Position numbers and translations under genes: made by a program. The notes under the pieces are model-generated. The model did no database searches and had not been told where the DNA came from. It was given only the letters and a program-made list of their open reading frames with translations. DNA of 64,000 bases from Amoebophrya sp. A120 (Eukaryota > Protista > Dinoflagellata). Positions within the stretch are counted from its first letter, which is position 1, and every line of letters begins with the position of its first letter. The stretch lies in contig CAJINV010000006.1 in NCBI GenBank assembly GCA_905178155.1, positions 1,861,876-1,925,875 on the forward strand, written 5' to 3'. This document shows positions 1 to 64,000 of the stretch, piece after piece.

Positions 1-391
1 ACATTCTTCTACTCTAGGTCAACCGCTCCTCCAGGATAAATTGGTTCGACGGCTCCTGAAATATGTTAAGATCCTTAAACAAGATGACACACCATCAACG
101 ACATGGACGAGCAGTAGCTGATGATTTATTGTCCATTTGATTTCAATCTCAATCTCAATTGATGTCATCACGACGACCACAGGCCTGAAGCTACTTGATA
201 GAAACGGTCTTGACGACGTAGTTGAGGATTATATATATAGTGGCATTAGTCTATTTCTACTTCTAGTTCTACACAATTGCTATTAGTACACGACACGGTG
301 AAGAGGACTACTTACTTTTGCTCTACTAGTGTTCACCGAGCCGTGCTGTCACTTTTTCCTTGAGCAGCAAGAAGTACTAGAATTGATAAGA

Positions 392-3300
392 ATGAAGCGT
401 TCCCGACAGAATGCGGGTCACGACGAGGACCAGGTCTCCTTCGTGAACAACGACACAGCTCCGGCCCAAAACGACGTCGACATGATCGATGTAAATTTCG
501 AGTTATGCTGTGCAAAAGTATCGTACTCGTATAAATGCAGGTCTTGCATTACAAATTTCTTTGTCAAGGCAAATCAGCATTACAAATTTTATTTCTCATG
601 CTGAGGAAATTTGTAATGCATTTATACAAGTATCGGATACTTTTGCAGTTCATACGAGTTCTACGAACCCTTCGAAACCGACTTCCACGGGGTCCGGCTA
701 TGCATTGCAAAAGTATCGTACTCGTATAAATGCATTACAAATTTCCTCAGCATGAGAGATAAAATTTGTAATGCAGATTGAGCTTAAGAAAGGGATTTGT
801 AATGCATGATTGCAATACGAGTACGATACTTTTGCACAGGATACCGGCAGCTTCTGAACAAATCCTTCGAGTTATTACAATGAAAAATGCCCCCTCCCCA
901 TATCAAAAAGAAAATCTGTGATGCAGATTTGTGGTTACAAATCAGCTTGGTGTTGCTAGAAGGCAAAAGATGCGGACTGAAGTGCTGCCTAGCGTGGGAA
1001 GGCCGTGCTGCTCCAGCAGGACAGGAGGCAACTGGAAGTGGGAAACAGCATGACAGATTGCCTGCAATTCAGCCCGCAGCTGCGTCTACTCTTGCTGGCT
1101 TTCTAGCAATACAAGTCGAGTTGTGTACTCAAATACAGCATCACAAATTGCGTTTCCGATATGGGGTGGAGGCTTTTTTCCCTAGGATACGAGTGGTGCA
1201 AGACGGATCCCATTTTCGATTTGACGGAAGTGACGGACGTGTGCTTATCAACTGTAAAAATGTCTAGGTCTGGAAGATTGCCAGGTCTGTCATGCATATT
1301 TTGAATGACCCATGATGTCTGTGATGCATGCCCTAGCATCACAGATTTTTAGAGGACCTTTTGATGCCTCTACCGGATGAGAAACGCCCACTCCGCGTAG
1401 CACAAACTGAACTCCTCTTGCTGGTCATGCAATACAGATTTTTTTACCTTCCAAAGACAGCATCACAAGTTGCAACCTTCCAGACCCAGACATTTTTGCA
1501 TTCGATAATGCTGCAACCAGGGCAACATCGGAACGGTGTTGAAGACTACGGATCAACTATCAAACGAAAAAAGTTCGTCACGATCACGCGTGCGCACTTT
1601 TGCAATACAAAATTTTCTGGCATGCGTAAAAATGCATCACAGGCAAACTTCATAAGGGATTTCCCTAGACGAGTTTCTGCAAAGGACGGAAAAGCTCAAG
1701 CTGTGATGCTAAAAGAATTTGTAGTGCAAGTTCGTGACTGCGGCAAACTTTTTTCTCTCCATATCAACAGGCGGGCGCTGGCGAACAACAGATACAAGGT
1801 GGCGGCAAAACTGCTTCTGGCGAGCAAAACAACAATCTTTCCTCTTCCGCCGGCGCGGCCGCGGCTGGCGCGGCCGGGGGCAGGGGAGCAACGACCACGA
1901 CGCCACAGGAAACGGGTTTATTCGGCATCACGACTGCAGTGAATCTGAAGCAGTACAAGTCCTCATTCACCTATCAAACAAGAAAAAGTTCGTCGCGATC
2001 ACTCGCCATTTTTTGCAATATTACAAACAGGAAAAGCGCTGTCATGCGGAAAAATGCATCTTCACAGTGAAATGACTTCGTGACGGATTTCATCTCTTGC
2101 GTTTGTGCAAAAATACAAGAAAAATAACGACTTGTGAAGTAGATGCCAGAAAAAAATTTCTCATGCAAAACCTGCAGTTCAGTGATCGTATGACGAACTT
2201 TTCTCACTCCATATCACCTCCAGTTTTCCCAGTATGAAGCGGTTCATGAAGAGCCACCTCGTGGCGAAGGGAGAAGAGGTATGCATTGCAAGCATGTCTG
2301 GGTCTGGAAGATGAATGCAAGTTTGTCATGCTTGTCCCGCATGTTGCCTTTTAATAAATCGGTAATGCAGGAGCAGGAAAAAAAACCTATCGGTATTGCC
2401 TGTCATGCAAAAATGCAGTTTGCTATACGGACGAAAGCGAAACTACTCCTAAATAAAAGCTCCAAAACTTGACATGCCCATGCGTAGATGCGTAGTGCAG
2501 GAGCGTGCCCTCCGCTCACAAACTAAGTCGCATCACTTTTTTCCAGAGGACCCACACATATTTGCAGTGGATAGGAGATGGTGCTGCGAGAGCCGCAAGA
2601 GAGTACTACCAGCGAGCGGACTGTCAAAGTTGAAGACCTGTTTGAGAAATTCAACACTGGATTATCCTTTGCAAAAGTATCGTACTCGTAGTAAAAATTG
2701 CAGCCATGCATTACAAATCTTTTTATCAAGGCAAAGCCGCATTACAAATTCGATTTCTCATGCTAAGGAAATTTGTATTGCAATTTATACAACAAGTATC
2801 GGATACTTTTGCACAGGACATGGATTTTTGATCAACGAAAGGCTAATCAACCTCCCGGAGGAAGTCGCCCCGCCGCTACACTCGGTACTGATTACAACAA
2901 CTGTTGTTTGTGATGCATGATAAGCTAGATCTGTGATGCTGCTGAACTACCTAAACAGGATTTTTACACTACGCGGGCAAACTTGTCATGCGAAACAACC
3001 AAAACTGGCTGATTTGTCTAGCAGATGTCCCATCATGACGATATTATTACTAACATCAGCACCTGGAGACCGCCATCCATTGGTCGCAGACGACGCCGGA
3101 GTGCCCGGAAGACGAGCGGCCCTTTTTATGCATTGCAAAAGTATCGTACAACTCGTAGTAAAATCGCAATTCTGCATGACAAATCCCTTTCTCAAGGTAA
3201 ATCAGCATGAGAAATTCCGTTTGTAATGCTGAGCGAATTTGTAATGCGATTACTACTAGTTCTAGTACGATGCTTTTGCATTTGATACTTTTACTTTTTC

Positions 3301-4285
3301 GACTATTTTCTCGGCATCGCCAAGGCGTTCAAGGATTCCTACGGCACGGTTTATCCTGATTAAAAAAGTCCCCACACCAGAGTCAAGATGGGGATTTTGC
3401 AACACAAACCTAGGAGTTTTAGGAGTCACGCATGACAAGTCTCAGTCCGTAAGGTAGTGCAAGTTAGCAAGGAAAGCCGCATCACAAATCGACCTTCTGA
3501 TCCGGTTTACAGCATCACAAATTCCAAAACACGATTGGAAATGGCTCTCATGGTGATGCGCATTACAAGTCTTCCTGTCTTTGCAAATCTGCATTACAAC
3601 TCTGGTGTGGGTACGTTTTTACCCAGGATACAGTTTATCCAAACTTCGAAGAGGAAGAGTATGTCAAAAACAGCTGCTTCCACAAGGAAATCGCCATTGG
3701 GCAGCTGGTGATATCAAATGCAAAAGTGTCTGGGTCTGGAAACTTGTGATGCTGGGTGGCGTCTCATGATGAGGCCACAAATGCTGGCTCAGCATGACAA
3801 GTTTCTGAGCTTCTAGGTGTTGCCTATTCTGCATGACAAACTGCGTTCCTGCATCACAGAAAAATGGAGCTCTTGTGTAACGTGCATGACAGATTTCAGA
3901 GTCATGCCAGACAAGCATGACAAACATGCATTCTTCCAGACCCAGACATTTTTGCACAGGATAGGTGATGCAGCAAAACAATTCATCTTCTCGGGGGACA
4001 TCTTATGCACTGCAAAAGTATCTTAATCGTATAAATGCTAAAATGCATTACAAATTTCCTCAGCATGTTGATGAGAAATGAAATTTGTAATGCTGATTTA
4101 CCTTTAAGAAAAAGATTTGCAATGCAGGATCGCACAAATTATACGAGTGCGATGTTTTTGCAGTGCATACAACTGCGGGCCCCGACGCGACAACCGTGAA
4201 GGAGAACGAGTACCGGGTGGTGTATTTGGTCAGCAACAAGACGTTTATGGAGAAAATTATGCCCCTTTTTCGGGAAGAGAAATGA
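392..4285 (+). CDS. BCP1: BCP1/BCCIP-family protein, 14 exons (12 introner introns plus one GT-AG intron at 2885-3059)
   Basis: Manual splicing gives MKRSRQ...IDVNFEFYEPFETDFHGVRQLLNKSF...DLTEVTDVCCNQGNIGTVLK...GLFGITTAVNLKQYK...TGFLINERLINLPEEVAPPLHSHLETAIHW...YFFDYFL...YPNFEEEEY...YRVVYLVSNKTFMEKIMPLFREEK*. Motif order matches BCP1/BCCIP, notably GxxxxERxxNxP. Confidence 0.88.
504..654. mobile_element. Introner, family B (inner TIR gcaaaagtatcgtactcgta)
   Basis: TAT..ATA, DR cgagt/cgagt. Confidence 0.9.
699..843. mobile_element. Introner, family B (opposite orientation to 504-654)
   Basis: DR ccggc/ccggc. Confidence 0.9.
873..1189. mobile_element. Introner, family C (inner TIR gaaaaatccccctccccatat)
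   Basis: DR cgagt/cgagt. Confidence 0.9.
1246..1507. mobile_element. Introner, family A (inner TIR aaaaatgtctgggtctggaa)
   Basis: DR gtgct/atgct. Confidence 0.9.
1558..1763. mobile_element. Introner, family D (inner TIR aaaaagttcgtcacgatcac)
   Basis: DR tcaac/tcaac. Confidence 0.88.
1972..2213. mobile_element. Introner, family D
   Basis: DR tcacc/tcacc. Confidence 0.9.
2280..2573. mobile_element. Introner, family A (diverged; also readable as GT-AG)
   Basis: DR agagg/ggaga. Confidence 0.82.
2663..2820. mobile_element. Introner, family B
   Basis: DR tggat/tggat; ends ACA. Confidence 0.88.
2885..3059 (+). other. GT-AG intron derived from a decayed family E introner
   Basis: gtactg...catcag keeps the BCP1 frame. 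Interior resembles 8124-8250, but both TIRs are gone. Confidence 0.7.
3127..3287. mobile_element. Introner, family B
   Basis: DR ctttt/ctttt. Confidence 0.9.
3352..3630. mobile_element. Introner, family E (inner TIR aaaaacgtccccac)
   Basis: DR cggtt/cagtt. Confidence 0.9.
3712..3963. mobile_element. Introner, family A
   Basis: DR ggtga/ggtga. Confidence 0.9.
4004..4169. mobile_element. Introner, family B
   Basis: DR catct/caact. Confidence 0.88.
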
Positions 4286-4788
4286 GTTTGGGCCGGTAGT
4301 GCAGCGAGTAGGAGTACCTCCCGAGGACGAAGATCAGTTCTCGTCATGCAGTTCTTGTCCATGTCATCTATGCAGACACAGAGTCATAGAAAGACAAACA
4401 GGTTTAGGTTTTCGACGGTGCAATATAGACGCCGCTGTTAAAAGAGCAGGGCTGCTTGTTGGAGGGGATCCTCTGGGTCTTGATTTGCACCAGCTGCAGA
4501 GGGTGCAGGCAATAGAAAAAGAAGCATGTATTCAACGAAAGCCAGCACGATTTGCTTTCTTGCACCTCCATAGATGTTGAGGAACAAGGCTCTTTATCAC
4601 TTCTGCCTAGTCCTTGTACAAAATCAAAACTCGAAAGAGGGCTACACGGAAATAAGTAAATGACAAGCGTCTAATATGCTGTGACCACAGCGGCCATTAT
4701 GCTTCGTGAAGAGGAGCTCCGCTGTTCAGTGAACAAAAGCAACAGCAGACAGTATTTCGCTTCCGACGTGTAGAAAGTTGCGGAAAAA

Positions 4789-5095
4789 TATGGGAGTGTC
4801 AGGATCGAAATCGTCAGAGTTGAAATAATTTGCGATGCATAAAACGGATACCAGTAGGCGCCTAGTTTTCAAGTGGCGCATAACAAATCTTGGTGGTGCC
4901 TAACTCCAGTTTGTAATGCTGTTTGGGTAAGGAAGACGCCTTTTGTCATGCTACTGTAGCAGCTCTATTTTTACCCCTCAACAGGCTTACAATCTGCCTC
5001 CCTTGCGTACTCTGCAAGATAGGCACTCTGTGGGTTGCATTTTATGCATCACAAACTATTTCAACTTTGACGATTTCAGTCCTGACGCTTCCATA
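4789..5095. mobile_element. Introner-like element, family G (inner TIR gtgtcaggatcgaaatcg), outside any clear CDS
   Basis: DR aaaaa/aaaaa. Confidence 0.85.
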
Positions 5096-5154
5096 AAAAA
5101 GCCAATACTTAATACTTATGGCTAGCGTTTTCTTTCTCGGTTCCAAAGAAGTCC

Positions 5155-5207
5155 TCTGCTCGGCTTGAACATCCTCGTGGACCACGAGGATGTTCAAGCC
5201 GAGCAGA
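5155..5207. repeat. Perfect palindrome (26-bp arms, 1-nt spacer)
   Basis: tctgctcggcttgaacatcctcgtgg-a-ccacgaggatgttcaagccgagcaga. Confidence 0.95.
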
Positions 5208-5270
5208 CGTCGTGGTGAAAAAATATAAAATACTTAAAAATGGTGTGCTTCGTCATAAGTACTTAATTAA

Positions 5271-8200
5271 ATGGAGGTAATTCAGCACCACCAGCCCCTC
5301 GGTTCTTCTAAATCTAAAAAGTGCATTCGGTTTCTGATTCTGGCAGCTGGGCTTCAGATTTTGGAGGCACGAGAATTTTGGAGGTTGGGCCGATAATTTT
5401 GGAGGTTGGGAATTTGAAAAAAACCCAGCGCTACTACAACAACGGCACCGTGTACACGGACGAGGACTGGCTCTACGTGTACGGGGTGTTCTTCTCCGTG
5501 TGCTGCGCGATTTTTTTCGGTATCAAATGTAAAAATGTCTGGGTCGGGAAGATTCTGAGATTTGTCATGCATATTTTCCATGACCCAGGATGTCAGTCTG
5601 TGATGCATGCCGTAGCATCACAGATTTTTAGAGCGCTTCCTCATGCCTATTCCGCATGACAAATGCCATCTCCGCGGAGCACAAAATCTACTCCTCTTAC
5701 TGGTCATGCAATACAAATCTTTTTCGAATCCAGAGACAGCATCACAAGTTTAGATGCTTCCAGACCCAGACATTTTTACATTTGATATTCGGGCTGCTGT
5801 GCCGCCGGGCCGCGGAGCCGCTCGGCTGGTGGCTGGCGATCGGGAACAATTTGTGTTACCTATCAAAAGGAAAAATCCCCCTCCCCATATTGAAATGGAA
5901 ACTTCTGTTGCTGGATTTGTGTACACAAATCAGGTTTTTCTTGCTGGAGAGGCCTGCAGAGGACACATATCAAGTCTGAGTAGACAGTCTTTGGCCTAGG
6001 CGCTTAGCATGGCAGGCGTCTACGCTGTAGGAGCAAGAGCACGACAAACCGCCTGTAGAATGCGGCGGTTGTCTGTGGGGTTGCCTTCATGCAACACAGA
6101 GGCCATTTGTGGTCACAAATCAGCAACACAAATTTTCGAAAACGTACCTGGTCAATATGGGGAGGGGGGACTTTTCCTCACAACATTACCGGATGTGGAG
6201 CAACGGTGGGGAGGAGTGGATGACTGCGTTTTTCAAGCGCAACTCGTTTCTGAAGAAGAATGTGGCGAAGTTCGATTTTGGCGGCGAGAAAAATACGGAG
6301 GACAACGAGCACCTGTTGCACATGCTGCAGTTCAGTATCTTCTACGCGGCGTGCTTCCTCGGGTGGCATTATTTGATTCCCTGGGGCGGAGCTGGGTCTG
6401 GGCGCGCGCGGTTCTTTATCAAATGCAAAAAGGTCTGGGTCTGGAAGAATGCAGCTTGTGATGCTGCATTTGGATTCCAAAAAAATCTGTATTGCATGAG
6501 CAGCAAAGGGAGCGCATTTTTTGCTACGCGGTAGTAGGGGCATTTGTCATGCCAAATAGGCATCAAGAAGCCCTCAAAAAAGGCGTGATGCTAGAGCATG
6601 CATCACAGACATCATGGCTCATGCAACACGTGCATGACAAGTCTCAGAATCTTGCAGACCCAGACATGTTTACAGTTCATATTCTTCCGGTCCAAGCGAT
6701 CGGTGCAGCAGGAGGAGATGCTGGTCACGCTGGAAAACGCCGTGGAGAATATCAAATGCAAAAATGTCTGGGTCTGGAAGATTGCGAGATTTGTCATGCT
6801 GATCTGGCATGGCCCATAAATCTGTATTGCGTGGCCACAAACAGCCTCTCTCGCCTGTCGTGCAAAAACGCAGTTTCTCATGCGGAATATGCAGCACAGA
6901 AGCACGAAGCAACTTGTCATGCTTGGCGGCGCATTACAGTGCATTTCTTATTGACTGACTTGCATCACAAGTTTCCAGGCCCAGACATTTTTGCATTCGA
7001 CAGAGAACGAGGTGATGCGAAGATACGGGCTGAGGGAAGAGGAAAATTTTCAGCAAGACGGTGGAAGTCACACGTTACCCGGCGTGGACGAGCGGCTGTC
7101 CGGGACGCGAAATGCGGTCGACGCGTGTTGCGCGAAAGAAAGGCTGAACAGCACCTCTTGCACATCAGAGGAGAACGACAGCAGTACTACAGCAACCCTT
7201 GGTGGACCACTCGCAACGAAATGCACGGCGAGCGTGTTCGGAGCTCCTGGTGCCACGTCGTCCTCCACAGAAGACGGGTCGTTTGGCGATACCTGGTTCC
7301 AGCAACAGCTCGAGAAACATATGGGTTGTAAAAATGTCTGGGTCTGGAAACTTGTGATGCAAGGAAGAGAATAGTGCGCTCACTGTAATGCGCCGCCAAG
7401 CATGACAAGTTTTTTTCATGGTTCTGAGGTGCGTATTCCGCATGAGAAACTGCGTTTTTGCAACACAGGGAGGAGGAGCTCTTTGCGGCCACGCAACACA
7501 GAGTACAGAGTCATGCCAGATTAGCATGACAAGTCTCGCAATCTTCCAGACCCAGACACTTTTACATTTGATAAAACAGCGCCACCAGCGAATGCTGGAT
7601 GAGGAGTCGGAGGACGAAGAAGTCAGTATCAAAAGGAAAAATCCCCCCTCCCCATATCAAAACGGAAATCTGTGGTGCAGATTTGTGGTCACAAATCAGG
7701 TCTGTCTTGCAGTAGAGGACTGCAGGCCCATGACAAAAGTCCATGCTGTAGGCCCAACAGCATCACAAACCGCCGGTATAATGCGGGGGGCCTTGTGGGT
7801 TTGCCTTCTTGCGAGACAGACGCGATTTGTGGCCACAAATCAGCATCACAAACTTCCGAAAGTATACCTTTTCGGTATGGGGAGGGGGGATTTTTCCTTG
7901 TGATAGTCAGCAGTGCGGAAGGGTCTGAAAAGGGTGATGATGCTGAACAAGATAATATGAGTCCCTGCAAGCGTGTATCATTTGTAAAAGAAACGTCACC
8001 ACCCCATAGTTGTAATGCAATTCTGCATGTTGAAGATGTTTCTGATGCGGAGCCCCATGTTGAGAGGCAGTTTGTAGTCGGGTTTCGGAATTTGTCATGC
8101 TCCAAATCCAATCAGCATGATGCGCTAGATTTGTGATGCTGGTGAACTAGGTATTAAACAGGATTACTTACCCTACGAGGCCAGACTTGTCTTCATGCGC

Positions 8201-8972
8201 AACAACCAAGGCTTATGGATTTGTCTAGCAAATTTCCCACCTTGATGACTGTGGGGTGGGGACGTTTTTACACGGGATAGCGTGATCGCAGCCCCAAGCA
8301 GAGTCCCTCGCGAAGGAGAAACCAGACGGGGAACAGTATCAAAAGGAAAAATCCCCCCACCCCATATCAAAACGAAGTTTGTGATGCTGGATTTGCGTAC
8401 ACAAATCAGCTTTGTATTGCAGGAGGGCATTGCGGCCAGATCCCCAGGCTAGGTAGGGGCGTACGGGTCTAGGTGCTCAGCATAGCAAACGGCTCCCCTT
8501 TAGAGGGCCCATCAGCATGACAAATCGCTTCCAGAATGGGGCGGAAGCTTCTGCCCTTGTCTTCTTGCAAGACAAATGTGATTTGTGGCCTCAAATCAGC
8601 AACGCAAATTTTCGGAAGCATACCTTTTCGATATGGGGAGGGGGATCTTTCCTCTCAATAGGCAGCAGCTCGCTCAGTCCTCCGGTGGAAAAGGGTAGAG
8701 GCAGAAACCACAAGGAAGCGGATCAGGTGCAGACTGCTTCTTCCGCCGACTACCCAGTTTTGGAATGGAAGCACATTCTGCAGGATATCAAGGAGGGCAA
8801 CGGTTACTACGACCCGGCTACGGGCGGAGGGAATTCCGGGTCGGGAAAGAATCAAAAAATCGCCGGTGGTGCTGGTGCCGAGGTGGAGATGATTGAGGAA
8901 CAATTTTTCGCCGCGGGGAATGATAGTCATAGCAGTGTAATGAATGCGGACGAGGATGAGGAGATCGATTGA
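5271..8972 (+). CDS. Hypothetical protein with two or three N-terminal hydrophobic segments and a low-complexity acidic C-terminus; 1 GT-AG intron (5277-5428) plus 8 introners
   Basis: Spliced frame MERYYNNGTVYTDEDWLYVYGVFFSVCCAIFFGLLCRR...HMLQFSIFYAACFLGWHYLIPW...MNADEDEEID* stays open across all junctions. The start codon is inferred. Confidence 0.7.
5521..5787. mobile_element. Introner, family A
   Basis: DR ttcgg/ttcgg. Confidence 0.9.
5861..6185. mobile_element. Introner, family C
   Basis: DR ttacc/ttacc. Confidence 0.88.
6417..6681. mobile_element. Introner, family A
   Basis: DR ttctt/ttctt. Confidence 0.9.
6750..7002. mobile_element. Introner, family A
   Basis: DR gagaa/gagaa. Confidence 0.9.
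7320..7573. mobile_element. Introner, family A
   Basis: DR aaaca/aaaca. Confidence 0.9.
7627..7905. mobile_element. Introner, family C
   Basis: DR gtcag/gtcag. Confidence 0.9.
7976..8279. mobile_element. Introner, family E
   Basis: DR gcgtg/gcgtg. Confidence 0.88.
8337..8660. mobile_element. Introner, family C
   Basis: DR aacag/ggcag. Confidence 0.88.
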
Positions 8973-11822
8973 CCGACTTCTGCTTACCCGGTGCTAGTAG
9001 CACTTCCTATGCTATACCAGAGCACCTATCTAGGATAACATTGGGGGATAGGAAATCAGACCGAAGATTTATTGAGCCAGGAGATTTCTGGCATTCGAAC
9101 TGTGCAAAAAAAAAAAAAAACATGAGCTGTCGAAGAATATTACGCGAATCTAGGTGGAGGTGGAGCAGAGTCTTATTTGCAGCTACCCTTTTGATTTGTG
9201 AATTACTCCGATCATGATAGGACGCTTTCCAACCACTGCTCTTATTTGGCTATTGAACTTGGGTTTTTATCGCGACTGAAGAAAATTTTTCACGATATTA
9301 ATAACAGCGACAGATACAGCTTACAACCGAGACTGACGACGGGAGTATAAAACCTTTACGTACTCTTCAGAAGAACTGCACTCAATTTTTCAAAAAACAA
9401 AGAACTCGACTGATTGCTCATTTCTGATTCCTTGCCACGATTTATCGGGCAACAACTGCGCAAATGGTGATGTTGACGAAAAAACTCGGGTTACTTAATG
9501 CGACGTAAGTAGCAACGCAAAGATTTGTTTGCATTTTCCAAAGATTTCTGGTACTACACAGTTTTACAGATACAGGTCTACTTGTTGCGAAATTTTCATC
9601 AGACCAGGATCGATTGAGCTTATTTGTTTGAAAAACTGCAGAAACTGAATCTGAAACGCGAGCGTGTTTGTCACGACAAAATGATAACGAGCAAAGGCAC
9701 TGCTTCTTCCTGCACTGTACACCGGGCACCCATTATCTAGCTGTAGAAAAAAAGCTTCTCGTAGAGGGCGGTTCCGTGTGCTAAGTATTTGATCGTTTTT
9801 CTTGGCAAAAGCTGGCCTCATGTCAACATGTCATTTCGGTTGCGGAGACCAATCTCGAGGCCTGCTCGCACAACATGCCCATCGGTTTTTTTGGAAATCA
9901 AGTTTATCTTTGTTGCGTCGGTCTATTGCTGCATCGTGTGATACCATGCCCATTAGTAGCCACTCGGTCGTCTTTAACAAGTGACGAATCTTTTCGGTTT
10001 TACTGCGTTCTCTCCGACAGTGCGGATGAAGATGCCTACATCGGTGGTCACAAGGTCCAAACAAATGTCGGTCTGGGCTTGCTTCTAGGATGATTGACGA
10101 CGCATCATGTCTGCTTCGTTGCCTTCTTTCCAGCGGACGAGTACCCCGGTCCTGCAGCGCGTCATCGGTCCTCTCGTGCGTCGAAAATAATGTACTACTT
10201 GAGTCGTACACAAATGAAGAAACCAATCTTCGGTAGTTCTTGTTGACTGTGCCTTGCAACTTTGATTCTCGATGTGGAGCAACGAACAGTCGATATTTTA
10301 AACCCCTGACCATCGTTTTCTTCATCGCAGCAGCAGACGGACACGCGGGGTCGGTTGCTTTCGTTTATTTCCCCTGGCGAGTCGGTGAGTTAGTACTATC
10401 GTGCTCGGCCATTTGGATTTTCGTGCGAGACTAATGCATCGTGCACTTCTCTTGGTTGAAATGCAAGTGAAAGCATCGGAGCCATGTGTTAAGCTAGAAC
10501 ACTTTGATGGACGTACAAAAGCCTTCTGCTTATTTAACTCCAGTTTAAAAATGGATAGCTCATCTGCTTGCGATTTTCAAACACAAACAGCAGCGGATTT
10601 TTCCCCCAAATCTCAACGACTTTTGCTCCCCCAACTAACGAAACACAACCTAACGACGAATCTGAGAAACCAACGGAATCAAGCATAAACCAAGTAAAGG
10701 GCTCTAAGGTGTGCGAAATTTGTTGTTTTTCTCGAAAATTATACTTTACGCTTTATTAAACAGTCAAGGTCAACAAGTTCAAGTTCAAGAATAAACTCGA
10801 CTGAGTACTTCTAGTACTTACAGCGAGAGACTACAACTCGGAAGAAAAAGCAAGCTGCTCGAAGTAAAAATATAATTGGTTCCGACGACGTACAGGAACC
10901 GAGAAGAAAGGAACCGAGAAGCAGATCTGCAGCACGCGACAGCAGAAGCAGAGTCAGTCCCGCGGTTTCACGACCCTGGACGAGAAGACGAAGACCACTA
11001 TGTCGGCCACGAAGAATACCACGCCGCACAGCATGGACACTCTGGGTAAGTCTTCCATTTTGCTGGTTTTCGGTCGTCTTGTTTCTCGCCCCCGACCACC
11101 CCCAGGTCGGTGGAAACAGAGCAGCTTCATAACTCTCCTCGTTTTGCTTTCGAGGTGGACCTTCGTCCAGGTCCACCCGAATCAAAGAACTCGGTCGCGA
11201 TTAGCAAGACAAATAAGTGGATCGATTCCGAAGACCCCACTTCGGCCGTAGATCGGCACTAGCGTCGCAAATTGGCCGACGGATCAACCTGAAGATCAAA
11301 GCACCAGTACGATCGAAGGTTCCGGCAATCTCTTCGCCATAAATTTGCGGCTCTGATTTTAGCTCGTAAAATAGCCTCAGACTACTCTCTCTGCCGCCCA
11401 CCAAATTTTGGGCGCGATCACGAACAAGGGAAAGGGGAGAAGCATCAGTAAGTAGCCCAAATTTCGAGGCGGCAAAAAGTTGCAGAACGCCCACAAGCAT
11501 GCGAAGCCCATGCCTTGTCTGTCAACTTTCGCCCCAGGTGCACCGGCTTCTCCACGGGAAACTATCAGGGCTCGCATGCTTTTCGCTTAACAAGTTCTAG
11601 ATTGCTAACTTTAAAACCCTTACACCGGATATCGTTATGGCTTTATATTGGAAAGGCAAGAAAACATAACGTACACACGACACGCACCGGAGTGCATTAC
11701 AAAGTGAGCACTACTCTGATTCCTAGTGGTGTGCCGATTCGTCTTTGCTTTTCTTTTGCGTCGCTTGTCTTTAGGGGCCGTTGGGGTACCTACGCTTGAA
11801 AGAAACTAATCGACAAAATCAG

Positions 11823-14274
11823 GCGGAGTCACAACCCCCGAAGATGCCGGACCGACGACCACCAACGCCGACCTCTTGCCGTCCCCGCAGGGCAAGACGT
11901 GTGTATGAATTGCAAAAGTAGTATCGCGCTTCTTCTAGTGAAAATTGCATTACAGATTAGCTTGGCATGATGACAAATTGAATGCGTCGTAGTGATGGCT
12001 AGTAGCATTTTGGGGAGGAGATTTTTCGTGATCATGCATGACTGCGATTAGTTTGAGAAGTACGGGTGCGAAGATATTACTTTTGCGCAGAATACTAGTG
12101 TGCGCCGGACCCCTCTGCAGCCACGCTCCTAAAGATCAAGTATCATAGAGAAAAGCACACCTATGTTACCAGAAAAAGAGTGAATTTGTAGTTGTGCTGA
12201 TGCTACTCTAATGGCACAAAAAACTTGGGGATCATACTGGTCCGCAGGCAATATTCATGCCTGTCATGATGTAGAATGAGGTACCGCGCAGACATGCATT
12301 CGGATTTGCGATGCTGAACAGTAGACATCACAAGCAGCTTACATAGAAAATTTGCATTGCAATTATTTTTTGGCCTGGTATGAGTGTGCTTTTCTGTCGT
12401 AAGATAACAAGAACGGGCCGACGACGATTGACAAACCCGTGCCGACGGGACCCGAGGTGAAGGGCTACTCGAAGCGCGCCGGCAAGCGGAAGCAGGTGGT
12501 CATGCACCGCTACAAAAAGCTGGAGCTGCGCTACACCTGCCAGTTGCGGATGAACAAGAAGACCAAGTTGGGCGCCGCCACGGCGGCCGCCGGGGCGCAG
12601 ATGTTCGGGGTTCCGTCGTTGGTGGGTAATGGCGTGCAGGCTGTCCGTACTTCGCAGTCCACCTCGCAGAATTTGCTGAAGCAGAAGGCGGCGCGCCTGG
12701 GCAAGGACGAGCCCGCGGGGGATGGAAAGAACGCTGCCGCCGCTGCTGACTCGTCCGCGCCTGCTTCGTCCGACGCTGCGGAAGCGTCTGGCGAACATGC
12801 TGGGGACTTTGCTGTCACGGCAGCTGGCGACCAGCGTTCTGACGCTACGGCCGGTCTGAGTGAGGCTGGTCCGCCTGGGGTGATGAAAAAAACGGCGTTT
12901 CTGGCGAAGACGGGCACCGGTCGTGTGCAGCAGGAGAAAAAGGTCTGGCCGTGGAGTCGCGAGCGCTTGCCTGCGCGTACATTTTTTCTTCGGCAATTTT
13001 GCAGAAAATTGGCTTCAAGTACTGGATACATTCGTAGTTATTGCTAATTCATCTTTTTCGTTCGTTATCGTTTGAATTCTCCGCTCATGTGGGGTGAGGC
13101 GATGTGGCCCGTTGGTCAAAGACAGCTGAGGGCCTTGGACTACGAGGCCCAAGGTGTGTGGTGATATGAGCGCACTTTTTCCGAATCAAAATACAGGTTG
13201 CACCGACTCAGCCTGGGACGATTTCAAGCGCTTTACTTGTGACAAGGTTGCGCGCACACTGGGCGACGCGAGGAAAGAAGCGGAGCGAGCCAGCGGAGCG
13301 AGGAAAGAAGCGGACGCGATTGAACAACTTGTGTATTTGCTTCTCAGTGGCAATTTGTTTGAAACGCTATTTCTCATAGATCAAAATGCAAAAATGAACA
13401 GGATGATAAGGAAAAGCCAAGAAGCCGATCGAGCAAGGAAAAGGACCAAAATACCACGAAAAGCAAGCAAATTCTTGCCACGATCGAAAGGAAAAGAAAA
13501 AAAAGACGAAGAGAAGAAGGAAAAGCAAGGAAATTAGGTCTGATTTCTTGTGAATCCGCATGAAAAACTGGCTTTCTTACTACTTTCAAGGAGCTGAGCC
13601 ACGGCTACGGGCTTGTTAGGAATGTGAAAATAGCATTAGAAACTGGAAAAACTAGATTTGGAGTAAGGAATTTGCAATGCGAATTTGAAGAATTGAGGAT
13701 GTAGTTTTAGATGGTGTTCACTTTTGATTCGGTATTGTTGCTTCTGAAAAAATAACCTCTCCATTTCGAAACTAGATCCTTCAAACTGCGGGCCGGGATC
13801 GCGCTTGCACCGACGCGCGAGATTGAAGAGGCGCTCGCTGACGCGGATGAAGTGGCGCAGGCCAACACCTCCAAGGCCAAAGCCACATGGATCAAGTCGA
13901 CGTTTTCGGAGGCCGAGAAGTGGAAGTGGCACGCCGACGCCCTCCAGATGCGTCGCGAGGAGTATGCACTCGATGCCGAGACATTTCCTGGTGAAGGCAC
14001 CCCGTGTAGTGGCTCCAAGCTCGGGAAAAAATTCGATCGACTGTTCGCCCTGTCGAAAAACGAAGGCGAGAAGTTCACTAAGGGATGGCATTGGGGGCTG
14101 ATTCGAGACGTCGATTTCGCTGCGGCTTCCATGGCATGTGAAATTGTCAACAGTCCGGACTGCCAACCCAAAACGACGGTCGATCTTTCTGTCCAGAAAG
14201 ACGCTCAATCTTTCTGTGCCCAGAACCGTGGTTTCGGTCTTCGCGCAAGGCTTGGCGCAAAGATGTCCCGCTGA
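11823..14274 (+). CDS. Hypothetical multi-exon protein (5' end and middle exons unresolved)
   Basis: Frame ...PQGKTCAPDPSAATLLKIKNGPTTIDKPVPTGPEVKGYSKRAGKRKQVV... is restored across two introners. A GC-rich coding-like exon at ~13780-14274 ends in TGA. The links between exons are not established. Confidence 0.4.
11904..12097. mobile_element. Introner, family B (degenerate)
   Basis: DR gtgtg/gtgtg; right end has extra bases. Confidence 0.7.
12141..12406. mobile_element. Introner, singleton family J (inner TIR agaaaagcacac)
   Basis: DR tcaag/acaag; right end gtgtgcttttct...gata. Confidence 0.78.
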
Positions 14275-16009
14275 AGAAACCGCAAGCGGTCTTGATGGTT
14301 GAAAAATAAGTAATTACAACCAGCCTCAGCCTCCAGCGGCCCAGTCGGGGTCCAGAGCTGAGAAAGGAGGTTCATTCCCTGCCCCGAAAAATACACGCCA
14401 CGCGATGAAAGCATTTGCCAGTAGTGCTTCGGAATATACGATAAAATATGATGATGTGCGCGCGATTATACATTCTATTTCTATCTTGGTTTGCCCTGAA
14501 GTGTGGCTCTTATATCGAAGCAGCCGTAGCGGTAGAAGTAGCTGCTGCGCACGCCATGAAAATTCTCCTTGTCCACTTGCGCTAAAGGGAAAGCGGCTGT
14601 TATCGTTTTCACAATCACAGAACCTGGAGTAAGAAGAAGCAGGGCTACACCAATGTAGATTTTCATCTTCATCGTTTTGTTTTGCGAACTATGTATTACG
14701 CAGCTATCAATTTTTTATGACAATTCCATCTCCAAGGCCAAGAACTATCTGTCATTTTGTCTAGCGTAACACTTGTTTTCAGTTTGAGCAATCTTCTTAT
14801 ACAGTTGTTTTGTACCTGTTGTACACTTCCACCGCACCTTGCTTCTTCACCACCACCAACGAACAGCTACCTTACATTATTTCTTTCGTGAGCTACCTTA
14901 CATTATTTCTGTTCGGGCACGTCCAGACGCGGCTTCACCTTTAGCGCAACTGATGTACTAACGGATTTTAGCCCTGTTAAACTACTTGACTATAACCAAG
15001 CATTTTTTATCATGATAAATAACGAACGACACAGGAACACCAGAACAGCTAAAAAGCGCAAGCGCTCTCATATCTGACGTTCCGAACTTCTAATCTTGTC
15101 GTATGCCTTTGTCTCACCTAAAATAAACAAGAACGACTCGAATGTGAGGACTATTTCGTGGCGTTGCAGCAAAGTAGAGAGCCATGGGACAGCACAGCTT
15201 CGAACCACAGGCGAAGGGAAGTAGTTAAGTCGGTTGTGGTGGGTTTATTTCATCAATATCTTCGTCTTCCTACTTTCCTGCCAACTGGAATTCCGCACTT
15301 GTGAGCCGCGACGAGGTAACTCACCTTTGTCGTGTCTGTGCAAAAATTGTCACGAAAGATGAGATTTTTCACGCCGCGAGCCAATCTTCAAAGACCGAAG
15401 GAGGAAGGCCTCGGCCGAAGGGTTTTCGACTTGTTTGTGTCGATGAAATGATAACGAGAAATCGCTCGATTTCTTGTTCCTCAGGGATAAATAACTTGGG
15501 TTTCGAAGAGAGTTTCGGGTGCAGGGCGCTTCTGCGTCTGTCATTTTCGTCGATTGTCTTGGCTTTTACTGTCACTTCTTACTTCGGCTTGTGATCTCTG
15601 ATCGCCTCCACTACAGTTGTGCAACCTACTTCAGTTGTGCTGAATAAGATCCATACGAGCGTGAAAAATTCGTAAACAGTCTTACTCCTTCGAGTGCTTC
15701 TCGTCGAAAAAAATCTGAATCGGCTTGCGCACCATCTCTATCGGCTTCTGCGACAATCGATTTCCTTTTTTATCGGTTATGTGCGAGGATCTGTATATCG
15801 TTTATTCTCCGTTGTTGCTCCAATCGGTGTGTGTTTATTTTTCGTGATGTTTTTTGCTTGCAAAGTTTTTTTTTCGAAGACGAGGACCGCCTTGACGAGG
15901 TCAGCCTTGCCGAGTATCGGAGGTTGATCTGGAGCAGCAAGATCTTTCTTCAGCTTGTCTGTAGTCATAGTCTTGAGGTGACCATTTGGCGTTGGGCCTG
16001 TAATTATTA

Positions 16010-16440
16010 TTATTATCCCCCCACTGGATAAGCACGACTTCCAGGCAAAGATCTAACATTTTTGTCACAGACGTCTCGACTGGTCCCACTCTGTTTATGA
16101 ATATCGATAATGATTTATGTACTCTGGTAACTTGAAAATCTCGCTCTTCTTCCTTTTTAAACCTCTCGCCTGGTCCGCCTGTGAAACTGAAGATCTGAGC
16201 TTAATCATTATCCCCCCACTGGGTACGCAAATACGCTTGCAGATCTAAGTATATACTTTCTCGCACGTCTCGACTTGTCCCCACCTGTATACGAATAAGA
16301 ACGTCAATTCCTGTACCTAAGCAACCTGAAAGCTCTCGCTTTGCCTTGGTTCTATCCTTCTCGCCTGGTCCGCCTGTAAAACTGACGATCTCGATTTTTG
16401 TATATGATCTGTATTATTAACTCCCCGACCTGTATGCGCG
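16010..16440. repeat. Degenerate ~195-bp tandem repeat (just over 2 copies)
   Basis: Blocks attatccccccactgg, cgtctcgact and ctcgcctggtccgcctgt each recur about 195-200 bp apart. Confidence 0.75.
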
Positions 16441-16647
16441 ATTTCGATTTTCTACACTAAGCGAGCTTGAGACAAATCACTTCTGGTAACGCCGAAAACT
16501 CCCCACGCTTTCGTGATTTCAAATGCAGTTTTGACAGGGATTGAAGTCAAATACGTCGTCGCCTCGCGCGTTTCGACCATTTCGCAGACTGTAAGTAGTG
16601 CCGCTCGAGTCTGTCTCGTCTCCGCTGTTCTCCATCTTGGTTTGTTG

Positions 16648-16817
16648 ATACAGATTTTCTGAGTGCCTCTGGATGCCTATTCCGCATGACAAATGTCCTC
16701 CCCGCGTAGCAGAAACTGGGCTCCTCTTGCTGGTCATGCAATACAGATTTTTCTAGAATCCAAAATTAGCATGACAAACTTGCATTCTTCCAGACTCAGA
16801 CATTTTTACATTTGATA
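16648..16817. mobile_element. Truncated family A introner (right half only)
   Basis: Ends ttccagactcagacatttttacatttgata; no left TIR. Confidence 0.8.
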
Positions 16818-16856
16818 AATTTACTTCGCGCACGATTTTTGTTTACAGTTTACAAC

Positions 16857-17118
16857 TATCAAATGCAAAAATGTCTGGGTCTGGAACTTTGCTAGACTTG
16901 TCACGCAGGTTTTCCATGACCCATCTGATCTGTAATGGAGTGCCTAGCATGACAGATTCCATGAGATCACTATCATGCCTATCCTGCATGACAAACTGCC
17001 TCTTAACTTGATCAAAAGTGGACAGCATTTGGCAATCATGCAACACAGATTTTTGCATGATTCTGATTTAGCATGACAAGTTCCAACCTTCCAGACCCAG
17101 ACATTTTTGCAATCCATA
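16857..17118. mobile_element. Introner, family A
   Basis: DR acaac/acaac. Confidence 0.9.
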
Positions 17119-17206
17119 ACAACGATATTAAGACGATGATTCACGATCGGGGAAGTTTTCCTGAGCCTACGCACTGTTTTGACGAAAATTTGTCTTTCTG
17201 GGTTTG

Positions 17207-17427
17207 TATCAAATGCAAAAGCTGTGTCTGGGTCTGGAAGACATTAAAGATTTTTGCTAGGTTTGTCATGCGTATTTTGTGTGACCGTGATGCCTAATTT
17301 GTATTTGCATGACCTAGTAGCTGCGTCACAGCATGTATATACAATTTTATTGTAAAATGCGAACACAGCATCGGCATCGCAAGTTGTATTGCCCTTCCAG
17401 CAGACACAGACATATTTGCAGTGCATA
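17207..17427. mobile_element. Introner, family A (degenerate)
   Basis: TIRs present; DR poor (gtttg/gggtg). Confidence 0.75.
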
Positions 17428-19101
17428 GGGTGAGAAAAGCGGAAGCAGGTACGACACTGCAATCGAGGGCCTGCGGTTCCACACCAAAGGTTCTCGCGCA
17501 GCAGCAAAAATAGCGACATCTACGCAGCGGCAGAAGCAAGTTCCGCAGCTTTTCAAGCCCAGTATAGAGCAGTACCCCCACAGTATTTTTACAACAGATT
17601 TTTATACGAACAAGATCAAGAACCCACTCATGTTTTATTTTCCCTTTCTCCTCGGTGCAGCAGATCCATATCATACTAAAAATCCCGCAGGTGGTGGAGG
17701 CCCGTATTTCTATATTTCCTGTAGAGATCATCCGGCCCCTAAAAGCTCTTTGAATTTCGATCATCGTATCAATTTCAACATCTTCAAGTTCCTGCGCTCA
17801 CTGTATTATATGGATTTATCTTCATGAGCAACGACATCACTCAAAGTTCTTCCGCCTAATAAAGTGGTTTATTTCCTTTGTGTGTATGAATAATTATGTT
17901 GCAACTACAAAAAAGAGGTATTTCTATTTCTTGACGTGCCAACATGTATCACCCTGCGCGACTAAGAGTAAGAAGGATGAGGGACAGCTTTTTCTACGCA
18001 GGAATCGAATCCTGATGAAGCACAAGAGCGTGGTGATATAATTGGTAGGTACAAGTAGAAGTCGGCACAGAGAGTCATTAAGTTTGGAAGTTGAAGACAA
18101 CTATAGATTGCGCTGTGGTCTTACTTCATATTGAAAGCAAACCAAAAATCTTCCCCGGCGGGAGGACCGCGGGTGTGGTCAGCGGCAGATGCAGGCTCGG
18201 TTAAGTGATGTTGTTTTGTTCAACCCATTGGATTGGCTGCATGATTGGAGTCCGGTTGTCATTATCCAGCGTGCTACAACATCTATCTGACACAATTCTG
18301 TAATGCGGTTCCGAGGTGGCTCCTGGTCCTGTGAATAGAAAAATTAGCAAGAACTCGCTTTCTTCCTCAAAGTAAAGCTACGAAAGTTCCTGTTAAGGAG
18401 ATTCGTAGTAAATCTTTTTCTCGTACGTACTCCACCATGAATGCCGTTTAATATACGTTTTTCTTTTTCCTCGTCCTCGTCCTCATCGTGGCAACGTAGA
18501 AAGAGCAGAAATAACGAGAACATAGTACGTACCACTCGGTCGATCGTGCAACCACATGAAGGACGACGTCGTGGTCCTGTGAGCAACAAGTTGTAATTTT
18601 TACAAGCGCAAGGAAATAATATAAACAAGTACAACCCGCGGCCAAGCAGAATAGTAATTTTGACAATTAAGTATTGTAAGTATCTCTTTATTCAATCATT
18701 TCGGTTCGTTCTCGTGCTGGCTTGCTTCGTCCGGTTCACATTTCGATTTCGTTATGGTTTCATTAAACTCCTGAGGTAATTTTTATCAGTTCCTCGGTTC
18801 TTCTAAATCTGCAACACAAGTTTCCAGATGGTAAATCTGCAACACAAGTGCCTCGTCCTCGGTTCTTCTCCAAGGTGGTAAATCTGCAGCACAAGTTTCC
18901 AAGTTTTAGATGATGCGCATGACAAGTTTCCATCTGCAGCGCAGTGCTGGTTAGAAAGGGAAGCCGCATGAGAAAGCACTACCAGAAACACGACTGGAAA
19001 CGACCGTCATGGAGATTGGCACTGCAAATCTTCCTGTCATGACGGATTTGCATGACAACTAGGGCCTGCGGTTCCAGACCAGCAAAGGTTCTCGCGCAGC
19101 A

Positions 19102-19296
19102 TATCCTGTGCAAAAGTATCGTACTCGTAAGTAATTGCAATCATGCATTGCAAATCTTTCTGTTAAGGGAAATCCGCATCACAAATTTTATTTCTCACGC
19201 TGAGGAAATTTGTAGTCCTCTGCTCGGCTTCAACATTGACGCAGTGCAAAAGTATCGTTATCGTACTCGTACTAATTGCGTTTGTGCATTACAAAC
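19102..19296. mobile_element. Two tandem left-end fragments of family B introners
   Basis: tatcctgtgcaaaagtatcgtactcgta at 19102 and gtgcaaaagtatcg at 19244; no right TIR. Confidence 0.75.
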
Positions 19297-20048
19297 TCTT
19301 TATTCATTCTCGGTTCGTTCTCGTGCTGGCTTGCTTCGTCCGGTTCACATTTCGATTTCGTCCAGGCAAACTGCAATATAAAAACCTCGGTGCCTCATGC
19401 TGGTATTGAAAATACCGACGTTTCGATGATGTCAGAATTCGTTGTACTAATTTGCGTCGGTATTCGTACTTGTCGTCCTCTTCATTTGCCCCTCCTCGTG
19501 GTCCTATCTTTGAAGATTTCAATCAATACTACTTACTTCTACTGGACGACCGCACTAGCAACATCGCAGCTATAATTTCATCATACCTTACTTTCAACAG
19601 GAACGGTTCTTGCGAGAAGTGCCGTCGTGGTGCTACTTTGATGTGGCCCGACGTTCGATTCGCATAGCATGACCCAAATCCTCACTAATTTCCATTTAAT
19701 ATCAACAACCCTTTATTACGCCGTTCAACACATTCACATTCCGATTTCCTCCAAGGACAAACAATTTTAGCTAACAACCTGAATTTGATGTTCCCCAAAG
19801 TAATTCTTGTAGCGAGAACTCTAAATATTTAGCACGCAAGTGTAAGCAGTTGTACTAGGAGGTCAAAAGCGCTACTCTGTGTAGTAGTTTTTTTAGTGCT
19901 TCTTTTACATACTGCTTTGGCATTGCAACTGGACTGCCACGCTAGAAGTAGAAAAATCCCAGATACTATTTTCACCCCCGAAAAGATCTTTAAGCGGAAC
20001 AAGTTCACCCACAACTGCTAGTGTAAATCAGCCTGAAGAACGTCGAAG

Positions 20049-23000
20049 ATGCAAGACGGCCGCCTTCCCCCCTCGTCGACGACCTACTCGTATCAACGGC
20101 AAAAGTGTCTGGGTCTGGAAGAATGCAACTTTGTCATGCTTGTCTGGCATGACTCGAGAGTCTGTGTTGCATAGGCACGAAAAGGCCCTTTACTTACCTG
20201 TCATGCACGAACCAACGCAGTTTGCCATGCGGAATACGTAAGACATGGCAGCCAAAAAATTTGTCATGCGTAGCTGCGTATTGCTGTGCGTCTATCATTC
20301 ACTTTTAGCACTACAAGTTTCCAGACATCCAGGGATATTTGCAATCCATAACTCGCAGCCACGGTCCGAGCGGTCGGAACGCGCCCCGCGGTCAAACGCC
20401 AGCCGCGGGAACTCGCGGCAGACCTTATCAAATGTAAAAATGTCTGGGTCTGGAAGAATGCAACTTGTGATGCTGCATTTGGATTCCAGAAAAATCTGTA
20501 TTGCATGAGTACCAAAGGGAAGGCAATTTTTGCTCCGCTGAGAAGGCATTTGTCATGCGGAATAGGCATCGGGAAGCCCTCAGCAAATCTGTATTGCTAG
20601 GGTATGCATCACAGACATCATGGCTCATGCAAAACGTGCATGACAAGTGTCCGAATCTTCCAGACCCAGACCTTTTTACAGTTGATAGACCTCGGACGCG
20701 GGCGACAGCTACGCCCCGACGCGGCGTTTGGCGCCGGCCGGAAGCCGGGGATATGGCGTTCTCAAATGTTACAGTCTCACCTGTTACGTGATTTTGCATG
20801 CAAAATTACCTTAAGGCGCCAGATGGTCAAGCTGCTTCGCATGACAAATCTGCGAAGGGCTAGGCAGCACCTCAATCTGTGCGGAATTTGTAATGCAAAA
20901 GACGCAACTTTTCCCCATCTCAATTTTCATTTTGCCACTCTTGCATCACAAATTCACGTAACAGTTGAGAGTGTAACAGTTGAGAGCGCGACAGGGGACG
21001 AAGCGGCAACCCAAGTAGCGGGAAGGACAAGGAGTCGAAGCGCGCCGGCCTGCTACCCGAGAACGCAGCCATCATGTTCAACACGAACCAGAGGGAAAAC
21101 TTGAACCGTATTTCTGAATCCTACCACCACAACCAATCGCCGAACGACCGACGCATGCTGAACCAGGTCGAGGAGCACGTGGAAAGCCGGTTGCAGTTTG
21201 AAAAAGACCAGCATTTGAAGGAGAAGGAGAGACTATCATAAGGGAAAATCCCCCTCCCTCTATCGAGAAGGAAATTTGTGATGCTGATTTGTGACCACGA
21301 ATCAGCTCTGTTTTGCATATGGGGCAAATGGGAGCCGTTTGACGCATTGTTTCGCAGCCAATCTGTGATGCGCTTTATTTCCATACTGCAAAGGTGAAAG
21401 GTCTCTGCCATGCCTAACTGCTAGCCTGTTGCATACTCAATAAGGCATAGGAAGTGCCTCCAAGCGCCTTGTGCAAAAATACATAGCGCTGATTTCATCG
21501 TGTGTACAGTAATCCAGCAACAGAAATGTCCTGTTTTCTATGGGGCGGTGGGGGCTTTTTTTACTTTGATAGAGACTGAACCGGAAAATCCAAAACCTCC
21601 AGTTTAACCTCTCCACCGCGAGTATGGGGGTGTCAGGATCGAAATCGTCAAAATTGTCATGCACAAAATGCAACTCGAAGATTGCCTCTATTGCAGAGGA
21701 CGCACGGGAGGCAGATTGTAGTGCTGGTAAGCAGGGTCGCGAATTCTTGGGCTGCTCTTTAGCATGACAGAGGGGAGCCCAGTTGCCCTAAAGAAACTGC
21801 GTGACAGACTTGCTTTACAGACAGACAAAATCTGTGGTAGTGCGCCGCCTATAAACTGTGGGCGTCTAGTAAGTCTCACTGATAGCGGTTTTATGCATAT
21901 TTATACAAATCATTTCAACTTTGTCGATTTCGATCCTGACTTTTCCATAGCGAAAAACCAGATGGGCGGCCTGCTAACGGATATGCAGACCATCGTGCCC
22001 AACATCACCAGCGAGGAATCGCGCATTTTGCTGGACTACTTTAGCTATCAAATGCAAAAATGTCTGGGTCTGGAAACTTGTGATGCTGGTTGGCGAATCC
22101 TGAGGACGCCATAAGTGACGGCTCAGCATGACAAGTTTCTGACTTGCTAGGCGTTGCGTATTCTGCATGACAGACCGCGTTTCGGCATGACAGAAAAGTG
22201 CCGCTTTTGGGTAACGAGCATGACAGACCTTGGGGTCATGCTAGCAGAGCATGACAAACCTTCCATTCTTCCAGACCCAGACACTTTTGCAATCCATATT
22301 AGCAAGAAACTGGGCGACCAGGTACGTACAAATAAACGTAAAAGTGTAGACACAAAAAATAAATCGACACCTACTACTACTTATTCTAATTCATTAGCAC
22401 TAATAAAAGGAATATCACACGACCGAGGCCTGCGGCGTTTGTTCAACAAGAACAAGTTCAACTTCTCTACTACATCTACAACGTGTAGAGGTACTAGAAG
22501 AGGTTTTATAGCTACTTACAACTACCGAAGGAGCTTGAAAGGTTGTAGAGATGAAAAGAAGTTGAACATCAAGTTCTCCTCGTGCTTCATTATCATTGAT
22601 TTCGTTGAAGCATGGTGTCATCCTTCCGAATTGCTTCTATAATCCTGTGTGCTGCTGAGTTGCTATTAAGCCAATGCTCTGTAGTTCCTCCTGCCCTACA
22701 AAATTGTGTTGAAACCGAACGTATGAGAAGTGAAGGGAAAATGAAACAATAAACGCTCAACTTTTCATATTTTCAGCTCGAGGAAGTCCCCGATGGGGAC
22801 CAGACGCAGGCCGGCCTCACGGCTTCCCCCGCCGCGAATTCTTCTCGGCTGAACAACGGCATATCCATCGCAAAACAAGTTGTATCTAGCATAAAGCGCA
22901 TGACAAATTTTCTCAGCATGAGAGGTGGCATTTGTGATGCGGATTTGGATTTGCCTTTGACGAGAAGATTTGTAATGCATAAACGGGATGCTAGTACGAC

Positions 23001-26000
23001 TACACTTTTGCAATGCATACGGAAAGAAGTACGGGAATTTTTCGCGGGAAACCTACAACGGCTCCGACTCGAACGAACAGCAATTTCGGTCCCTGCCCGG
23101 CAGTATCAAATGCAAAAGTGCCTGGGTTTGGAAATCTGTAATGCTGAATGGTCATGAGTGAGCGCGCCTTTGAATGCAGCAGTAGTGCATGACAAGTTTT
23201 ATTTCAAGCACTTTCTCATGCTCAGTGCGCATTACAAACTGCGCTTTTTCATGACGAAATTGCGCCGCTTTTGTATGCTTTTATGCAATACAGATTTTTC
23301 TGAAGTCCTGGACACGCAATACAAAGGTTCAACCTTTATTCCAGACCCAGGGATATTTGCATTTGATAGGCAGTAAGCAGGCCCGGGCCGCCGGGGGCGC
23401 CAGCGTCGGCCCGCCGGTGCTGCACCACTTGCGCAGGCTATGAGAGTGCACAACTTCCCCCCCCTTATTTGCCATGCAAAATCTTCCCAAATCCAGTCTG
23501 TTCCTCATGGCAATCTTTGCATGACAAACAAGGTCCGAGCACGGGGACAGAGTCCCCGTGCGGCGACCTTCCGGCACTTGTCTGCGCGGTGGCACTGGGA
23601 AGGCAGGTCGCCTGCAGCTAGGTATCTCGGTGCGCCTTGCGTTCACTGGCCCGCGACGGGCCTGCGGACGCGGCCCCCTTGCTTGCGCGCACTACACTAG
23701 ACTCATTAGCCGGCCGCGCGCAAAGATAAAAGAAAAGAAGAAACTGGCGCGCGCCCGCCGGGTCTGGAGCCGGCCCCCAGGTCATGACGCGGCGACAGAG
23801 TCCCCGCACTGCCCTAGGGCCCTTCTCTGCCCCTTCCATCCTTGGCCGCGCGGTGTGCTGTCCGGGGAGTGTGCGTAGCTAGCCCTTAGGCCATGACGCG
23901 GGGACCGAGTCCCCGCGCTGGCCTAGGGCTTTCGCCCCTTGGCCGCACGGATTCACGGGGAGTGCTGCCTGCAAGCTAGCCCCTAGGCCATGGCGCAGGG
24001 ACCGAGTCCCCGCGCTGGCCTAGGGTTTTCACCCCTTGGCCGCACGGTGTCCGGGAAGCGCTCAGGCACAGCTGGTCCCTAGGCCATGACGCGGGGACCG
24101 AGTCCCCGCGCTGGCCTAGGGCTTTCGCCCGTTGGCCGCACGGTGTCCGGGAAGCGCTCACAGTTGGCCCCTAGGCCATGACGCGGGGGCCGAGTCCTCG
24201 CGCTTGCTTAGAGCTTTCGCCCCTAAGTCGGCCGCGCGGTTTCGCCGGGGAGCGCTCGCAACGAGCTGGCCCCTAGGCCATGGCGCGGGGACCGAGTCCC
24301 CGCGCTGGCCTAGGGCTTTCGCCCCTTGGCAGCACGGTGCCCGGGAAGCGCTCACAGCTGGCCCCTAGGCAATGACGCGGGGACAGAGTCCCCGCGCGCG
24401 CTGGCCTAGGCAGGGGGGGCCTTCGCCCTTTGGCCGCACGGGGTCACAGGAAGTGCTGCGAGCTAGCCCCTAGGCCATGCGCGGGGGCCGAGTCCCCGCG
24501 CTGCCCTAGGGGTTTCGCCCCGCCCTTGGCCGCGCGGTGTCCGGGAAGCGCTTACAGCTGGCCCCTAGGCCATGACGCGGGGACCGACCGGGCCCCCGCG
24601 CTGGCCTAGGGCCTTCGCCCCTTGGCCACACGGATTCACGGGAAGTGCTGCCTGCAAGCTAGCCCCTAGGCCATGGCGCGGGGACCGAGTCCCCGCGCTG
24701 GCCTAGGGCTTTCGCCCCTTTGCCGCACGGTGCCCGGGAAGCGCTCCGGCACAGCTGGCCCCTAGGCCATGACGCGGGGGCCGAGTCCCCGCGCTGGCCT
24801 AGGGCTTTCGCCCCTTGGCCGCACGGTGTCTGTCCGGGAAGCGCTCACAGCTGGCCCCTAGGCCATGACGCGGGGACCGAGTCCCCGCGCCGGCCTAGGA
24901 AGTGCTTGCGCCCCTTGGCCGCACGGTGTCCGGGAAGCGCTCACAGCTGGCCCCTAGGCCATGACGCGGGGACCGAGTCCCCGCGCGGGCCTAGGGCTTT
25001 CGCCCCTTGGCCGCACGGTGTCCGGGAAGCGCCCACAGCTGGCCCCTAGGCCATGACGCGGGGACCGAGTCCCCGCGCTGGCCTAGGGCTTTCGCCCCTT
25101 GGCCGCGCGGTGTCTGTCCGGGAAGCGCTCACAGCTGGCCCCTAGGCCATGACGCGGGGACCGAGTCCCCGCGCTGGCCTAGGGCTTTCGCCCCTTGGCC
25201 GGCCGAGGTGTGTCCGAAAGTCTGCCCGGGGTGTGTCCGAAAGTCTGCCCGGGGTGTGTCCGAAAGTCTGCCCGGGGTGTGTCCGGGGTGTGTCTGGGGT
25301 ATGTTCGGACTTTTTGCCTGGGGTGTGTTCGGGGGTCTGTCTGGGGTATGTCTGGGGTGTGTCTGGGGTCTGTCTGGGGTATGTTTATACCCCACCTGTT
25401 GGCTTTTCGGCAAAAAATTGTAGTCCGCTCGTGATTGAGGAGGATTTGCATACCCCTGACACACCCCCGAACATATTCCCGAACATACCCCTCGCCTGCA
25501 TTTTTGACCAGCTGCTGCAGTTTAGATAGTAATTCCTTCGGTTAGCCCAAATAGCCCTACACAACTCCAGTGTAGTAAACTTGTCATGCAACAGCGGTAT
25601 TCTTGCTGATGCTTTTCTTGCCGTTCATGCTATACAAATGAGGGGGAGGGGGAGCTATGTGCATTGTCATACAGGCACAAGGACTACGAGAAGCACCACG
25701 ACGACTTCCGGGACTACTTTGAGAGCGAAGTTATCGCAAGAAAAAACTGATGTGGTCTCAGTCTCAAGTTGTAATGCGCGACTGGCTTGAGACAGTTTTT
25801 TGTCATGCTGGAGATGCAATCGAAGACAGTCGTCTTTCATACGTGTTTTGCCTTGCATGTATCTGAAGCATCATAGATAATCTGTTTCTTGCTTCGTAAA
25901 AAATTTGATGTCTTTTACTGAGTCTACTGCAAATAATGCCCTTGAGACCACTGAGGAACGTTTTTCTTTGCATAGAAGTGATGCAGGAGCTGATTCAGCA

Positions 26001-29000
26001 AGCCAGGCGGGCGGAACGCCGACGCAGCAGCATCCGCAGCTCTTTGTCGGAGCACCAGGACTACATGCAGGAGTTCGTTTTTGCAGAGCTCGTGGCCTTT
26101 GTGGAGACCAAAAACCGCTCCAAGCGGGAGATGGAGCAAAACCGCCGCGTGTACAACAGTGTCGTGGCCGACCTGGCCGACATTTTTGGCGACCACCACG
26201 CGAGCCACCACGTCGACAAGTTTTCACGTGCGTCAGTATCAAGAAGAAAAATCCCCCCTCCCCATATCAAAGCGGAAATCTGTGATGCAGATTTGTGGTC
26301 ACAAATCAGCTCTGTCGTGCTAGAAGGGAAAAGATGTAGACACTGTAGCGCTGGTGGCCTGGGAAAGCCTGGCATCTTCAGCATGACAGGAGGCAGCAGG
26401 AAGTGGGAAACAGCATGACAAGTTGCCTGCAACCGAAGCCACGGCTGCGGCTCTTGGCCTTCTAGCAACGCAAGTCGATTTGTGTACTCAAATACGGCAT
26501 CACGAATTTCGTTTTCGATAAGGGGAGGGGGGATTTTTCCTTTTTATAGTCAGAGCAAGCCAGCATCAAACGCAGCAAGAAGCAGTTTCACGAGTCCATG
26601 CTGAAGGCCAAGCCCCTTATCAACTGTAAAAATGTCTGGGTCTGGAAGATTCTGACACTTGTCATGCACGTTTTGCATGAGCCATGATGTCTGTGATGCA
26701 TACCCTAGCAATACAGATTTTTTGAGGGCTTCTTGATGCGTATTCCGCATGACAAATGCCTTCTCAGCGTAGAAAAAAATGCATTTCCTTTGGTACTCAT
26801 ACAATACAGATTTTTTTGGAATCCAAATGCAGCATCACAAGTTGCATTCTTCCAGACCCAGACACTTTTACACTTCATACCCCTGATGCAAGAGCACTTC
26901 CAGGGCGCGAATTCCTTGCATACCGAAGAGCAATTCCACAGGCTCATGGAGCACATGGAAGACAAACTCTACAACCATTCGGACCACGAGGACCACGGCT
27001 TAACCTCTCGCATGGTGCGGAAAAACCACGGGTTTGACAAGGCCTCGGGATATGGATTGTAAAAATGTCTGGGTCTGGAAGGTTGGAACTTGTAATGCTA
27101 CCTTTCCATACCTAGAAAATCTGTATTGCATAACCAACAAAAGTCGCAACCTCTTTTGTCATGCAAAAACGCAGTTTCTCATGCGGATTTCCTATGAGGA
27201 AGCGTTTTGGGAAGTTGTCATGCCGGACTGCATTCGGAAGTGTTTTCATCATGCACAATTTAGCATCACAAGTTTCCAGACCCAGACATTTTTACAGTTG
27301 ATACGGGAAAGACGCATGCAAAACCGAAGATCGTGCACCAGAACACACCCGCGAGTGCGCAGCAGTTTAGTGGCAAGAAGACGGAAGATCTGAAGGAGCT
27401 GAACCACTTGACCAAGGAGGAGCAGCAGCTGCTGCAGGAATTTCGGGCGCAGAAGCAGCAGAAGCAGCAACGCCTGCACCCCACGATCCTATCAAATGTA
27501 AAAATGTCTGGGTCAGGAAGATTTCTAGATTTGTCATGCATATTTGCCATGACCCATGATGTCTGTGATGCATGCCGTAGCATCACAGATTTTTGGAGCG
27601 CTTTGTGATACCTCTACCGCATGAGAAATGCCCTCTCCGCGTGGCACAAACTGGAGTTCTCTTGCTGGTCATGCAATACAAATTTTTTCAGAATCCAGAG
27701 ACAGCATCACAAGTTTAGAGTCTTCCAGACCCAGACATTTTTGCATTTGATAGAGCCTGTTGCGGGACGATCTGCAGAAGGTAGACGGCGCCCTGCCCGG
27801 AGACTTGTCGCCCCCGCGCGGGCTGCAGCTGCTGCCGGCGACGCCGCGCATGAAGGGCAGTTTTTTTGCGGGAGACTGGAACACAGCTGCTGGTGGTCCA
27901 CCAGGAGCGCAAGCGGGAGTAGAACAGCCCTACACGGAGTATCGGGATGGCGTGCAATTCGAAGTAAACACCCCAACCCCGGCGAATGCTGTGGCCACGC
28001 CGCCATCGTTCCTCAAGATGGACAACGTGCACCTGCCACACACGTCCCTTTTCGCCGCCGGTGGCAACAACCTGTTGAAAGCGACGAAACAGTACTCGCA
28101 GAGCCCGGCAACGACCTTCGCTGGCCACAAAACCGCGCGCGGGTCCCTCACTTCGGGCGAAGACGCGGAAATTCAGAACAGCCTCCGTTTCGCGCATATC
28201 CAACAAAAAAACGTTGTTAGTGTAAATTTGTGATGCGCAACATGCAAGATGATTGCGGCTGTCATGCTTGGCATACGTCGGAAGGTCCATTAAAGGGCGT
28301 TTTCACGTACTATCTGCGCATGACAGGTTTTTGCTGTCATGCGAGAGATATTTGTGATGCTAAATCCTCCAAGAAAGTTACACCTACAATGTTTTTTCTT
28401 GGATAGCGCAGGGAACTTACTCCTTCGAAATGCCGCAGATAAACATGATGCCGGTGTTATCGTGAACAAAAACGTCCCCACCCCAGAGTCAAGATGGGAT
28501 TTCTGCTAGACAAATCTGTCAGCTTTGGGTGTTGCGCATGACAAGTTTGGCCTCGTGGTATGATCCTGGTTAGCTTGTTCAGCAGCATCACAGATCTAGC
28601 ATATCGCGCTGATTCTAGCATCGCAAATCCCAAAACACAACTAGAAACTGCTTCTCATGGGTCTCCGCATGAGAAAAATTTTCAGCATGCAGACTTGCAT
28701 AACAACTCTGGGGTGGGGACGTTTTTACATTTGATAGGTGTTTCAGCCGGCAGAGTTGGTGGAACAAAGATTGTTCAACGACCAGGTGCCCAGAAGGCGA
28801 GCAGAGGCAGTGATGCAGCAGGACAAGCAGTATCAAATGCAAATATGTCTCGGTGTAGAAGGAAGATGCGAGGTTTGTCATGCTTAAAGCTGGCATGACT
28901 GAAGAACTTGTGATGCCTGCCCAAGAAGAGATTCTTTTTCTTGTCATGCAAAAAAGCAGCTTGTCATGCGGAAACTGCAACGCTAAGCAGCGCAGATACA

Positions 29001-29479
29001 ACTTCTCATGTAGTTTGGCTGTGCATTACAGGACACTCACTATAATTCCCAACCCAGCATCACAAGTTTATTCCAGACCCAGACATATTTGCATTCGATA
29101 AGCAGCAAACGGTGACAACGGACGGAGAGCGTCGAACCCCGTCCCCTTATGAGAGTGCACAACTCCCCCTCCCCCTCATTTGTCATGCAAAATACCCAAT
29201 CCACCCTTTGCCTCTCGGCACTGTTTGCATGGCAAGTTCTGGTAGCCGAAATAGCACTATACTCCAGTGCAAATCTGTATCTGTCATGCAAAACCGACAC
29301 TCTTGCTGATGCTTGTATTGCCGTTCATGCTACACAAATGAGGGGGAGGTGGGGTTGTGCACTCTCATACCCCGTCGGGCAGGTTTATTCTGGGGCAGAA
29401 GCCCACGAACTTTGGCAACAAAAGCGTGGACACGGTGTATTTGGCTGACTTGACCAGCTTTGACAGCAAGAAGGTATAG
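20049..29479 (+). CDS. Hypothetical protein (coiled-coil/low complexity); 18 introners plus a GT-AG intron at 22322-22776
   Basis: Spliced frame MQDGRLPPSSTTYSQPRSERS...RMLNQVEEHVESRLQFEKDQHLKEKERLNRKIQNLQF...LHHLRRHKDYEKHHDDFRDYFESEVMQELIQQ...YLADLTSFDSKKV* is open across all 19 junctions. Confidence 0.78.
20091..20350. mobile_element. Introner, family A
   Basis: DR actcg/actcg. Confidence 0.9.
20426..20687. mobile_element. Introner, family A
   Basis: DR gacct/gacct. Confidence 0.9.
20752..20993. mobile_element. Introner, family I (TIR tatggcgttctcaa.tgttaca)
   Basis: DR gggga/gggga. Confidence 0.85.
21234..21571. mobile_element. Introner, family C
   Basis: DR gagac/gagac. Confidence 0.88.
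21623..21949. mobile_element. Introner, family G
   Basis: DR gcgag/gcgaa. Confidence 0.88.
22046..22298. mobile_element. Introner, family A
   Basis: DR ttagc/ttagc. Confidence 0.9.
22862..23019. mobile_element. Introner, family B (diverged)
   Basis: DR cggca/cggaa. Confidence 0.82.
23104..23368. mobile_element. Introner, family A
   Basis: DR ggcag/ggcag. Confidence 0.9.
23770..25202. repeat. GC-rich tandem satellite, ~92-105-bp unit, ~15 copies, each with an internal inverted repeat
   Basis: Unit ctggcccctaggccatgacgcggggaccgagtccccgcgctggcctagggctttcgccccttggccgcacggtgtccgggaagcgctcacag. Confidence 0.95.
25206..25390. repeat. G-rich short tandem repeats
   Basis: ggtgtgtccgaaagtctgcccgg x3, then ggggtgtgtct/ggggtatgt variants. 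Confidence 0.9.
25732..25974. mobile_element. Introner, family H-like (TIR tat.caagaaaaaaac)
   Basis: DR gaagt/gaagt. Confidence 0.8.
26237..26548. mobile_element. Introner, family C
   Basis: DR gtcag/gtcag. Confidence 0.9.
26618..26879. mobile_element. Introner, family A
   Basis: DR cccct/cccct. Confidence 0.9.
27051..27303. mobile_element. Introner, family A
   Basis: DR cggga/cggga. Confidence 0.9.
27490..27752. mobile_element. Introner, family A
   Basis: DR gatcc/gagcc. Confidence 0.9.
28197..28405. mobile_element. Introner, family H
   Basis: DR gcgca/gcgca. Confidence 0.87.
28458..28736. mobile_element. Introner, family E
   Basis: DR ggtgt/ggtgt. Confidence 0.9.
28831..29100. mobile_element. 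Introner, family A
   Basis: DR agcag/agcag. Confidence 0.88.
29148..29369. mobile_element. Introner, family F
   Basis: DR cccct/ccccg. Confidence 0.9.
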
Positions 29480-29752
29480 ATAGAAGAAGAATCTTAATTT
29501 TGATGTTCTCGTCAAAAATAACCTACGCGAGAAATTGTATCGATACAACTAGGGTTGTTCGGGTTGTACTATTAATTACTAAATAAAGTTCTTGCGAGGT
29601 AAAGCAAATCAAATACACATGATTTGTCTTCCTCTACTACTTCCAGGTAGTTGTACTAGTTGCAGTTCTCTCTTGATGTTCCACACATCGTAGCGGTCCT
29701 CGTGGACCCACATGTAATTTTTATTCCATGACACAAGCAGAGTTGCAACCGA

Positions 29753-30535
29753 TTTATTGTCATGCAGAAATTACGATACAACAAAGCAAACTCTATCCAC
29801 AACCCCAGGCCGCCGTCGACGCCAAGCAGCGGTGACAAAAGAGGGTCTGCGAGAGGGGTAAAAAAACCCGAATCCGCCCGGCACAGGGCTGATGTTTTTG
29901 CGGCCCTTTCATGCAAAAGCCCGAACCCTCTCGCGCCACCCTCTCGCGCATCCTCTCGCGCCACCCTCTTGCGCCACCGTCTCGCGCCAACAATTTTATT
30001 TCCCCGGGGAATCAGGTGGGCGGGCGCGGGGTGGTGATAAACAAAGAGCAGCGCCGGCCTCTGTCTGATTCTTTTGGCACGCACCTACGCCGGGGCGGCA
30101 TCTCTTCGCCCGCAAGGTTTACTGCAGCTGCCACCTGCGCATAGCGCCTAAAGGCGCGGGAAGCGCGCAGGAGGCCCTGCGGGTCGACCTCGCGCAAAAT
30201 GGCGCTCGAAGTTTCCTCGGTCCGTCACACTGTGCCCAAAGCTTTTGTGTCGCGGCCCGATCCGCAAATAGTCAAACCCCAGCACAACAGCCTTGCGCTC
30301 CGGCGGCAGCCGGAGCATGGCTGGTTTATTGTCATGCAGAAATTACGACACAACAAACTTTGTTGAACTGCAAAAGCATCGTACTCGTATAAATGCATTA
30401 CAAATTTCCTCAGCATGAGAAACAAAATGAAAATTTGTAATGCAGATTTGCTTTGGAAACAAGATTTGTAATGCAATACTACAAAACAAACTAACTATCC
30501 ACAACCCCAGGTCGCCGTTGACGCCAAGCAGCGGT
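29753..30535. repeat. ~80-bp direct repeat (29753-29833 / 30325-30535) flanking a GC-rich 490-bp insert; second copy interrupted by a family B fragment
   Basis: tttattgtcatgcagaaattacga.acaacaaa...ctatccacaaccccagg.cgccgt.gacgccaagcagcggt occurs twice. Confidence 0.85.
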
Positions 30536-31705
30536 CCAACGTCACCACTGTAAATTCCAAGCAGTCACAGCAGCCTGTCATTTATCAACGATAATAATAC
30601 TTATGTTTATTAATCTGGGTCATCTACATCTACTGGAAGAACGTTTTTGTCATGCTAGTTTGTCAATGGGAAGCGAAAGCGCTAATGTCGTTGCGACCAC
30701 GCCACTGCGTTTTTTGTGTGTGTGTGAAAGCAGGGCATTAGCGGGACTTTTCGCTGCTGTGGAACTACAGCACGGACCTTATCGTCTTGCTCTTGGCAGA
30801 TACTGTCCCTGGCATGACAAAATCCAGACGTGGTGACCTAGATCATCTTTGCAGATATTTGCAACATGCATACCCCTCCAACTGTCTTGACGGTTGACAA
30901 AGACACGGAGATGGCCGAGGCGGGTGACATATCATACGTAAAAACGTCCCCATCCCTTAGTCAAGTTGGGAACCTAGCAAGACAAATCCACAAGTTTTGG
31001 GAGCCACGCATGAGAAGTTGCAGACAACGTAGTGTAGTTTTTCTTAGCAAGGACAACCGCATCACAAATCCATCTGCTTATCCTGTTTACAGCATTTTTA
31101 CAAATTCCAAATTGCGACTGGAAAAAATGCCTCTCATGGAGATGCGCATTACAAATCTTCGTGGAATTATCGCAAATCCGCATGACAACTGTAGGGTAGG
31201 GGACGTTTTTACTCAGGATATGACATTCTGTACGTGCGGCGCAAGTCCCGGGGCTCCAGCCCCAACGCGGCGGCGCAGATTAGCTACCACAGGGTGGCTA
31301 TGCAAGAAAAAAACTGTGTAAGTGAAAATCTGTGATGCAGAAAATGCCAAACAGTTACACTTGTCATGCTCGACATGCATGACTGGCTCGCTTCCTATGT
31401 GTTTTCCCTTTGTATCTGCGCATAACAAGTTTGTCCTGTCATGGCAGACAAACTTGTGATGCTGTTTTCCCAAAAGACTTACACTTACACAGTTTTTTTC
31501 TTGGATAGTGGTGCACTCCGGGGTCTTGCCGCAGCCCGTGATGTTGTCGGGGTTGCTGGGAAAGCCGTGGCAGCTCGGCATGGGAATGTCCGGACAGTAT
31601 AATCTGAATCAAACAAGCGGAAATAATGGTAGTGCCACAAATGTAAACGGGTCTTTGCCCGATATGGTGGGGCTGTACGTGAGCAACCCACCAAACACGG
31701 CATAA
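30497..31705 (+). CDS. Hypothetical protein, 3' portion (5' end unresolved; degenerate intron at ~30590-30870)
   Basis: Frame ...PPTVLTVDKDTEMAEAGDILYVRRKSRG...ISYHRVVHSGVLPQPVMLSGLLGKPW...VSNPPNTA* is restored across two introners. Confidence 0.5.
30930..31220. mobile_element. Introner, family E
   Basis: DR tgaca/tgaca. Confidence 0.9.
31299..31507. mobile_element. Introner, family H
   Basis: DR gtggc/gtggt. Confidence 0.9.
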
Positions 31706-34119
31706 GAAGAAGAAGAAGAAGACAAAAATGGGAAGATTACCTGGAGGTGATCTCCCAAAAGATTGTGATTGATTCGAAACCTAAACGCAAACTCATAAAT
31801 CGAACATGAAATATCAAAGCCAAAACTTCTAATATTAAACATCGTAACTTCATCTTTAGACACGACTAAAAATGCAAAACCCTGGCCGCAGGCCATTCGC
31901 CTGTTATTCCGCAAGATACATTTGATTATACTTGAGATGCAAGAACTTTTTGAACAACTTTTAAACCTTATATTCCCGATGCAACAAGTAGAAGACGTGA
32001 CGAAGAAGACGCCACGCGGCAATGACACCCTCGAGCCGTTTCTCCGAAAGAACGTCAAGGCCGTTTTACTTTTTTCAACTATACAATGCGAGTAATCTAT
32101 CTCCTGAAAAAATCACTTTCATTTGAGTCTTATTCCCAATGCAATCTGACTTTCTTCTCATCGGTTTTAATAGATTTTTATTTTCACGATCAACTGTAAA
32201 CTACATGTAATAGTACATTTCATTTTTATAGTATTTCAAAAATCGCAATTTTTATTTTTCTATCGCTATGGTTTGTCAACATTTATTATCACATATACAT
32301 TTTGCATTTGCTCAGTTTTTCACACGACTGCAGGGTCGTAGAGGTCATTTCAGTTTCACATCACTAGAGAAGTAGTTCATGCGTGTATCCCATGCAGTAT
32401 ACTGTAGTACTTGTGCTAGAAAGCATCCGAAAAATAAGTATTCAACCCCGAGCACTATCCGAAAAAATAGAAAAACTCCCTTCCTTTTTAAAAACAGTTT
32501 GACAGGGCCGAGGTGGCGGGATGTTGGGGATGGCATGACAGTTATTCTTTTCAGCATCTCGTCTCAGTCACGAGGAGGAAATAAAGGTGGTCCTAGATCA
32601 TGAAAAAATTATCCTGTTTTATTGGAAGCCCCACTGTTTAGAAAGTTATCAACCCCTTTATTTGATGCTTGACAAGCACGACGCTATTGAGATCTTGACG
32701 ACGACGAAGAACGAAGTGGACAGGCCGCTCCTGCGCTTGTCTCTAGTTTGCTACGAGAAGTAAAATAGACACCCGCTTGACCATGTATCTCCCCGTGAGC
32801 GTGACACCTTGCCGTGCCTGATTTTATTGTTGGAATCAAGTAGTACTAGCTTTAGTGCCGCGCCGAGGGGTGGTCAGTGGTCTCTCGTAGTACCACCGCA
32901 TCAGACGCAGAGAAAATAAAGCACTACAGTAATATTTCAGCAAATCAGCTCATCTCATATGGCACAGAAAAACCACACGGAGGTTGTTGCATGTAGAAGC
33001 TTTTTTCAAGAAGCGGGAAGTTTATTACGCGGGAAGCACCCCTTCCCGGATTCTATTCCGCCTAGAGAGACGGGAAAAACTAGGTATACTACTTCTGCAA
33101 CGTCGAGACGTAGTCAAGATTTTGAACCCCCTGGCCGTGCTAGTGTCTGTACATGAAAAAAAAAATCAGCCAATAGAATTTTTGTGCGGCTGAGGTCTTC
33201 TTCTTCACCGGTAGTTCGTCCCAACGGGAACGGATACGGAGACGGTGAAGATTACTGGTTTTTGTCCTCCTGTCAAGCAGGAAAAGTGTTCAACCCTCTT
33301 GTTTGTTCAACCCTCTTGTCTGAATGCGCATGGCGATTAAACGCGTAAAAATAAACGACAAAGTTGTAGACCATTGCGAGTACAAATACAATCTATATTC
33401 CAATCTGTTGTAGGTTGCGGTTGGTTCTTGTGTGGCGCCCGCACTACTTCTTCGCCACAGCTGCCGTTCAGCAGCGCGATGCTGGTTGCTGGCTTCTTGA
33501 GGAGGAAACAAGGAAATAGAAAAAACTCATTGATTCATCCCTACGGAAAGAAACAAACTCATAGTTTGAACGCTGCTCGACGCTTTATTTATAGTGTCCA
33601 GCTGGGCTCCTGCTATCCTGGCTATTAACGTCAGGCACGTGGTGATCTCCCGATTTGGCACTTCTGAAAAGAGTTTGGAGTTGAATATTTTTGACTTTAA
33701 TAGGCCTTCTTCTAAAGAAAGTAGTATTAGTGAAATGAATACGTAAGCGAGAAGATCATGATGTGATGATTCCAGCAGTCTGGCGACGGAAGTGGAGTGA
33801 GGAAAATCCCACTAAACGGTGGACAAGTACAAGACCGCGAACAACGACGTGGGTTACAACAACAATTTCTACTCACACACCTGCTTCCTCTGCAGAATTT
33901 CAAACTTCTTTTCGAAGTCCTCCACCGGATTGGCCAACACATCAAGAATACCATCGTCGATCTGCTGGCCTCGTGGCAGGGCATGGAAAATTAAAATACA
34001 CGATGATTAAAATTGGATTCGCACACGAAGGTGTTCGACGAACAACCTTCCTCCAACCTCCAACTTTTGTAGCATTCACGCGAAGAACTAACATTTGTCG
34101 GAAGCAGAAGATTTTGCCA

Positions 34120-34704
34120 GAGCAGAGGCAGTGATGCAGCAGGACAAGCAGTATCAAATGGATGCAAATATGTCTGGGTATAGAAGGATGCGAGGTTTAT
34201 TGTCATGCTTGTCTGGCATGACTGAAGAACGTGTGATGCCTGCCCAAGAAGAGACCCTTTTTCTTGTCATGCAAAAAAGCAGCTTGTCATGCGGAAACCG
34301 AAACTGCAATGCTAAGCAGCGCAGATACAACTTCTCATGTTTGGCTGTGCATTACAGGACACTCACTATTCCCAACCCAGCATCACAAGTTTATTCCAGA
34401 CCCAGACATGTTTGCATTCGATAAGCAGCAAACGGTGACAACGGACGGCGAGCGTCGAACCCCGTCCCCTTATGAGAGTGCACAACTCCCCCTCCCCCTC
34501 ATTTGTCATGCAAAATACCCAATCCACCCTTTGCCTCTCGGCACTGTTTGCATGGCAAGTTCTGGTAGCCGAAATAGCACTATACTCCAGTGCAAATCTG
34601 TCATGCAAAACCGACACTCTTGCTGACACAAATGAGGGGGAGGTGGAGTTGTGCACTCTCATACCCCGTCGGGCAGGTTTATTCTGGGGCAGAAGCCCAC
34701 GAAC
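34120..34704 (+). repeat. Duplicated copy of 28799-29412 (exon pieces plus introners at 34152-34423 and 34471-34663) between 45-bp direct repeats
   Basis: Near-identical to the 3' end of gene 20049-29479. Flanks 34075-34119 and 34705-34749 differ at 2 positions. Confidence 0.92.
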
Positions 34705-34753
34705 TTCACGCAAAGAAGTAACATTTGTCGGAAGCAGAAGATTTTGCCAACGC

Positions 34754-35032
34754 TATCCTCAGTAAAAACGTACCCACACGAGAGTTGTAATGCAGATTTG
34801 CAAAGACAGGAAGACTTGTAATGCGCATCCGCATGAGAGCCATTTCCAGTCGTGTTTTGGAATTTGTGATGCTGTGAACAGGATGAGCAGATGAATCTGT
34901 GATGCGGCTGCACTTGCTAACCTGCACTACAGTACAGCATGCAACTTGTCATGCGTGACCCCCAAAACTTCAAGGTTTGTGTTGCAAAATCCCCATCTTG
35001 ACTCTGGTGTGGGTACGTTTTTACTCAGGATA
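34754..35032. mobile_element. Introner, family E
   Basis: DR aacgc/aacgc. Confidence 0.9.
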
Positions 35033-35190
35033 AACGCGGAAATCATCATTTTTCCGGTACTAGCGAGGGGTTAGCAGTTGATGTAACCGCGGCGCGGAAA
35101 AACAAAAAGGCACTTCGGTAAAATAAACCGCACCACGACTTTTTTCAGCGGAAGCGGAACAAAGTTGTAACCGGAAGAAGCAGTGCAGGC

Positions 35191-38100
35191 ATGGAGAAGT
35201 TGGATATGGCAAGGAAAAAGTTCGTCACGGTACTAAAACCCCCCTGCAGACTGTGCTTGACAAAAAATTCTTCTTGAGCTACAGTAAATATGGAATGATG
35301 CACACAAATTTTCACGCATGACAGACAGTTTTGATGTACTATTGCAAAATTGCGCATGATGTGTGATCTTCGTGGTGACCTTTTTTTTGTTGGAGATTCA
35401 AGGATATGAACTGCAAAAGTATCGTACTCGTATAAATGCATTACGAATTTCCTCAGCATGAGAGCGAAAATCTGTAATGCGGATTTGCCTAAAGAGAAAG
35501 ATTTGTAATGCAAGACTTGCATTCATACGAATACGATACTTTTGCACAGGATAAAGGAGGCCCGGTACCGCCGGGGGGAGTTCATCGATTCGGCGCACCG
35601 ATTATCAACTGCAAATATGTCTGGGTCTGGAAACTTGTGATGCAAGGACGGGGATAGGGAGCGTAAGTACTGTAATGCGCTGCCAAGCATGACAAGCTTT
35701 TCCATGGGTCTGGGTTCTTGCGTAGTACTCCGCATGAGAAATCGCGTTTTTGCATGACAGGTGGCAAGAGGAGCTCTTTGCGGCCACGCAATACAGAGTT
35801 CAGAGTCATGCCAGGCCAGCATTACAAATCTCGCAATTATCTCCCAGACATCCAGACGCATTTGCATTGCACACCGATTCCGTGTGTGTGAGTGTCTCGG
35901 TGCGGGGGCGTTTGCCGAATTGTATTTGGTGTTCGATTATGCATTGCAAAGGTATCGCACTCGTATTGCAATCATGCATTACAAATCCGGTTCTTAAGGC
36001 AAATTAGCATTACAAATTTTATTTCTCATAAAAATCACAAGTACGAGCGCGATGGTACTTTTGCCATGCATATTGACACGGAGAACAGTAGGAATTTAGC
36101 CGCGAAGTGCGAAAAGCCACCGAGTAGCCGCCAAAATGGTAGTTTTACTGATTTTTATTTCGACTGTCTGAATTGAAATTATGCGTTCTTGCAAGAACTT
36201 CTTTAGCACGGGCGATTTTTTTCTGAAGTTTTTTTGAAACATCATTATTTATGATCCGTCATGAACAACATATGAATATGAATTTCACAACCCGTTGCTT
36301 TAGCTTTATCTATCAACAAGAACAGAATCCGACCGGCGGCGCGCCACGCGGCTGCACAAAGAGGCAGTTTTCCAGGGGATGTTGTGCCGCAGTTGGGGCC
36401 AGGTAAACTTTGAGAAGTTCGCGTCTCTCCCAGTTTCCCAACGGGTTTACATGGAGTGGAAGGACGAACAGTTAAAATTGAAAAAGGATATGAATTGCAA
36501 ATATATCTGGGTCTGGAAACTTGTGATGCTGGGCGGCGTATCATCAGGAGGCCACAAGTGCTGGCTCAGCATGACAAGTTTCGGAGCTTCTAGGTGTTGC
36601 CTATTCTGCATGACAAACTGCGTTTCTGCATGCCAGAAAAATTGCGCTCTTGGGTAACGTGCATGACAGATTTGAGAGTCATGCCAGACAAGCATGACAA
36701 ACATGCATTCTTCCAGACCCAGACATATATTTGCACTTGATAACGGAGCAAGGTGAGCAAGATGATGCAGCTGCAGCAGAAGCGGCCGATAAAAATGTCG
36801 GGACGCTCAGCTCTTCTTCCAGTGGAGGTGGAACTTCGAGCAAGACAACCACGTCGGCCTCCATGAAGAGTTCTTCCTCCTCCTCATCTTTATGACGGTG
36901 CACAACTCCCCGTCCCCCTCATTTGTATAGCATGAACGGCAATACAAGCATCAGCAAGAGTGCCGGTTTTGCATGACAAATTTGCACTGGAGTGTAGTGC
37001 TATTTGGGCTACCAGAACTTGTCATGCAAACAGTGCCAAGTGGCAATGGGTGGGTTGGGTATTTTGCATGACAAATGAGGGGCGGGAGGGGGAGTTGTGC
37101 ACTGTCATAATCTTTGATCCAGTTGCACAATGGAGGATCCACGACAAATAAATCGACGCTGAAGCGCAGACGCATGTCCTCGGCCAGTGTGACCGGCGCC
37201 AATGTAGTTAAAGGCGCAACAACTTCTACGGGGGCGAACAGAACCAACACTAAGCAAGCCGCCAACAACATCTCCACCTCCAATAAAGGCGCAGGTAGTA
37301 CTTGTAATATCGAGGGAGACATCAACAACAGTGACAACACGAAGAAAAAAATCGATCCTCGGTTAGAGTGGTTGAACTTGGAGCTGGGAGAGTCCTATGA
37401 GTTTGTGGAAGAAATGTCTTCGGGAACGGTTTTTGACGCGCGAGTAAAGCCGGGACAGCCACAACGAACAGGGCTAGTACAAGAAGAACACCAGCACGAC
37501 GACACTTCTGCTAATCAAGCCACCTGTCAAGCACAAGTAGCGGACCAGCAAATAAGCAGCGGGAAAAAGATGGGAAGCAAGATGAATAGTTTCAAACCCG
37601 CACCCAGGGCGGCGGGGGCAACAGCTGCAGGAGCTGACGGAGAGAGGAACTACAGCAAGGGGAACAAGACCACCGGAGGAGGAGGTCGCAGTACCAATAA
37701 TAACACGCCGAAGAGTGCCAACAAGCGCACCGCGTCGGCTGACGCAAATAGTACGCTGCTGAACAAAACCACTTCCGCTAAGACGACTGCTGTCTTTGCA
37801 AGAAGTACTCTCGGCAAGATCGTGGGAGTAGAAGATCATGGCCATGACGGGGACACGACCCTTCTCCGCTCATCCCGGAAGCCCATCATCCCGATCGACA
37901 GAAGCGAGACGAACGAAACCATATTGCGAGGAAAAATCCCCCCTCCCCATATTGACGATGTATGTTTCATCCGAAAATTTGTGTTGCTGATTTGTGGCCA
38001 CAAATCGCGTCTGTCTTGCACGGAAGCAACTCCACGAGCTCCGCAGCATTGTGCAGGCGGTTTGTGATGCTGATGGGCCTACAGCACGGACGTTCCCCAT

Positions 38101-41100
38101 GCTAGACGCCTAGGCCAAAGCCTCTCTATCTAGGCTAAGTATAATCCTGCGTTTATCCTCTCCAGCACGACAAAACTGATTTGCGTACGCAGATCCTGCA
38201 TCAGAAACTTCGTTTTGATATGGGGAGGGGGGATTTTTCCTTTTGATGAACCAGATACAGTCCGCATTTCAAGTTGAACGACGGGCGCACCTGCATCCCG
38301 CGGTTCTACGGGTTCTGGGACAACCCGGCGCAAAAGGTGGCCGGGTCCGCGAAATTTCACGACGCAACCTTGATGCAGCGCACCATGAGCTCTGGTAGTT
38401 GTGGTATGTTTCACCAGGATCTCAACTATAGTCCACCGACGAAGGTCAACAAGAATGCAACCAACACTGCCGCGAGCTCGAAAGGTTCGAAAACAACGAT
38501 AGTTGGGGGCAATCCGGCAGTCGGTGGCATTTCTTCGTGCACGGAGATTGACATCTTCGTATCCTGGGCAAAAGTACTGTCGCACTCGTACTAATTGCAT
38601 TTATGCATATACAAATCTCCATCCTAAGGTAACACAGCATGACAAATTCCATCTGTCATGCTGAGGTAATTTGTAATTTAATTACTACTAGTACGATGCT
38701 TTTGCAATTCATACTTCGACCGGCGTGACAAGAAATCTACTTGTTCCCCCGACGTCAAAGCCGACACCTATCCCACGGGGCGGAAGTGCGCCTTTTTCCT
38801 GTTGGAGGTGATGGGCCGGGACCTGTGCTGCGTCCGGAAAAAAGTGAACGAAAATCACCAGTTGTCCATCCCTATCCTGTGCGAATGTATCGTACTCGTA
38901 GTAGTCGCAATTATGCATGGCAAATCTATTTGCTTAGGTAAATCCGCATTACAAATTTAATTTGTAATGCTGAGTTAATTTGTATTGCAAAAATTAATAC
39001 TACGAGTTCGATACTTTTGCAATGCATAATCCCCGCGGTTGGCTTCCTCGGGAAACAGTTGATCCAGATGTTGCAAATGATCCACGAAGAGGGGGTTCTG
39101 CACCGCGACATCAAGCCGCAGAATTGCATGCTTGGGAACAATAATCAAACGAAAATGGACCTCCATCTGGTCGATTTCGGTCTGGCCACGCAGTTCGATT
39201 TGGCCCAGGACACCTTGATTCACGTCATTTACCGGGAGTCCAGCGGGGAAATCTTGAACAACCAGGATATGCAATGCAAGAGTATCTGTATCGTACTACG
39301 TATAAATTGCATTGCAAATTTCCTTAGCATGTGAAATGGAATTTGTCATGCTGTTTTGGCTGAGGAAGGCGATTCGTCATGCGTAATTGCGATTACTACG
39401 AGTGCGATATTACTTACTTTTGCACTGGATACAGGATATCGTCCGGCAAATTGAAGACCTTCACGGAAAGGAGGCCAGCTATGCAAGAAAAAAACTCGTG
39501 TAAGTGTAAATCTGTAATGCAGAACACGCAACAGAGTTACACCTGTCATGCCAGACAGCCATGAAGTTCTCTTTTCATGTGTGTTTTCACTTACAAGCCA
39601 CGCATGACAGGTTTTTTCTGTTATGTAGAACAAATTTGTGATGCTGTCAGCCAAAGATAGTTACACTAACACAGTTTTTTTCTTGGATATCAGCTACCGC
39701 GAGAATAACCGAACCAGCTGCCCCGAGCACTTCTACACGACGCAAAAATTGGTTTTGAACCAGAAAGTATCAACGTCAAATGTGTCTGGGTCTGGAAGAG
39801 TGTAAACTTGCCATGCAGGTTTTCCATGACCTTGACCACCCATGAGATCTGGAATGCGGGACCTAGCATGACAGACTCTGTGAGGTGGTCTCTGTCATGC
39901 CAATCCTGCATGAGAAACTCCCACCCAACTTGGTCGAAAGTGGACAGCTTTTGGCATTCATGCAACACAGATTTTTGCATGATTCAGATTCAGCATGACG
40001 AGTTGCATTCTTCCAGACCCAGATATATTTGCAATGCATAGAAAGTTTTGAAACGGATGCAGCAAACCTTGAGTTCGCACCTCGCGCCTACACCTTCTGC
40101 GGCTCCAGGGCTCCACAGCACCTTCCCGAAGGAGACCAAGTACGTTTCGTTTTCCAACTTGCCGAAGGAGACGCAGGCTTTGTTCGAGAGTATCGTGAGA
40201 AAAAAGTGTTACAGTTACACACTCTCATGCAAGACAGGCAAGACAGACAACCTCTGTCATGGAGGAAACGCTTGCCAGCGTTATTTCATTCGTGTTTTCC
40301 CTTTATAGTCTGCGCATTACAAGTTTTCTTTGCCATGCAGAGTAAATTTGTGTTGCTGAAATTACAACAAATGTGTAACTGTAACACTTTTTTCCTGCGA
40401 TAGAGAGAATCGCGAAGCAGTACAACAGGGCTCGCACGCAGCTCGCCCCAAACCCCGATAATCCGCACGCGAGCAACACGGGCACCAAAGACCACCCGAA
40501 CAGGTCGCCGCTGAAAGTTCAGGATATTCGAGAGACGTGGCTTCCTATCCTGTGCAAAAGTATCGTAGTCCTACTAATCGCATTCATGCATTACAAATTT
40601 CTATCTCAAGTTAAATCTGCATTACAAATTTTATTTCTCATGCTGAGGAAATTTGTCATGCGATTTATACTACGTGCGATGCTTTTGCATTCCATACTCC
40701 CCGCGCATTATTTGAAGCGGCGCAGCCGCAACGTGGCCTTCCGCGGAACGGCGGCCTACGGATCAATTTCGGCGCTGGAGGGGTATGAGCAGATATCAAA
40801 TGCAAAAATGTCTGGGTCTGGAAGATTGTCATGCTAGTCTGGTATGACTCTGCACTCTGTATTGCGCGGCCACCAAGAGGTCCTCTTGCCTGTCATGCAA
40901 AAGCGCAGTTTCTCATGCGAAATACGCATCACAGAAGCACGAAAAAACTTGTCATGCTTGGCGGCACATGGCAGAGCACTTTATTGTTCACGGACTTGCA
41001 TCACAAGTTTCCAGACCCAGACACTTTTACTTTTGATAGCAGACCAGGTGGGACGATATCGAGGGTGCGTTTTGGGTATGCATTGCAAAAGTATCGTAGT

Positions 41101-44100
41101 CGTAGTATCTTGCATTTATGCACGACAAATCTTTTTATCAAGGTAAATCAGCATGAGAAATTCCATTTGTAATGCTGAGCGAAGTTGGAATGCGATTAAG
41201 TACTACTAGTACGATGCTTTTGCATTTCATATTGGGTGATGTTCGATTTGCTCCTCGGTGGGTTGTCCTGGCGCCGGTACTATCAAATGCAAACATCGTG
41301 ATCTGGGTCTGGCAGCTTGTATTGCTGATACTTGCATTGCGGCCTATGCCTAGCAGCTTGTACGCCATATACAGCATCAGAAGCTGTTGATTCCTCGTAA
41401 AACGCATGACAAACTTCCATCGAGCACGACAAAGAAACTGGCCCATCGCATTCCACCTGCATCACAATTTTTTCTCGCTGTCCTGCACATAGAAGCGCAT
41501 GATAAATCGTCCAGGCCCAGATCGATAAGTTTGCATTGCATAGGTACAGCCGGGCGGACATGCTGGAAAGGGAGAAGAAAGAGAAGGAAGAGAGGCGCAG
41601 GAACGGAGTTACGGCGGACGATCTCAGGAGCGGGGGGCACAACTACAGGTAACGGTTTAGGGATAGTTAGTACACCGCTCCTAGTACAGACAGATCAACA
41701 TTTAACATCGTTTCTATCTTTTTAGGTATTTTTGCATGACAGACACAGACTACATTTGCTTTGTTGAGTCACGCATGACAAGCTAACCACACAAGAAATC
41801 GGGCCAAAATCAACCTCCGCTTCTTCGATTTATCACAGGCACGGCTCGGACAAGTCGAAGCAGAAGTTTATTCTCAGCGAGAAGAAGCTCTTCGTATCGG
41901 AATTGTATAATTCGAAACTGCGAGCCGCGAAGGACTTTATCGCGCGCGACAAGATCTTTGCCGGGCCGTGGAGGGTTACTTCGGACTCCAAAAAAATGAA
42001 CAGTAGACGGTCTTTATCCAAGAGAAATTATAAAACTGCGTATAGTGTAAGTCTGTAATGCACACCAGCCATGGAACTACCACACAGTGAGTTGAGTTGA
42101 TGTTACACTTCGTCAACATGCTAGCCGGCCAGGAGATCCTACCTCATGTGTCGTGTTTTCACTGATACTAGCTGTGCATGACAGGCTTTCTGTGTCATGT
42201 ACTACAGCAGATGTGTCATGCTGTCACTCCACGACGAGACCTACACTAATCCACAGCTGTTTCTCTCTTGGATAGGCTTCCGGTCCGGCGGTACCCCTAT
42301 GGCGTTCTCAACTGTTACACTCTCAGCTGTTACATGAATTTGTCACGCAAGAATGGCAAAAGTGAAAGCGGGAAGGTTGCGCCTTTTGCATTACAGGTCT
42401 GGAGCAGATTATTATGCTATCTAGCGCGTCGAGAACTTGTCATGCGCAGAAGGCTTGAAATCGTGGAAAGTGATAGCGTTTTTGCATGACAAATTCATGT
42501 AACAGCTCAGAATGTAACGTTTGAGAACGCCATAACCCCACAGTAGCTCTTCGAGCGGCGGACTCGGGGGGAGGTTGGAATTCCATATGAATTGCAACAG
42601 TGTCCTCGTACTAGTCCTAGTGGTAATTGCATTACAAATTTTCTCAGCATGAGGAAGGCAAATTGTCATGCTGATCTACCTTGAGAGAGAGATTCGTGAT
42701 GCATAAATGCGAAGATTACTACGAGTGCGATGCCTTTGCATTGGATATTCCAAACGATGCAACAATTGATCGACGACGGCAATCCACGGTTCAGGGGCTG
42801 CGGAAAGTGGATGCCGAAGGTAGATGAAATTTATGCACAGAATTTTTTCGAGTTTTTTATGTTCTTGTACATCAAGAGCATGAGATGAATTTCATGCAAT
42901 TATTCCCTGTTGATGAACTTGAACATGAAAGTAAAAACTCCAAATAAAATAATCACAGTGTCTTACCGACGCTTTTCTAGAGATTCTGGACAAGCAGAAA
43001 TCTTCGCAGATGTGTATCGAAAGGAAAAATTCCCCCTCCCCATATCGAAAGGGAAATCTGTGATGCTCGATTTGCGTACACAAATCAGATTTGTCTTGCT
43101 GGCGAGGACTGCTGGCCCATATCGAGCCTGCGAAGACAGGTGCTGGCCTAGGCGCTCAGCATGACAGACGTCTATGCTGCAGGAGCATGAGCATGACAAA
43201 CCGCCTGCAGAATGCGGCGGAGCCGGTGGAATTGCCTTCATGCAACACAGAGACGATTTGTGGTCACAAATCAGCAACGCAAATTTTCGAAAACGTACCT
43301 TGTCAATATGGGGAGGGGGGATTTTTGTTTTTCCTTGTGATAATGTGTATCCCTTGCTCAGACGTTAATACGAATCTCACCTGTTACAGAATAAAATATG
43401 GAATGAGAAATCTGTGGTGGAGGTGGTAGATAGAAGCGCATGATGGAAATTTGATTCCTCGGCGAAATTTGTATTGCGAAAGCCGCAAGATATGGACCAC
43501 TCTGCATGTTAATATTTCTCATGCTTTTCATGCAACACGTAGTTGTAGTACACGACGAAACTCAGACATTATTTATTTACAATGTGAGATTGTAAAAACT
43601 GCTGAGCACGGTATATTGTGCTTCCAAAAGCCGGATTATCAGCGGTACATGCAGGCCTTTGAGAAGTGCGAAATAGATATCAAGTGCAAATATGTCTGGG
43701 TCTGGAAGAATGCGAGGTTTGTCATGCTTCCCTGGCATGACTAAAAAGTTTATCATGCGTGTCGAAGATGAAACCCGTTTACTTGTCATGCACAAACCCA
43801 GTTTGTCATGCGGGATAGAAGCGCAATAGTAAGCAGCGCAGATCTTTCTCGTGCTTGGCTGTGCAACATTACAGAGCATTCACTCTTCCCAAACGAGCAG
43901 TACAAGTTTCCAGACCCAGATCGATATTTGCAATGCATAATCGACTTCGGGAGGCAATTTTACTGCGACAAATTTTACCCGCGGGAGTTGCGAGCGAAGC
44001 AACGGCTTTCTGCCTCGCAATCAGCCGCACAGTTGACGACTTCTACAGGCGTAGTGGATCAAGGCTTACCTCCTGGCGATCGTGCCCGAGCGGACCAGGT

Positions 44101-47100
44101 CGTGGCCGCATGCGCCTCCAGCAAGACGACGTCTACGACCTCGCTCGGAGAACGGTCCAAATCTCAACCCACGCTAACCACTTTTACGGAGTCTGATTTA
44201 AATCCACGAACCTCGTTTCCGGTGGAAGAAATGAACATCTTCAAAAACCGAGCCATGTACAACACGGCAGGTACTAAGTACAGCTTTTTTTTTTACTAGT
44301 CTTATGGTTGCGTCTACACGACCTGCTCACAAGCGGGGGAAAAATTTGTCCCCTCCCAAAATGCTTGAGGCACCAGCTGAGATAGATGAGAACAAAGGGA
44401 GCAGCTTTTGACCTGAAACGCCATAGATGTTGTCGGTGTCTCATGAACAAACTGTCTCAAATGCATTCCACCAAAAAGCAAACAGTTGTGCTTTCCGACC
44501 TTTGATCCCCCTGGCACACTCTGCGGAAGCGCCGAGCGCTTCCGACTGTCTGGCCAAAGCCTCTTCGGCAGAGGAAATTAGGCAACTCGAGCCATAGAGC
44601 ATGGCTCATCTCCAGTTGCACCTAATAAAGGGAAATCTGAAGCGGCGCTGAAAGTAGCGCCGAAGTCGACAGCCCCCTGAAGTGTCCTTTGCCGCCCCGC
44701 ATTTACAACGACACAGGGGTGCCAAGCGACGCCTTCGGGGCCCGCTGTAGTTGGAACTTGGCACGCCGGCTTCTCGACATGAAACAGCAATATCGCCTGG
44801 TGCAACTCAATAAAAGTGCGACTTCTTGGTAGGGAAAAATTAAAAAACTTCAAATGTTGCTTGAGACTGTGACAGTTTTTTTGCAGGATATTCGAATCGA
44901 GCCATGTACAACAACACGACAGGTAAAACTTCTTCTACTTCGTCAAGCGGCGCCGGTGCTGAAAATTCTAAGAGCGATGACACCCCGAAGAAGAACGTCG
45001 GGGGCAACAGCGGTACTTCTAGTACAGCGAAAAATAATGCGCCCAATAATACGACCCCCGGTGCAGCAGCAGCGACTTCTTCCCAATCTGCGAATAGCGT
45101 CGCGGCACTATTACCCCGCGCCCTGATGAAGGAGATTCTGGACGAACCGCGTGACAAAGACGTGTTGGTCCTCACTAACGGGCGGGTGAACATTTCGCAG
45201 AGTAAGGTGATTTATGCATTGCAAATATGTCTGGGTCTGGAAACTTGTGATGCTTAAATCATACTTGTGGGCGCACTGCAATACGCAGCCAAGCATGACA
45301 AATTTTTCTTGGGCTGCTATTGTCTTTCGTTTTCGGGGGCATGGCAAACTGCGTTTTTGCAAGACAGGCAGGAGGCCTGTTGCCTGCTCGTGCATCACAG
45401 ATTCATGAGTCATGCCAGACAAGCATGACAAAGTCGCACTCTTCCAGACCCAGACATATTTGCATTTGATATGATTTGCCAGGAGCGGTTTTGCAAGCCG
45501 AGCGAGCGGGACATTCGGCGGGCTATGCATTGCAAAAGTACAATTGCAACCGTGCATTACAAATGTTTTTCTCAAGGTAAATCCGCATTACAAATTCGAT
45601 TTTCCATGCTGAGGGAGTTTGTAATGCAATAATACTTACAGGCACTACTGGTACTTTTACAATGCATACGGGCCACGCAGGAGCAGTTTTCGGATGTTCA
45701 TTTCTACGACGAGGGGCTTCCGGAATCGACGTTATCTTTTCCGTCAACCTCTTCCTCCGATCAGAACGTACCGTCCGGAGGGGGCGGCGGCCCGGTGGGG
45801 GGTGGAGGTGCTAAAATGAAAATGAAGAATGGTCCACCTCCCGGGGGGAACACCAAAGGCACAGGCGGCGGGGGCCGCGCGGACCATGATCATCCTCCTG
45901 CGGGGCGTAGCAGCAATAAGACGTCGGGTAACAACTACAACAATCACAATACCGGTGGGACAAGCAACAACAAGCGTAATAACAATAGCGACAAGAACTA
46001 CTTCTACGACAACATGACCAACAGCAACAAGATATCCCACAGAAAAAAGGAGGCAGGGCAGATTTGTAACGCAAAAATAAATACGCAGAAAAATCTGTCG
46101 TGGGCAACCCCATAGCATGCTGTTTAGGACATGCAAGACAGATTGTTTTGTCTATTTATTTTTGCATTACAAATCTGACCTGCTTGCTTTTTTCTGTGTG
46201 ATACAAGAAACAGGGCAGCACGTTTGAAGTGCTCTCGGCGAAGAAGATGCGAACGAACCACGGCGCGCAACTGCGGGAAAATTTTATCAACTGCAAAAAT
46301 GTCTGGGTCTGATGAAAGAAATCAGATGTTTGTCATGCAGCTTTTGCATCTGCTTCTGCGCGGAGGTCTGGAATACGCGCAAAGCATGAGAAATTCTTGG
46401 GAGGCTTCTTCATGCCTAGCCCGCATGAGAAATGTCCCCTCGCCCAGACAAAAACCAGCTATATTTTGCTGACCATGCAAGACAGATTTTTACCTGTTTC
46501 GGAACTCGCATGACAAGTTTGGATCCTTCCAGATCCAGACATTTTTGCATTTGATAAATTTGCAGAAAATGCAAAAAGCCCGAGCTGGTGCTGAAGATCG
46601 GGATCACAGGGAGCGGCCTGCGCAGAACAAAGATCAAGACCGAGACAATTATCAGAAGCTAGTACCCACCAGTAGAGCAGACAAAAATAGCAGTATTCTG
46701 GCCATCTACGGAGGTGGTGGTGCGAACAACGGTGCAGGAGCTACTGCGAGTACTAAAAATAGCGGGAAGCTGAAGCGGTCTTCGCAGCAGTTTTTTTACG
46801 TGGATCACGATTACAACAGTGACCGCCTGAAAGTGAATAACACCCGGCGGACTCTATCATCTGCAAAAACATCGACAGACTCGTACTAGTAGAAAAATCG
46901 CATGACAAATTTCCTATAGCATTTTTACAAATAAAATCTGTGTTGCGGATTTACTGCCTCAGGAAGAAAATTTGTAATGCATATACTGCGATCATTACAC
47001 AAACACAACTACGAGTGCGATAGTTCTTTTGCACGGGATAGACCCCGCCGCCGAGTAGCAAAAATGTAAATGGTTCTTCGTTGTACAACAAGAATGATAA

Positions 47101-48884
47101 ACGGCCAGTGCAGGAGGAGAATGACAGCGACCAATATCATCTTTGTCAACGGGAAAAAACAAACAAAATTGTGACGGATAGCCGGGATCTCGACCTTCGC
47201 CGGAAGAACAACGACCTTGCCGCCTGTAAAAAGTTTGTGCAGGAACAGGAGGGTAAAAATACAGCCGGGACGAAGACGAGCACCCGGGGAGGAGGTACTG
47301 GTACGAACAACAAGAGAACGACCCAGAACGGAAATGTAAATAACGGAAACGGGACGTCGAGCGTTGTTTCCGGAGGTGGGAGTACTTCTAGCAGCCACAA
47401 CCGAGGACGGAGTTCGGGGCCAGTGAATTGTATTAAAGATAGAGCTGCACCACGAGCAGGACCTGGTGGTCGTGCCGCCGGTGGCTGCACCACTAGGAAC
47501 AACCACAACTACGGCAACAATCGCAACCGCGGAGCTGGCGCACAACATCTATGCATTGCAAAAGTTGTATCGTACTCGTATAAATGCATTACAGAGAAAG
47601 ACGAAAGTGATTTTATTGAAGACCGCTGTTGCGGGCATAAACGGCAAGCTTTTTCAAAAAGCTGGCATTTCAAGGAAGAAGATCTTTTTTACTGAATTTC
47701 ACACAAGCACGGCCTGACTTTCAATTTGGATGTAGACAAAATGCAAATTTTCCATGCGTAAGCAAAAAAGATCTTCTCGAATGGCGTTCAAGTGGTAAAC
47801 TTCTCATGCTGTTTCTGTGAAAAAAGACTCTTATTTGCGATGGCGACATTTTGTTTTTGATGCAACCAGCGACACTGCTGCAAGGCCGCATACTTAAGTA
47901 GGTCTTACGGAATTTTCGTAAGGTTTAGGTCGACGCTTAAGGCCCCAAGATAGTAACGTTACGCAGATAGAAAGGAAAAAAGCAAGAAAGAAAAAAGAAA
48001 GCAAGCGACACCGGCGACACGAGCACCCTTAGTACGTGTGAAGCGTGTCCATCTTCGTTGTAATTACAAATTTCCTCAGCGTGAGAAATAAAATTTGTAA
48101 TGCTGATTTGCCTCACCACGATGATTCGTAATGCATGACTGCAATACGAGTACGATACTTTTGCACAGGATGACATCGAGGCAGAAGCGAAAGTTCGGAC
48201 CGGGTCGTAGTTGATCATGTGCGGCGTGACACAAAGCCGCCGCTCCGCGGGCGGGGCAATAATAATAAACATCCGGCGGGTGGTGCTGGTGCAGGGCGGA
48301 ATGGCAACAAGAACACCGGAGAGTACAAGTCGAATTGTAACTGGAGTCGGAAGGCGGACGTGACGCCGCCATATGGATGTGTCAGAGTTGAAATCGACAA
48401 AGTTGAAATAATTTGCCATGCATAAAATGGATGCCAGTTGGAACCCAGTTGCCAATTGGCGCATGACAAATTTCGGCTGTCCCTAAATCCAGTTTGTCAT
48501 GCTGTTTAGGCAAAGAAGAGCGATTTTCTCATGCTACTTTAGCAGCTCGAGCTGTAACCCCAAACAGGCTCACAATTGGCCTCACTTGCCTGCTCTGCAA
48601 CACACGTACCTCGGGTCATGCATTTTATGCATTACAAATTATTTCATTTTCAATTTTGACGATTTCAAACCTGACGCTTCCATACGCCACGGTACAATGA
48701 TAATCGGAACAAAAAGAACAGTACGAACAACAATAACTCATCTCGCGGGAGGAACAACAACAACAAAACTGCGGGTGGCACAACTGGTGGAGGTGCGACG
48801 TCGAGCAGAAACAATGGCACTGGTGTGAATAGAAACAACACGAGGCGGGCACGCAGCAGAAGCCCGCCGAGGGGGAGGAGTTGA
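35191..48884 (+). CDS. Large casein kinase 1 / tau-tubulin kinase-like Ser/Thr kinase with long inserts and a low-complexity tail; ~29 introners plus GT-AG introns (36139-36325, 41649-41838, ~42820-42980, 44271-44886/44922)
   Basis: Spliced motifs in order: LGAGAFAELYLVFD, LAAKCE, RLHKEAVF, CIPRFYGFW, FFLLEVMGRDL, IHEEGVLHRDIKPQNCML, LHLVDFGLA, FRGTAAYGSISALEGYEQTRWDDIEG, LSW, KPDYQRY. No APE motif, as expected for the CK1 group. Start codon and the 42820-43590 exons are uncertain. Confidence 0.85.
35205..35389. mobile_element. Introner, family D (right end degenerate)
   Basis: Left TIR tatggcaaggaaaaagttcgtcacg; DR ttgga. Confidence 0.65.
35405..35553. mobile_element. Introner, family B
   Basis: DR aagga/aagga. 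Confidence 0.9.
35603..35873. mobile_element. Introner, family A
   Basis: DR ccgat/ccgat. Confidence 0.87.
35938..36072. mobile_element. Introner, family B
   Basis: DR tcgat/ttgac. Confidence 0.85.
36489..36742. mobile_element. Introner, family A
   Basis: DR aagga/acgga. Confidence 0.9.
36891..37109. mobile_element. Introner, family F (opposite orientation to 29148-29369)
   Basis: DR atctt/atctt. Confidence 0.9.
37922..38248. mobile_element. Introner, family C
   Basis: DR aacca/aacca. Confidence 0.88.
38560..38713. mobile_element. Introner, family B
   Basis: DR cttcg/cttcg. Confidence 0.88.
38873..39028. mobile_element. Introner, family B
   Basis: DR atccc/atccc. Confidence 0.9.
39268..39431. 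mobile_element. Introner, family B
   Basis: DR cagga/cagga. Confidence 0.87.
39480..39689. mobile_element. Introner, family H
   Basis: DR ccagc/tcagc. Confidence 0.88.
39768..40040. mobile_element. Introner, family A
   Basis: DR gaaag/gaaag. Confidence 0.9.
40191..40402. mobile_element. Introner, family L (inner TIR gaaaaaagtgttacagttacac)
   Basis: DR gagag/gagag. Confidence 0.88.
40546..40696. mobile_element. Introner, family B
   Basis: DR cttcc/ctccc. Confidence 0.88.
40794..41038. mobile_element. Introner, family A
   Basis: DR gcaga/gcaga. Confidence 0.9.
41077..41231. mobile_element. Introner, family B
   Basis: DR ttggg/ttggg. Confidence 0.9.
41281..41542. mobile_element. Introner, family A (diverged)
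   Basis: DR ggtac/ggtac. Confidence 0.85.
42015..42274. mobile_element. Introner, family H-like (diverged)
   Basis: tatccaagagaaa...ttctctcttggata; DR gtctt/ggctt. Confidence 0.82.
42298..42534. mobile_element. Introner, family I
   Basis: DR acccc/acccc. Confidence 0.9.
42586..42747. mobile_element. Introner, family B
   Basis: DR ttcca/ttcca. Confidence 0.87.
43015..43342. mobile_element. Introner, family C
   Basis: DR atgtg/atgtg. Confidence 0.9.
43678..43939. mobile_element. Introner, family A
   Basis: DR ataga/atcga. Confidence 0.88.
45213..45471. mobile_element. Introner, family A
   Basis: DR tgatt/tgatt. Confidence 0.9.
45524..45668. mobile_element. Introner, family B
   Basis: DR cgggc/cgggc. 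Confidence 0.87.
46033..46203. mobile_element. Introner, singleton family K (TIR tatc.cacagaaaaaag.a.gcagg.cagatttgtaa)
   Basis: DR caaga/caaga; long TIR. Confidence 0.88.
46285..46556. mobile_element. Introner, family A
   Basis: DR aattt/aattt. Confidence 0.88.
46855..47040. mobile_element. Introner, family B (diverged)
   Basis: DR gactc/gaccc. Confidence 0.82.
47550..48172. mobile_element. Introner, family B, carrying a nested 469-bp insertion (47594-48062)
   Basis: Outer DR acatc/acatc; inner duplication attaca/attaca. Confidence 0.85.
48372..48684. mobile_element. Introner, family G
   Basis: DR cgcca/cgcca. Confidence 0.9.
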
Positions 48885-50203
48885 GGACTGTTTTCCAGAT
48901 TGATTTTTGCTTTCTAGTATTTACGTTTGTCAAAGGAGCTAAATGCGGTTTTTCCAATAAGTGCGTGTCTGCTCTTGCCGATATTGGTACGCAAGGTTGC
49001 ACAACAAGAAGGAAGCTAAGCAACCCGGAGTCGATGCTTACAACTAAACAGTTTTGAATTTAGGAAAAACTGGCAGACAAGAATCGTCAACCTCAACCTA
49101 GTATACTGTTAAGTACTTTCTATCGTAGACAGTCTCGTCGTAGAGTTTTTTGCCCTCTGAGCTGCAAATGCAATCAAAAAAGTTTATAAAACGACAAAAC
49201 CTCTTTTGTATGTCATTATTGCATTGGTTTATTGTTGGATAAAAGTTATCGAATGAGAATCTGAAATAGTAAACGAATAACATTCAATCTCAAAGCGATA
49301 AGATTTGACAAAAAGAAATTAGTAGAATTGTGAAAAAAAATATTAGAAGAATTCCTCCTAGAAATTATAGGCGACACTAGATAGAAAATGATTTTTTCAA
49401 CACTTAGACTTTTTAAACTACGACGACTAAAAACCACCCCCGAAAATCTTCCACTTCTGAGGTTACAGCCTTCAGCTGACCAAGTTTTGTCCTTCCCTGA
49501 GAAGTGGTCACGATCATATTATACAACCTAATTCGTTATCAATCTATCTCATGCAATCAGAATCAGGTGCGCCATATAGCACAAACTACTCAACGACAGC
49601 AGACTAAATTTATGGAGAGATGCGTAACTACCACTGCTCTCATCAACGTACGTACCGCGATTTTTTTGCCGAAGAAGAAATTTGTAGAGTTAGCCGTTTA
49701 CAAGACGCGCCAATGACAAAATTTTATGCCACGTCTTATACTGGCGGCCTCCCTGATGAAATTTCTAGACCTCTTTTCGTCACTCCGACTTCGTATCTTA
49801 AGTTTGTTCTGGAAAAGCGTCGCCCATCAGGGCTGATGTGGGTGCGGCCTGCAGGAGGCTTGCGCCATCTTGTGGAAGAACCTGCGGGGCCAGTAAAAGA
49901 AGTAGAAGTGCTCCTGCTGATGTTCTTCTTCTCTGGTCAGAAGAACAGGGACTGCGCATCGTCACCAGCTCAACATACACATTGTCGCTCCACCAGAGAA
50001 GCAGGAACACGAGCGAGCTTCCCTTCAAGCACAAGTTTTGACAAAATTAACGGTGCTTGGTAAAAACAAGAACGTTGATGCGCTCACAACTCTACTCGGT
50101 CTTTTTACACACGATAGTTTGTTATTTGCAGTCACTGAGCACTTGCTCCGCTTCATTCTCATCCATCTTCCTCCTCGTTTTCGCTGGATTCAAAGAAACA
50201 AAA

Positions 50204-51702
50204 ATGGCCTTTCGCTTCCGTCGTGAGGGGAACTACACGAAGCACCGCAAGCACATGGAGAACATGGGCTTGCAGCTATCCTGTGCAAGAAAAGCATCGT
50301 ACTCGTACGAGGAATCACAGTCATGCAAGACAAATCTCTTTTTCAAGCTAAGTCAGCATGACAGATTTCATTTCTCATGCTGAGCTAATTTGTATTGCAA
50401 TACTACGAGTAGTACGATGCTTTTGCAAGAATGCATAACAGCCCTGGCTGGATGATTTCCGTTGGCGCGTGTGCAATTTTCAGTACCACTGGTACCTTGG
50501 ACCAAAAGCGCACCAGGCGATCGAAGAAAATGCAATCGGACAAAGGGAAATTCCGTATTTGCAAAACATTCCGAGTCGAGAACAACATGTTGCAACAACT
50601 ACAGGAGCGCGAAACACAGCAGCAGGTCAAGGTCTGGTCCATCACGTTGCGAGAGGACAGCACAACCGGAGCGCCCCATTTCGTACCTTCCTCCCGAACA
50701 TCGTGCCGCAGCGCAAGCTATCAAATGCAAATATCCCTGGACGTCTGGAAGATTCCGAGATGTGTCATGCAGTTTTTCCAAGCTCCGCCAAGTCTGGAAT
50801 GCAGGCCCTAGGATCACAGCTTCTTCATCTTCCCCTTGGTGATCCCTATTCTGCATGAGAAATTTCCAATGAGTCGGCATGACCAGAAGTGGGCAACTTT
50901 TGCAACTCATGCAACACAGATTTTTGTAGCGATGCAGTGGTCCGCAACATGCATCACAGATTCGCACCCTTCTAGACCCAGACATATGCGCAATGCATAC
51001 AAGCAGAGCAACCCCTTTTGCCTGTCGTCGCACAACAGCACCGGTTATCAACTGCAAAAATGTCTGGGTCTGGAAGAATGCCAGACTTGTCATGCAGGTT
51101 TTCCATGACCCATGAGGTCTGGCATGATCATGAAGGACATAGCATGACAGATTCTGTGAGAGTTCTAGCATGCCTATCGTCCTGCGTGAGAAACTGCCAC
51201 TCGATTAGGCCAAAAGTGGACAGCTTTTGGTAATCATGCAACACAGATTTTTACATGATTCAGATTTAGCATGACAAGTTGTTTTGTTCCAGACCCAGAC
51301 ATTTTTACATTTGATACCGGTTGGGTGGAAGCACGGGGCAGGACGGAGTTACTTACCGAAACGAAGCCGCGAACGAAGCACCAGGTGTCCGGTATGGATT
51401 GCAAAAATGTCTGGGTCTGGAAGATTGCAACTTGTGATGCTATTTTTGGAATCTAAAAAAATCTGTATTGCATGAGCAGCAAGTAGAGGCGTCCAGTTTT
51501 AGCTCCGCGTAGAGGGCATTTCTCATGCGGGATAGGCATCAAGATGCCTGCAAAAAATTTGTGATGCTGGGGCATACACCACAGAGATCACGGGTCATGC
51601 AAAATGTCCATGACAAACCTTGCATTCTTCCCGACCCAGACATTTTTGCACTTGATATCCGGAACCGATGACCGCATTCCGGAGATGCCGAAGTTCAGGT
51701 GA
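50204..51702 (+). CDS. Small basic hypothetical protein; 4 introners
   Basis: Spliced frame MAFRFRREGNYTKHRKHMENMGLQPWLDDFRWRVCNFQYHWYLGPK...FLPNIVPQRKQSNPFCLSSHNSTGWVEARGRTELL...RIPEMPKFR*. Three junctions are independently confirmed by the intron-free copy at 52232-52416. Confidence 0.82.
50277..50437. mobile_element. Introner, family B
   Basis: DR gcagc/acagc. Confidence 0.85.
50719..50999. mobile_element. Introner, family A
   Basis: DR caagc/caagc; empty site at ~52260. Confidence 0.93.
51046..51316. mobile_element. Introner, family A
   Basis: DR ccggt/ccggt; empty site at ~52301. Confidence 0.93.
51393..51657. mobile_element. Introner, family A
   Basis: DR tccgg/tccgg; empty site at ~52372. 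Confidence 0.93.
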
Positions 51703-51763
51703 AGGATGGTGAGCAAGAACACGAGTACGACCTCCGGGGTTGCATTTTCCATATATGTCCTGC

Positions 51764-51976
51764 TCACACGAACAGTCAGTCACACGAACAGTGTGTCAGA
51801 TAGATACTCACAGTCAGTCACACGAACAGTGTGTCTGACAGTCAGTCAGAACAGTGTGTCAGATACAGAACAGTGTGTCTGACAGTCAGATAGATACTCA
51901 CAGAACAGTGTGTCAGACAGTCAGTCACACGAACAGTCAATAGATAGATACTCACAGCCACACGAACAGTGTGTCA
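51764..51976. repeat. Mosaic short tandem repeat
   Basis: Shuffled modules cacacgaacag, tgtgtc, cagtcagt and gatagatactcacag. Confidence 0.9.
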
Positions 51977-53483
51977 TTTTTTCACTACCCCAACCACTCT
52001 GACAGTCAACTGTAAAAGGCGGTAATAAAAGAAAACTGGTATACAATAGTAGGCTCGATAGCCCTTGTAGGGGCGTGAAAGTTGTTCTTACTAGATTATC
52101 ACTTTTTCTATTTTACCGCGAAGTAGTGACATCAAATAGAAGCACAGGAGACTTGGTAGAAAAATTTCGAACCTTCGAGAAACATTGGTATATGAAAAAA
52201 CACGAGAAACTTTAATTGTGTTGCTTTATATCCTTCCTCCCGAACATCGTGCCGCAGCGCAAGCAGAGCAACCCCTTTTGCCTGTCGTCGCACAACAGCA
52301 CCGGTTGGGTGGAAGCGAGGGGCAGGACGGAGTTACTTACCGAAACGAAGCCGCGAACGAAGCACCAGGTCTCCGGAACCGATGACCGAATTCCGGAAAT
52401 GCCGAAATTCAGGTGATGAAATAAGATGAGCAAGGCAGCAGGGGGTCGCATTTTCATCAATTATGTTCTACCTCCTTGGGCTTGACGCTGACGCACAGTT
52501 TCTACTGCAGCTGTGTTGCTAAGGACAATGAGAATGAAGTGTTGTTCGGGACAATGAAGCTCTCTCGGCGGGGGCCGCGCAAAAACGATTTTATTTCAAA
52601 AAAAGCACCACTGCATTTTTCTCCACTAGATGTTCTTTTTATTTAACGAGCAGCCTGTTGAGTTCGTCCCAACTTTGAGCAGTTCATCAGAGATGTTTCG
52701 CCCGTCCTCCCATGGTAGCCAGCGGCAGCGCGCAAGGAGATCCATACAGGTCTATGAATTTTTACTAGGATGATAATGTATCTGAACCATAAGAACATCG
52801 TATTTTGAACGAAGATCTACTGTATAGCGGTATTAGGTGCGCAGCGCTTGTTCTGATCAGTTTTTATTTCCACGTGGCTATGCTTGATATTGACGCACCA
52901 AGACTACGAAGCTCTTCTATCTTAGCGCGTTTTTTTGATGCTATAGCAAGCGGACAAAAAGATCTCACGATTTAGTATATGTCGGCAAGGGAAGTAGACC
53001 TAGCTGATAGTTTGGTATCTTGATCGATCTCATTTTCTCTTTTTCCGGCTGCGCGACGAGATCTATTTATCGTTTTTTTGCAGGTCGGCGCAGCCGTTTG
53101 TATTTCTGACGATAGCAAGCAGACACAGAATGACGCACAGCCACACGAGCACAGCACAGTACGAACTGTTCATGATTTTTCCACTACCCCAACCACTCTG
53201 ACAGTCAACTGTAAAAGGCGGAGGTGAACAAGAGAAGCTGATTTACAATCAATAGTAAGCGCGCTAGCCCTGCTTCTAGGGTCGTGAAAGTTCTTACCCG
53301 ATAGAATCAGTTTTTCTATTTTACCGTTTAGTAGTGACATCAAATTATAGTACAGCAGACTTGATATAGAAAAACTTAAACTTTCCGATAATTTTATAAA
53401 TGTTATTTTACGAACCTTCGAGAAACTTTGATATATGAAAAAACACGAAAAACTTATAATAGTTTTGCAGTGTGTTGCTTTAT
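51977..53483. repeat. Direct duplication 51977-52230 / 53176-53483
   Basis: cactaccccaaccactctgacagtcaactgtaaaaggcgg ... cgaaccttcgagaaac ... gtgttgctttata in both copies. Confidence 0.88.
52232..52416 (+). pseudogene. Intron-free partial copy of the 3' coding end of gene 50204-51702
   Basis: Colinear with exons 50687-50718, 51005-51045, 51322-51392 and 51663-51702. All three introners are absent and each DR is present once. Confidence 0.9.
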
Positions 53484-54088
53484 AGATTGTTTCGTCGCGC
53501 GTCAAATCCAGATAGTGATACAACCATTGAGGACATCGATGCTTTCAAAACCCTTTAAAAACACGACGCTGCTGAAATAGAACAAAAAACAGCTACACGC
53601 AACATAGATCTATCACGCAAAAAGTTCGATTTCTTTATCGGATCGTTTGGAGTATAACAAAAAACTTCAGCGTGCCGCCAGCCACGAACGACCTACTTCT
53701 AGCAGTCTAATGCTCAGAAGAGTCTTCTGCGCGAAGAACTACATGCATTAACCTTATTGATAAACGTTTTTTGTCGTAAGTATTTTTCGACTCACTTTTT
53801 CCAAACCGGAAACTACTATTAAACACGACTTCTGAGCCCGTTTTTTATTCCCGGCATTCGTCGGTCGAAAATTCACCTGGGTTACATTCTAGATACAGAC
53901 ACAACTTAAGTCTAAGATTGTGAAGGCGAGACACAATTCTTTTTGATTGTCGCATTTTCGCAACTACGATAAGCAAATGCTTACCACTACCACACGTTGT
54001 TGGACGCCTCAATTGACCTCCCAAAGTAACTTTATATATTTCCTTGTTGATACCGCCTTTAAAAGAGTCTTCACGAGGGGGAGGCTTC

Positions 54089-55127
54089 TACCGAATATTC
54101 AGTGGAGCTTCGCCTTCGGATAAAAACTAAAGCCATACAGGAGAACTGAAATTCGAAATTCTCTCAGTTCAAATCCATTTTTACGTTTTTCTCTCCACAG
54201 CTGCTTCCAAAGGAATTCGCAGCTCAGAACGTTCTTGAGTATCCGCGAACAGTTTCTATCGGAAAGCAGCCTGGTGATACATTAGATCTGCATACATAAT
54301 TTTTGTACGATGTTCGACGCCTACTTCCTAGAGCTAGATTAATAACTACAGAATTATATATTTCCTGTTTGTTTATTTCCTACCGAATTGTAGTGACAAC
54401 GAGAACGACACTCACTTCCGCCCCAATCGCATGATTATATCAAGTAGGGGCCGTTCAGATCGTAGCTATAAGTAGGAGAAAGACCCGTTGTCTAGAAGTA
54501 GACCCAAGAGCATTAACAAGCTGAAGAAAGACGACACATACGCTGCAGCAACTTCCGGAGGCTCTTTCAGGAGGAAGGAGCACAGTCTAAAAATCTTTGG
54601 CAAGAGCAAGACGGTGAAGTAGTATCTCTTTCTTTTTCAACAGCAAAACCTAGGGACAACGGCACGACGGGTCTCTCTTTCAAACGAATTTTCGGCGCAA
54701 GACAACTACACCGGTACCGAATATTCAGTGGAGCTTCGCCTTCGGATAAAAACTACATCGGTAGAAAGAGAAGAACTGAGATTCTAAATAGTCTCAGTTC
54801 AAAATCAAATCCATATATAGTGTCTACCACAGCAGCTACAACAGCTTCCAAAAGCATTCGCAGCTCCCAAAGCGTTCTGGAGTATCCGCGAATATTAGCG
54901 TCTATTGGAAAGGAGCAGCCTGGTGATACATTGAGTCTGCTTGTTACATGATTTTTGTACGATTTTTCCTAGAGCTATTCAAGAGAATTATCATTACCCA
55001 GCATTTGTTTCCCTATCGAATCGTCAAAACGGTACTAACTTCCCAAAACCCGGCATTATATCAAGTAGGGGTCGTGTTGTAGAATCTAGCTAGACGAGGA
55101 CGACCTGTACTAGAGAAACCACAAGAA
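54089..55127. repeat. Diverged ~420-bp direct duplication (54089-~54510 / 54715-~55127)
   Basis: taccgaatattcagtggagcttcgccttcggataaaaacta, gagtatccgcgaa, gcagcctggtgatacatt and tatatcaagtagggg recur colinearly. Confidence 0.88.
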
Positions 55128-56077
55128 GTGCCAGGCGTCATCATTCTAGCGCGCCACAATTACGGCGAAACTTTAGTTTCGGAACATCAAGAACTTCCTT
55201 TCGCCTTCTCGTCCTTTCGAGAAGGCAGACCAGCGTTAGTACAAGAACGACCAGCACAGCATTTATTCAGCGGGTTTGGAAAGGGCCACACCGCAGCTCC
55301 ATTTTACGCCAAGAATAAAAGGGAAAGAAGAAGAAGAACTTCGACAGCTGATATCGTTTTATCTGAGCAACAGTTACAGCACTAGCAGCAGCAGCAGCAG
55401 TAGTGCTTCTCTAAGATCCAGGAGGACAAGAGCTACCGGTTGAAGAAATTTGTAAGGCCTGTGAAGCAGAAGAAAATCATTTACAACAGGACCGGACGGA
55501 TAAGCCGAAAATCATTTACAACTAGTACGGGGCCGCCGAGGACAACTTGCAGCAGTTGTAGTTCTACCGCAACTTCTACAACAACCTCAGAAGTTGTCCA
55601 GCGCCCTCTATTTGGCGAATATATTGCAGAGGAACGAAGAAAAATTCAGATCTTTGTACGATTGAACTACGAGCAGAAAGAGAAGAAGATAAATGCCTTG
55701 GTGACAGTACGTACTATAGATAGGACGACGTATTTTAGAAGTCAGCCGCGCCAAAGAGCCGAGGAGAAGTTCTCCTGGACGAGAACACATCTATCAATTG
55801 CACTACACGACCTATTTGGACACTGAATTGAAGCTACGCGACCGGGTCGCTTCGTTTCGCGCACGATCATCTTCACGAAGAAGCTACACGGGTACTATCT
55901 TTTTTTTCTTAGATGAGCGTGGCTGCGGCCTTTTCCTAGTGCTTGTTGCATGGTGGTAGTTGTAGAGGGTTACTTCTAGATCGTGAAGGTTGTAAGAAAG
56001 TATGCAAGTGCCATCAACTAGATCAACATTTTATCTCTTGAAGAACATTACTACACAGGTGCCAACGATAAGCGAAG

Positions 56078-59000
56078 ATGTACGCGAACCAGTCATCTTC
56101 ATATTCGGGGGTGCGTGGTGGACCACGATCACAGCGACAAGGTGGTGCTACTGCAAAAAATCAAGGCACTAGTGTCAAGAACACGACTTCAAGTTGTACT
56201 AGCATGTCGAGCAGTCGAGCAACCCCTCTTCCAGGTACTTCGTATGATTATGATTACCAGCAACAGCAGACTAGGGACAACAGTAGAGACCACAGGCCGC
56301 GCGGCGGGGGTCAACAACTCGAAGACCACAGGCCGCGCGGCGGGGGCCAACAACAACAACTCCGCCAAGCGGACGAGCACAATACTATCCCGTACCCAGC
56401 GGTCCCCTCTCGGCCGCCCGTTCCTGGCGACGGGTTGTACGCGAGTCGGCACGAAGGAGCTCCTGCAGGGAAAGCTGCTGCCAACAGGTTTTATTCCGCA
56501 ACGGGAGGAGGTGGCCGCGGTGGTGGGGCTGGAGCTCCAACTGCTTCTGGGGCGAGGCATGTGGATCATCAACAGAAGTCCTCTCCTTCGTACTACGACT
56601 ACCAGGATGCAGCTGACCACCAGGACCAACGACCAAGTGGAGGCATGATCAATCAGGTTATGGATGTGTCAGGATCGAAATCGACAAAATCGAAACAATT
56701 TGTGATGCATAAAGCCGCTACTAGTTGGAGCGCAGTTTCTCAGTGGCGCATGACAAATTTCGGGAGCACCAAAATCCAGTCTGTCATGCTGTTCGGGCAA
56801 ACAAGACTGCTCCTGTCATGCTACTCTGGCAGCACATTGTGTACCCGTAAACAGGCTTACAATCGGTCTCAGTTGCCTTATCCCCAATACAGGCCTCTAG
56901 TGTCCTACAGTTTATGCATCACAAATTTTTCGACTTTGTCGATTTCGATCCTGACAGTTCCATACAGGTTCGGGCAGGAGTACAAACCGCGAAGATTTCT
57001 TCACACCCTTCTATCAAATGTAAAAATGTCTGTGTCTGGAAACTTCTGATGCAGTGTGGCGTATCATGAGGAGACCACAATTGCTGGCTCAGCATGACAA
57101 GTTTCTCAGCTTCTAGGTGTTGCCTATTCTGCAAGACAAACTACGTTTCTGCATGACAGAAAAGTGTGGCTCTTTGGTAATGTGCATGACAGATTTAAGA
57201 GTCATGCCAGACAAGCATGACAAACTTGCATTCTTCCAGACCCAGACATTTTTACACTTGATACCTTCTGCGAAGGAACAACAACAACATCATGCTAGAG
57301 ATAATTTCAAGATGGGACGTGCTGGAGGTGGGGAGCCAACGTACAGTAAAAATTCGACGGCGGACTATCCTCGTCGAGGTCCTCTGCAAAGGGATCACGT
57401 TCTTCTTGACAGCTTCAGCTACGGTCGCGATCATTACAACAATCAGACTCGTCGTTCCTACGAGAACGGCGACCAGGGAGAGGTGGTCCCTGGTGGCCAT
57501 CGAGCTACTACAGAACGCTCATACAACAGGAACAGCTACGACGACCTCCAGAACTATGAAAACCCCCAGTTACTGGACATCCAGCGCGAGGATCGGGGGT
57601 CGACATGGGCGGGCTACAACAACTACCGTAATGCTCATTCCGGCGGACCAACATCTTCGAGACGAGACGCACAAAATTACGTCCACCAGTATCAAGAAGC
57701 AGGGTCGTCAGGGATGAATAAAAATGCGCTCGACCGACAGCAGCAGCAGTGCGGGGGCGGAGCGGCTGCGGCTTCATCCTCGGGCGCTGGTGGTGGTGGC
57801 CACTACAAGAACAATCACAAGCCCAACTACATGTTGACCAAGAAGAGTGGCACGACAAACCCAAATGCATCCGGCTTGTTCAGTGGGAAGAACAAGAACC
57901 CCTGCCATGTGTTCCCCCTGAAGCCGGACTACAGCTCGCATGTGTTGCCCCCACCGCCATCCGCATCATCTGCCGGCGCAGGAGTCTATCACGGTAACAC
58001 TCGTAACAAAAACGATACGTTTTACAACCGCCGGCGACCGAGTTCTTTCGAGATGGAAACGAGAGGCTTGGAAAATCAAGTAGACCACTTGTCTCAGTCA
58101 GGAGGACCAACCTCCCGCCCGAGGAGCCGGGCTGGAACAAGTACGAGCGGAAAACAAGATCAGGACCACCGGCAAGCGCAACACCATCCTCAGCATCAGA
58201 GTGGTCAACAACATCCGTGGATAATGAAAGGCGATGACGCGGTACAACGTAGTTGTCGGGGAACTAGAATATTAAATACTGGCACTGTAGTTGACCACAG
58301 AAGCAGATACTGTGACGACGCGGCAACTGAAGTTGAAGAGAATATTGAAGCAAATTACTCAACACGCGGCCCACCCCCACCTCCTGCTGTTCATGAGTAT
58401 AATCAAAATCATGCGAGCTCGAGCAGTAGAATAGTACAGAAAGGTGGAAATAACATTCCGATGAACAAGGGCAAGATAAATGCAGCAGTGGTTCACAAAA
58501 AAGACAACAAGCCCGCGGCCCACTACCGAGTGGAAGACCAGCGAGGAGGGCAGCAGCAAAACTTTTACGCGAACAAACGAGATGAAGTTTTGACACGGGG
58601 GCCTGGAGAAACGGACCACGATTTTATTCACCAAGGCCACGACCCGCCAAGTAAAGGAGATCATGGACGACGGCGTCTGGGACACCAGCGGGGCTATCAG
58701 TACGGTGAAGAACATGATCAGGGGGCTCATGATTTTTACCTGAACATGGAGCAGCAGCAGCAGCATGGAGAGCCCACTGCAAGTACTTCTAGAGCTCCTG
58801 CTCACGATCTTCATCACTTGTGCAATGTTGTTGCACGAGGAGAGCAAATTGAGGGACAAGATGAACATTCCCCGGTGGACAGACAGAACCGCTCGCGTGC
58901 GAATTCGAGCCGCACACCCGCGGCGCCGTCCGGGTCCTCTTCCCGCGAGGGAGGAGCAACAACTCGTGATGTTCATGTTGGCCTGCAACAACATCCAGCT

Positions 59001-62000
59001 CAGCAGACCATGACTTCGGCGCAGGGCGGAGGAGGTGAAGATTATCGTACACTGAGGACCTTCAAGCAGTGTGAGTCAGAGCGCTACGATATCACAAGAA
59101 AAAGTGTACACGTACACGGTTTGCGTTTTTTCCCCAAAAAAATTTTTTGGCGGCCCCCTAGCGAGACGTAGTGGCACCACTTGAAGCCTTCGCCCCGGCG
59201 TTGGAGAGACTGTCGCTCTACAATGGTCTGATTTAACTATGGGCGCAAGCTTTTAGGGTCGCCGCCCAAGCCCGATGCATTTTGGTGGATGATATCCACG
59301 AGGCAGACCTGCGATCCTGGCTCCAGATGGGGCCCCTTGCATCAGCGCAAAGCAGCTCCCCCTCCAATGCCCGACAGTGTCCCACCGCCATGAACACTCC
59401 ACCCCCACCCGCCAGGCTGTGTTTGGTGTCGGAAACATTGATGGGGGCTGCGGAATATTGTTTGGGCGGGAGCCGAACTGCTTCAGATTTCTCGGCAGGT
59501 TCGTCTGGCTGTGTTGTGTTCCGAGATCTGGGAAAGTTTCCAAATTTCGGATGTCCGGAAAAACGCAATTTTTTGCATACATCCAAGGGCATATTTTTCA
59601 GATTGGCCAAAAACCGTGTACATGGAACCTAGCCACCACGCTATGGTCCACGTACACGGTTTCAAAAGTAGGAAATACGCAACAAATTTCAAAAAGGGGC
59701 CACAAAAACCGTGTGCATCGCATCTAGACTGCATGGTATGGCCGATGTACACGGTTCAGAGCGTCTATCTCCGGGCCCGACCACTTCGCAGACCGTGTAC
59801 ATCCATCATACCATGCAGGTTGGATGCGATGTACACGGTTTTTTGATGGTGCGCAGTTTCACGCTCGAAATTCAGATAAGTTTGCCTCTTTTTCTGCGGA
59901 TTTTCTTGACCCCAAGAAAAACCGTGAATGAGCAAAACCGTGAAGATTATCGTACAATGAGGACCTTCAAGCAGTGTGAGTCAGAGCGCTACGAACGCCA
60001 GCGGGATTTGTACACTAAGGCTTTCATAAACAACAGGAAGACCAACTACACGACAAACGACCGTCCTGAAATGGAAAGGAACTCATCTCATCTCCAGGGT
60101 CGCAGTAAACAGCTGCGCTTGTCTGCGGATCAGGATCAGGAACAAGAACCTACGCAGCAGCACCAGCACAACCAGCAAGTTCTTGAGGATCCGCTTTATT
60201 TTCCTGAAACATCGTCAACCTCAAGTCGGATCGGGTCCGATCCGGTCACTACGACCGAAAACTCCACCAGTAGCAGTTTCTCTTCATCTGGTGGTGCAGA
60301 TGGGAGTACTGCTGGTGCAACTGGATGCCGTAAAAATGACGGAAAAATCGTCCAGGATGATCATGTTGGGAATTTTTCTAGAAACCCCGACGTGGTTGCC
60401 GGAGTTGCACGACCTGCTGCCGCTGCAGCTTCAGAAACGCCTGCGCCACCTGTGCGGCATCATGTTCTTGAAGCGAATATAAATTTGAATCCCGCAGTAG
60501 GAGAACCATCAAATCGCGTTCTTGCACCTCCTGCTCGTGCACCACCACCTCCACCGGCAATAATTTCCAACGAGGACATGGGAGGGTCTTGTCAGTACGC
60601 TGGGGTTCTTGAGTTGCATGGGGACAATCGGGAAGATCATGATTACGACGTTCAAATGCAGGATAAAAACGATGGTGTTCTTGGTTCGTCTCCTCCTGAA
60701 AAAAACCTTCGAGGACTTCTCGAAACACAGCACGGAGGTTTTATTTCAAGTCGAAACGAGAACGACCAGCAGGTGCAGGACCACTCTCACTATAGGACGA
60801 AACAAGTACCTCCGCTGCACGAGGAAGGGACAAGGAACGCTGGCCGCGAACAACATCAAGGGAGGCTGAAGGTTTTGCCTAATAATCCGTTGAAAGAATG
60901 TGTAGCTGCTGCTGGTGACCATGATCATGAATTCAAAGCAACTTCTGCTGCGAGATACGAGCAAAGTGCTGCGGCGCAGGACCACGAGCACGACGAGATC
61001 ATGCAAGACGTTTCTTCTACGAATTCTGTGACCGCTCCCAAGAACCACAGAGCGAACAGAAGTGGCACGACGGATGCTGATCGTAAGCAGACTGACACAA
61101 CTCTCGATGCTGATCGTAAGCAGACTGACACAACTCTCGTCGATGATATTTCTGCTGGAGATGCTCTTGATAAAAAACAGCAGCAGTTCCATACTTCTTT
61201 ACCGGGTCCTCGTGATCCGGTAGTGGTTGAGGGTTTCGAGGATAATGCGACTCTACACGCTCTTGGTCAGGACGTTGATGTCGAAACAAAAAAGACCGCC
61301 ACGGAAAATAGGAAAGCAAGGGAGCCAACGGCTCAAGATTTGGTGGACCGGGAAGAACAAAATTCCGAGATACTTGGTGCGCCGAATCTTTCTACTCCTA
61401 GCACTTCGGTAAAGCAGAGAAGCTCCGCGCAGCAAGAAGAAGATGAGCTTGTCCACGGAATGAACAAACGGCCTAGCAGCTCGTCCTCCACCGTAGCAGA
61501 AGTCGTGGCGGGAGGTTTGGTCTCTAGTACAACTTCTGCACAAGATAAGCAGCAAGAAAAAGATCCAGGAGCGGCAACGGAATCATCATCGTCCCGACCC
61601 CGAGAAGAAGTGGTGGACGAAAATAGCAGGAATAGCCACGACATCAAGCAGGATCTTCGCGTCGACAAAGCAGGAGCCGCCACGGTCGTTTACGCAGCTT
61701 TAGCGGCGGCTACGAGCAGCGAACCGGTGGAGAGGGCCAGAGTGATTAGGGAAGGAGAAGGAGAGGACACAACGGTCTACGTTTCCCTTACCCCGAAAGA
61801 CCCTTTGAACACCAGCAACAGACACAACGACCTCCGAAACAGACGGGGAGGTGCAGCTGGGGTCGTCGTCCCGGGGGGACAACAAACCCTTGGAGGTCCA
61901 CCCTCAAGTGGAGCTCCTGGTCCCACGACAGGAAGTAGTGTCCTCGTGGATCAACACCCAGGTTCTGGCTCTCTGTCCGCCACAGGAGATGAAACCATTG

Positions 62001-64000
62001 ACGAAAAGACGGAGCTGAAGCGGCGCAAAAACCGGGAGAAAAACGCGAAGAAGCGGCAAAGAAAGGCGGTGCAGAAGCGGGCACAAGGGAAAGCCGTACG
62101 GATCTGGGAACGGTTGCTGAACGAAGGGAATGTGGATCCGGAGTTGATCAAAAAATCGATGGAGTATTACAGTTACCTAACTCACCCGCTGGATGACGAG
62201 GACGAGGACGGGTTCTGTGACAATAACTACGAAGTAGACGGGGATCTCGGATCCGGGGCCGCGGCTGCAAAAAAGCACAACATGGTGCTGAATAAACAAG
62301 GGAGCTGCACCATGAAAACAAGCAGCTCTTCCACTTCGATGAAAGGTCAGTCTGCGTCCTCCTCCACTGCGGCAAGTCAACAGCATACTACCAGCTACCC
62401 CAACATCAACCAGAAGAAACCCGCAGCTCCCAACAGCACCCCCGCCCTGCCGAAGATTTTCAGCGTGTTCGCCAACAGTGCAAAATTGCTGCCTCCGGAA
62501 ATCGAGCAGGAGTTCCTACGACAACTGAAGACGTTGGAAGAAGACTACAACGAGAAATGCGCGCATTTGATATCCTGTGCAAAAGTATCGTACTCGTATT
62601 GCAATCATGCATTTACAAATCTTTTTCTTGAGGTAAATCGGCACTACAAATTTTATTTCTCATGCTGAGGAAATTTGTGATGCATTTATACGAGTGCGAT
62701 ACCTTTGCAATTCATATTTGAACGTCCGCACCAATAACCCAGATGACGCGACTTTACTCCAGATGGAAACTAATCGAAAGCTGAAGGCGCTTTGCGAGCA
62801 GCTGGACATCAAAATGGAAAAGGCGGACGGGAAGGGGTATGCGGTTGAAGAGGTCTGGGAGGATTGGGAAGAAGAAGAACGTGACATAAACGGAGACCTT
62901 CTCCACGGCTCCTGCAACAGTCCGGCGGACAGCGGTGCTGAAGCGGAACAATTTTACGACGACGGATTCTTCCACGGACAGGAACACGCAGGTAGATCAG
63001 CAGGACAACATTCACGCCACTTTACTGACCACGAGCAAACAAACCTGAGCGGCGTAAAGGGAAAGCGGAACGCTTTTCCAGGCGGAGGTGGTGGCTCATC
63101 TTTCCGTGTGAGAAACAAGAATGAAGATGATTACAATACCCAACACGAACAAGTAGACCACATTGTTCAGGAGCTGGAAAATAATAACGGGTTTGCAAGT
63201 GGTAAGAGGCGCGGCGTTGGTGCTGACAACAAGCTCCACCGCGGCCAGAAGGACCCTTTTCAGCAGCAATATCAAATTGTGAAGCACGGTAGCGGCCTTG
63301 GGGCAGAAGATAATTTTCCGAGGCTATCGGTAAACAGTACAAGTAATCATGCCGATGAGGAGCGCGAAGTTGACAATTTTCACTACTATGAGCATTTTCA
63401 GCACCTAAACCGAAGTTCCACTGGGAACAGTAACAGCTCCCCGGCTTCTTCTTCTACTCGAAAAACTACTCCAGGCGGACTCTGCTCCAGCACTGCGCCC
63501 AACGCGATTGATGTGAACCGCGCCCGCGTTGACGGCTTGCTGAGTCAGAAGACCACACAGGACAAGCTCCGCAGTTTGCTGTATGGCGGGCACAGCAGTT
63601 GGGGGAAGAGTGACTGGTGGGACGCGGAAAGGAAGCTGCGGCGGAAGGAATCGTTTCAACGCGATATGCAACGAGACAAGGATGATCTCGAGTCGATCAG
63701 CAGTAGCAACACGGCTTCTACTACGTCTGGGCTTGTTCAGCGATATGGATCATTTCATCCCGCCGAACAAGAGAAGTCAAACAGAACATCCGCTGCTGAA
63801 GGGTCTTATTTTTTCCCCGGGGCGGCTGCATCCGGAAATAAAAGTGGAAAGAACTCGGGAGGTCCGAATTCATCGCCCCCTTGCTATCCGAGTTATAGTA
63901 CTAGCGGTAAGCCAACGGAGGAATCCTTGCCACCATTACATCCGAATTTGCAAAGAAGTACTAGTGGCCCACCTAGTCGTCCACTTGGCAGCCCGATGCT
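56078..64000 (+). CDS. Very large low-complexity (G/S/Q/N/H-rich) hypothetical protein running off the window end; 3 introners plus an insertion at 59090-59939
   Basis: Long ORF segments 56078-56658, 57269-59089, 59940-62570 and 62722-64000 join in frame when the elements are removed. No recognisable domain. Confidence 0.7.
56659..56964. mobile_element. Introner, family G
   Basis: DR caggt/caggt. Confidence 0.9.
57012..57263. mobile_element. Introner, family A
   Basis: DR ccttc/ccttc. Confidence 0.9.
59090..59939. mobile_element. 850-bp insertion with an introner-like left end and gtacacggtt/aaccgtgtac motifs, between 55-bp direct repeats
   Basis: Starts tatcacaagaaaaag; no right TIR. Flanks 59035-59089 and 59940-59994 differ at 1 position. 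Confidence 0.8.
61073..61138 (+). repeat. In-frame 33-bp tandem duplication (DADRKQTDTTL x2)
   Basis: gatgctgatcgtaagcagactgacacaactctc twice. Confidence 0.9.
62571..62716. mobile_element. Introner, family B
   Basis: DR tttga/tttga. Confidence 0.9.

Follow-up and report, generated by a model that had tools for sequence, protein, structure and literature searches.

TAT…ATA introners of Amoebophrya sp. A120 leave the RNA by cuts consistent with a single −1/+4 register

The stretch of Amoebophrya sp. A120 DNA analysed here (64,000 nt, "the window"; coordinates count from its first letter) contains 83 TAT…ATA elements flanked by 5-bp direct repeats (DRs), which together make up 22,327 bp, or 35% of the window. 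Most (81/83) are 135-340 bp long, the remaining two being 623 and 2,233 bp. About 84 elements, mostly within that size range, had been predicted originally, and a candidate at 17207-17427, whose DR has two mismatches, would be the 84th. The list consists of the 83 candidates of a looser scan, minus eight doubtful or mis-paired ones, plus eight from other scans. A strict scan (exact 5-bp DR, TAT…ATA with ≤1 mismatch, terminal inverted repeat (TIR) score ≥8, ≤700 bp) yields 63 elements in the window, whereas 20 Markov-simulated windows yield 0-2 apiece, placing the TAT…ATA/DR architecture far above chance. The DR is exact in 61 elements, has one mismatch in 17, and has two or more in 5. The inverted repeat starts with TAT in 83/83, and positions 11-13 are A in 69-75 of 83. 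The TIR families previously described are real, although their number (given as about 12) depends on the threshold; at that used here there are nine multi-copy clusters and ten singletons. At least 73 of the 83 elements have matches of ≥80% length among those listed, spread over 128 other loci, none of which overlaps the window; the JACKZZ01 contigs may not be from A120 itself. The elements also have in common an internal GCATNACAA motif, of which no mention was found in the available text of Farhat et al. 2021 (PMC7789003).

A BCP1-like gene (504..4169, + strand) carries 12 introners, at 504-654, 699-843, 873-1189, 1246-1507, 1558-1763, 1972-2213, 2280-2573, 2663-2820, 3127-3287, 3352-3630, 3712-3963 and 4004-4169. 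One exon of this gene matches Pfam BCCIP (E 4e-5, not reaching the curated cut-off), and splicing leaves an uninterrupted frame. Joints that remove exactly the element plus 5 nt (element+5) are present at nine introners, with 511-750 raw RNA reads each, and contig arithmetic supports removal of those starting at 873, 1558 and 3352. The same region includes a canonical GT-AG intron (2885..3059, +) enclosing a decayed element interior, 83% identical over 121 nt to the element at 28458. Nine further elements on the + strand (4789-5095, 5521-5787, 5861-6185, 6417-6681, 6750-7002, 7320-7573, 7627-7905, 7976-8279 and 8337-8660) were found by the scans, and none is among the listed RNA joints; the first, 4789-5095, lies downstream of the BCP1 stop. 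Two elements without an intact DR (11904-12094 and 12141-12403, +) are each spliced in one contig of run X1; they end 3 nt before the DR-based call, their ends having been re-set by TIR alignment after the RNA had been seen. The element at 16857-17118, like the candidate at 17207-17427, lies outside any long reading frame, and no strand is assigned to it.

A single gene (20091..29369, +) contains 18 introners, starting at 20091, 20426, 20752, 21234, 21623, 22046, 22862, 23104, 23439, 25732, 26237, 26618, 27051, 27490, 28197, 28458, 28831 and 29148. Fourteen element+5 joints are listed for this gene, all in one 4,504-nt contig, and contig arithmetic supports removal of the first four elements. 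The 2,233-bp element (23439..25671), which contains a GC-rich satellite with a repeat of ~92-96 bp, is skipped as element+5 (2,238 nt). Six elements of unassigned strand follow in the scan (30930-31220, 31299-31507, 34152-34423, 34471-34663, 34754-35032 and 35405-35553); those at 34152 and 34471 are part of a duplicate of 28799-29412. A locus with 28 elements (35603..48684, +) encodes a kinase of the CK1/TTBK family, with a Pfam Pkinase match and TTBK1/2, then CK1, as the nearest solved structures. An annotated A120 protein (P0001) maps over 35557-46659 and is 100% identical across a 78-aa exon. Elements from 35603 to 46285 lie inside P0001, and those at 46855, 47550 and 48372 lie beyond it. 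The P0001 gene model removes 22 elements as element+5, skips 43015 and 43348 jointly, and disagrees at 46033. Four elements (50277-50437, 50719-50999, 51046-51316 and 51393-51657, +) are followed by an element-free copy of the exons around the last three (52232..52416, +), which is 93-100% identical and retains one DR copy per junction. The last three elements are at 56659-56964, 57012-57263 and 62571-62716 (+). Strand was assigned from reading frames only, because the RNA library was unstranded.

Reading frames support removal of the elements together with one DR. On the + strand the median open frame across junctions is 447 aa when element+5 is removed and 147-152 aa when element+0, +3, +4 or +6 is removed. 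As a correction to the claim that such removal restores the frame at essentially every site, about eight elements sit outside any long reading frame. The BCP1 and CK1 motifs said to be rebuilt by removal correspond to the BCCIP and Pkinase matches above.

In RNA, removal is supported for 32/83 elements (25 listed element+5 joints and seven by contig arithmetic), two of the joints (11904 and 12141) fitting element+5 only with the re-set ends. Since this takes out the element and 5 nt, every base of the original coding sequence is recovered; in this way transposon introns can occupy about one third of a region dense in genes and leave its proteins unaltered. Elements occur in exons in both orientations, and removal is seen for both as well as for the 2.2-kb copy. 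The fitted depth of run X9 is 782× in exons and 0 inside introns (5 bins), this run having zero depth over genes past ~4700; over 21572-29480, run X10 has 0 reads and run X11 has 37 partial reads. Runs X1 and X3 are presumed to be RNA, no run among those listed being recorded as such. The precise excision from RNA that had been predicted is seen at the sites covered by these reads and contigs.

Such joints might also arise if the elements were excised from DNA, as ciliate internal eliminated sequences are, in some stage or in some nuclei, with RNA then copied from the edited DNA. The TIR and DR anatomy and the element-free DNA copy at 52232-52416 would suit this explanation. However, run X5, whose kind is not recorded but which is read as DNA because of its even ~30× depth that includes intergenic DNA, has a count of 0 at each of the 15 listed joints, and its contigs run through the elements at 1558, 1972, 11904 and 12141; the counts for this run were truncated, its contigs drop rare variants, and it represents one sample, possibly the assembly's own source. 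In addition, according to the available text of Farhat et al., introns of this kind were validated by comparing RNA-seq with the genome (PMC7789003). The comparison of DNA with RNA disfavours DNA-level elimination, which is considered very improbable.

A hairpin flanked by direct repeats is also a substrate for template-switch artefacts. As these elements have both features, the joints could represent switches of reverse transcriptase over the hairpin from one DR to the other, in genes that are either pseudogenes or spliced at GT-AG sites close by. Yet the joints are exact despite a broken DR (2280, 11904 and 12141), and the fitted depth within elements is about zero. The conserved BCP1 and kinase frames require removal, and in an alignment with the A25 orthologue all six junctions that fall within aligned blocks (6/22 are examinable) are free of gaps. 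Moreover, a GT-AG pair is available in any element+5 register in only 6/83 elements, in agreement with the earlier observation that most offer none. This explanation is rated lowest of all, below even excision from DNA.

Since mismatched DRs show which bases are kept, the position of the cut can be bounded. The 25 joints are consistent with one common cut, in which the intron is N-TAT…ATA-NNNN (−1/+4): a 5' cut at −1 is allowed at 25/25 and is the sole value common to all. A cut no further upstream than −1 is set by 22862 and 11904, and one no further downstream by 2280, 21623, 29148, 11904 and 12141. In the element at 22862..23019 (DR CGGCA/CGGAA) left position 4 is kept, allowing −1 or 0; in that at 21623..21949 (GCGAG/GCGAA) right position 5 is kept, allowing ≤ −1, as at 29148-29369; each of these three is read from one contig. 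The broken DR of 2280..2573 (AGAGG/GGAGA) allows −4 to −1 (750 raw reads), and at 4004..4169, where the DR is mismatched at position 3 and the left base is kept, −2 to 0 is allowed (540 raw reads). The lower bound comes from one non-canonical site in one contig, and the sites with raw reads, taken alone, permit −2 or −1. An intact DR is not needed for the cut, as seen at 2280, 11904 and 12141. At −1/+4 a GT-AG pair is present in 2/83 elements, both of which are spliced there; 2280 and 11904 give GT-AG and 12141 gives GT-AA. No earlier statement of a −1/+4 rule was found in the available literature.

The best guess for the cutting agent, put at about even probability and ahead of a separate euglenid-like pathway, is a relaxed U2-type spliceosome. 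Insertion of the elements, with a 5-bp target duplication, would be the work of a DDE transposase that plausibly belongs to the IS3/IS481/Ginger/integrase group. Both element ends begin with TAT, so that N-UAU stands on the 5' side and AUA-NNNN on the 3' side whichever way an element lies. The spliceosome may read U+2 and A+3 as it does in its own GUA donors while ignoring +1 and −2/−1; the TIR stem may join the ends and so aid it, and distance, possibly measured from an A at −7 that serves as the branch point, may fix the 3' cut. The elements lack the GT…AG ends of U2-type introns and have the U+2, A+3 donor core. The donor TA is invariant in 83/83 window elements and in 130/130 oriented copies from other loci, and matches the GTA donors of the canonical introns in the window (10/10). 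Ends other than TAT number 0 at the donor and 8 at the acceptor in the window (p 0.007), and 1 and 13 when pooled (p 0.002); in the independent loci alone the asymmetry is not significant (1 vs 5, p 0.22). An A lies at −7 in 83/83 elements (after the ends were re-set), in 129/130 oriented copies and in 9/10 canonical introns in the window. A shared branch A at −7 was not replicated in 28 blind-predicted canonical introns (10/28, background 0.38), the predictor being exact for 5/10 known introns; homologue searches from loci L058 and L023 (proteins up to 2,000 aa) gave no match. Structure prediction has both the donor and the −7 A in base pairs ~70-80% of the time, and conservation of TAT/ATA is expected from transposition alone too. 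The ten canonical introns in the same genes are strictly GT-AG. In the elements the base at +1 is A, C, G or T in 19, 22, 20 and 22 of 83, with no G preference, and AG occupies −2/−1 in 11/83 (8.3 expected, p 0.21), with no preference either. Such freedom beside strict GT-AG introns is hard to reconcile with one active site, and no lariat was observed. As to components, almost the full set of spliceosomal proteins is retained in A120, together with the U2, U4, U5 and U6 snRNAs, while U1 was not found and the minor-spliceosome snRNAs are reported absent (available text of PMC7789003). In the elements positions 4 and 5 are C in 51 and 26 of 83. U12-type introns have the donor consensus RTATCCT and depend on the U11, U12, U4atac and U6atac snRNAs.

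Instead, a separate non-spliceosomal RNA pathway could read the TIR stem or the UAU/AUA end, cut at −1/+4 and ligate the exons, releasing a circle or a linear intron as proposed for euglenid nonconventional introns; this is held somewhat less probable than a relaxed spliceosome. That +1 and −2/−1 are wholly unconstrained here, when the canonical introns keep GT-AG, would fit it, as would the predicted pairing of stem positions 9-13 (0.86-0.93), the identical cutting of the 2.2-kb copy, a 3' cut at 12141 that tracks the stem and not the nearest ATA (one contig), and the apparent lack of U1. On the other hand, the transcribed stem shows no overall excess of G·U over A·C (216 against 194, p 0.30; counted by element, 70 against 59; in a single sub-bin out of four, 95 against 64, with an uncorrected p of 0.017), ends with an unpaired ACA do not prevent splicing (607 reads at 2663), positions 4-7 are paired in only 30-56 of 83, and the invariant donor letters are those of canonical donors. 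Full-circle back-joints were absent among the rows listed. The original prediction favoured recognition by structure or by a TIR-binding factor over the U1/U2 consensus; GT-AG is indeed unused, but the invariant donor U+2/A+3 resembles part of the normal donor and no overall sign of selection on the hairpin is seen. A model of bulge-helix-bulge cleavage by tRNA endonuclease was dismissed, since the DR copies repeat each other and so are not complementary. In its fullest form, the separate pathway would be an additional route of nuclear splicing, blind to GT-AG, that recognises N-UAU alone and counts off four bases beyond the inverted end, erasing from mRNA any 5-bp-duplicating insertion in either orientation, with one GCATNACAA-binding protein mobilising or marking all families; this extended version is unlikely.

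The elements themselves are likely non-autonomous DNA transposons, that is, short non-coding repeats with inverted ends and a 5-bp DR. No transposase was found in the window or among seven long candidates of the 275 loci elements. An apparent element of 2,459 bp containing a 415-aa frame (L032) proved to be a mis-pairing around a host exon, with no Pfam match. An Rfam search of the window gave 0 matches, and the TIR pattern occurs 0 times in viral contigs. The view that excision machinery and transposase are both unidentified agrees with the literature, with one exception: A120 TIR family 38 carries an integrase-like ORF (Gozashti et al. 2025, PMC12130899, available portion), the like of which was not found in window elements. 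The termini resemble those of IS3EU/GingerRoot (TA..TA) and IS481EU (TNT..AYA) (PMC10045372). The target-site duplication (TSD) differs, being 5 bp here, with a single 5-bp copy at empty sites, compared with usually 6 bp in the former and ~4/15/25 bp in the latter. Such kinship is a lead only.

The system is that of the known introner elements of A120 (Farhat et al. 2021), with no difference in kind and the same organism. The predicted fit is borne out by the exon 100% identical to an A120 protein, the TAT ends, the DR, the families and the removal from RNA. In the available text of that paper, the inverted repeat is TAT, seven variable nt and ≥3 A, the DR is 3-5 nt (5 bp in the Fig. S19 legend), and non-canonical introns average 240 nt with RNA-seq support (PMC7789003). 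Splice sites are described there as variable relative to the hairpin, with the border unknown (Fig. 3 legend), whereas all 25 joints here fit one −1/+4 register; all nine predominant A120 non-canonical pairs in Table S4 start N-T. The A120 families of Gozashti et al. are likewise TIR DNA elements, 150-340 bp long and for the most part non-canonical at their ends, but in the 21 of 58 A120 rows available the splice sites are mixed, with no fixed register, and automated calls of TSD (2-5) and splice recruitment vary (PMC12130899). Fritillaria borealis has MITE-derived introns with TIR and TSD and no GT-AG beside conserved GT-AG introns; these are spliceosomal and so provide a precedent for a relaxed spliceosome, although their ends show a bias (AG-AC, AG-AT) and U1 has been conserved, whereas in A120 the first two and last two positions are unconstrained and no U1 was found (available portions of PMC11282704, PMC13326754). 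Euglenid nonconventional introns share fixed-offset terminal pairing, TSD-like repeats and a wide length range, and circular products have been shown for them, a point for the separate pathway; they differ in having CAG/CTG at +4..6/−8..−6 and Y|R borders, as opposed to TAT/ATA at +2..4/−7..−5 and no border bias in A120 elements (available portions of PMC11282704, PMC11170887).

Publication of the system in 2021 did not settle where these introns are cut or by what. Under a single −1/+4 rule, the "unprecedented variety" of splice pairs in A120 would reduce to one signal, N-T…N-N, and the differences between pairs would be those of the target sites. Such a rule would also correct the gene models at tens of thousands of introns and pinpoint the sites at which a lariat branch or a circle joint should be sought. 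A spliceosome needing neither G+1 nor AG would, if true, extend what its active site is known to accept; another splicing pathway, if true, would be a counterpart to that of euglenids in a lineage not related to them.

The exon at 39029-39262 is 100% identical to the annotated A120 protein P0001, a CK1/TTBK-family kinase (A25 relative, 73%), and P0001 maps to 35557-46659, a span with 25 elements. The text of Farhat et al. 2021 (PMC7789003) describes A120 elements with RNA-seq support, DRs (direct repeats) of 3-5 nt, and inverted repeats that start with TAT, 7 nt and an A-run; it reports that U1 snRNA was not found and that A120 yielded no transposase. The elements of the window are exactly these, so the assignment to Amoebophrya introners holds: this is an already known system, in its own type organism.

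A strict scan found 63 elements with exact 5-bp DRs around TAT…ATA and terminal inverted repeats (TIRs), versus 0-2 per simulated window (20 simulations). A looser scan plus an orphan-end search, minus 8 doubtful calls and plus 8 additions, gave the final set of 83, which makes up 35% of the window; 81 of these measure 135-340 bp. A GT-AG pair is possible in any register of element+5 (the element plus one DR) for just 6 of the 83. Plus-strand genes contain family members in either orientation, and the median open frame across junctions on that strand is 447 aa after element+5 removal versus ~150 aa for other lengths. The earlier description of TIR-bounded elements, mostly lacking GT-AG, whose removal restores the frame was accurate. 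Exonic copies retain both ends, while copies in canonical introns or intergenic DNA are truncated. Exon gaps between neighbouring elements cluster at 33-92 nt, with none of 93-137 nt (65 gaps <400 nt), possibly a chromatin-spacing effect on insertion.

The window also holds composite structures. At 43015-43615 two adjoining elements share the middle one of three DR copies and are annotated as one 606-nt intron. An element of a ~150-bp family at 47550-48172 carries a ~470-bp nested insert between repeated ATTACA, in which no TIR was seen, and one introner includes a GC-rich satellite of ~92-96 bp (~14 copies) with 23- and 11-bp repeats (23840-25384). A 55-bp direct repeat (59035-59089 and 59940-59994) brackets an insert of ~850 bp at 59090 that has an introner-like start (TAT, 7 nt, A-run) but no matching right end. 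The segment 34120-34706 duplicates 28799-29412 with both elements at the same sites; thus, these two element pairs are not independent insertions.

Reads were examined over 300-20299 and 21572-29480. Among the 15 joints listed for the first region, with 1,837 others beyond the listing, 11 cross elements and four span canonical GT-AG introns. In the BCP1-like gene (504-4169), nine element joints have 511-750 raw reads apiece from the RNA run X9, the one gene and one run that supply raw-read support, and all skip element+5; a five-bin fit of X9 depth gives 782× for exons and 0 for introns. The 15 joints listed for the second region, with three others beyond the listing, all come from a single contig of 4,504 nt in run X1 (presumed RNA); they comprise 14 elements, each removed as element+5 and one of them the 2,233-bp copy, and one canonical intron. 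Seven further elements are accounted for exactly by contig coordinates. Listed joints and contig coordinates together give RNA support for 32 of the 83 elements, from runs that are not necessarily independent of the published annotation. The original prediction was precise excision from RNA or DNA; element+5 is removed precisely from RNA, in both orientations, without need of an intact DR and across 135-2,233 bp. The annotation of P0001 removes 22 of its 25 elements as element+5, skips the tandem pair 43015 and 43348 together, and disagrees at 46033.

The same joints would appear if the elements were eliminated from DNA. However, run X5, which is DNA-like with even depth, shows 0 at all 15 joints listed for the first region, and its contigs run through four elements; these counts are lower bounds from contigs that mask rare variants, in a run that may be the assembly's own source. 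Elimination is accordingly disfavoured and very unlikely, and an origin of the joints as reverse-transcription artefacts, also disfavoured, is more improbable still. Beyond the BCP1 stop, the X1 contig departs from the window at 4783 and extends 295 nt; this fits removal of the element at 4789-5095 from a 3' UTR, at a joint other than those listed. Over 5478-8909 a diverged gene copy has high depth in X1, and its variants recur in X5 with roughly half of the depth, which suggests a more highly expressed paralogue elsewhere. The gene at 10678-15353 has an X1 depth of 570-1,050, almost none in X3 and none in X9, and is possibly stage-specific.

Where DR copies differ, the RNA reveals the copy kept and so limits the 5' cut, counted from the first T. 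Raw reads allow −4 to 0 at 1246, −4 to −1 at 2280 and −2 to 0 at 4004; single contigs allow −5 to −1 at 21623 and 29148, −1 to 0 at 22862, −2 to +1 at 27490, −1 at 11904 and −3 to −1 at 12141. All 25 joints permit a cut at −1, the sole value that they have in common, which makes the intron N-TAT…ATA-NNNN; the lower bound depends on two sites, 22862 and the GT-AG one at 11904, and the raw-read sites alone allow −2 or −1. An initial reading of 11904 and 12141 as element+2 was dropped because TIR alignment moves the true ends 3 nt earlier, making both element+5 without an intact DR; the ends were re-set after the RNA had been seen, and the −1 donor is valid either way. Within no single family do informative sites from the two orientations exclude a mirror register. 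Outside support comes from P0001, in which the base on the left survives at 36489, 39480 and 42015, and from Table S4 of Farhat et al. (PMC7789003), where nine of nine predominant A120 non-canonical pairs start N-T. A fixed register is stated in no paper found among the mostly non-subscription texts, without figures, that were searched.

Donor-side TAT is intact in 83 of 83 elements, and acceptor-side ends vary in eight (p 0.007). A symmetric scan of 128 metagenome loci with the same families (JACKZZ01) gave 275 elements; among the 130 oriented by reading frame, one donor and five acceptor ends vary (p 0.22; pooled with the window, p 0.002). U+2 and A+3 are invariant, A−7 differs in 1 of 213 elements, and +1 and −2/−1 are unconstrained. 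The window's canonical introns start with GTA in 10 of 10 cases (six RNA-supported, four from P0001). Nine of the 10 have A at −7, but only 10 of 28 blind-predicted GTA-donor introns do (from 61 motif-free among 114 predicted, by a predictor that placed 5 of 10 known introns exactly), so the sharing was not replicated. TIR positions 4-7 pair in 30-56 of 83 elements and positions 11-13 in 78-79; predicted RNA pairing mirrors this pattern (z −2.4 in one example). A test for selection on the RNA hairpin was negative too: the transcribed stem has no overall excess of G·U over A·C (216 vs 194; 76 window and 127 loci elements, seven window elements outside long frames being omitted). The first nine element bases form a small variant set common to families in window and loci, and are the same at both ends in 53 of 275 copies.

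A relaxed U2-type spliceosome may read U+2/A+3, with the 3' cut placed by distance; we give this reading an even chance. Fritillaria (texts of PMC11282704 and PMC13326754) is a precedent for this reading, and the fixed branch distances of Entamoeba are cited alongside a distance-set 3' cut; PMC12005148, PMC9860276 and PMC11453091 are contextual sources only. A separate, euglenid-like route is a tentative alternative, somewhat doubtful in our estimate.

With respect to insertion, 52232-52416 is an element-free copy of three junctions with one DR copy at each, 93-100% identical to exons from 50686-51702, within surroundings duplicated at 53161-53468. It may have been duplicated before the elements inserted, although copying from spliced RNA is the likelier origin. 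The TA…TA ends and 5-bp duplication point to a transposase of the IS3/IS481/Ginger/integrase group (text of PMC10045372), whereas the usual TSD given there for IS3EU is 6 bp. The text of Gozashti et al. 2025 (PMC12130899), which calls A120 family 38 integrase-like, agrees with this lead; no transposase turned up in the window or among seven long candidates from the 275 JACKZZ01 elements. An internal GCATNACAA-type motif is common to all clusters, at 8.5/kb inside elements versus 0.6/kb outside, and occurs in 80 of 83 and in 263 of 268 elements, reverse close to the left end and forward close to the right. This layout would be expected if a single protein bound putative subterminal sites. Both the fixed −1/+4 register and the internal motif common to all clusters are modest, testable additions to a known system.

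Follow-up and report, generated by a model that had tools for sequence, protein, structure and literature searches.

Introduction

Amoebophrya is a marine parasite of algae. Strain A120 holds tens of thousands of non-canonical introners: its genome carries 29,850 such elements, described as MITE-like and strain-specific, whose terminal inverted repeats start TAT...AAA and whose boundaries carry short direct repeats, a direct repeat of 3-5 nt across the boundaries being part of the definition (Farhat et al. 2021, PMC7789003). The introner sections of that paper liken the boundary repeats to target-site duplications and argue for a strain-specific proliferation that continues. A120 introners have also been assigned to several transposon classes, with target-site duplications among the criteria (PMC12130899), and introners of Symbiodinium carry 4-nt duplications (bioRxiv 10.1101/2020.10.14.339549). 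Published comparisons lean on the very distant strain A25; the same sections of PMC7789003 describe an A25-A120 comparison and no empty-site copy within one genome. Tandem gene duplicates are also on record in A120, with 185 reported at a protein identity of at least 95% (PMC7789003). A near-identical empty-site copy in the same genome would offer base-level sites before insertion (or after loss) together with an internal clock. If pairs of this kind were collected genome-wide, the invasion could be dated and loss measured.

Here we describe a partial duplicate, once under selection and unlike its parent in the introners it contains, from a 64,000-nt stretch of the A120 assembly (the window). 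Nothing on this locus was found among literature titles and abstract openings.

Results

A spliced gene with four introners

Sequencing runs X1, X3 and X5-X10 were examined, X2, X4, X11 and X12 being left out. X1 is a DNA-like run with flat depth over non-coding DNA, and may be the assembly's own source, hence not independent. X3, X5 and X6 behave as RNA; they come from one sample of one study, and their contigs give neither strand nor single molecules. The parent gene and its introners are laid out as follows.

50204..50276, + strand: exon 1 (coding) of the mS92/mS151-like gene; splicing gives P0001; RNA joint 50272->50439, 4 ambiguous bases
50277..50437, no strand assigned: introner I1; TAT...ATA ends, repeat GCAGC/ACAGC (1 mismatch); removed by splicing in the X3, X5 and X6 RNA contigs
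50443..50718, + strand: exon 2; a second copy of its final 33 nt (50686-50718) lies at 52232-52264
50719..50999, no strand assigned: introner I2; repeat CAAGC; absent from the fragment
51005..51045, + strand: exon 3; BLAST match, splicing gives P0001
51046..51316, no strand assigned: introner I3; repeat CCGGT; absent from the fragment
51322..51392, + strand: exon 4; BLAST match, splicing gives P0001
51393..51657, no strand assigned: introner I4; repeat TCCGG; absent from the fragment; RNA joint 51387->51658 in X5 and X6
51663..51702, + strand: exon 5 to the stop codon; BLAST match, splicing gives P0001

Exon 2 matches P0001, a 166-residue protein of Amoebophrya sp. A120, at 100%, and the five-exon splice reproduces P0001 letter for letter, which fixes the reading frame independently for the comparisons below. 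The P0001 record is annotated only as "unnamed protein product". Its orthologues are P0003 (strain A25) and P0002, and it aligns with both without a gap across all four introner sites; 29 representatives match at E 0.001 or better. The best solved-structure matches are mS92 (9HQV_BD, E 1.4e-20) and mS151 (9FI8_HI, E 1e-19), from entries given as Toxoplasma mitoribosome small-subunit structures in PMC11742926 and PMC11652630. Homology with Toxoplasma gondii mS92 (9HQV chain BD) and mS151 (9FI8 chain HI) is full-length and takes in both conserved blocks, the difference being a longer variable linker. A Pfam search gave 2 weak matches, both below cut-off; one metagenome scan for relatives confirmed 0 of 175 candidate stretches, and a second confirmed 1 of 294 (L001, 45% over 31 residues), too distant for use. 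The product is thus predicted, by homology, to be a mitochondrial-ribosome protein of the mS92/mS151 type, with a presumed corresponding function in Amoebophrya. Such a conserved, spliced homologue would extend, by one mitoribosomal protein, the argument of PMC7789003 for a cryptic mitochondrial genome.

All four introners start with TAT, end with ATA and have terminal inverted repeats and an A stretch. The flanking 5-nt direct repeat is perfect for I2-I4 and matches at 4 of 5 positions for I1. They fit the A120 introner elements of Farhat et al. 2021 (PMC7789003), with which they share terminal inverted repeats, short boundary repeats and non-canonical ends; here the repeat is consistently 5 nt. 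I1-I4 have 17, 11, 43 and 36 BLAST hits, respectively, within the window, and very high summed depth in X1. No GT..AG occurs among the listed sliding-boundary options, indicating splicing without GT-AG. RNA joints show directly the removal of I1 and I4, although at the I4 joint the corresponding 635-nt contig in X3 carries 31 extra letters; the removal of I2 and I3 is indirect, via P0001.

A census of the window gave 52 candidate elements of this shape; 35 are flanked by a perfect 5-nt repeat, and in 44 the flanking repeat matches at 4 or more of the 5 positions. The census contains some false hits and did not pick up I1 and I2. Since perfect flanking repeats are common (36/49 elements), those of I2-I4 date little. 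Four element pairs picked for closeness differ by 6.5-11.5%, and the nearest relatives of I2-I4 inside the window are 68-83% identical. Of 49 gaps that separate neighbouring elements, 17 span no more than 100 nt.

An intron-free fragment downstream of the gene

The interval 52225-52425 was compared with the window by BLAST and gave, besides itself, four matches with E values from 6e-12 to 2e-31.

Match 1, 50686-50718: 33/33 identical
Match 2, 51000-51046: 47/47 identical
Match 3, 51316-51392: 74/77 identical
Match 4, 51658-51702: 42/45 identical

The four matches are collinear with 52232-52416 and, joined with CAAGC, CCGGT and TCCGG once each, agree at 179 of 185 bases without a gap. The fragment 52232-52416 thus corresponds to the last 185 coding bases of the gene at 50204-51702, with I2-I4 absent and precise junctions. 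The sequence-only reading had described it as the last four exon pieces joined, with each direct repeat present once and three introners missing; the joined pieces and single repeats hold, whereas the first piece takes in no more of exon 2 than its final 33 nt, from 50686, and the gene has a fourth introner, I1, outside the fragment. All six listed codon differences are indeed synonymous in the gene's frame, and neither a replacement nor an indel occurs. The base before the match, 52231, is T (A in the gene, G in the second flank copy) and is countable as a seventh, non-synonymous difference, which qualifies the earlier claim that changes are synonymous only. The fragment and its surroundings comprise the following features.

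51703..51960, + strand: gene 3' UTR; about 60 nt homologous to the fragment UTR, followed by a short tandem array that is degenerate; spliced RNA contigs extend over it
51940..52230, + strand: D1, non-coding flank copy 1; ends at the fragment junction; DNA contig 51993-52261, depth 39
52232..52416, + strand: headless intron-free copy; P0001 residues 107-166, protein identical, 6 synonymous changes, no usable in-frame ATG
52417..52604, + strand: fragment 3' UTR; A7 run at its end (52598-52604); RNA contigs from 52341 to 52572-52589
53130..53484, + strand: D2, flank copy 2; no poly(A) after it; X1 contigs 52341-53211 and 53192-53700

The sole in-frame ATG within the fragment's open frame would give 5 residues only. 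The fragment covers 60 of the 166 residues, nearly exactly the conserved C-terminal block, and breaks 2-3 codons inside that block; 46 and 48 of its 60 residues are identical in the two orthologues, gap-free. The 5' half of the gene followed by the fragment translates exactly to P0001.

The order along the locus is gene, short UTR, tandem array, D1, fragment, UTR, spacer and D2. The flank of about 290 nt is duplicated as had been noticed: 51975-52230 and 53173-53484 align with 223 matches, 27 mismatches and 12 gaps (27/250 aligned positions, 11%), and the homology goes no further than the base that precedes the fragment. For ~60 nt downstream of both stop codons, the UTRs show a weak but significant likeness (score 31, against 14.1+/-2.9 and a maximum of 30 in 300 shuffles). 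Since the flank homology ends where the fragment starts and the UTRs are alike, the fragment would form the leading part of a second unit, arranged head-to-tail and beginning midway through exon 2. An adjoining head-to-tail unit with conserved protein and duplicated non-coding flank is shared with the Amoebophrya tandem duplicates reported in PMC7789003; the fragment differs from them in covering only 60/166 residues, short of the 90% length rule given there, and in lying inside the RNA contigs of the upstream copy. We also considered other identities for the flank. As a known RNA, it gave 3 Rfam matches in 49000-56500, all at E of at least 1.7 and far under the gathering score; as a repeat family, or as kin of the repeat at 54089/54715, it showed no third copy and scores within the shuffle range; and the D1 end, tried as an introner end, had no partner motif.

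Both copies are present in the DNA, and the fragment lies in spliced RNA contigs

An assembly artefact, in which two haplotypes or else a transcript contig would have been put in tandem, is scarcely credible. X1 contigs 51629-52012, 51993-52261, 52341-53211 and 53192-53700 have depths of 39-48, like the flanks (42-45), so that both units and the junction stand at full rather than half depth, and the junction recurs in RNA contigs of another study code and in a contig of X7. What speaks for an artefact is that no record spans both copies, that X1 may be source data and that, at the repeat, the contig of X7 follows another path. The junction itself lies in the X1 contig 51993-52261 (depth 39), which extends only 30 nt past it because the next word is common to exon 2. 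A full intron-free paralogue elsewhere, for which the earlier reading had left room, was not seen: exon 2 has a depth of 43.5 in X1, hence single-copy, next to 42.4 in the upstream flank, and there is no sign in X1 depth of a second 5' half at 88% identity or more. An assembly chimera or an intact paralogue is therefore unlikely. Two wild X9 records on exon 2 and I2 show 0 differences from the window, with no sign of highly diverged alleles.

In the RNA, a 635-nt contig carries the spliced I4 junction, the UTR, the array and D1, and runs on to 52261; it is present in all 3 RNA-like contig runs. Further contigs cover 52232-52370 and 52341 to about 52580, ending at 52589 in X3, 52586 in X5 and 52572 in X6. 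The duplicated flank D1 would thus lie within the transcript, a point on which the sequence-only reading had asked for evidence. X3 has no cover over D2, which, coming from one sample, is not taken to mean that D2 is untranscribed. Contig depths are 17-24 in the 5' part, 27-32 along the UTR path and 25-28 along the fragment path; the shared piece has a depth of 32-52, where two passes predict 44-49. These depths fit one read-through transcript and are unable to rank its parts. On the simplest reading of the contigs, the fragment would sit in the 3' UTR of the gene. In X10 (raw RNA), 199 of 201 placed reads fit partly, mostly on I3 and with no exon cover; this run probably represents another strain.

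The fragment has probably been under constraint

The six changes fall on ~41-50 synonymous sites, with 0 changes at ~130-139 replacement sites. If both copies were neutral, this pattern would have P = 1e-4 to 5e-4; if the gene alone were constrained, P = 0.003-0.007, or 0.013-0.031 when 52231 is counted as a seventh (replacement) change. Scaled to the divergence of D, a neutral fragment should show ~7.5 replacements and ~4.4 indels, and 0 of each are observed. Synonymous divergence (pS 0.12-0.15, 95% interval 0.06-0.29) agrees with that of D (0.108) as a clock. Neutral change in the fragment has a 95% upper bound of 0.022 per site, below the roughly 0.05-0.07 accumulated per lineage since the split, so that the fragment was probably constrained for most of its history. 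Because it shows no amino-acid change or indel although D diverged, it was likely half of a working copy until recently. The earlier proposal that it came from a copy under selection is supported, and a simple partial duplication or a dead retrocopy would, judging from these comparisons, not explain the constraint.

That a long transcript gave rise to a 5'-truncated cDNA which, by retroposition or RNA-templated repair, landed behind the parent gene and was dead on arrival is for this reason very unlikely, since neutral decay is predicted and 0 replacements, 0 indels and 6 synonymous changes are seen. As in processed pseudogenes and dinoflagellate retrocopies, the copy is intronless and 5'-truncated with a downstream A run (A7 at 52598-52604), 182 nt downstream of the fragment stop; the window holds 22 runs of at least 7 A, about 1% per 30 nt. 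D1 is within the RNA contigs, so a long UTR could carry D, and PMC7789003 mentions retroposed dinoflagellate transcripts. However, homology continues for ~880 nt past the run to the D2 end, where there is no poly(A). When the 32 nt ahead of the fragment are compared with the 63 nt that start at the A run, no shared repeat exceeds 5 nt; a target-site duplication around the copy was not found there, the longest shared word being 5 nt and away from the flanks. The copy thus departs from processed pseudogenes in lacking a target-site duplication, in homology far past the A run, in the absence of neutral decay and in adjoining its parent. Of the earlier suggestion of a cDNA-derived copy that would reveal precise splicing, the dead-on-arrival form is disfavoured, while precise splicing itself is seen in the RNA contigs for I1 and I4.

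Insertion into one copy or loss from the other

The reading that we prefer, with a probability of about 0.5, is that the fragment is the remnant of a once-working copy, now an untranslated passenger in the gene's 3' UTR, whose empty sites predate I2-I4. Two working copies, tandem paralogues or alleles, would have diverged by ~11-15% at neutral sites, and I2-I4 would have inserted in one of them only, with 5 nt duplicated each time. A recent DNA rearrangement would then have joined the D1 end to mid exon 2 of the other copy, by deletion of its head or by unequal or templated recombination between alleles, with the same resulting sequence, and transcripts of the intact gene would now read through D1 into the fragment. 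That the copy is a beheaded tandem paralogue or a diverged allele is likely, although the X9 records identical to the window count against diverged alleles. The timing of an insertion into one copy is possible, as young element pairs exist and the repeats of I2-I4 are perfect while that of I1 is not.

Several observations count against the remnant reading. No second 5' half is present to prove a once-whole copy, the break near the start of the conserved C-terminal block would also suit a selected module, an A7 run follows the fragment, and no contig spans both copies. In addition, given the spacing of elements noted above, one might expect a working copy to have acquired introners itself; by hand calculation, P for a 3:0 split is about 0.13-0.25.

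The precise absence of three adjacent 3' introns is the signature of reverse-transcriptase-mediated loss. The same DNA duplicate may once have borne I2-I4 and lost all three by recombination with spliced cDNA while still working, leaving sites that are post-loss and undated; we regard this course as rather unlikely. It accounts for the 3:0 split in one step, and agrees both with the limited identity of I2-I4 to their closest relatives in the window and with the single-copy depth of a 202-nt X1 contig on the 3' part of I2, which fits an older I2. LTR and non-LTR retroelements are reported in A120 (PMC7789003). It needs, however, one event more than insertion into one copy, the window is a tiny sample against the elements genome-wide, and PMC7789003 argues for proliferation that continues within the strain. 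Insertion into one copy is thus the history with fewer events, and the empty sites may be ancestral. Because a working copy from which three neighbouring introns had been precisely lost through cDNA would have an identical sequence, the insertions are not dated. The proposal of a pre-insertion duplicate or allele therefore stands as to a DNA duplicate or allele rather than a chimera, and is not established as to empty sites that predate and date the insertions. Calling the fragment a built-in control was an overstatement. The single repeat at empty sites was already implied by the orthologue alignment and splicing is seen at the RNA joints, so the fragment serves as a tidy illustration and perhaps as a clock, and adds no new proof of target-site duplication or precise splicing.

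Repeat-flanked inserts and continued use of the fragment

Three other inserts in the window have flanking repeats of 45-69 nt. One is a copy of 28799-29412, DNA that lies 5.3 kb away. Insert C has a 55-nt repeat and keeps the same frame open on either side. Together with a second tandem duplication nearby, these inserts show that rearrangements of the kind assumed in the preferred reading recur in the neighbourhood. The mS92 locus has the same outline, a 33-nt repeat flanking 1,513 nt.

Tentatively, and with low confidence, the 5' half plus the fragment might be the original gene, the 1.5 kb between the 33-nt repeats having been copied from a diverged allele by repair and being excisable. If so, three introners would have been delivered at once without transposition, and a pop-out would yield an identical protein with three fewer introns. 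The three inserts with 45-69-nt repeats would then have taken the same route, pointing to block-wise, repair-driven gain and loss of introns in Amoebophrya.

It is quite unlikely that the fragment is still used, with exon 2 connected to it through the 33-nt repeat, either by non-canonical splicing over a long range or by DNA pop-out in some cells. Continued use would account for the exact reconstitution of P0001 without three introners, for lasting selection without a lost head and for a break at the start of the conserved block; the open frame across the repeat of insert C is in line with it, as is an X7 contig (depth 6) with the reciprocal join 52231->50686, extending 21 nt into I2. Against it, the RNA contigs follow the gene-type path (I4 spliced, UTR, D1) into the fragment, and a search with four short motifs found no inverted repeat pairing with the D1 end. 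The X7 join is likely a graph artefact, because the 33-nt repeat is longer than the 31-nt indexing words and the data are gappy and of low depth. Contigs cannot phase across an 85-nt identical stretch, so that continued use may escape them. The locus offers a cheap test of whether U1-lacking splicing or DNA recombination skips the 1.5 kb between the 33-nt repeats.

A second tandem duplication lies next door, at 54089-54519 and 54715-55127, with 18% mismatches.

Gene product and related sequences in other sequencing runs

By sequence similarity, the predicted product of the gene at 50204-51702 is a homologue of the mitoribosomal protein mS92/mS151 (E 1e-20), and the presence of such a homologue bears on the debated mitochondrial genome of Amoebophrya. 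The public record of this protein carries no name.

In one contig of the sequencing run X7, at a depth of 6, position 52231 was joined to 50686, leading from D1, the copy of the duplicated non-coding flank that ends at the intron-free fragment, through the 33-nt repeat into the second introner, I2. This join is either a graph artefact or a recombination product. Raw RNA reads of a further run, X10, whose source is probably a strain other than that of the window, matched the 3' end of the third introner, I3 (51229-51320), mostly at 90-95%, and their flanks were unrelated, indicating that a related element end is present in an abundant transcript there.

Non-coding duplications

At 51975-52022 / 53173-53221, D1 and the second copy of the flank, D2, share a perfect 40-nt core, while their remaining homology is gappy, and this pattern suggests a conserved non-coding element. 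It had no match in Rfam. A second local non-coding duplication was also observed:

54089-54519 / 54715-55127, 69 mismatches over 380 aligned bases, 21 gaps

It opens with a perfect 41-nt match and likewise had no match in Rfam.

Inserts between long direct repeats

Three inserts are enclosed by long direct repeats:

59035-59089 / 59940-59994, 55-nt repeat (54/55 matching), insert of 850 nt
34075-34119 / 34705-34749, 45-nt repeat, insert 34120-34706
18684-18752 / 19296-19361, 69-nt repeat (94%), insert of ~550 nt

The 850-nt insert starts with an introner-like TATC and contains a palindrome; both of its flanking repeats have the same frame open, within long ORFs of 684 and 998 codons. The insert at 34120-34706 is a copy of 28799-29412, near-identical yet rich in indels, that takes in an introner together with flanking sequence, and it looks like a templated insertion. 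The ~550-nt insert starts with TATGG and contains introner fragments.

Elsewhere in the window, a near-palindromic element of 340 nt (504-843) is of the left type at both ends and lacks a 5-nt flanking repeat, and a GC-rich tandem array (23767-25384) comprises about 14 copies of ~96-nt units followed by 23/11-nt repeats.
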